Positions 1-44,899 of a stretch of 44,899 nt of DNA are shown here, in pieces. The notes below the pieces were generated by a model that had not been told where the DNA came from, made no database searches, and saw nothing but the letters and a program-made list of their open reading frames with translations. Source of the DNA: Rhizaria sp. SCN 62-66 (Eukaryota); the NCBI GenBank assembly GCA_001724265.1, contig MEDY01000251.1:1-44899 (forward strand), given 5' to 3'. A program made the translations under genes and the position numbers. How positions within the stretch are numbered: the stretch's first letter is position 1; every line of letters starts with the position of its first letter.

Positions 1-3000
1 GCCGCCGTGGCCGCCGAGGCCGCCGCCGCCGCGGCTGCGGCCGGTGCCGTGTCGCGCGCCCGAGGCGCCGGCGGCGAGCCCCGAGCGCGGCGGCTCGGCC
101 GTATGGTAGGCGCGCAGCGAGGCGACGAGGTCGGCCATCGCGCCAGCGCCAAGGCGCGAGTAGGGATGCGCGGCGGGGTCCATGGCGAAGGACAGCAGCT
201 TGGCCGCGTCGGCCGCAGTCGCCGCGGCCGTCTCGACGTGCTCGAGCGTGCCGGGCGCGGTGCCCTGCGCCGCCGCTGCGCGGTTACCCGTCTGCAGCGC
301 GCGCGAGGCGCCGGCGAGGCGCGTCGTGTCGTTGTCAAGCAGCTGCAGCGTCTCGTCATGCGTCACCGTGAAGTCGTGCGCGGCCTCGGGGCCAGCGGAG
401 GAGAGCTTCTCGACGATTGACGCCAGCAGGCCCTCGCGCCACTTAAGCGCCTCGTCCGTCTGCTTGTAGACGAGGATGTCGGCGTTGAGCTGCGCGACGG
501 TATTGTCGAGAGCGTGGCGCTTCTCCTCCAGGTCCTCCTGCATCTGCGCCAGCTTCTGCGTCACGACGCCGCCCGCCGTGTGCAGCATCAGCTTGTACTC
601 GGCGCGCGCCTCATGCCAGCACGCCTGCGCCGACTTGACGGAGCGCTGCGAGGCCGACAGACGCAGCTTGTAGTCGACCATGTAGGCCTTCTCCGCCTGC
701 AGCAGCGCGCGCTCCGACTCGAGCCACAGCCACAGTGAGTTCACCTCGCTCGGCAGCCCGCTGCTCGCGCTGCCGCCACCGCCGCCGCCGGTCTTGCGGC
801 CCGCGCCGGCGTTGAGGCCGCCGGGGCCGCAGTAGGGCGTGCTCTGGAGCGCGGGGAGCTCAGAGATGTCGTGCGACTCGGTCGCCTCAAACCGGCGCCC
901 GTCGGGCACGCGCAGACCGCCGTTGCCCGCGTTGTTGTTGTTGTCGGAGTACTTGCGGAGCGGGTCCATGGCGAGGGCGCGCGCGGTGGCGCTGTTGGCG
1001 ATGTTGCCGCCGCCGCTCCCGCCAGCAACGCGCATCGGGGAGCCCTCGCCCCACGGGGCGCCGCGGCCGGCACCGCCCGCGCCGGAAGTCGAGCCGCCCA
1101 CGCCGGAACTCAGGCCGCCGGTGCGGACGAACTCGCTCTCGCGCTGCAGCGCGGCGACCTCAGCGCGGAGCTTCTCGCACTCGCGCTCCGAGGCGTAGGC
1201 CTTGGCGGACAGCGACATGTACATCTCGGTCATCGCCGAGAGCTTGTTCTCGGCGACGGCCAGCGCGGCGACGGCTGAGCCGCCGTGGCCCGCGAGCGCG
1301 GAGCTGGCCGACGCGGCGCCCAGGTTCGTCCCCGCGGCGGCCGCGGCCGTCGCCACAGCGGCCTCGACCTCGCGCTGCGCCGCCGCGCGCACGGCCGCGA
1401 CCTCGGCGCGCGCAGCGGCGGCGTCGGCGCGGGCGCCCGCAGCGGCGGCCTCGGCGGCCTCGAGCTTGGTCGTCGCCTCGCTCAGCGCCGCGGCACTGGC
1501 GTTGTTCGCACTGGCGCTCGCATTGGCGGCGCTGGGCTGCTGGCCCTCAGCGACGGCGAGCACGGCGGCGCGCGCGGCCTCGAGCTGCGCCTTGAGCGCG
1601 CCGTTGGCGTCCTCCGCGGCGGCGGCCGCGCGCTGGGCGGCGGCGGCGCGGTCACCCTCGCCGCGCAGCCGCGCCTCGGCGCTCGCGGCCTCGGCGGCCG
1701 CGGCCGCGGCCTTGGCCTCCGCGGCAACCGCACGGGCCTCCGCGGCGCGCAGGTCGCCAGCGGCCGCGACGGACTTAGCGTCAGCGGCGGCGGCGGCGGC
1801 GAGCGCGCTGGCGGCCCGCTCGGCCTCGCCCTCGGCCTTGGCTTCGGCAATTTTAGCGGCGGCGCGTGCGTCGGCGGCAGCCAGCGCGGCGGCCTCGCGC
1901 TGCGCCATGAGCTCGGCCTCGCGCGCGCCCGCGCCCTCGCGCACCGCGGCGCGCAGCCCGTCGGCCTCTGCGCGCGCCGCCTTGGCGTCCCCGGCGGCCG
2001 CCTCTGCGTCGCGCAGCGCAGCCTCGAGCGCCTTGGCGGCGGCCGCAGCCTTCTCCTCGGCGCGCGCCGCGCGGGCCTCGGCCGCGGCGGCCTTGTCCTC
2101 CGCAGCGGACACCGCGGCGCGCGCGTCCTCGAGCTCGGACTCGACCGCGCCTAGGTCCGTCTTGGCCTCACTCAGCTCGCCCTTGACGCCCGCAAGCGCG
2201 GCCTTGGCCTCGGCCAGCTCCGCCTTGAGCGCCGCCAGCTCGGCCGCGTGCGCCGCGGCGGCCTCGCCAGCGCCGGCGCCGGCGCTGGTGCTGGCGGCGG
2301 CGAGCGCGGCGGCGACGGCCTTGGCGGTGGCGGCCTCGGCCTCGGCCTTCTCCTCGGCCATCTGCGCAGACAGCCCCTGCACCTCGGCGTCGTGCGCCGC
2401 CAGCATCGCGTCGAGCCGCCGCTGGTAGTCCTCGTGCACGTCCTTGGCGGCCTTGAGCCCGTCCACACCCGCCGCGGCCTCGCTGCGCTTCTTCTCCAGC
2501 GCCGCGACCTCGGCCTCGAGGGCCTGCTTGCGCGCGTCGGCGGCGTCCGCGGCGGCCTCGGCCTCGGCGGCGGCGGCGGCGCGCGTCTTGAGCTGCTGCT
2601 CCTTGTCCTTGAGGCGCTTCTCCTCGGCGGTGGTGAGGTCGTGCAGCTGGTGCACGCGCTCCTCAGCCGCCGCGTTGTCCGCCTTGATCTGCGCCACGCG
2701 CTCCTCGTGCGCGCGCTCGGCGCTCTCAGTGAACCGCGCCAGCTGCGCCGCGCGCGACGCCTCGGCCTCGGCGCGCGCGGCGGCGTCGGCGGCCGCGAGA
2801 GCGGCGCGCTCCTGCTCCCACTGCGCGAGCAGTTGCGCGCGCTCCACGGCGATGCGGTCGTGCTCCGCCTCGAGCGCGGCCTCCACCTCGGCGTCGGTCG
2901 CCGCGGTCTTAGGGTTTGTGGAGTGCTGGCCGGCGCGGACGCGTAAGGGGGTCGGGTCCGCGACTAAGGGGTCGGCGCGCGACAGCGCCAGCGGGGGCAC

Positions 3001-4138
3001 CTTGGAGTGCGCCGCGCTGGCCGCCGCGGCCGCGGCCTCCGCCTCAGCCTCAGCCTCAGCCTCAGCCTCGGCCTCAGCGTTGGCCTTCTCGTCAGCCTCG
3101 TCCTCGAAGTCGAAGCCGTACTCGTCGTCGTCGTTGTTGGCGGGACTCTTGACCTTGGGCTTCGCGGCCGCAGCGGCGTCGGCGGCCTTGTTGGCGTCGG
3201 CCTTGGGCTTGAACGCACTGTAGATGTCGTCGTCGGCGTCGGCGTCACCGGAGTTCAAGTCATTGTTGTCCTTGTCCTTGGACTCGCCGGTCAGCGTGTG
3301 GTGCTTGAACGGGTTGGGGACGTCCTCGTCGCCTTCAATGTTGAAGTCGTAGCTATCCTCGGGGTCCTCGTCATCATCAGCCTTCTTGTCGTTGTTGACG
3401 TTGTTGCTCGGCTTGTTATCGGGCTCGGTGTCGTGCTTGCCGATATCCTCAGCCTCAGCGGCCTCCTCGGCCTCCAGCCGGCGCTGCTCCGCGAGCTCGG
3501 CCTCCTCGTCGACGGGCTCGGCGTCGGTGCCGACCATGGCGAGCGTGCCCACGCCCCACTTGTTGTAGTCGACGCCGGGGCCGGAGACCTTGAGGCCCAT
3601 GTCCTGGCGGTGCATCGCCTTTTCCAGCACCTTCTTGAAGTACACGTCGCACGGGTGCTCCCACAGCGACTCGCCGGTCTCGAAGTTGAAGTAGTAGACC
3701 TCGTTCTTGTCGCTGCGGCACGGCTTCCACGCCTTGGGCAGCGGCGCGCACAGGCCCTCCTTGGCGATCCAGCGCGTCTCGGGGTACTGGGCCAGGTCCA
3801 CCTTGAAGTAGGTCGCGTAGTTGATAATCTCCTCCTCCGTGGGGACGTAGTTGGGGTCGAACTCTTCCTCCAGGACCACCGAGTCGCTCGTGCTCTGCGA
3901 CTGTGAGGGGTAGAGTGAAAAGATAACCATGGGGAAAGATTGTGAAGCAGGGAAGATGCGATGGAGGAAAAGTGAGATAAAGTGCGTGATAACGGAAGCG
4001 AAAGAGAGAATATGCAAAGAATAAGAAAGTACAAAGAAGGGTGTCCAAAAATATCCCGACAAAACCTGCTCAAATGATCGGATGTGCAGTGCGTACCTGG
4101 TCATAGCCATAATTGGCGCTCTCACGACTCTCGTTCAT
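1..4138 (-). CDS. CEP164: CEP164-like centriole distal-appendage protein (N-terminal WW domain plus long Ala/Glu coiled coil); 3' end lies outside the window
   Basis: Exon 1 is 4138-4097 (MNESRESANYGYDQ), the intron is 4096-3901 (GTACGC...CACAG), and exon 2 runs from 3900 to the window edge without a stop, which is why the ORF track omits it. Translation includes VLEEEFDPNYVPTEEEIINYATYFKVDLAQYPETRWIAKEGLCAPLPKAWKPCRSDKNEVYYFNFETGESLWEHPCDVYF, the characteristic CEP164 N-terminal/WW region. Confidence 0.8.
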
Positions 4139-4955
4139 CGTATAAGCGTTTCTCGACGGGAGCGAGCCTCAAGCGATGTGTCAGAAGGGGCACAAGTAGC
4201 TACGGAGTAACTATTGCAGTGTGTACACAGCACAGACGCGCAAAAGCTTGCTGGCTGCTGCGACGGGGGGACAGGGAACGGCGAGACTGGGACTGATGTC
4301 AAAGACTTGCTTGTTAGAACGGAGCTGCTGCTTTGCTGGCGGCAACGCTTGCTCTGAGACTCTCTGCAGCGGACAAACGCCGGACAAGAGAAGGAACGGG
4401 AAGCAAAACCACTTCGCTGTTGAAGCGAGTTGTGCTTGGTCTAGACGGGCAGGAAGGCGGGCGCGGCCAAAGAAGGAGTGGGGACGCAAGTGAGGGGCGA
4501 GGTGAGAGGCGAAACGAACGTTCAAATTTGCGTATGTCCAAGCTCAAAAAAGAAGAAACTGAGCAAATACAAGAAATATATATATTACTTTATGTTTAAG
4601 CACCAAACCATAATACAAACAACAGCGGATTTGACGCGTAATTGATGTTTCAAAATTGGCCACCAAACCGTTGCCGATGAGCACCCACAGCCGTTGGAAA
4701 ACTAAGAAACGAGTGTTGCATGGAACAACACTGAAGTTTGCATCAAAACGGTATCTCCTTGCCACAAATTGTCTCTGCCTTTGAAACATCCAACGGACTA
4801 AGATATAAATCTTCATACTTTATTGTGAAAAACTATTTGCGCGATCACAGCGCGACATATACAACTGCAAACTGACTTTAAATATCTGGTGTTACGCTGT
4901 CACAACCCTCTGCTGCGGCCTCCTAGCAGCCGTAAGCAGTCCAGCTTTCGCCTTC

Positions 4956-5516
4956 TTAGAGCCCGTTGGTCCAGTGCGGCGTGTAGCGCGGGCGACTCCT
5001 GAGCGCCTGCTGCTGGAGCTTAACGAGCCCGTAAGCCGCGGCGCCCAGGACGGCGGCGCCGGCGGCGAGCCAAGGGGCCCACGACTTGACCTTGGTGGCG
5101 AAAGGGACCTGCCACGCGTTGCGCGGAGTGATCTCCTCGCCGCCGATCGCGCGGATCTGCGCACGCTGCTCGCACTCGATGCGGTGCGACGCCCAGTGAG
5201 CCATCTGACAGCTCTCCTGCGCGGACGCAAGTGTGGCAACAAAACAAAAACGACGTGATCAAGAAGGGATTGATGAGGGAATAGATCAACTGATTTCGCA
5301 TGCACAGTCATATGAAGTATGAATTGTCATCAAATTGTTCTTTTAGTTGGCAAAAGTTGTTACACATAAAGCTTTCAGTGAGATGTCGACGATCTTGTTG
5401 GCTTTGAGAAATGTGAAGTGAAAACGTACGCTGCAGTAGCGAGTCGAAACGCAGTGGCCGCAGGCACGAAGATCGCCACCAGCGAGGCCGCAGTTGCTGC
5501 ACGTGTCGGTGCTCAT
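4956..5516 (-). CDS. Small (~115 aa) MYND zinc-finger protein with a C-terminal hydrophobic segment
   Basis: Exon 1 is 5516-5430 (MSTDTCSNCGLAGGDLRACGHCVSTRYCS), the intron is 5429-5217 (GTACGT...GCAG), and exon 2 is 5216-4956 (ESCQMAHWASHRIEC...WLAAGAAVLGAAAYGLVKL...TAA). Splicing restores the full MYND pattern CxxC...CxxC...YCSxxCQxxHWxxHxxxC. Confidence 0.8.
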
Positions 5517-6240
5517 GCTTACAGAAGTCTTACACAACAAACTATTGCGCCTGAGCTTCTTGCTGTTGTGTTCTGTGTGCTTGTTTCGTTGCTAAGATCA
5601 TTTGGTAGTTTCGGAGTCGTAGCGGAAAAGAGTCATGTAGGCGTATAGAGAGTGAGCTTAAGAAAAAAAACAATGCGTTAGGGTTTTCAAAAAGGTGATA
5701 TATCACTTGAACCCCAAGACAGTCGAAAGCAATAGCTGTGAAGCTTTGGCCAAGGCAGGAAATAAGATGTTTCTTTGACTGAAAGACTTGTCCTATTTCG
5801 GTAACTGCGAACCTGTCGCAAAGTGGTCTAAAAAGCTTTTCTGGCAACATAATAACGGAGAAAGATACAAAACCTAATACAAAAATGCATATATCTGTAC
5901 CACAGCAATATGACGACTGATACCTGACTTTAATGCTATTCCTAATCGCAGCACACTGCGCCCCCACTCAACCACTTCTCGCATCACTACTCCGAAAAAA
6001 TCAAAAGCCAACACATACCCCAGCAAGATGATTCCTTAGACATGCAAAACAACAAGAAATCGAAATAAATATGTATAACTACTCATATTACAAAAACATT
6101 GATCTTCAAATAACTTACGTTTAACTAGAAACACCACGAAATAACAAATAACACAAATTCAATGTTGCTGCTTTGCACTCAACAACAATCAAGCTGCTAC
6201 AGAATCAGTCTGCCCCAAAACCCAAATAGCACAGCCAAGC

Positions 6241-7990
6241 TTACGCGGTCTTGCTGTTCTTCTTGGCCTCGGTCTCCTTGCGCAGGAGGTTGGCGAAGCG
6301 GCGCACGGCCTCGTCCATCTCCTCGTCCGAGGCCACGGAGAAGCATGCACGCACATACAGCTCGTCTGGGTGCGCCTTGGCTTGCGCTGCCGGGTCCACC
6401 AGGAAGGCCTCGCCGGGCAGCAGCAGCACCTTCTCCTTGACGGCCTTGTCCTCGATGAGCGTCTTAGCGTCGCTGCCGAGCCCGCGCACCTTGACCCAGA
6501 CGAACATGCCCGCGTCGGGCGTGTCGTACTCGACGTCGAGCCCCGCGAAGTGCTTGGCCATCACGGCCAGCAGCGTGTCGCGCTTGCGGTGGTAGAAGAG
6601 CTTGGTCTGCTTGACGTGCTTACGCCAGCCCGCCTCGCCCCACTGCTGCAGCAGCCGCGCCGCCATGACCTGCGGCACGCCGGAGGGGTGAATCGAAAGC
6701 GCCTGCGTCGAGAGGTTAAACTGCTCGACCCAGGCGCGGGGGCCCGAGATAAAGCCCAGCCGCATGCCCGAAGAGAGGATCTTGGAGAAGGAGTCGAAGC
6801 GCAGCACGCGCCCGTCCGTGTCGAGCGACAGGTACGACGTCGACGTGGGAGGGTTGTACGCCGCCAGCACCTCCGCCTCGGCCGCCTCGGCCGTGGCACC
6901 CGCGGTCGCCATGGCGGGCGCGGGCGCGGGGACGCGGCCGAAGTGCAGGTTCCAGTAGGGGTCGTCCTCGAGGATAACGAGGTTGTGCTGCTGCGCGAGC
7001 GCGTAGATCTCCTTCTTGCGCTCCACAGTCGTCGACACGCCCGCCGGGTTCTGGCCCGTCACGATCGAGTACAGCACGCGGGGGCGCGCGGGGCCCGAGG
7101 CCGGTAGCGAGGCCAGCACCGCCGCCAGCGACGAGGGCACCAGGCCGTCCTGGCAGAGAGGGATCACAAAAGAGTTACATTTGCGGGTGTACACACATAT
7201 CGCTTATGTGAGTATTCGTAGGAAATATACCATTTGATTTAATAACAAACCATATAAGCAAGTCAAAATTTAATAATAATAATCATAATCATAATCATAG
7301 TAATAGTGAAAGAGCAAACTAATAGAGCGTGATTAGATTTGTAGTTCGTACCTGGTCGACGTCAACGCCGACGAGATTGGCGCCGAGGGGCCGGAGGATG
7401 GACAGCGCGCCCGAGTACGTGGGGTTCTCCACCAGAACGTTGTCTCCGGGATTGATAAGCATGCCGAAGGCCTTGGCGAGCGCGTCCTGCGAGCCGGTGG
7501 AAACGGAGATGCTCATCTCGGCGGCGTCGTAGCCGGGCGAGTGGTCGCGCAGCTGCAGCGTGCGCAGCTCGTCCAGCAGCGCGGGCACGCCCGGCGTCGC
7601 AGAGTACTGCAGCGCCTCGGACAGCTCGGCCGAGGTGAGCTTGATCGTCTCGCCCGAAGTCAGCGTGAAGGAGAGGTCTGTGATGGGGAAACAGGAGGGG
7701 TTCGGGACCCCCGTGCCGAGGCTCAGCATGCCTGGGATGCGCATCATCGGGATCAGCGTGCGCGTCGGAGACGGCTTGCGCTGCAGTGCCACCGCGGACA
7801 GGAAGTCCTTGACGTCCACAGAAGGCTTGGGTTTGGCCGCAGCGGCAGAGGAAGCAGCAGTGGTCGACATCAGGGAAGCGAGGCGGAGATTCGAAGAGCT
7901 GGTGGCAAACGAGCCGATCTTAGAGGCAGCGCTAACGGTAGAGGAAACGCGGGAGAAGAGAGCCGATTTGTTGAAACGACCCAAAAGCAT
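6241..7990 (-). CDS. AADAT: PLP-dependent class I aminotransferase (kynurenine/alpha-aminoadipate aminotransferase, Aro8-like), ~515 aa, probable mitochondrial presequence
   Basis: Exon 1 is 7990-7352, the intron is 7351-7150 (GTACGA...GCCAG), and exon 2 is 7149-6241 ending in TAA. Motifs: SLGTGVPNP, ALQYS, TGSQDAL, GQNPAG, ILEDDPY, the PLP-lysine motif DSFSKILSSGMRLGF, and AGMFVW. The N-terminus is Arg/Ser-rich and acid-free. Confidence 0.9.
7271..7306. repeat. Intronic (AAT)n/(AATCAT)n microsatellite
   Basis: taataataataatcataatcataatcatagtaatag lies within the aminotransferase intron. Confidence 0.6.
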
Positions 7991-8354
7991 AGGAACAAGT
8001 CCAGGGTAACCAACAAAAGATTGCTGGCGGACTGCGTTTGACCGAACTCAAACCTAAAATCTTCCCCCACCAAACGTCATCTTTGCATCGCAGCACTCGT
8101 CCGGTTCGCAAAAAAACTCGAGCTGTGGTGTTTGTGCTCAAGAATCAGGCTCTTGTGCGACACGGGAATCAGCTCGTGTGCGGTGAATTATCTGTTGAAT
8201 AGCAATGTAACGACTCAACGTGAAATTTTGATACTTTTCTCACTTTTATTTCTTTTTACACTCTCTCAATCGCCCGTCGCCCTCGGCTGCACCTGGTATC
8301 TTTCCCATTTCCTCCCACATCTTTCCCCTTGGCGTTCGCAGCCTCTCGAAGACC

Positions 8355-10225
8355 ATGAACGTCGTCGTCGGCGACAACACAGGCCTGCTCAAGGTCGTCA
8401 GCCTTAAAACGGACGGCCCGATCAAGCGCTTTGGCTCGCAGGACGCGGCGCGCGGCGCGATTGACGCGATGAACTGGGCCGGGCTGCAGAACCCTGAAGC
8501 TGAGGTCGCGATCGGCCTCCGCTGCGGCAAGATCGAAGTGTGGAACACGCTGTTGGGCGAGCTGTCGGCCGAGATCCCCGCCGTGCAGTTCAGCAAGGAC
8601 ATGCACGAGGACAAGTTCGTCGGGCTGGAGGTCCTGCGCAACGAGAGCGCGCGCGTGCTGGACCCGCTCGGCGGCCCCGAGGCCAGCCGCGTCATTGTCT
8701 CGGCCACCAAGGCCGGCGTCGCGCGCGTCGTGCCCTGGTACGACGCCGAGCAGGCCGCGCAGATCAAGGCCGCGCTTGCGGCCGCCAAGAAGGCCTCGAT
8801 TAAGCCCTCCGTCAAGGCCGCCAAGGCCCTCGCCGCCTCGGCGGCCGCCGCGCCGTCCAGCAACTCTGACGCTGGCTCCAGCGAGTACCAGTACGCGAGC
8901 GGCGTCGAGTGGTCGATCGGCGCCGAGATCTCCAAGATGCGCGTGTCGCGCTCGCTGGATGCCTTCGTCGCCGGCGGCCGCAACACGCTCATGTCGCTGT
9001 GGGACATCGAGACGCAGGAGAAGGTCTTCAAGGCGCGCTCGCTGCCCAACGACTGGCTCAACCTCGCCGTCGAGAACCACGACCTCGATTACGCCTTCAT
9101 GCCGGCCGCCGAGACCGGGAGCTGGGCCCCCGGCCGCTTCGGTGACGAGCAGACTCACGCGTACAAGGTCGTGTCCGTGACCGGCTACAAGCAGGTGCGC
9201 CTCTACGACCTCAAGGCCTCGCAGCGGCCCGTCATGGTACGTCAGCAGATATAAATGTTCATTGATGCTCTGATATTTAATAATTTCTTCTTTGTTTCAC
9301 TCAAATTTTATTATGTTGTGTTTCAAAACCACACTCTCACTCCTCGGCTCTTTCTTCACTTTACCTCGTCTCTTGTTTCTTCTCTCTCGTACAGGACGTG
9401 TTGCTGGAGAAGCACGCCGCGCACTCGGTGGCGTGCACGCGCGACGCCAACTACGTGATCGTGGGCGACGGTGTGGGCCGCATCCAGCTGCTGGACACGC
9501 GCTTCAACCTGCGCCCCGTGGGGATCCTCCGCGGTGCGCAGGGCTCGACGCGCTCGCTCTCAGTGCATCACACGCTGCCCATGGTCGCGTCCGTGGGGCT
9601 GGACCGCTACCTGCGCGTGCACGACCTGCAGACGCGCGAGACGCTCAAGGCCGTGTACCTCAAGCAGAAGCTTAACTGCTGTCTCTTCTCGGCGGTGGAG
9701 CCGGCCAAGAACCGCGCGCGGTCGACGCTCGCGGTCAAGGACAGCACGTTCGACCGCAACAAGGGCGACGAGGCCGGGCTGGACGCGCTCTCGGCCCTGG
9801 ACGCCGCCGCGGGCGCCAAGGCGCGCAAGGGCAAGAAGGCCGGCGCGGACGTTGACGCCGACGGCGACGTCGACGGCGAGAGCGTCTGGGCTGACCTCGA
9901 GAGGGCCAGCAAGGACCGCAAAAGCGCCAAGAACGCCCCCGCCGCCGCTGCCGCCGCCGCTAACGACGACAACGATGAGGCTGAGGCCGGGGACGATGAC
10001 GAGCTTGACTTCGACATGAACGCCCAGGAGGAGAGCGAGGATTACGACGAGGACTTCGAGCAGGAGCAGGAGCAGGAGTACGAGACCGAGACTGTGGCCG
10101 CGAGCAGCAAGAGCAAGGGCAAGGCCGGCGGCAGCAAGGCGGGCGCGAGTGCGGGCGCGGACAAGCAGGTGAAGCGCGGTGCCAATGGTGGCAAGACGGA
10201 GGCGACTAAGAAGTCGCGTCGTTGA
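8355..10225 (+). CDS. WDR74: WD40 ribosome biogenesis factor WDR74/Nsa1, ~570 aa, with an acidic/Lys-rich tail
   Basis: Exon 1 is 8355-9236, the intron is 9237-9394 (GTACGT...ACAG), and exon 2 is 9395-10225 ending in TGA. Motifs: VVGDNTGLLK, VAGGRN...LWD, FKARSLPNDWLNL, VTGYKQVRLYD...QRPV, GAQGSTRSL, VASVGLDRYLRVHD and VYLKQKLNCCL. Confidence 0.9.
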
Positions 10226-10865
10226 GCGCGCCGACGTACCATCACTTGTTTATATCGATATCTACTTTGCTCTATACTTTATACTATTGCCATGTTACTC
10301 GTGCTGTGACGTGCTGTGTTGTGCGCTGCAGCTCAATGGGGGCCGAACGTGCTGTGTGTAACGCGCAGGAGTGCTGCTGTACGCCAAATGAATGGCCACA
10401 GATATTCGTCAATACAACGCATCTATAGCTTAACAAACGTAGGTTAGATTGTCAAATGACATAGATAGCAGTGTGGAACTTGTATGCAGTGACAGAACTG
10501 CTTGTAGTGATCCACAAGAGCGAGAACGCGAGATCACCGGTGACTTGTGGTGGCCGCGCGTCGGAGGATTGATGTGGGTCCCAGTTTGCGGGCCTATCTT
10601 TGGCGTTAGTGTGTGGCCTTGTAGATCAATGTTAAAATGCAGCGTGATGATATTAGTTAGATAACATAGTTGTTTATCTGCCTCCTTATTTATCTTTTCA
10701 TTTGGAACTTCTTTGATGTGATATCGCGCATTCCGTTTCTCTTCTTTCCCCTCCTCGCACTCCGCCCTCCACACGTCCCTCTCTGCAGACTGCTTCTCTC
10801 CTATCTCTGAGTCCGCTCTTGTCTACAACCTCAGCCTGCTAAACACTTTCTTGCCTACAGTCGCG

Positions 10866-13163
10866 ATGCAGCGCGCGTCCTCTCTGGCGCGGTTCGCGCG
10901 CCCCCTGCGTGTCTCCGCGCTGCTGCCGCACTCCACCGCAGCTGCGACACCCGTTGGCGCTGCCGCCGCTGCCACTACCGCCGCTGCTCGCTTCCTCGCT
11001 TCTGCGCCTGCTTGTGTTTCTCTCGGTGATTCTACCCGCGCGTTGTTTGCAACCTCCGTGCACTCCACTTCTCTCTCGCAGCGCTCCACGAGCGCCACAC
11101 ACTCCGCAACGTATCGCAACTCCAAGATTCATGATGTTGCGACTGGCCAGAGCCACGGCCACAGCATGAGTTCCATCGCTGCTGCCATCAGCCCCGCTGC
11201 TGCTGTTGCCTCTGTCTCCAGCACCACTGCGCCTCCAGAGTCCGCAACCTCTGCTACAGGCTCTGGAACTGTCTCTGCTGTCTCTTTCTCCGCAGTCTCT
11301 GGTTCGCCGCCGCAGCTGACCTGCTGTTCGATGTGGGCGAACCAAGACAAGCTGCGCATGATCTTTGCCTCCGCCTCGCACGTGGACCCGTTTGAGCTGG
11401 TGCGCGCCGACACCAACGGCATCTCCAGCTCGATCCGCGACGTCGTGGGCAGCGACCACCCTATCATGCGCACGGTCGCGGGCTACTTCTTCGAGTCAAA
11501 CACCAACCGCACGCGCCCCACGCTGCTCTTCTTGCTCGCGCGCGCCATCAGCAACACCGGCTTCACCGCCACGGCCGCGCGCGAGGCCCTGCTGGCCGCC
11601 ACTGCAAACAACAGCAGCGCTAGCAGCAGCAACAGTGTTGGCAGCAGTGCCAAGGGCATGAGCGCTGTGAGCGACCGGCAGCGCATGCTGGCCGAGATCA
11701 CCGAGCTGATTCACGTCGCCGGCGTGCTCCACAACAACGTGCCCGACACGGCCCCCGGCGACCAGTCCTGCGTCGGCATCGCGGTCCCCAAGATCCGCAC
11801 GGCCTCGGGCCCCGCGCAGTCGCTCAGCGCGCTCGCCTCCACTGCTGGTATCATCACCACCGCAAACACAAATAGTGCGAACGCTGCGACTGAGACTGTG
11901 AGCGCGAGCGCGAATGCGACTGCTGCTCCGCCTGCTGCTGCTGCTGCGCCCGCGGCCGCGACCGCTGCCACTGCGGTGACGGCGACTGCGAACAAGACGC
12001 TGCACCTGGCGCAGTCCTTCACGGGCAAGAAGCTCGTGCTGGGCGGCGACCTGCTCTTCAGCCGCGCCGTCGTAGGGTTGCACCAGCTGCACTCGCACTA
12101 CGTCACGGGGCTTGTCAGCCGCGCGATCGAGCACGCCGTCGAGGGCGAGGTGATGGCCAGCAAGGACACGGCCGCGACGGTACAGTGGTGGGAGACCAAG
12201 GCCTTCCTGTCCTCGGCGTCGCTGCTCGCGCACACCGCGCAGGCCACGGCCGTGCTGGGCAAGGGCGACGCCGCGGTCCAGCGCCTCGCCTTCGACCTGG
12301 GCAAGTACCTGGGGCTCGTCGCGCAGAGCATGGACGACGTCCGAGCCTACCGCGCCGCACTGCCCAAGCACCTCACGCCGCCCGGCGACGTCACCGAGCC
12401 GCTCTTCGAGGCCTTCGAGGCGCTCCACGCCAACAGCGGCAGCGGCGGCAGCGGCAGCGGCAGCGGCGTTAACGCGACTAGAGTCGGGTCCAGCGTGTTT
12501 GCCAGCGCCGGCAGCGGCGGCTCTAGCGCGGGTAACGCGAGCGTGAACATCGGCGTGACGCCGAGCCGCAAACGGAGCCTGATGAACTACCTCTCGTACG
12601 TACTGCCCAAGCCGCTGCGCATGCTCGTGGCCTCGCGCCTCGCGCCCAAGACCAGCATTGAGGAGATCCTCAACAACAATAGCAACAATAACAACAGCAG
12701 TAGCAAGAATACGAACTACATTGACGCCGCTGCGGCCGCTATCGGCACGTCGACCCCGCAGCAGCAGCCCGGCTGGCCGCTGTTCGCGCTGTCTCGCGTG
12801 CCCGCCTCGAGCAAGTCGATCCCGTCGCCGTCGCGCGTGGTCTCGACGGCGACGACGCTGCTGTACGCCGCCGCCCCCGCGCCGCCGCTGCCCGACACTG
12901 CCGGGTTGGTCTTTGTGCTGGCCGCTGCGCTGGATCCCGCCGTGCTGCCGCTCGCCGCCGCCGCCTAGGCCGCGCCGGGCGACGCCGCCGCCGTCCACGC
13001 GCTCTACGAGGCCATCCAGCGCTCGGGCGCCGAGGAGGCCGCGCGCCAGGCAGCTGCCGTGTACGCGGGCAACGCGACCGCGGCCGCGGCGGCGCTCGCG
13101 CCCTCGCAGTGGCGTGACGGGCTTGTGCGGCTCGTCTACTACGTGCTCACCAGGAAGCACTGA
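10866..13163 (+). CDS. Trans-prenyl (decaprenyl/solanesyl) diphosphate synthase-family protein with degenerate Asp-rich motifs (PDSS2/DLP1-like), ~765 aa, in-frame TAG at 12966-12968
   Basis: A mitochondrial-type presequence (MQRASSLARFARPLR) is followed by YFF...RTRPTL, QRMLAEITELIHVAGVLHNNVPD, KKLVLGGDLLFSRA, VEGEVM and LGKYLGLVAQSMDDV. After the TAG the frame stays GC-rich and gives AAPGD...AIQRSGAEEAARQAAAVYAGNATAAAAALAPSQWRDGLVRLVYYVLTRKH-TGA, which resembles the Coq1/PDSS C-terminal helices. Confidence 0.8.
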
Positions 13164-13465
13164 GAAATACGCATTTTCGCAATGAAAAATTAAAAGAGTC
13201 ATCACTGTTGCAGGACTTTTCTGGTGGAGCATTCGTAACTTAGACATGATGAGGTCACTTTTTTTCATCTTGATTTGGTTTTTTTGCTTCATCTTCTGTT
13301 TAGAACTTTAGGTCATTATTTATTATATGTTTTAAGTAGATATATGTAGTAGTCACGATTAGAATACACATAAACACTGCTATAAACAAAGATATCACTC
13401 ACAAACTGTGCTTTAAATATGTCACTATTAATGTCACGCTCACTTATTGTTGGTCGAAAAACGCT

Positions 13466-15741
13466 TCACATGCGTTGCTCCCGCTTGCGGCGCTCCTCAA
13501 CCTTCTCGAACTCGACGCCGCCGACAAACTTGTTCTCAATGCGCGCAATCTCCTCTGCGCCCTGGCGGTGGTGTAGCACCTTGCCGAAGTTCTCCAGCTC
13601 GAACCGCACGCCGACCTCGGCCTTGTTGCTCTCGAAGGCGTAGCGGCCGCTGAGCGCGAGCGTCGATGACGGCACGGACCAGGCCTTGAGCCCTAGCACC
13701 AGCGACACGTCGCTGTCGCGCACGCGCGCCTTGACCAGCACGTTCTTGTTCGCCTGCCACGCCAGAACTAAGGACATCGCGCTCAGCCCGGCGTTGCTGG
13801 TGCTGCTGTCGGTGAGACTCGCGGCGTTCGACGCGCTGCCGGCGCTTGCGACAGGACTGCCGCCGCGCACGCTCCGCTGCTGCTGCAGCTGCTGCTGGGT
13901 CTTGTCAAATGCGATTTGGAGCCCCACGTCTAGGTAGTTGTGGATGCCGACGACGTTGCTCTTCTCGAGCGGGTTGTACACGCTGCGCCGCATCACCAGT
14001 CGGTGTAGGAACGAGAAAACGTGTTCCGCGCCCCAGTGTCGCCACTGGTAGCCGAGCTGGAACGAGCGCCCGCCGCCCTGCCCCACCACGCCGCTGCCGC
14101 CCGCGGGGTGCCCCGCGCCGCCGTTGCCGCCGCTGCCGCCGCCATTGCTGTTGTAGTCCGGCGTAACGCCGAGGAGCGGGCCGGCCTCGTAGACGGTGCT
14201 GACGTTCAGGTCCTTCTCGCCCGTGGCCGGGACCACCCCCGCCTGTACGATAGTAGTAAAGCGGGGGCCGCGGTAGCCCAGCCAGCCCTCGACGACGCTG
14301 TCGTTCTCGACCAGCGCGGCGCCCAGCGCGCTCGACGCCTGCAGCGACTGCTGCAGCGACTGCCGCAGGGAGTTGGGCGTCAGCGGCGTCTCCGGCTGAG
14401 ACAGATCAGACTGCGACAGCGACGTAGACTGCAACGGAGATGAAGAAAAGGACGCCGGCGGCCGCGCGGTGTCCTGGCTCCAGCAGAGGCCGGCGATGAG
14501 CGTGTCGCCGTCGAGGCGCAGACCCGCGCGCGCGACGTCGTGGCGCGCGCGGCTGCCGCTGCCCGTGAAGGGCTGCGTGACCGACCGCGCGATCGCATCG
14601 CGGGAGAAGGACGACGCGGGCGAGGACAGACTGGTCGTGTTAGACACGCGCGCAAACGCGTCGCCGGGCCTCTTTGCACTGCTGCCGCTGGGACTGCTCT
14701 GGGAGGAGAGAGTGTCGGCCTCGGCGTCGGTGTTGCCTAGCACCGCGGGGACGACAAAGAACGCCGACACGGGCGTCGCGGCCGCCGCATCGGCGCCGTT
14801 GACCGCGGCGGCAACCGCGCTGGCGTTGACGACGCCGCGGAAGCACACGGAGCCGCCGCGCTGCGTGCTGAAGGACGCCTGCGCGTAGCTGCTGAGAGGC
14901 GTGCCGTCGATCGCTGTGTAGGTGCCGGGCGCGGGCTGCCCCGCCGCGGCGGCCGCGAGCGCGCTGAGCCGCTGGCGGTGGCCGATGGCGACCTCGCTGG
15001 CGGGGACCAGATACAGGTGCGCCTCGGCGCCAAGCTGGTGATAGTACGGCAGCGGGGAGCTGGAACCCAGACGCGGCTTGCTTTTCGGGGCGCCACCCTT
15101 GCTCCCAGCATCTGCGGCGTCGTTACTGGAATAATTGGGGTTGGGCACGCGCTCCGAGTACACGTGGCCCTCGACGTTGACGAACGGCCGGTGTGTGAAC
15201 TGCACGGCTGGCGCCGAGAACTGGGCGGCGGAGTCGGCCGCGTCCGTCGCGGTCGCAGTGCTGGTGAGGACGGCGTCGTCCTGCGACGACACGCTGAGCG
15301 GCGGCGCGGGCGCCAATGGGTCCAGATGGCGCGGCGGGCGGTAGCGCGGGACGGCGGCCGCGGAGGACGAGGACGCGGCCTGCTGTGAGGTGAGCGACTG
15401 AGGGCACATGAAGAAAGAGGCCGAGATGGGGTAGCGGTCGTTGATCAGGTCGTTGTGCACGACATCGTACTGCAGGCGGATCAGGTCTGACGGGGGCAAA
15501 ATCAAGCTGAGGTAGACAAAACAACGAATTAAATACAATCGTACAGCATGATAAGAATTTGTTTTATGTGTGATGCGCTAGAACGATTTACATTAGTGGA
15601 AAAGCAATGAGCGGGAGTGGTGGAGGACAGGGCGTACCTGTCTTGGTTGCGACGGCGGCGGAACTCGGGCGGGACGAGCACAATGGGGCTTTCCGTTGCG
15701 GGAAAGACCCAGTTGTAGATCCCAGTCACCGCAGATAACAT
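13466..15741 (-). CDS. OM47-like (porin/Tom40 superfamily) mitochondrial outer-membrane beta-barrel protein, ~714 aa
   Basis: Exon 1 is 15741-15638 (MLSAVTGIYNWVFPATESPIVLVPPEF...), the intron is 15637-15507 (GTACGC...CTCAG, phase 2), and exon 2 is 15506-13466 ending in TGA. The N-terminal PIVLVPP and the C-terminal RRSVYNPLEKSNVVGIHNYLDVGLQ and AWQANKNVLVKAR match my recollection of plant OM47 (At3g27930). Confidence 0.65.
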
Positions 15742-17771
15742 TTGAAAGTTAGGAACGTGACGCTAGACGAGTTGGTTCACTGACAAGATTCGATGGGAAG
15801 AAGCTCTAAAGCGCTGCATATCAGTAAGAATAACGTGGTTGTGAGTGGTGAGTATGTATATTTTTGCTTATTCCATATTATATTCGTCAGTATCAAAAGT
15901 CGTTCGATTGGTGCGATTAAGATCAGTGTAAAGCTCGATTTAAGGTTCAGGCTTGGACATCGACGTGGCGGACAGGCAAGCGATTAAGCTAAGAAGTGTG
16001 TGCAACACACAAACTTATTGGGAAAGTTTAATATCGATATAGTATATAAACTTTGCGTTTATATACTGTGGTGCAAGGCAGCGTCAGTAGACGGTCATCA
16101 GCGCTCGTATCAAGTCTTTTTATTTCGAGCCACAAGTTGACAGTGTGCATCTCTCTATTAACTTGTGGTTGTTTCATATTTTTCCTACTGAAAGTGGACT
16201 TATCCTTGTCAAAACAAGCCAATATTTCCATTACTGCTATTTTGTATATGTTTTTATTTCATACATTGTTCATAACTTGAAACACTTCTATTTCATGCCG
16301 TACTGATGGAATATCTACGCTTGCCTCACTGGTACAGTATTCAATGAAAAGTATGTTTACACAGATATAAGTGTCAAGACAAGTACCATCCTTGCCCTAA
16401 CGCAATTCAAAGCGACATCTTAACTTTTTAATTTGTTTACAATATCATTTTTGTTATTTCAGATCTATACCTCTCTTACGTCTTCAAGAAAAACAGTGGC
16501 AACAAGTAACTGGCACAATCACTTGTCACAACAGCATCTGCCTCAACATGATTCTTTTGAGTTTGCATAAAATACTGTACTTATTTGTCACAGTAGATTA
16601 AAACGCGATATATCGTTATAGATTAACGCGATTTCACGCATCTCGTACATCGATTCATCTTGAAACATCTCAGCTGCGCTGCTGCCACAGACTTAAAAAC
16701 AGTCAGAAGTGTTTGCACATGCGTCCTCTTCAGCTTTATATGTATAGTGCTGTTGTAATAATAAGCGCATCTTACTGAATATACACATTCTGCAATGCAT
16801 TTTCTTGTCTCGCATGTCTGATGCCGTGTCATTGCGCTCTAAGTGTTGCTGCAGCCCTTGATATGTTTCATGTTCAGAATTTGTTATAAAAATACACACG
16901 CAGGAAAGCACCATAAAGTTAAAATGAAGCTATACCTTAAACAAATGTACTGTTTGATGGTGCACCATATTTGTTTTTTGTCGGCACCTTTTTAATCGCT
17001 CCATTTGAGCGCGTGACAGTCTTAAGTTAGTTGCTAATGGTAATTCTGTGACGGTACAAAGAGACAACGTGGTCCTGACATATGATGATTTGCAGTGAAT
17101 CACTTTTCATGAGTATATGTTGCACTTGTTTGATAATTCCATTCTCAGTAATTTTAATATGGTTGTAAAGTTTTTTTGATCGAATACAACAAGTATTGTA
17201 CCCCGAAGTCGAACATTTGTGATTTTTTTTAAATATATTTATATATTTAAAATTTTGGGCGCGCGCACTTTTCGAACACTTTTTTTTCGCGATTTAAGCG
17301 TTTAAACAAATCAAATGGCATTTTTGTTGTATACAACAATACTTTCACTTTTGTTTAAAATGCGATGACCAGTTTTTATCAAGTTAGCTAACATTTACTC
17401 AAGTATAAATCGTAAAATGATGTTGTGCAATGATCAAGCCACAAGTTACCACTTACATTTGATACTCAATACTTTCCCTTTCTTTCAATATCCAGCAAAA
17501 CTTTAAATTTAAGCCATATTTACTTGTGTCAAACTGCTGCGCATATTAAATCCGTATATCGTGGCATGTTTCTTCAAGTTCATGACGCAACAACTTGAAC
17601 TTAGTCACGTCATGGTCACTCGTACTTACAATAACACACACATCTGTGTAATTAGCTTAATTGACTATTGAAAGTATATTTTCTATTATTTCGAATCAAT
17701 AAAACAATAAAAACGCGACATCATACATAAATTACACACATCTGTCTTTTTCTAATCGAGTTTGAAAAAAA

Positions 17772-20700
17772 TTACTCCTGATCTTCCTCGTCCTCCTCGC
17801 CCTCGCCATCCTCGCCAGCGTCTTCGTCCTCGTCGTAGTCCTCCTCCTCGTCGTCCTCATCGTCCCACGGCGCGCATCTCACCTCGCTCTCGAGACACCA
17901 CTTGGAGCCCGGCGCCATGTTGTTGACGTAGCGTGTGAACTGCAGCACGTTGGGCTGTTTGCGCACGATGCACAGCGTGTTGGCCTCGGCGCTGATCGAC
18001 ACCAGCGCAGCCTTCTTCGCCTTGGTCTTGGCCTTGCTCGCAGCGACCTTAGCCGCCTTGGCCGCACCCCGGGCCGCCTTGGCGCTCTCAGCCCTGGCTT
18101 TCGTGTCATCGCCGCCGTCGTCATCGTCTTCGTCATTATCGGAGTCGGAGGTGTTGTACTCCTCGGCGTTGTCGCCCTCGGTCGTCCGGTCCACGGGCAC
18201 GTGTGCGGAGAAGCCGCCGCAGTCGTCGCTGTCCCACAGCGCGCGCTTTGACTCACGGTCGCCGTGGGAACGCATGGCGCGCGCGTTCAGCGCGAACTCA
18301 CTCGCGTAGCCATTGTCGCTCGCGCTTGCAGTCGTCTCAGCGGCGCCGCCAGTCTCGGCCGCCGCGGTTTCGGCGTCTTCGCCATCACCGTCGTCGTCGT
18401 TATCATTGTTCTCATCATCAGCAGCAGCGGCAGTGGAGGCAGCAGCAGCAGCGCCAGTCTTGGTCTTAGCGCCCTTGCCCTTGCCCTTGGCCTTGACAGC
18501 CTTCCCCTTGGCCTTGCCCTTGCCGGCAGCAGCCTTCTTGCCTTTGCCCGCTGCGCCGGTCGCGCCCGCGCCCGCGGCGGCCTTGGCCTTGTCGGCCTTG
18601 GCCTTGGCCTTCTCTGCCCGGGTCTTGGCCTCGACCGCGCTGACCAGCGCCTCGCCGTCGAGCTCCCACGAGTCGTACGGAAGCACCAGAGCAGCAGCGT
18701 CGGCGTCCGCGCTCGCCACGGCCACAGCGCCAGCGGCCTCGACGTCATCCGTCTCGACCACAGCGATCCCCGTGGCATTGCCGGCGCTGTCGCACGAGCG
18801 GCCGTGGGTCAGCCAGATCTGCTCACAGTCGTCGGCCTGGCCCTGGTCCACGAGCGTGTAGCTGACCGTGAGCACGACGTCCTCCGCCGACTGCAGCAGC
18901 GCGTCGTAGGTGCCCACGGTGTAGTCGAGCCCGGACCGGTAGCGCCGCACGCGCGTGCGGTGGGTCCGCGGCCGCGCGCCCGTCAGCCAGTGCAGCAGGC
19001 GCGCGAAGGCGGCCGACGCGAAGAGGCTCTGCGCCAGCGCCGACAGCAGCAGCCCGGCGCGCGCACTCGCGGGCACGGTGCGCAGCGCCGCAGTCACCAG
19101 CGGCAGCACCGACACGGACTTGGGCAGCGCGCAGCTCGCGGCGGCGCCAAGGGCGAGGCGTTGCCGGAGCTGCGGCGCGAGCGAGAGGGGCGCGGGCTCG
19201 TGCTCGCAGGCGCGGATGCGGTACGCGGGGCCGCGCAGCCGCCACGCGCCGCACAGCGACACGATGCGCGCAGTCTCCCTCACCGCGTCGCTGCCGCTGT
19301 CGCCGTTGCCGTCGCCGTTGCCGTTGGACGCGGACGCAGTGCTGAGCTGCAGGTACAGAGGCGTGACACCGGTGGCGTAGGGCGGCGGACTGGGCTTCTC
19401 GGCGAAGTCGGTGCACACGGCGGCGCTCACGGCACGGCCGGCGCTCGCATTCGCACGGGCCTTCGCTGACGCAGGCGCGGTCTTTTTGCCAGACTTGGCG
19501 CCGACCTTCTTCTTCGTAGCACTCGCAGTCTCAGCGTCAGCAGCAGGAGCAGCGGCGGCAGTCTCGGCGTTCGCGCAGTCAGTGGCGGCCGTCTTGGCGG
19601 GGCCCCTGACCGGCACGAGCGCAAGCCCATCCTCGACGTCCGCGCGGATAACCGCGGCCGTGAGCACGCGCTCCACGTCCGGGCGCAGGAAGCCGCCCAG
19701 CATGACCACGCCGCTGGCGCGCGCGCTCGCGCGGGCCGCCTGCAGCGTCGGCACGTGCGTGTACATGGGGTGAACCCACGAGCGCAGAAACGCCAGGTCG
19801 CACCCCAGCGGTGCGTCCTCGGGGGCCTCGACGAGGCGCGCCGCATCATCAGTGCTCACGCTCTCAGTGGAGGTGTTGTTGTTGGAGCCAGAGCTATTGG
19901 CGCAGAGGCGGCGCGTAATGGAGCTCGCGGTGGCGGCATGCAGCAGGCGCGCGCCCGCCTCGGCGTCCTGCCACTGGCTCAGCCGCGTGAGAGCCTTGTC
20001 AGCCTCATCAGCACTCTCCGTCTTGTCAGTCTTGTCAGTCTCCAGGCAGGAGTAGGCCTCCGTGGCGAGCGCGCGCGTGTCGCGATACTGCGCGGGCACG
20101 TCCTCAACGCACATGTCGCGCAAAACCAGCGCCGCCGCCTCGGCCGACAGCGGCACGCGGCCCTGCGCCAGCGCATCGTAAACGCTCACCACGCCAGAGT
20201 TGGCCTCGGACCCAGCGTCCACAGTCTTGTTCGCGTCCTCAGCGTTGGCCTCTGCGTCGGCGCCGGCCCTGGAGGCCTTTGAGGGCGCGGGCATGAGCGC
20301 GGTGCTGTAGCGCGCGGCGGCGGCGGGGACAGTGAGCGCGCGCGGCAGCGGCACCGTAGCGGGGACCTGCAGCAGGCGCACGGTGGCGCCCCAGTCGTAG
20401 CCCTCGGGACGCTCGCCCGCGAAGTGGAACCAGCCCTGGATGCTGACGCGCTTGGCCGAGTGCGTGTACACCTCCTGCACAGCGTGAAAGCTCTGCCCCG
20501 GCTTGACTTCGAACACGACCATTGAATTGAGCACGGGCGGGTGCACGACTGAGGGCACCGACAGCGGCACCGGCACCCACTGGCCCGTCGCGTCCACGAG
20601 CAGATGCTTGTGCTGCCCCACGTCATCCTTATCCTTGTCCTTGTCTGTGTCATGGTCTTGGTCGTGATCGTGGTCGACGTGGTAGCCCTGCGACAAGTTA

Positions 20701-21449
20701 AGCCGCGCGGTGGGGCGCGCGTCCCGGGGCAGCAGCGGCGCGGCGACAGCGGAGAAGAGCTCCAGCCCGCCGCCGTGGGCGGGGTACCACGACGCCAGCG
20801 ACGCCGGCAGCGGGGGGAGGTCACGGGGCTGAGACTGCGACTGTGACTCCTGAGATTGCTCAGCGGCAGTGGCGGCGTTGTGTGCGGCAAGGATGGCGTC
20901 CTCGTCGGCGAACTTAGAGAGGTAGATGATGTACGAGAGCTTGCGCGTGGTGATGACGTCGTCATGGCACAGCAGGTGCGAGCCGTTGGAGTAGATGTTC
21001 GCGGCGCAGTCGACGCGCGAGGACAGCTTGCCGCAACCCGTCACGCGCTCCAAAAACCCGCGGAAGGCGTCCGAGTACATATGGGTGCGCAGCGCCATGA
21101 GGTGCGGGACCTTTGCGGCCTCGGGCGAGCTCAGCGGCAGGTTGTTGAGGTCCATGGTCTGCGAGACCTTGAAGAGGTCCGTCTCGCGGTCCACCGTCGC
21201 CAGGTGCGAGAGGATTTCCGTGCGCACAGCGAGCATGGAGCGCAGGTCGCCAAGGTTGTCGATGCGAACGTGGCGGTAGGGCACGCTGTGCGCGTACTAG
21301 TCGCTCAGCGCCGCCACCGAGGCCGGCTCGAAGAGCGCCGGCGTGAAGGGCGACGCGGGCAGCCAGGAGGGGAAGGACGCCTCGGCGCCCGGGGAGGAGC
21401 CGGGAGGGCGCGGGGTAAACTGGCTGGCAAGCATTGGGGCGCGAGACAT
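17772..21449 (-). CDS. OGFOD1: Tpa1/Ofd1/OGFOD1 2-oxoglutarate-Fe(II) prolyl hydroxylase of uS12/Rps23, ~1225 aa, in-frame TAG at 21297-21299
   Basis: Start is ATG 21449 (or 21434). Translation reads ...LFEPASVAALSD*YAHSVPYRHVRIDNL...ETDLFKVSQTMDLNNL, then HLLCHDDVITTRKLSYIIYL (HxD), GGGLELF, FEVKPGQSFHAVQEV (distal His) and RVSIQGWFH. A second domain (RRYRSGLDYT, WDSDDCGGF, LQFTRYV) follows, and the gene ends in TAA. Confidence 0.88.
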
Positions 21450-21815
21450 GCGGCAGGGAAGCGGCGGAGGCGCGCGGCAGGGGCGAGGGACCGGGGAAGC
21501 GGATGCGAAGTCACGTGGGTTTGCGCGAGAGCACGGACTATTGCGTGTGGGGATCAAAAAAGAAGTATTTGTCAGATATTATTTTATAAAAGTATACAAT
21601 AAGGTATATCAGTACACACCAACTTGCTACAACTCTGTTGACGGTGCTTTGTGGGCGGTATGAAGTGCATTCTAGAGCAGCCACAAGCATCTTTCCGGTG
21701 TCTCGGTGTTCCCGGACGGAGGTCAGCATTCAAATCGGAACTTGTAAAATCTTGGTCTGCGCTCGTTTTTTAGCATCACAATTGCGCTTTTCGTGTAGAT
21801 CACCTCTTTGTAAAA

Positions 21816-24800
21816 ATGAGCGTGAGTGACCAAATGCAGCAGATGTGGAAATTCCTCGACCAGCTTCATTCGAAGGATCCCGAAGGTACGTTACTTCCCT
21901 AATCACTCACGCCGTACTCATCTCCTGCTCTTGATACACCCCTGCTCACTCTCTGCTATATTATTATTCCCCTTTGTCCACATAGCCTATGCCGAGTTCT
22001 TGAAGCAACAGCAAGCTGAGGCTGAGAAAGAACGTATTGAACAAGAGAAGGTCCGTTTCTTAAACCGTTCTTCCCTTTTCCCGCACTCGCTGCGACCGCC
22101 CTAACTTCATTAGGCTCGCACTACGCCTTATCTCACGTTCTAGCTGCTCGCGTCCCACTATGTTCCTCGCCCCACAGAACTCTTTTACTCCGAAGCCCGT
22201 GTTCTCGTTTGCCGTCCGCCTCACGCGGCCCCCGCCCTCCAAGTCCGCCCCGGGCCCCAGCTCCTCCAGCGCCAACAGCGCTAGCGCCGGCGGTAGCGGT
22301 GCTGCGTCCTTGTCCCACGGGACGCCCGTGGCGTCAGGCGTTACCCGCGCGGGGACGGACACGACGAGCCGACTGGACGTGCTGGTCGTGCACGTCTGCG
22401 CGCACCCCGAGGTTGGGCCCGCGCAGCTCAAGCTCGCGGCGCCTGGCACCGTTGCGCCGCCGCGGACGCCTGTCTCGTCGCTGCTCATCCCGCTCAGCGT
22501 GGGCGCGCTGCTGCCCGTGCCCGACTGGGCGCAGCGCCGCCGCGAGCGTGACCACGAGCGGCGCCGCCTCGCCGAGGTCGAGAAGATGAGGCAGAAGGTC
22601 AAGCAGGCCCGCGAGAGCGCGGCCAAAGGGCCCACCATCTCCGCGAACGGCACCAAAGACAGCAACAACAACAGCAGCAGCAGCGATAGGCCTGGCAAGA
22701 GCAGCACTGCTCGCGGCCGTCTCGGTCTCGGCCTCGGTCTTGACGACGACGAGGACGGGGACGCAGACGGTGCCAACGCCAGTGCGAGCGCGGCGACTGA
22801 CGTTGCGGGGCTGGTTGCCGAGCTGCCCGCGTCGGCGCTGCACTGGTACGACAGCCCCGGCTGCGGCGGCGACATGTTCACGGACCACTTAGACTGCCCC
22901 TCGCTGGCCAAGTTCGTCCGCGGCAAGGTCGAGGCCGCTCGCCGCGCGCTGGGCCAGAAGAAGGCCGACGGACCCACAGTCATCGTCATCCCCTCGCCCT
23001 CGGCCGGTGTAAGTGCCGCCGGTGTAAGTACCTCCGCTGGTGTAAGTGCCTCCGCGGGTGCAAGTGCGCCTGCGCCGGCGGCTGCGAAGGAGATCCGGCT
23101 CGTCAGTGGCCTGCGCTGCGACCGCGAGCGCGTGGTCGCGATGGTGCGCGCAGCCACAAGCGCGGGCAAAGACGGTAAAGACGGTAAGAGTGGCGAGAGC
23201 GAGGTCGACATCAAGGCGGCGCTGGGCCTCGGCAAGGCGGCGGGCAGCGCCGCCGTGGGCGCCAGCAGCGCCAAGAGCAGCGGCATCGTCGTGCTCGACG
23301 ACGGCGACGACGGCAGCAACAGCGGCGCGTCTAGCGCGGCTGCGACGACGACGGCTGCGGCGACGACGAACACGGTGTACGTGACGGTGAGCAAGCACGT
23401 CGTCGACGTCGTCTTCGACCCGACGCTGCTGCGCCGCGCGCTCGGGCCCTCGGTCTACGACCGGCTGCACCCGCCCGACTCGGGCGACCCCGCCGCGTTT
23501 AACTCGGCCAATAAAGCCAGCAAGGCGGGGAGGCCGAGTTCGAGCTCGACCAACAGCAGCAACAGCAGCAGCAATAGTAGCAGCAGCGGCAGCAGCTTTG
23601 TCGCGCCGGCCCCGGGCACCGCGCCGGACGCCGACCCCGAGCTGGTTGCCGCGCTGGCCGCGCTGGCCCTACAACACGTGCAGGAGGACGAGGACGTGCG
23701 CGCCGAGCACCCCTACGCGCTGCTCGACTCGGTGCCCGACACGGGCCGCCGGCGCGCGCAGTTCACCCGCGCTGCGGCCGAAGACGTGCGCGCCGGGCTC
23801 GAGGCGGGCGCGGCCGCGCTCGCGGGGGATAACAAGGGCGTCAAGAGCAACGCCAGCAACAGTAAGACAAGTAAGGCGGGTTCCGATGCCGCTGCAAGTG
23901 CGAGTGCCGCCGCGCGGGCGCGCGCGCACGCGGACGCGATCATCGAGTCGCTGACGCAGACGGCCACCAGCGCGGGGCAAGGCGTCAAGCTGCCCTCGGC
24001 GGCCGGGGCCGCGGGCAGGGCCGCAGCGGGCGGCGCCAGGAGCAGTGCGGCCAGCAAGAGCCTCTTCGGTGGGCTCGGCCTCGGTGGCGGCGAGGACGAC
24101 GACGAGAACGACGGGTTCGTGATCAAGGAGGCCGTGAAGGATAAGAACGCTTCAGACAAGAGCGCAAGCACTGGTAAGAGTGCAAGTGATCATGCTGCAT
24201 TCAGTGGTATCACCGAGGTCAGGACAGCTGACAACGACGACGGCAGCGGGATCATCGACCTCTCGTCGCTGAAGCTGACTGGGAGCGCGAGCGCCAGTAC
24301 CAGCAGCAGCGCGTCTGGCAGCAAGAGTAGCGGCGACGCCAATGGCAAGACGTCTTCGAGTGCGAGTGGGATTAAGCTCATCGAGGAGGTGAGTGATGAT
24401 GTTGGTGGCGGCTTAACTTTGGTTCGCGAGGTGAAGGAGACGCCTCAGTACAGGTACGTGTGACTATTCCACTTTTCAGATATCAGAATATGGGTCGTAT
24501 CTTCTTAATGCGAAAGTAAGAACAGATAAATGGAGCGATAATGTTAACTACATATTATTAATGAACGTGTATTGCACTCACTTCCCGATCTGTTTTGCGC
24601 ACGTGCTTCTTGCTATACTTAGCATCAAGAAGAGCTCCACCGACGGCGGCCAGGTGCTCACGGTCACTTTCACACTGCCGCGGCACACCGGCGGCGGCGG
24701 CGACGTCGACCTCGAGATTAACCCCCAGTCGCTCGCGCTCACGTCGCTGCACTACCACGTCAAGGTACGTTCATGCGTTTATTCAAGCCTACGACTGCCA

Positions 24801-25084
24801 GGCTACTAAAAACGTCTTCATTGACTGTCGAGTCTTCAGTATCACTATTTGTTGATTATACATATGAAATACTGTGATTGCGATTCAATGAACAATGAAT
24901 TATCTCGAGGATATTAACTTATTACGTCGATTTTCCGACTAAATTTATATATTCGTGTTTGTTTGTGTCCTTTTTGTTCGTGTAGCTGTCACTTCCCGTC
25001 ACAATCGATGACGCTGCTGCTGGTGCTAAGTACAGCAGTAAAAAGCGCACACTGACATTCAGCGCTCCTGTCGCCAACAATTAA
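21816..25084 (+). CDS. PIH1D2: PIH1-domain/CS-domain co-chaperone (PIH1D2-like), ~883 aa, 5 exons
   Basis: Exons are 21816-21885, 21986-22050, 22178-24453, 24623-24764 and 24986-25084 (TAA), and all phases join. The N-terminus QMWKFLDQLHSKDPEAYAEFLKQQ is PIH1D2-like, followed by FTPKPVF and VVDVVFDP. The C-terminal CS domain reads LTVTFTLP...DVDLEI...LSLPVTIDDAAAGAKYSSKKRTLTFSAPV. Confidence 0.75.
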
Positions 25085-25443
25085 CAACGCTACACACGCA
25101 TTTCACATTTTTTAGGAACTAACTTACAAACAGCACGCGATATATAGAGTGAAATAATCAACTGTAGCAAAGTGTAGTTGATATCGCTTTTGCTCACAGT
25201 AATACATACAGAGTTTTTAAGACTATAACAACAATATAATGACTTAAAAACAATCATAAAATGCAACAATATTATTGGAAATATGCATAAACAGATTTAT
25301 TTCGACACTGATAATTAAGTTATAGAATAAATTAAGTTGTTTTACTTCACAGTTACAACTGATGAGTAACACTGACCGTTCGTCCCTCATCTCTTGTCGC
25401 TGTGACGCTGGCTTTCTAGCTCGTTCGCTCGCGCGCCGCTGGC

Positions 25444-25886
25444 TTAGTTGTCCTGGTCTGACTCGGGGAGCGGGCGGAGGAACTCCTCGGGCGTCTGCGA
25501 CGAGGCCCTCTGGAGGAGCGCAGTGATCTTGTCGTTGAGCTCGGGCAGCGTGCACGGCTCGACGTCTGCACCGAGTAGTGGTCCGTGTGCTCGTGCACCA
25601 GCACCAGCCCCTCGGGCATGGGGAAGCCCTCGTAGAGAAAGTACACGCGCGCTTTGTCGCCCTACCACGTGCTCACGGTGTGGCGCATCTTCTCGCTTTT
25701 GGGCGGCCGCATCGACATTCCGTTGGGCTCGACGTACTTGTCGGCCTTCATCGGAAGCACCTTGCCGTCGTGCAGCTTCAGGTCCCAGGACCGCTTTACC
25801 GGGTTGAACACGCGCAGAGGGACCGGAAGCCGGAAGATGTGCACGAGGTGGGTCGGGAGCTGCGTGTAGCGCTTTAGAACAGACAT
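25444..25886 (-). CDS. Tse2-like ADP-ribosyltransferase-fold protein (~147 aa) with an in-frame TAG (25662-25664) and an apparent 1-nt frameshift near 25560; possible pseudogene or assembly error
   Basis: Translation reads MSVLKRYTQLP...WDLKLHDGKVLP...PNGMSMRP...TW*GDKARVYFLYEGFPMPEGLVLVHEHTDHYSVQT, then in the shifted frame EPCTLPELNDKITALL...QTPEEF...DQDN-TAA. PNGMSxRP, LVLxHEHxDHYSxQ and ELNxKIT are motifs I recall from eukaryotic Tse2-family proteins. Confidence 0.7.
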
Positions 25887-26363
25887 CCAAGCAGAAGCGG
25901 GTCTGAGATGTGGGTGCGAAGGAAGGAACACGTGATGGCGTATGAGAGATTATGAAGAGTTCTCGTTGTGATAAATGATAATATAACGTTTTATCTCTAT
26001 TAGTCTCATGGCATATACAAATAATGAACTCTGGACAATCCCAAGCGTCCGTATTCAGTTGCAAAGCTAGCCCACTTCTATCTCCCCTTCTCCTAATACA
26101 CATGCAGTTTCTGCGAACCCTTCGAAGCAGCGCAACTTCGATTTTGATGAAAAGAACAAAATTCCCCGCATCATTCGATGCAGAACTTTGAAATGACATA
26201 TCGGCACAATTACTATCATTTTTTTTATTTTGCAATTCCTTGCAACGGATGTCTTACTGCTTCTGGGCCTTCCGCAGCGTCTGCATCGCCCTTTCTCATC
26301 GCCTTCGTTTGCTGCTTTGTCCCTGCTCTTGCCGCCTGTACTGCTTTTCGTCAGCGCCGTTCT

Positions 26364-28187
26364 ATGCTCCATACGGCTGCCATTGTTGTCATCGTTGTTG
26401 TTGGCACGTTTATTGTGGCGCTGCTCATCTGGGGCACCGTCCGCTGCCTCCGCGGTGCTACTTTGCCCGCTGTCCGCCCTGAGACCTGGATCCCCCTCGT
26501 ACGCCCTTTCTCCTTTCTGACCAACATAGATCCACTTTAGCTCTCTCAAACCGGTTAAACATCCAATTATTACTTGCAATCAATATTGCTCTCACATTTT
26601 ATGACCTTTCTTCCCCATGAATCCACTTTTGCGCAGGTCAAGAAGCACGGCCGCGGAACCAAGCCTGTAGTCGTTCTCGTCGGTGATTCGCACACGCACT
26701 GCGCCCTGGGCTACAACTGGGTCGAAACCGTGTCCCAGCGCCATCCTGCGCTGCAGGTTATCAATGCAGGCGTCAATGGCGAGCAGGTCAAGGACGTTTT
26801 GGCGCGTCTCGAGCCCATCATCGCGTGTCAGCCCGACTACGCGACCATCCTGCTGGGCTCCAACGAGCGCCTTTCCTCGGTCTCGTGCGGCACCGCGCTG
26901 TGCTACGGCCAGTGCTGCGGCCCCACGCAGCACGCCGCCTACCGCAATAACCTGCGCACGCTCTTCTCGGCGCTGCTGCTGCGCACCAACGTGCGCCGCG
27001 TGGCCGTGATGTGCTTCCCGCCCGGCGAGGCGCCCGCCGACGCGCCGCTCAACCTCGTCGGCCTCGAGTTCATCGAGATCCTCCGCGAGGTCGTCGAGGA
27101 GTACCGCGTCACGGCTAAGGGCCGTCTTGTTTACATCCCGCTGGCGGACAAGTACGTCGACTTCGTGTCGCCGGCGGTGTACAACGCGGCCCCGCCCGAG
27201 GTGACGTGGTCGCCCGCGACTTTCGTCCCGCTCGTGCTCTCGGCCCAGTTCAAGCACTACGTCACGGGCGTCAGCATGGACGAGATCTCCTCGCAGCGCC
27301 GCCTGCGCTTTACCACGGACTGCGTGCACCTCAACGCCACCGGCGCAGGCATCGTGGCCGAGACTGTGAGCGCATTCCTCACCGACGCCGTCGACGAGTG
27401 CGCCACCGCGGCCGAGAGAGAGGCCGCCGCCGCCGTCGCCGCTGTCGCCGCCGCTGCTGCGCCGAACACGACCACCACCGCTGGCCCTGCGACAGCGACC
27501 TCGACCGCGGCTGCGACCTCCAACTCCAGCTCCAGCTCCAGCTCGAGAAACACCGCCAGCGCCGAGTCCGAGGCCGAGGCCGAGGCGCTCACCGCGGGCT
27601 CCAAGAAGGGCGCCGCCGCCGGCAGCGGCGGCGGCAGCGGCGAGGTCGCCGTCGTCGGCGCTACGGCGGCCGCCAGCGCCAGCGCCAGCGCCAGCTCCGA
27701 GGTCGAGACCGAGGCCGAGGCGGAGACCGACGTCGACGCCGATGGCAGCGGCGGCGGCAGCGGCAGCAAGAAGGCCGCCGCGGCCGCCGCCGTTGCCGCT
27801 GTGGCCGCCGCCGCCGCCGACACTGACGCTACCGACGCGACTGACGCTGATGTTGACGCCCACACTTCTGCTGTGACCGCGACTGCTGCTGCTGCCACGA
27901 CCAACACCAGCTCCGACGACGACGAGGAGCACAGCCCCAAGGGCGGCATGAACAAGAAGGCCGACAAGATCACCAGTTCCGACGGCGCCAGCGCGGCCGC
28001 TGACGCGGACGGCAAGAGCAGTGACAATAAGTTCGCGTTCGTCGACAAGGAGCACGAGCAAGACGCTCCCAAGGCCAGTGATGACAAGGTCGATAAGAAG
28101 GAGTCCAAGAAGAAGGAGAGCAAGGACAAGAAGGACCAGAAGGACGGCAAGGGCAAGGGCAAGAGCAGCGACAGCGACGACGAGTGA
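26364..28187 (+). CDS. SGNH/GDSL hydrolase with an N-terminal membrane anchor and a low-complexity Ala/Asp/Lys C-terminal tail, ~561 aa
   Basis: Exon 1 is 26364-26498 (hydrophobic AAIVVIVVVGTFIVALLIWGTV), the intron is 26499-26636 (GTACGC...GCAG), and exon 2 is 26637-28187 ending in TGA. SGNH blocks: VLVGDSHT, INAGVNG, ILLGSNE and TTDCVHLN. Confidence 0.85.
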
Positions 28188-28671
28188 GCACCGCGCCGCC
28201 GAGTCGCCACGATCACGCACGATCGACGACAGATCGCAAATTACACATCTCATTTGCACTGTATTTCGTATGCAGTATTGACCATCTTTAGTTTCGTTTA
28301 TTTTAAATTTTTACCGTTAATATCCTCTTTCCTCTTCTTAATGCGTGATGAAGCAAAGAGTATGTGTTGTTTAATCATGATAATATTACTTCACACACTT
28401 TTCGCACGACATAACTGTTACATTGTAGCTCTTTATTGCTCTTTATTGTTCTTGTTATTATTCCCTTGCGTTACTCTGACGTTAAGGAGCATGTCGCTGT
28501 GTTCCTTAAGTATCTTCTTTGTATTATGTTCATTTCACAAAAAATAAAGGATGAATAATGTTATTTTTGCTAGGTACACGTATCTCTTAAATCTTATAGC
28601 GAGTGATATTTTGTTCAACCAAGTCCGTCAAGCTGACAAGATGAGTAAATTGACTCAGTCTCCGGACGGCA

Positions 28672-31065
28672 TCAGTCGCTCTTCGTCGCCGCCCTCGCGC
28701 CACCTCTGGCGCCATCCCTGGTGGCCACTTTACCGCCGCGACCACCGGCACGAGCCGCCGCGGCAGCCATCACCGCTGCTTTAATCGCAGTCGCGGTCGC
28801 AAGCAAAGGCGCGCTCCCTCCGGATCCGGTCCTGCTCACCGTCACAGTCGTGGAGGCGGCAGCGACCGCGGGCGCTCTCGCCGCAGCGACCGCAGCCAGC
28901 GCCGCCGCCTCTGCCGCGGCCTCGGCGGCCCGCGCCTTGTCGACGCGCACGCGGGCGCGGCTCAGCCCGGCCCTGAGGCGGCCCACCGAGGCCGCACTCG
29001 TACTCGCACTCGCACTGGAGCTCGTGTTGTTGTTGCTTTCCGCGGCGCTTAGCTGCTTCTTTTTCGCTTCAGCCCGCAGCTCCAGCAACACGCGCTTCGA
29101 CTTGCGCTTGAAGGCCTGCTTGGCCGCGGTGTAAAAGGGCTGTTTACGCGCCTCGTCGCGCTGCGCGGCGACGGCGGCGCGGTATGTCGGGTCCTGGCAG
29201 CGCGCCATGAAGGCCGCCTTGAGCGTGGCGAGGGAGTCCGCGGACTCGGGGTCCGAGGGGGCGCGGAGGCCGAAGAACGTGCTGAGACTAGAGAGGCTCG
29301 GGGGGGCGTCAGTCGGGTCTGTCGGGACGAGAGAGGTCGAGCTGGTGCTGGAGTCGGAGCTAACAAGCACGCGCGAAGTACTGCTGCGACGCGCGTTGCT
29401 GTTACGACTGGTCGTGCTCTTGCTGTTGTTCTTGTCGACGTTCTTGCCCTTGTTAGCGCTCGTGTTCTTTGTCGTAATGCCCGGCTCAACCTTAACAGTC
29501 ACCTTGGTGCTCTTGCGATTGTTATTCCGAGCGGTGGAACGGCGCATATTGGCATCACTTTCACTATCACTGCTGATGACAATAACCTCGTAGCAACCAG
29601 TGTCCGCGTTCGCGTTGTCGTACGCCTTGAGAGCTGCAGCGCCGCCCGCGCCCGCGCCCGACACCGTCTGTTGCAGTTGCTGTTGCTGCAGTTGCAGTTG
29701 TTGCAAGAGGTTTCTCTGCTTAAGACTGTTATTGTCGTCGTCCTCCTCCTCCTCATCGTCGTCGTCTTCATCATCTTCATTGTCGCCGAAGCTAGCTTCA
29801 CTGACCCGATCAGCACCATAGTTGTCACTGAAGGCGGGACTGTCGTCAGCGTTTGCGTCATCGCTTTCGCTGTCACTCGGCGTCTCAGAGTCAGAGACAG
29901 GGCCGCGGAAAGAAACTGCGAACATCCCAGCAGGTCCAACTGCTGCTGCTGCCGCCGATGCTGAAAAGCGAGCCTTTTTGACGGTCCCGTGCACGATCTC
30001 ATTGTCGCTGTCGCTGTTGCTCTCGCTGACAGTCTCGCCGTCACTCCCGCTTGCACTGGCACCGACGCTTGCCGTGGACAGCAACAACGACTGTCCCTCT
30101 GCCGCCTCGGCTGCTGCTGACACTGTTGTTGATGCTGCTGTTTGCAGAGCCCGTTTACGACTCGCGAGCTCGCCTCCACTTGTGCTGACACTCTCAGCAA
30201 CACTAGCATTCGACGCAGCGTCCAAATCATCCATAGTTATCTGGTCCTGCTGCCCCTGTTGCTGCTCCTGTTGCTGTTGCAGCTCCAGCTGCATCCGGAG
30301 CAGTTCGTTCTCGGCACGCTGCTCCTCCAGCAGCTCCTGCTGCTCCAGAAGCTTCTCCTGCAGCTGCAGCTGCTGCTGGATCAGAAGCTGCTCCTGGTAC
30401 TGGAGCTCAAGCTGCTGCATCATCAGCTGTTGGTGCTGCTCCAGCAGTCGCTCCTCGAGCTCCTGCTGGTGCTGCAGCTGCTGCAGCGCCAGCTTGTGCT
30501 GCTGCTGCTGCAGCGCCGGCTCGTGCTGCCGCTGCTGCTCCTCTGCCGCTGTGGACACAGCAAGAGCGTCCGCGCTGCCCGCAGCGTTGCTGCCGTTGCT
30601 GATACTCTGCCACAGGTAGTGGTTCTCGCTCCCCTGCTGCTGGATCTCCTGCTCCTCCAGACTGAACAGCACCGCCGCGGACGAGGGCCCCGGGGGCGGC
30701 GACGCCAGCACCGCCGCGACGTCAGCGTCGATCTTCGCCTGCGTCCGCTGGCCGCGGCCGCGCGCCTGACTGCGGCCGCGACTGACCGATGACTGCTCTT
30801 GCTGCGGCTGCTCGCCCTGGCGGCGGCTGGACGTGCTGGGGCTGGAACTGCGCTGCAGTGACCGCGAGCGCGCTGTCTGCAGCTGCGAACCGTTGCAAGA
30901 GCTCGTCCTAGAGCTTGCCCTCACAGGATTATTCGCATTGCTTGCGATAGGATTCTCTGCTGCGTAACTGCTGCGGTTGCTGCGCCGACTGGAGCGATCA
31001 GGTGAGTCGTTTGGGCTGGTGTTCGCACTGGCGCTGGCGCGGGTCGTACGAGAACGAGATGCCAT
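28672..31065 (-). CDS. Hypothetical low-complexity protein (Ser/Arg-rich N-terminus, polyQ/coiled coil, acidic tract), 797 aa
   Basis: Long ATG-to-TGA open frame with coding-like composition, flanked by AT-rich DNA. I recognise no domain. Confidence 0.7.
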   Translation of the reverse strand: MASRSRTTRASASANTSPNDSPDRSSRRSNRSSYAAENPIASNANNPVRASSRTSSCNGSQLQTARSRSLQRSSSPSTSSRRQGEQPQQEQSSVSRGRSQARGRGQRTQAKIDADVAAVLASPPPGPSSAAVLFSLEEQEIQQQGSENHYLWQSISNGSNAAGSADALAVSTAAEEQQRQHEPALQQQQHKLALQQLQHQQELEERLLEQHQQLMMQQLELQYQEQLLIQQQLQLQEKLLEQQELLEEQRAENELLRMQLELQQQQEQQQGQQDQITMDDLDAASNASVAESVSTSGGELASRKRALQTAASTTVSAAAEAAEGQSLLLSTASVGASASGSDGETVSESNSDSDNEIVHGTVKKARFSASAAAAAVGPAGMFAVSFRGPVSDSETPSDSESDDANADDSPAFSDNYGADRVSEASFGDNEDDEDDDDEEEEDDDNNSLKQRNLLQQLQLQQQQLQQTVSGAGAGGAAALKAYDNANADTGCYEVIVISSDSESDANMRRSTARNNNRKSTKVTVKVEPGITTKNTSANKGKNVDKNNSKSTTSRNSNARRSSTSRVLVSSDSSTSSTSLVPTDPTDAPPSLSSLSTFFGLRAPSDPESADSLATLKAAFMARCQDPTYRAAVAAQRDEARKQPFYTAAKQAFKRKSKRVLLELRAEAKKKQLSAAESNNNTSSSASASTSAASVGRLRAGLSRARVRVDKARAAEAAAEAAALAAVAAARAPAVAAASTTVTVSRTGSGGSAPLLATATAIKAAVMAAAAARAGGRGGKVATRDGARGGARAATKSD

Positions 31066-31835
31066 GCGGTCCTAGACAGTCCTGCTGCAAGGGCAACAAT
31101 AAAAATATCAATGAGAACAAGGCTAGTCTTCGCTGCTGCGATTGCTGCGGCGATAGGTCGTTGTTGGTGAGGTGCCCGACGGGCGTCACGCTCTCAAGCC
31201 GGTTTGTGAAGACAGTGACAACGAGTACGGATTTTTGGCCTGCACGGCTGCTATAAACAGTATTTAGAGTGCTAACACAAGAACAGAACAAATAAATACG
31301 AGTTCTATAAAAGATCCAAAGAAACAATTCACGAAAAAACGTAATTCGTGCGATGTACGCGTTTTAAGAGATGATGAGGGCGCGCAGCAACTCAATTTGG
31401 CCAAGCATTCAGGCAAAGGCGCATACCAACTCATTTCAGGTGTGATGAGCAAAAATAATTATCGTGCAAAATAGTTCATAGGCCTGGCAAGTCTGAGCAC
31501 TTCATTAATGCGCATTTTACGATCAATATATGCAACTAAACTATACAGAAATTAGGCCTAGAGCGCACTCTAGGCTGCAACGACTCTGTGCCAGGACATT
31601 CCCACTGGTTATGTGGTCAGAATAATAGCGAAGACAAACACATCTTGCAAGAACATCATAGAGTAAATAAACACATTATGTATATGATCTACCTTTGCTA
31701 GCTGTCATCCTAAAATAATTATTCCCAAAGGTCCCGAAGTAATTCGAGCACCATCATTCTTGGCCGTTCAATCAACATGACAAGCATTGAATAAGCACAG
31801 TTCAGGAGTGATTTCTCACTACCACTGCTTTACGC

Positions 31836-34139
31836 TCAGCAGGGCGTAAAGTCCTTGAACAGCACAATGAGCTGCGCAAGCCCCCTGGAGACGACCTCGC
31901 ACTTGGCGAACTTGTAGGCCCACACATTGACCTTGTTGTGCTCGGTGTCGCTGTAGGGGATCTGCGCGATGCCCTTGTCGAGCAGCGTCTGCACCGGCAC
32001 CGTCTCGTGCAGCATGCGCGTCTGCATGTTTACCCACGCTTGCAATACCACGCGCAGCATCGTGCTGGGCAGCGTCGTGTACGGCAGCGACCACACGAAG
32101 AAGGCCTTCGACGGCTGCCGCTCCGTCGTGCGCGGCACCTCCTGCAGCTCCACGAACTGCGCCTGCAGCATCGAGTACAGCACCTCCTTGGCCTCCTTCT
32201 TGGGCAGCAGCGCCAGGTCCGAGACCTGCTTGTCCTCGAGGCGCGCGCGGTCCGAGAGCAGGTGGAAGACCTTGGCCGCGTTGCCGCCACATCGCTCGCG
32301 CACGAGCGACTTGGCTGCGTCGAAACGCATGCCCTGCAGCAGGCGCTCCGTGAGCAGGTAGTACTCGTTGGGCGAGTTGCGCGAAGGTCCCATGAGGTCG
32401 AGGCTGATGTGTGACAGCCGCTGGATCGCGGCGTCGAGCTCGACGGCCGAGATGAGGTCGAACTCGGCCGCGTCGTCGGGCAGCTCGCTCCGCTTCAACT
32501 CGCTGACGAGAGTGTAGAGCTGGTCGCGAACGAAAAAGAGCCGACCGCCGGTGTTGGGGGCGAGCGTGGCCTGGTGGCGCAGCAGCGCGACAACGATGCG
32601 GCCCGCCATGTGGCCCGCGCGCGTGGTGGCGTAGGCGTAGGCCATGTCCGACAGGATGTGCATCACGAACCTGTCGTGGTTGATGATGAGCGGGATCTCG
32701 CTGCTCGAGCTGCTGGAGCCCGCGCTGACGCTGCTGCCGCCGCTGGCGGCCGGGGAGGACGCGCCCGCAAAGCCGGCCATGATGTCGTCGTTGAGCGAGC
32801 TCTTGGCGCTGAGGCCCTGCTGCTCGAGCTTGAGCTCGGAGCTGGAGCTGGGGCCGGGGTTGTCCAGCTTGCGCTTGCGCGACTTGCGCGCCTGCACCTG
32901 CATCGAGGCCTCATCGAAGAAGCCGTTAGACTGGACGATGTAGCCCTGGTTCAGCATGATGTCGAAGGTCTTGAACACGCGCTTCGCAAGCGACGCCGCC
33001 TGGGTGTCCTCAGCCTACAGAGAGACGAACAAATATGCAAAGACAAAGGTGCGAGGATTCGATGAATGATTTAAAGGTATAGGTGCAAATGGGGGACTAG
33101 ATAACAAAAAGAGAGTCAAATAGAGAGTCTTGCGTACCTGCGCAATGCGCGTCATGGTGTCGCTGTCGACGGGCGTGCCCTCGAGGTACAGCGTGAGCAG
33201 CCCACTGGGCAGCGCGGCGAGCTCCTCCAGAGACATCTTGGACAGATCGGGCATCTTGGGCCCCTCTGCCGCGGTGGCGCTTCTCTCGGACTTGACCGCG
33301 ACCACGTCGTCGTCGTCACCGGCGCTGGCACTGCTGCTGCTGCTGCTGCCATCGCCGCCGTTGGCCTCTGCGGCGGCGGCCTCGCGCTCCTCGCGCTCAG
33401 CGGCCTCGTCTTCAAGCTTGCGGCGCTCCTGCTCAACGTGCTTCTTCTCCAGCTTCTCGATCACCACGGGGAGGATCTGCGCCACAGTGCGCTTGCCCGA
33501 GACGCAAAACTCCTCGGTGATGGCCAGCCCTTCCTCGCCCCACAGCCGCGAGGCCGTGGCCATGTACTCGGAGAAGCGCGACATGCCGCGGATCATGTTG
33601 ACGTCGATGTAGTAGACGAACTTCTTGACGTTGGCGGCCTTGGAGCCGGCGTTTGCTAGCGGCACGCCCGCGTCGTCGCGCGGGAACACGATGCACGGGT
33701 TGCTCAGGTGCGCGCGGCGCGGCTTGTAGGCCGCGGCGAGCGGGCCGCCCGAGCCGCGGTCACCAAAGAAGGCGGCGTCGTTGTAGTCGCCGAAGCCGGG
33801 CGCGTCGGCGCTATACTCGTCCTCGTCCTCGTCCAGGTCATCGTCGTCGCTGTCATGGGCGCGGCGGCGCGGCTTGCGGCGCGCGCGGGACTTGCGCTCC
33901 TTCGCCAGCGCCGACTTGTCGGGCTTGAGCAGCGGGACGGGGGCCGAGACGCGGACGACGTCGTGCTGGAGCATGGCGGCGATGACCTGGGCCACGGCCT
34001 CGATGTCGAGACCGGTGCGCTTGGCCAGGTCGGGCACAGTCTGGCCGTTGCGCTGGGTCAGGGCGCGCGCGATCTCGAGGCCGAGCGGGCCGAAGCGCTG
34101 GCGGACGACGACCAAACAAAAGTCGATGTAGTCCTTCAT
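31836..34139 (-). CDS. POLR3C: RNA polymerase III subunit C82/RPC62, ~726 aa
   Basis: Exon 1 is 34139-33138, the intron is 33137-33015 (GTACGC...TGTAG), and exon 2 is 33014-31836 ending in TGA. An N-terminal winged helix (VRQRFGPLGLEIARAL...AAMLQHDVV) is present, and the C-terminal SLVRERCGGNAAKVFHLL...LEDKQVSDLALLPKKEAKEVLYSMLQAQFVELQEVPRT...FFVW is typical of RPC82. Confidence 0.88.
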
Positions 34140-37100
34140 GGCTGGCGGAGAGTCAACAAGCAGTGAAAGTAAGGGCGCAGCGAGCACGAGCGAGTCTGAT
34201 GAAGTAGAAGCGAGCGGTGGGTTTGCTCGGCGTTGTTGTTTGAGCAACAACAGGTGTGGAGTGTTGTGCTTCGCGGGGACTGCTGCTCTTACGAGGAAGA
34301 GTAGAGACCAGTAGCTAGCGGGCGGGCGCAAAAACAGACGCCGGGAAAGAGAGCGGAGCTCTGTACAGAGAGAAGGGGGGACAGCAAAGAAAGATGTGGT
34401 GAGCTTAGGCGGGACAGACTTTCGCGGCTTTCGGGTTGAGGTGTAACAACATTAAATCAGAGTCTGAATAAAATGCGTAAATGAAAATAAACTTTCAAAG
34501 ACTTGGAGATACGTTGCAAAGTCTACAACGGACTTATTCCCAGACAAAAGCGTTTTCCGCGCGCCGCGCACATCAGCTAACCGAGCTCCAGTCCCGCCGA
34601 TCCCGCCAGCTGCTGCGACAAGACCTCCAACCAAGCAACGCAGCCCTGATCGCAAAGAGCCAAATCAACACTAAAAGCGAGTAGAATTATCATAATGAAG
34701 TTCAATATGTTAGCATAGTGGATGAGGGATGAAATTTAATGGTTTTCGATTTCTAAGACATTGGAGAGGCAATATGATGCAATGTATTTTATACCGTCAC
34801 AACGTGAGACGAACGTTAAAGTGGAGACAGGGGCTGCTCCACGTTCAGATTATTTTGATTTTGGTTCTGATTTGTCATAGTAAGATGATTATGAGCTTGT
34901 TGAAAGACTAGATACCAATAACAAGAGCGACGGCAATAGCAGCAGACGAAATGTAAGGTCAAGAAGTTAACATCAAGCAAACACAAAAAACAACGAACAA
35001 CAAACGAAGCCATCACACACAGAGATTTTGAGAGGACATGAATATATGAACGACAAAAAAAAGTCACAATATTATGCATCAACCCCGAGTACATCTACTT
35101 CTAGATTTTCGTAGAGTCACGGCTTGATACATATGTCTACTCTCAGTTTCCTCCACACACGAACACTCACGCTGACACGAACACAAAAACGTGAAAAAAC
35201 TACACAGCAGCGCTCCGTAGCGGTGCTTAAATGCATTGTTGTTACTTTACAAGCACTTGGTGTAGGTGTACGTGTGTTAGTGCACGCGCGAGCGAAAGTG
35301 ATCTGAGTGCGAAGTTAAAACAGGCAGACAATTCTTGACAGATCACGGGAGTTGTTATCACGATCATAACCGCGAGTTTTGTAGTTGTGTTACGATTAAT
35401 AGCAATCGCGACTTACCACATCACGAGCTCAGCAACACCAACTAGACTGAGCTAGCGCGAGCATGCGAGCAAGAGAAAGGGCAGACCAGCGGCCACGACA
35501 ACACAAGTCAACTCAAGCGACAATGAAGGCAACAACGACAAACAACAACATAAGACGACATTCACATCAACAGCAGCAGTAGTCTGACATCAACGAGTAG
35601 GACGTGTCAAAAAGAGCAGCACAGTGAATATTGTTCCATGTTACGAGAGAAAAATGAGTTGAACTGACAAGAGGCTCACATGATAATGTTTTCACAAAGG
35701 TTACGATAAAATCTCACAAAAAAACAAGGACAGGACAAAAGAGAAATTATTACCAATCGTTTTAATGATTGGTATCATACGTAAGCTGAGCGCGTAAAAT
35801 GCAAAAAACATACACGCATACACACATAGAAGAAAGGATAGCAAAGCAATCCCAAATAACAGTAATATTACCAACCTGAATCGTGGCCAGCCACACCAAC
35901 AACGCTAACTAACTCGCTACATCGCGTCACATTCGATAGATTGCAGTGTAAAGTTCACTTAAACAGTCATTTGATTAATTAGCAGTAATCTTGTCTTCAT
36001 TCATTTAATTTCATCAAAAACAAAACGACGTAAACAATGATATCGCAAGCAACATCATACTCCACTGAAGATAACTCACACTCACATTTAGTACACGTGC
36101 TCAGACACTGACACAAAACCACACTGAAGTAAAGGCAGTGTGTGAGTGCGAACAAGTCTTGAGTGCGTGTGCGTGTACGTTATCGAGTGCAGCGGAGATG
36201 TTTTGCGATAAGTGATCATTTGCCTGTCTGAAGAACTGAGTTAGGACTGAGTGACTGAGTAATTGTGGACATGATAAAATTTCAGGCTAAGGGTAAACAG
36301 TAACAATGGGGTGACTTGAGGGGGAGAAATATGTGTTGCAAAGTTGCTATACATAAAACAACACTGCTCATAGAAGTAACAGCAAACAAAAAGAAAGAAA
36401 GGGGAACAAATACCGCGTAGGGGAGAAGAAGAGGCAGCTCGACCATAGAGCAACAAAAATAACAACAAACAATGTCTCAACACAAATCACAACGAGAGTA
36501 TATAACACGCGCATGGAAAAGACTCCACCGTGCGAGTGTCTGTGACCAAGTTGGGTTTGTTGCTGTGTTAGGGCGTTGCTGTTGAAGGGGTGTTGCTGCT
36601 TGTTGAGTGCCGGCGGGGGGCGGGGCGGGGTGGGAAGTGCTGTCTATGTTGCAATCACGAGTAATACAGCTGTACTTAGAAATAAAGTACTTGCGGTTCG
36701 AACTGCACACTTAGAGACACACACTCAGGCACACAGGCGCCACCGCTGCAGAAGGGGAGCCAGGCTCAGCGTTATCATAGAGCAATCTCACTAACTCGTT
36801 CTCGCGCTATATCGATCTTTGTCTCTATTCAAATCCACTAGAGAACAAGAGTGTCTCGGACGAAAGAAAAGAGAGTTGGAAAGCAAGGAAGCGCAAGTGC
36901 ACAGCAAGACTGGGACAACAAAGAGCATGGTTGCAAAGCCTTCGCATCACATCACAGATAAAAGCCCACTGATAAGTGAAGCTGAGATCACACAAAACAA
37001 AAGAGAAACAAAATAAAGAAAACCATACAGAGGACAAAATACAACGCGTTAAAAAGAAGAGCAAATAAATGACAGGACAAAAAAAAGCAAGAAGCAAAAT

Positions 37101-37879
37101 AAGACACTGGTTTGTCACGACTATAGTAAGACTAGAGTATGCTTAACGACACCGACGAACAGCGTGGACGAACACGCTGAGACGCAGAGCAGTTGCAGCA
37201 ACGACAGTAACAACAGGCAGTGACAATACCGAGTTACATCTGGGCCAAAAGTAATAGCATCTGAGATTAACGAGATCAAAACAAAGATTGGCATAGAAAA
37301 CGCAAACAAGTAAAACAATGAAGACTACATCAATGACAACAACATCAATAAGGCGACTGTCAGAAAAGACCGCTGCGTCAGTGTCACAGTGCTTATAGCA
37401 AGTACTAGAGCATGACGAGGAACACTAACGGAGCGATCGACTTGAGGTAGCGCGTTGGTGGCTCAACACAGTGCAGAGAACAGACTGCACTGGAGTAGTG
37501 TAACGATTACACGACTCGCGAGGTGCAGCTGTTCGTCGACTGAGCCCATCCAAGCACTTCTAACCTTAAGACCAACTGATCGACTTATCATTGCGCAAAC
37601 GCTATTCTAAGAGTGTTAGCGCCCGCTTTCAATCAACAAAAGACTTCGACTAATCCAGTACATCTCGCGCTTACATAGATCTCGCGGTGGAGAACCTCTG
37701 CAACTAACAGTGTAACCACCGCCTGCGACCATGGAAGCGCAAGCTCTCTAGCCAGTCCAAGTCCCACGCCATTTGGAATATTTTTGATCACCTCAACCTT
37801 CACTCATTATTTACGCCGACTTGAGCCTCCCTTTACCACGCAGATGGCTTGACCTCGTCTTCGTAGTTGGCTCCGTTGC

Positions 37880-40800
37880 TCACTGCGCGTTCTCGGTGAT
37901 GAACTTCTGCACCGAGGCGAGCCCCTTGACGACGTCGGGCGGCAGCACGAGCATCAGCGCGCGCGTCTGTCGCGCCGACACGTTGAGTCTCTGGATGATG
38001 GGGTGGTAGATAACGATGTAAAAGAGCAGGATAAGCACAATAAAGCACACCAGGAAGGCGATGCGGAACGTATCGAAGTCCTTGATGTAGTTCTCGACGC
38101 TCTGCGAGTAGAGGTAGCCCGAGTACCCCATCGCGGGGCCCACCAAGTCGATGACGAGCCCCGAAAGCTCGGTGAAGGACGCCATCAGCGCGTCGTAGGC
38201 CGCGGACCCGGGCAGGTAGTTGGGGTTTGTGGGGCCGCCGATCAGGTGCGCGAACACGGCGCCGACTTGCGCCTCGGCCAGCCCGCGAATGCTGTTTTCC
38301 ACGGTGATGAGCGTCGCCGTGAGGCCGCGCGTCATGAGCCCGTCGGCGAAGGTGGGGCAGAACGTGGCGTACTTGTGGGGGATCATCGCGCCTGGGTAGT
38401 CCTCAGTGACGCAGGCATTATCGTACAGCAGCGTGTTTTGCAGCGCACTGTAGGGCGGCGCGCGAAGGCCGAGGGACTTGTCGCCGAAGACGATGCCGTG
38501 CTGGTACAGCGTGAAGTAGTCCATGCCCCAGATCACTTCCTGGCTAAAGGGCTACTCAGTCAGCAGTGGCGACAGCGGATAGTCGGCCTTGACTGTGGCG
38601 TAGTCGCTGAACAAGTGCTCGCGGAGGTAAAAGTAGGACCGCTGCATCATGGTCATGCGGCGCGACGCCAGCTCGACCGTGGCCGACATGGCGTAAGCGT
38701 TGTCGATGCGCTGCGTCGTCATGACGCTCATCACGATCATGTACACGGTGACGAAGATGATGAGAAAGGCGTACTTGAAGTAGAGGATGCGCATGTTGCG
38801 CTCCGACTCGGTGGTGGCGTCATCCTGCTGGCTCGTCTGATCATTGTCGTCCGACGACCCGCCGGCTGCAGAGCCGGTCTTTTTGGAGTCGTTGAGGTTC
38901 ACACCCGCGGCGGCCGCGGTGCCACCGTCGTTGAGCACCAGATTGTCGGCGCGCTCAGCCTCCTGCGACTTGTTCTTGATGTTAGCGTTGATGCGCGAGA
39001 GGTTGACGCCGCCGCTGTTGCTGTTATTGGCGTTGTTGACGGTGGGACCGAACATGTCTGCGGTCGCCGCGTAGAACGATTCGTGCGGGGGGTTGTTACC
39101 GCTGCTGGCACGACTGCCGGCGCCCCGCACGCGGCGGTAGCGCTGTAGGGCCGAGGACGAGTGGCCCGAGCCCAGCGCCGAGGCGACGCCGGAGGCCGCG
39201 GTGCGCTCCTCGAGGGCCGAGTCGTCGCCGTTCTCCCCGGGCCGGCGCTGGTTTTCGTGGAAGTCGATGGCCTCCTCGCCCTCCTCCTTCATGAGCGCGT
39301 AGACGCGGCGGCGTAGCGTGCGGCGCGTCTGGCGCGGGATGTCGAGGAACATCTCCAGTACCTGTCTCTTGCCCTGCTCGATGTGGCGGATGACAGGGAA
39401 GACGATGAAGATGAGCACGATTACGATGAAAACGACGGCGATGACGCCGATGAAGATGAGGATCATCATGAGTGCGAACCGCTGGTCGTCGACCACGCTG
39501 CGCGCGTACTGGGTCATCGTCGCGTACGTCTGCGGCAGCCGGTTGATGCCGTTGGAGAAGATGTAGTGCAGGTTGGCGTTGGCGTTGACGTCGAGGTCCT
39601 GTTGCGCGGAGGCCGAGAGCTTGACTGTGAGCACGAGCACGAAGATGAGGGACGCGTATATCTGCGTGGCCTCAAGCAGCCCCATGAGTTGCGTCGTCAC
39701 CGCGGCGCCCAGGCGTATCGACATGGCCAGGATGGGCGTGTCGTCAATGTAACTCATGGCGCGCGTGCGGACGTACGTGGAGGCTGCTACCCCGACCTGC
39801 AGCTCCCGTGCGGGGGCCGAGATGGACTCTGCGAAGTCGAGGAACACGCTCTGCACCGTTGTGGGCACCGTCATCGACGGCACGAAAAGCACGTCCAGCG
39901 TGGCCGTTTCGACCAGCGACGCCGTGCGCGCGTTTATCATGCTCGACTGCACCAACGCCATGCGCTGCCCAGAGTGGCGCACGTAATCGATCTGGTTGCG
40001 GATCCGCGTGAAGTAGAGCGACGTCACCAGGAAGCCCGCGATGGCGGAGACCCACAGCAGCACCACGAGCACGATGAAGAAGCGTGACATGCGCGCAAGG
40101 CCGGCAGAGGTCTTGACGTTTTCCTGCTCGATCACGCGCATGAGCCGCTTGTGGCCCTTGCGCTTGGTGCCGCCGTTACTGGCGAGCGACGAGTCGTCCG
40201 TGATGCGCGACTCCGTCTCGGTGCCCGAGAAGCCCGACATGCCGCTGCCGCCCATGAGCTCGCGCGCGCGCGCACGCTTGTGCCGGCGCACGAGCTTGCG
40301 CTTGCGGATCGCCATGTCAGACTCGGCCGTGGGCTTGGCCTCCGCTTCGGCGGGCACCAGCATCGTCACCGTGTTGGCCTTGCCGCCGGCGGCGGGCGTG
40401 TCGGGGTCGCTCATCGTGCCACCAGCCTTGCCGGCAGCCGTGCGGCCGCCGCGGTGGCCCGCCGAACCGCGCGCGAAGGCGCCGTTGGCCGAGAGCATGG
40501 CGTTGAGCGGGTGCGGCTTGGGACCGGCGGCGATGACGCTGCTGCCGTGGGACGAGCTGTTCTCGTCGTCGTCCATCGTCATGCGCGCCAGACTCACCTT
40601 GGCGCCAGCGCCGTTCTTGTTGTTGACCGCCGCGCCATCCGACACGTGGCCGCTGGCGCCCTTGGTCTTGGTGCTGAGGCGGGCCGCGCCGGCGCCGGGG
40701 GAGATGAGCCCGTCATCATCGCCCGAGGAGGTGCTGAGGCGGCGGCGCGACTGTGAGGCGGTCTGCGCGACGCCGTCAGAGAGGTCGTCGCCCTCGCCGA

Positions 40801-43330
40801 ACTCGCCGTCGGAGCCCGAGTCGTCCTCCTCCGAGTCGGCCATGTCCAGGTGCACGCGCACGAAGGTGATCGTGGTCGACGCCACAACGACCGAGACAAC
40901 CCACGCGTGGAGCGGGAACTGCTCCTGCGTGAGAACGTTGCGACCGTAGGTCGACAGCCCGGCCTTGGTGCCAATCTGCTCCCACGCGCGCTCCGTCTGG
41001 TCCACGTCGTTCTGGTGGAACAGGTCGGGCAACATGTGGTGGATGAGCACTTCCTTGCTGGCGAACTTCTCGCGCGACACGCCGAAGAGGTGGTAGCACG
41101 GCAGTGTGCAATAGTCGACAGCGCGCGTCTTAAGGTTGATCATGAGGTGCACGTCATTGGTTGCGTCGATGGCCTGCAGAACGCCGACCATCTTGCCGTT
41201 GGCCTGGTCGGCCCAGCGGATAAAGAGGTTGATGGGGAAGATGTGTCCGGCCTTGTGCAGCGCGAAGGCCACGCGCGTCGTGTTGAGAATGCGCGACTCG
41301 TTGCGGTTCAGGAAGTCGATGAGTAGATTGTCGTGGATCTCGGCCAGCGGCGACGGGATGATCTTGAGGATGTTGTGCCCGATGAGGTCGCTGGCCTGCG
41401 CGTAGCCGAACTGGCGCCGGCCGGCGATGTTGACGCTTTCGATCTCGCCGAGCCGGTTACGGTCCACGATGACGCCGAAGACTGCGTTGCGGTCATCGAA
41501 AATGTCGAGGTTGGTGTCGAGGCGCTGGAGGAAGTCGCCGCGCTGCATGTTGGCGTTGAGCGTCTGCGCGCGCACGGCCTCGACGTTCTCGGCCTTGGCG
41601 AAGAGCGCGCCCGCGCGGGAAGGGTCGCCCAGCAGGTCCATCATGAAGATGGCGAAGGCGCGCAGTACGGGGATCGAGTTGGGGTTGATCTGCAGCAGTT
41701 TCTCGTAGTTGACAGTGGCGCGCGACATGGCCTGGCGCGCCGTGTGGCCCAGGTTCGACAGCGTGTCGATGTCGGGTGACGGCCGCAGCAACTCAGACCA
41801 GAACTGGAACAGCGACTTGGCGGCCGCGCGCACGCACGCGTCGGCGACCTCCTTACGCGACTTGAACTCGAGGTACGACTGGACCTCGGAGGACTGAGCC
41901 GCGGCGGTGCCCTTGTCGAGCACGCGGCGGTAGAAGGCGACCATAAAGCGGAGGTCGAAGGACGGGTTGGTGAGGTCGCAGGCCTGCGCCTCACCGTAAG
42001 CCAGCACCTTGTTGTCGATGATGAAGATGAAGAAGCAGGAGAACATGATGTGGAGGTAGGAGCTCTTGGGGAAGCGGTGCACGCCGCGCTGGTACACGTG
42101 CTCGATCTCGAGGTGGCAGTCGCGCATCTTGTTCGAGTCCGCCTCGCTGGGGTCGAAGTACAGCCACGGGTCCTGGCGCAGCGTGCGGATCAGCGTGCGC
42201 GCGCGCAGCTCGAACAGGTGCGGCTCCGACAGGTTGTGGTCGCGGAGGCTCTCGACGAGGGCGTAGCGTGCGCGCACAAGCAGCAGCGACGCGATGAGCA
42301 GCACGGGGAGGAAGGCGTAGAACATGACGGCCGTGCCGCGCTGCTCGTCGTCGAAGAGCGTCACGAAGAAGCACGCGAAGCCGGTCCACGCGAGCGTGAG
42401 GCAGGAGAAGAATTCAAGCCCCTGGTACACGTCGTCGAAGTGCGGCAGGATGCGCCACTGGTACACGGCCTGTAGCATCCCCAGCACGATCATGACGATG
42501 GAGAACGGGTAGCGGCCGTTGGTGCCGGTGACGGAGCAGAAGAGGATGACGAGGATGAAGCGCGCGATGAGCGAGTGGATCGCGGCGCGGCCCGTGCTCT
42601 TGGCGTTGAAGTTCTTGTGCAGCGCGCGCGGGTTGAAGTTCTGGTCAAAGAAGCAGCCCTCGGCAAAGACGCAGAGCGCGATGAGGAGCGCGATGAGCAC
42701 GATGGCGATGATGGTGTAGAGGATGTGGATTCCGTTCCAGCACGTCACGGTCGGGAAGAAGGGGTTCCGCGAGTGCGAGCCCGGCGTGAACTGCGCGCAG
42801 CCCATGAGCATCTTGCACAGCCCGGCGAGGATGGGGATGTAGAAGAGGTTGCACATCAGGCGCAGCAGTACGCGCGACACAGCGACGGGCCACATCCAGT
42901 TGAGCTTGCGGCACATGATAGAGGAAAAGATGAAAAAGGCAAAGAAGCCCGCGGTGAGGCAGGCGGCGACGGTGAACTCCTCCATGGTGCCACTCTCGCC
43001 GGGGAACTGGCTGACACTGTGCGTGACGACGGCCACGACGTGGGTGGCGCGCACGCTCCACGGGTAGTCGACGAACTTGAAGAAGGCGAAGTGGATGAAC
43101 TGGAGCCAGACGACGGCCCAGAGCAGGAAGGCGAACAGTGGGGAGATAGACACGTCGTCACAGACAACCATGAAGGACCAGAAAATAGCCTTCTGGACGT
43201 TATTGGCCCATCGCGCAAGAACTTGCACAACGCCTTCGTATTCTTCGTCAAATACGAGGGCCTTGTAGGAGGTCACGGCGTTGTTGTTGAGGAGCTGGCG
43301 CGTGTCCTGCTCATAGGCGGCGGTGGACAT
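37880..43330 (-). CDS. TmcB/TmcC-like multi-pass membrane protein with TPR-like and PAS regions, ~1816 aa, in-frame TAG at 38552-38554
   Basis: The N-terminus has multiple TM segments, followed by FWSELL, LLQINPNSIPVLRAFAIFMMDL, and a PAS region (IESVNIAGRRQFGY...LIGHNILKIIPSPLAEIHD...FALHKAGHIFP). ORFs 38552-43330 and 37880-38536 are in the same frame (LTE*PFSQEVIWG). The downstream part supplies the final TM and the C-terminal PIIQRL...TRALMLVLPPDVV motif, then TGA. Confidence 0.8.
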
Positions 43331-43877
43331 GGAGAGCGGGGACGCGGAAGCGGTGGCGCGCGGCAGTGACGAGGACGCGCGGAGGACGACGGATACGAAA
43401 AAAAGCGAAGGACTGGGGACGAGACCGCAGACCGAGCGCTGTAGTGGCGGTTAAATGGTCAAGCCAGCGGAGGGAAAAAGAGCCCCAAAGCGGGGAACAC
43501 CGAGTAAGCTGGCTGGTGTTTGAAAGAAACACAGCGCCGCTAAGTGACGCGTCTAAATAGAGTTATAGACACAGTATAGAGAGAGGAAATAGACGTCAGA
43601 CAAAGGGTTTTTGGAATGAACGTTGGAGCAGTACTGGCCCCTTGTTGCAAAAACAGTTTAGGGATATTTCGAGATAGACTCACTGTCAGTGCTCATGAGA
43701 ACAAAACTAGAGAATAATAATAAAACATTCTACACAGAACCTTCAATTTGAACCGAACAGGTGCTTCTATTAGTGCGAAAGAGCGGACGCCGTGACTGCC
43801 CAGAATGCAGAGCAGGCTAGCTCGTTGGTAGGTCGGTCAGCCCGCTCCGTCGGTCTAAGATTTTTTCGGAACCACGC

Positions 43878-43893
43878 TTCTCTCTCTCTCTCT
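43878..43893. repeat. (CT)n microsatellite
   Basis: A run of ttctctctctctctct lies upstream of the TmcB-like gene. Confidence 0.5.
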
Positions 43894-44899
43894 GCTTATC
43901 GAAAACTACAAATGCAAGTTTTGATCGTGCGATTTCAATAGCTGTAGACTCATTATTTCCTATTCGACATTTTTTATTTTATTTTTTGTCTTGTCAACGT
44001 GTTTTTGATCTCATTCACAAAAGATACTGCCCTATATTCGACCGTTTGTACCTCTTGCAGTCGAGTTTTAAATCAAAGTGATGACGAGCTTAGTAGATAC
44101 CATAAGCATTAATAAGTTGTGACACAATAATTCTACATAAAAATCGTTCGATTTTTAATTGTTGGAAGGGTTGGGCCTTGTATGCGCTGTCTAACGACAC
44201 TCGTAGATGTTTTGTCACAAAACGTTACTGGATTTAAAAGCTATAAATGAGAGTTGTAACATAAATGTTGTGTACATGTTGTTTTCATGGAATGTTAGAT
44301 ATCAATAATAATATAATAAAACAGTCGATCATTGTTATAGCTAGACAAAATCACTTGAAGATGAAGTTATTAGTTATAATACATAACCATGCGACCGGTA
44401 CGGGTTGCTATGATTTTCTAGTCACTCTGAGAGTTATGTGAGATATGTACGAAATTATTATACACCGAGAGGCAAAAATAACAAGTTTAACACTTGTAGG
44501 TGGAATACGCTAACAAACTGCACCCAACTCATGATGCTATACATTTAAGAGTGGCCTTGTTTTCACACGTGACGGAACAAAAAGTGTCAGGATACAATAT
44601 GAAATTTGCATAGATTTCCATTAAAATAAAGTAAAGTCAGTGATATAAAAGGCGGGTTCCAAGACTCCTATGCAATATACACAGATATTACCAAAAATAG
44701 GGCTTGAATGTTGTTACGCGCGAGATTTTACATAAAGGGACTCTCTCACAGGAAATCCACAGAGAAACGGCACCCAACGACCTCCTAAGCTCCCTTTATT
44801 AGGGTGGTGTTTTCTGTGAACACACACGGAAGGATTCTGTGTTTAAAGTGTGTGTTTTCTGTGTTTAAAGTATCTGTTATCTGAATATAATTCGAATTA

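Follow-up and report, generated by a model that had tools for sequence, protein, structure and literature searches.

In-frame TAG codons in otherwise intact genes of an uncultured protist suggest that UAG, but not UAA or UGA, may be translated

To our knowledge, reassignments of UAG and UAA in nuclear genetic codes are almost always coupled. The stretch of DNA analysed here (44,899 nucleotides of contig MEDY01000251.1, hereafter the window) raises the question of whether UAG alone can pass from terminator to sense codon, as four of its genes carry a TAG within the reading frame. The window represents nuclear DNA of an uncultured protist with few introns, found in wastewater and bioreactor metagenomes; the best named match to its OGFOD1/Tpa1-like gene came from the rhizarian Bigelowiella (38% identity), a weak hint, from sequence similarity, of an affinity to Rhizaria. 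An original prediction, made from this DNA alone, held that UAG is a sense codon while UAA and UGA remain stops, and placed four TAGs in frame, in GC-rich exons, with family matches on both sides of each. This description was accurate for all four sites (Table 1).

Table 1. Genes with in-frame TAG codons, the TAG sites themselves and the introns recognised in the window
Feature	Position	Strand	Details
PDSS-like (polyprenyl diphosphate synthase) gene	10866..13163	+	single exon, 765 codons, stop TGA; Pfam PF00348, E 1.2e-10
In-frame TAG, site 1, PDSS-like	12966..12968	+	codon 701, 65 codons before TGA stop
OGFOD1/Tpa1-like prolyl hydroxylase gene	17772..21449	-	single exon, 1,225 codons, stop TAA; Pfam PF13661, PF13640, PF10637
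In-frame TAG, site 2, OGFOD1/Tpa1-like	21297..21299	-	codon 51
Tse2-like ADP-ribosyltransferase-domain gene	25444..25886	-	TAG and 1-nt frameshift; ends TAA
In-frame TAG, site 3, Tse2-like	25662..25664	-	inside Pfam ADPRTs_Tse2 match
TmcB-like membrane protein gene	37880..43330	-	single exon, 1,816 codons, stop TGA; Pfam PF25474 TPR_TmcB, E 1.5e-21
In-frame TAG, site 4, TmcB-like	38552..38554	-	codon 1593, 223 codons before TGA stop
AADAT intron	7150..7351	-	202 nt, GTACGA...CCAG, GC 0.32; TAG inside at 7319
WDR74 intron	9237..9394	+	158 nt, GTACGT...ACAG, GC 0.35
PIH1-like intron 1	24454..24622	+	169 nt, GTACGT...TTAG, GC 0.37
PIH1-like intron 2	24765..24985	+	221 nt, GTACGT...GTAG, GC 0.35
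POLR3C intron	33015..33137	-	123 nt, GTACGC...TGTAG, GC 0.40; Pfam domains on both flanking exons

Three of the four genes were intact apart from the TAG, each having one TAG, no frameshift and no in-frame TAA or TGA. The PDSS-like gene matched solanesyl and geranyl diphosphate synthase structures, with its polyprenyl_synt match lying upstream of the TAG. An orthologue with 59% identity (P0153) aligned without gaps through the TAG to a common C-terminus (...LVYYVLTRKH) and had Glu at the TAG position; a plant solanesyl diphosphate synthase structure, which is a weak match, had Phe. Among the orthologues of the OGFOD1/Tpa1-like gene (P0008-P0011), P0009, P0010 and P0011 aligned gap-free at the TAG and covered the 50 codons before it, while the 2OG/Ofd1 domains come after it; the homologue residues at this TAG were R, R, T, S, Q, S, E, S, A, V, E and Q. 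Homologues of the TmcB-like gene were P0004 and P0005, of which P0004 (48% identity) continued without a gap through the TAG and the last 223 residues to the same C-terminus. Residues aligned with this TAG were Met (in P0004), Arg and Ser. For all three genes, orthologues of 48–59% identity run gap-free past the TAG to the same C-terminus, and these alignments indicate that the TAG must be translated if the conserved downstream protein is to be made.

The fourth gene, Tse2-like, is also frameshifted, by one nucleotide at about 25561-25562, such that the frame shifts between ...HYSVQT and EPCTLPELNDK...; no indel variant was observed at this position in any run compared. Its TAG was kept in the DNA contigs of X1 and in a diverged variant in X4, and in 35 homologues the corresponding column contained R 13 times, K 12 times, Q, G and A twice each, and N, S, E and D once each. 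Since the gene is also frameshifted, its TAG may most simply be a plain nonsense mutation, and the gene is probably a pseudogene. The combination of frameshift and TAG shows that gene decay does produce nonsense TAGs in this organism.

Stop codon use was tallied for 12 gene models comprising 9,827 sense codons on one 45-kb contig, with the Tse2-like gene counted apart. There were three in-frame TAGs and no in-frame TAA or TGA, so that the general decay envisaged as a counter-case by the original prediction, with TAA and TGA as frequent as TAG, was not observed. In-frame TAG accounted for 0.03% of codons, or 0.25 per gene (3 in 12). The 12 gene ends used TGA (7) or TAA (5) and never TAG, exactly as first listed, and no TAG was found near the 3' end of TAA/TGA-bounded ORFs in the window. 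TAG ends were lacking even though third codon positions in the exons were very GC-rich (GC3 = 0.878) and the third base of CAR, GAR and AAR codons was G 1,242 times but A only 94 times. The frequent single-base neighbours CAG, GAG, AAG, TCG, TGG and TAC bias such genes towards stops of the TAG type. That the in-frame stops were all TAG is weak evidence alone, because nonsense mutations in GC3-rich genes mostly give TAG. Nevertheless, because TAG must be translated in three genes and ends none of the 12, it is probably no longer read as a stop in this organism. The fuller interpretation, that UAG is translated while UAA and UGA terminate, and that the lineage is at an early, low-frequency stage, is the one we consider likely, with some reserve. 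The predicted code is partly supported, by the three intact genes and the lack of TAG ends, and loses the fourth gene that was adduced for it. The code reading draws on three good sites, 12 gene ends and one 45-kb contig.

If UAG is translated in this way, it would no longer be an efficient terminator; ribosomes would add an amino acid and carry on, while UAA and UGA would end translation. A tRNA would have to read UAG, either through a dedicated CUA anticodon or as a very efficient near-cognate, and recognition of UAG by the release factor would presumably be weakened. Neither tRNA genes (ARAGORN, Rfam) nor an eRF1 gene occurred in the window. The TAG sites sit in variable, mostly polar columns, where the aligned residues have no one amino acid in common. 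A crude BLOSUM score at the TAGs ranked the residues E > Q > K and put L, Y and W low, and the codons for Glu, Gln and Lys are each one base from TAG. Judged from these columns, the residue inserted at UAG would probably be a polar one, with Glu, Gln and Lys appearing to fit the sites better than Leu, Tyr or Trp. We hold out a modest chance that this is a non-ciliate protist early in a UAG-only reassignment to Glu or Lys, in place of the Leu or Gln already known for UAG, with UAA and UGA remaining stops, which would be a new nuclear code.

The low frequency of in-frame TAG, at 3 in 9,827 codons, could also be expected under a standard code, if the three genes were subject to gene-specific programmed or leaky readthrough of an otherwise normal UAG terminator. 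The mixed residues aligned with the TAGs would suit near-cognate decoding, and Gln, Lys and Tyr tRNAs are known as near-cognates that decode UAG. In programmed readthrough, for example of the UAG-CARYYA type, translation continues past UAG in the same frame, as it would here. However, the four contexts (GCC-TAG-GCC, GAC-TAG-TAC, TGG-TAG-GGC and GAG-TAG-CCC) all differ and none is CARYYA-like, in agreement with what was predicted. Nor was a common stable structure found in the 100 nt downstream of the TAGs (fold z-scores +1.23, -1.85, +1.81 and -0.58). Readthrough products are usually minor, but each of these proteins has its conserved core beyond or around its TAG. Furthermore, TAG is not an ordinary terminator in the window, ending 0 of 12 genes. 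Readthrough is for these reasons an unlikely explanation of the three sites.

Alternatively, under a standard code the TAGs could be true premature stops, the genes being recently formed pseudogenes, truncations that are tolerated, or redundant copies in a segment under decay. The adjoining Tse2-like gene, with both TAG and frameshift, would belong in such a segment, and TAG is the nonsense codon to be expected in GC3-rich coding sequence; moreover, an ORF that stays open past a TAG in GC-rich DNA is a weak sign of selection, long off-frame ORFs being numerous in the window. Decay of this kind would nevertheless have had to hit 3 of 11 otherwise intact genes exactly once each, leaving no frameshift, TAA or TGA over 765, 1,225 and 1,816 codons. 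Several lesions, as expected of a pseudogene, were seen in the Tse2-like gene and in none of the PDSS-like, OGFOD1-like and TmcB-like genes. In runs of 2015-2025 from separate studies, moreover, the TAGs were fixed and no other allele was seen at them, whereas allelic variants occurred elsewhere. DNA contigs of X1 and X2 crossed sites 1-3, and X4, a separate study of 2025, crossed site 2 unchanged. Site 1 was crossed with 0 differences by X1 record 3, as it was by an RNA contig (X5 record 27), while the OGFOD1 TAG recurred in X1 record 7, X4 record 22 and JGI contig L001, the latter being 100% identical over 3,230 nt that include site 2. Premature stops would leave the absence of TAG terminators unexplained, and the transcript of the PDSS-like gene, at least, was found in poly(A) RNA. 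We regard this explanation as improbable.

The TAGs are not assembly errors, because DNA contigs from separate studies, and the independent JGI contig, carry them too; at site 4, the ENA-sourced gene call P0003 likewise ends immediately before the TAG. It was also shown that they are not intronic. All five real introns began with GTACG, were AT-rich (GC 0.32-0.40) and measured 123-221 nt, whereas the 120 nt preceding each TAG had a GC content of 0.61-0.78; the sites lie in GC-rich exon sequence, as originally claimed. Introns were otherwise treated as such: the PIH1-like gene reaches its TAA end, in a last exon at 24986-25084, only with its two introns removed, and an in-frame TAG in POLR3C (33015-33017) was rejected as a sense codon, being the 3' splice site of an in-frame intron. 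A putative intron of 106 nt at site 1 was rejected likewise, as it has a GC content of 0.78, is not a multiple of 3 and is crossed gap-free by an RNA contig that keeps the TAG. This contig, X5 record 27 (12754-13042), comes from a poly(A) metatranscriptome and retains the TAG unspliced, without a single difference or gap; depth in X5 was zero in two AT-rich intergenic bins. Splicing or editing of the TAGs, which the original prediction had allowed for, is thus contradicted at site 1, to which the RNA evidence is confined, and this evidence comes from assembled contigs for which DNA carry-over is not fully excludable. An artefact, be it a mistake of assembly or sequencing, GC-rich introns that end in TAG and escaped recognition, or editing that turns the TAG into a sense codon in the RNA, is largely refuted and very improbable, since independent assemblies agree, orthologue alignments are gap-free over sites 1, 2 and 4, and site 1 behaves as just described, notwithstanding that three of the five real introns end in TAG, that of POLR3C yields an in-frame TAG and GTACG occurs 103 nt upstream of the site 1 TAG.

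The DNA of a relative, compared over one 21-kb piece (contig L002, whose OGFOD1 is 53% identical), presented a different pattern of termination. Three of its nine long ORFs end at TAG, followed by TAA or TGA 4-9 codons later, and no TAG was found inside the coding parts of these nine ORFs. The difference in TAG ends between the window (0/12) and L002 (3/9) reached only p = 0.063 (one-sided Fisher test). Because the relative has ordinary TAG stops and in-frame TAG is so rare in the window (3/9,827), the change in UAG looks recent and lineage-specific.

The lineages in which UAG is uncoupled from UAA are few in the papers found (PMC5304391, PMC11687900). In the sainouroid Rhizaria sp. exLh, from an insect, UAG encodes Leu and the stops are UAA and UGA; it has 384 in-frame UAG in 71 genes, ends of 56 UAA and 15 UGA in 71 transcripts, and close relatives that appear to retain the UAG stop (PMC5304391). 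The present case would resemble exLh in that only UAG has changed, translation ends at UAA and UGA alone, the organism is not a ciliate and a relative retains the UAG stop. It differs in the frequency of UAG, about 5 per gene at conserved Leu positions in exLh as against 0.25 per gene here; Leu was not among the residues at the three good sites and came near the bottom of the crude BLOSUM score. In the fornicate Iotanema spirale, UAG is given as Gln and UAA is still a stop (PMC5304391). This too is a UAG-only reassignment, and Gln was the second-best residue here, although Iotanema belongs to a different group, Fornicata. Iotanema is anaerobic; the PDSS-like enzyme, which we take to be a ubiquinone-pathway synthase, and a mitochondrial-porin-like gene, so labelled in the original prediction, presumably imply an aerobic organism.

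Phyllopharyngean ciliates are reported to have made repeated, independent UAG-only changes, seen in metagenome-derived eukaryote genomes and with UAA kept as stop: UAG encodes Leu in a TARA lineage and Gln in Hartmannula and Trochilia (PMC11687900). The change proposed here is likewise restricted to UAG, with UAA kept as stop, but by that account the reassigned codon is widely used in those ciliates, whereas TAG is rare in the window. Ciliate genomes are AT-rich, whereas the exons here have a GC3 of 0.88 and are interrupted by spliceosomal introns with a GTACG start. In the oligohymenophorean ciliate PL0344, UAA and UAG encode different amino acids (PMC10553269). As in the window, the two codons differ in meaning there, although in that ciliate both are sense codons, while UAA is a terminator here. 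The assignment in PL0344 is reportedly UAA to Lys and UAG to Glu; this UAG would agree with the residue that fits best here, which is Glu.

If UAG is indeed translated, the window would add a further independent case to the question of how eRF1 and tRNAs tell UAG from UAA. The organism in question is an uncultured wastewater protist, GC-rich and not a ciliate, in which TAG is still very rare and whose relative keeps the TAG stop. An intermediate stage of reassignment could then be compared between near relatives, one of them a sister lineage that still terminates at UAG, and the pair could show how the capture of a stop codon begins.

In practice, several public gene calls for this organism (P0152, P0007, P0003 and P0025) break off or are divided at the TAGs. 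P0152, a table-11 call of 545 aa, stops at the TAG of the PDSS-like gene, and P0003, sourced from ENA, breaks off at P0002 residue 1632, immediately ahead of the TAG of the TmcB-like gene.

All four TAG codons of the original prediction were recovered at their exact positions and were in frame. Gene models, which were built from ORFs, Pfam matches and homologues, comprised 12 genes plus one broken gene. Among 9,827 modelled sense codons, TAG occurred three times; neither TAA nor TGA occurred in frame, as expected if UAA and UGA remain stops. The 12 gene ends were also as predicted, with five TAA, seven TGA and no TAG, the TAA of the PIH1-like gene being reached only once two introns were removed. 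Across CAR, GAR and AAR codons the third position was G in 1,242 cases versus A in 94; the TAR stops were TAA in five cases and TAG in none. In-frame TAG in three intact genes, the lack of TAG ends and the lack of in-frame TAA or TGA gave partial support to the predicted code, and on this sample of one contig it is fairly probable that UAG is decoded as an amino acid in this organism. UAG would then be translated, and UAA and UGA would be the only terminators.

Homologues showed that coding sequence continued across the TAGs. At the PDSS-like site, an orthologue from another metagenome (P0153, 59% identical) aligned without gaps, starting 30 residues ahead of the TAG and reaching a C-terminus that the two proteins shared (...SQWRDGL[V/I]RLVYYVLTRKH). 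The 50 codons preceding the TAG of the OGFOD1/Tpa1-like gene matched the N-termini of three orthologues, P0009, P0010 and P0011 (e.g., WLP.SPF...LFEP..VAAL), and the catalytic domains lay downstream of the site; a further orthologue, P0008, begins 3' of the TAG and was not informative here. For the TmcB-like gene, a homologue (P0004; 48% identity over 1,235 columns) continued across the TAG to a common C-terminus. The Pfam domain of the Tse2-like gene likewise extended across its TAG.

One alternative was that the three intact genes are decaying and that their TAGs are nonsense mutations. Nonsense mutations in GC3-rich genes would be TAG in most cases anyway, and the adjoining Tse2-like gene shows that decay occurs in this genome. 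It contained a 1-nt frame change near 25561–25562, within the motif ...HYSVQT / EPCTLPELN, in addition to its TAG, and is best read as a pseudogene. The predicted set of four sense TAGs therefore stood for the three intact genes but not for this frameshifted one. However, each intact gene carried a single lesion, which was always TAG, with no frameshift over 765–1,816 codons, and the same allele was fixed in samples from 2015–2025; decay of these genes was considered less likely than translation of UAG.

The Tse2-like region had other peculiarities. Arg or Lys occupied the TAG column in 25 of 35 homologues. Within 25444–25949 (minus strand), half-depth variants were present at 25798–25854 in three metagenome DNA runs (X1, X2 and X4), and a diverged variant in X4 had five differences between 25625 and 25719 while retaining the TAG. 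At 25495, one contig from X4 and one from X5, a poly(A) metatranscriptome run, departed from the window sequence. There may be a second copy of this region, or a structural variant.

Gene-specific programmed readthrough of UAG was also less likely. The contexts of the four TAGs differed, as originally predicted, and there was no common stable fold in the 100 nt downstream; nor does readthrough explain the absence of TAG-terminated genes.

Unremoved introns could be rejected at all four sites by comparison with five clear introns, each of which began with GTACG, was 123–221 nt long with a G-C content of 0.32–0.40, and was pyrimidine-rich near its 3' end. G-C content in the 120 nt upstream of the TAGs was 0.61–0.78, and the gap-free alignments argued against introns at the PDSS-like, OGFOD1/Tpa1-like and TmcB-like sites. 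Three of the five introns ended with TAG. One of these, in POLR3C, had a length of 123 nt, a multiple of three, and lacked in-frame TAA or TGA, and so mimicked an in-frame TAG; a fifth candidate sense codon, at 33015, was rejected as the 3' splice site of this intron. A GTACG situated 103 nt upstream of the PDSS-like TAG was rejected as an intron start, the resulting 106-nt 'intron' being GC-rich, frame-breaking and retained in an RNA contig.

In-frame TAG codons and clear introns in the window
Feature	Gene	Strand	Position
TAG	PDSS-like	+	12966
TAG	OGFOD1/Tpa1-like	-	21297
TAG	Tse2-like	-	25662
TAG	TmcB-like	-	38552
Intron	AADAT		7150-7351
Intron	WDR74		9237-9394
Intron	PIH1-like		24454-24622
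Intron	PIH1-like		24765-24985
Intron	POLR3C		33015-33137

Assembly error was excluded by agreement among DNA contigs, and editing and splicing at the PDSS-like site by an RNA contig from X5, the RNA evidence concerning that one site. DNA contigs from X1 and X2 showed no difference at the PDSS-like, OGFOD1/Tpa1-like and Tse2-like TAGs, although these runs are perhaps a single data set since their figures were identical. The OGFOD1/Tpa1-like TAG was unchanged in X4, which belongs to another study and another year, and in a JGI contig of the same locus (L001), which was 100% identical to the window across 3,230 nt. A TmcB-like gene call sourced from ENA (P0003) terminated just before the TAG. Contigs of these runs were compared over a 20-kb stretch that included the three sites other than the TmcB-like one, and X5 record 27 (12754–13042) spanned the PDSS-like TAG without change or gap. 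The expectation of TAG in both DNA and RNA was thereby borne out in DNA contigs, and in RNA at the PDSS-like site. Two intergenic bins of AT-rich sequence had zero X5 depth, as would be expected of RNA and not of carried-over DNA. One X5 contig had a loose end at 12971; partial matches in the GC-rich stretch around this position were mostly to sequence of other organisms, the share that continued unlike the window being 0.64. A C>T difference at 12017 in an X5 contig (depth 2.7, one contig), not seen in the DNA runs, probably reflects strain variation or an error.

A relative was represented by 21.4 kb of a 110.7-kb contig (L002), with an OGFOD1 53% identical to that in the window. Three of nine long ORFs on L002 ended in TAG, followed by TAA or TGA within 4–9 codons, and its coding parts had no internal TAG. 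One TAG, at codon 79 of an ORF (18508–21393), was located upstream of a plausible start and was unclassifiable. The contrast in TAG ends (0/12 in the window versus 3/9; one-sided Fisher, p = 0.063) was suggestive, not decisive. L002 (1–21395) was compact and intron-poor, with a much weaker GC3 bias (about 0.5–0.6), and its gene order around OGFOD1 had no obvious synteny with the window.

Four features of UAG-only codes were supported here: UAG occurred in frame, no gene ended in it, UAA and UGA were absent from reading frames, and mRNA carried UAG at one site. In this the organism works like Rhizaria sp. exLh (a sainouroid rhizarian from an insect), Iotanema spirale, phyllopharyngean ciliates and a ciliate with split UAA and UAG. 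It differs from them in being GC-rich, in its GTACG introns and wastewater origin, and in the great rarity of TAG. A further distinction is that a relative using TAG as a normal stop has been sampled; its own mitochondria, presumably aerobic, are another. According to PMC5304391, UAG encodes Gln in I. spirale and Leu in exLh, where 71 transcripts contained 384 in-frame UAG and ended in 56 UAA and 15 UGA. Two further papers describe UAG-only changes in phyllopharyngean ciliates, to Leu and twice to Gln (PMC11687900), and different meanings for UAA and UAG in one ciliate (PMC10553269). No UAG-only code from a wastewater or activated-sludge protist turned up in full-text literature searches. If confirmed genome-wide, the present case would join this small set.

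The residue at UAG was approached through aligned homologues. The PDSS-like site aligned with Glu in P0153, its closest orthologue, and with Phe in a plant solanesyl diphosphate synthase structure that matched weakly; the OGFOD1/Tpa1-like site aligned with R, R, T, S, Q, S, E, S, A, V, E and Q, and the TmcB-like site with M, R and S. A crude BLOSUM62 average over three or four variable columns ranked Glu first, Gln second and Lys third, with Leu, Tyr and Trp near the bottom. Codons for Glu, Gln and Lys lie one base from TAG. This preference is only a lead, and would speak weakly against Leu as in exLh; Glu or Lys would possibly make a new variant of the UAG-only code.

The window is a eukaryotic contig in which GC-rich exons (GC3 = 0.878 in modelled genes) alternate with AT-rich intergenic DNA. 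Its source is an uncultured protist known from metagenomes only, since near-identical sequence was found in contigs from bioreactor, wastewater and activated-sludge runs of several studies. The best named match to the OGFOD1-like protein was Bigelowiella (38%), a similarity too low for taxonomic placement, and protein-atlas searches returned only 'aminotransferase, mostly bacteria' and 'Eukaryota'. A metagenome scan for further contigs returned only L001 and L002; no relative was found among genome contigs, searched with OGFOD1 and TmcB alignments, or viral contigs. Rfam gave zero matches over the whole window. The contig is otherwise compact, and its longest stretch apparently devoid of genes (34500–37800, 3.3 kb) had a G-C content of 0.42–0.50 and a strong plus-strand A excess (AT skew 0.20–0.26), with no GC3-rich ORF, Rfam match or tRNA match. 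The conserved PDSS-like (10866–13163) and OGFOD1-like (17772–21449) enzyme genes were greatly enlarged by low-complexity inserts in which Ala, Ser, Asn, Asp and Lys were abundant; the genes had 765 codons, compared with 321–348 aa in solved synthases, and 1,225 codons, compared with 680–685 aa in named Bigelowiella and Volvox homologues, respectively.
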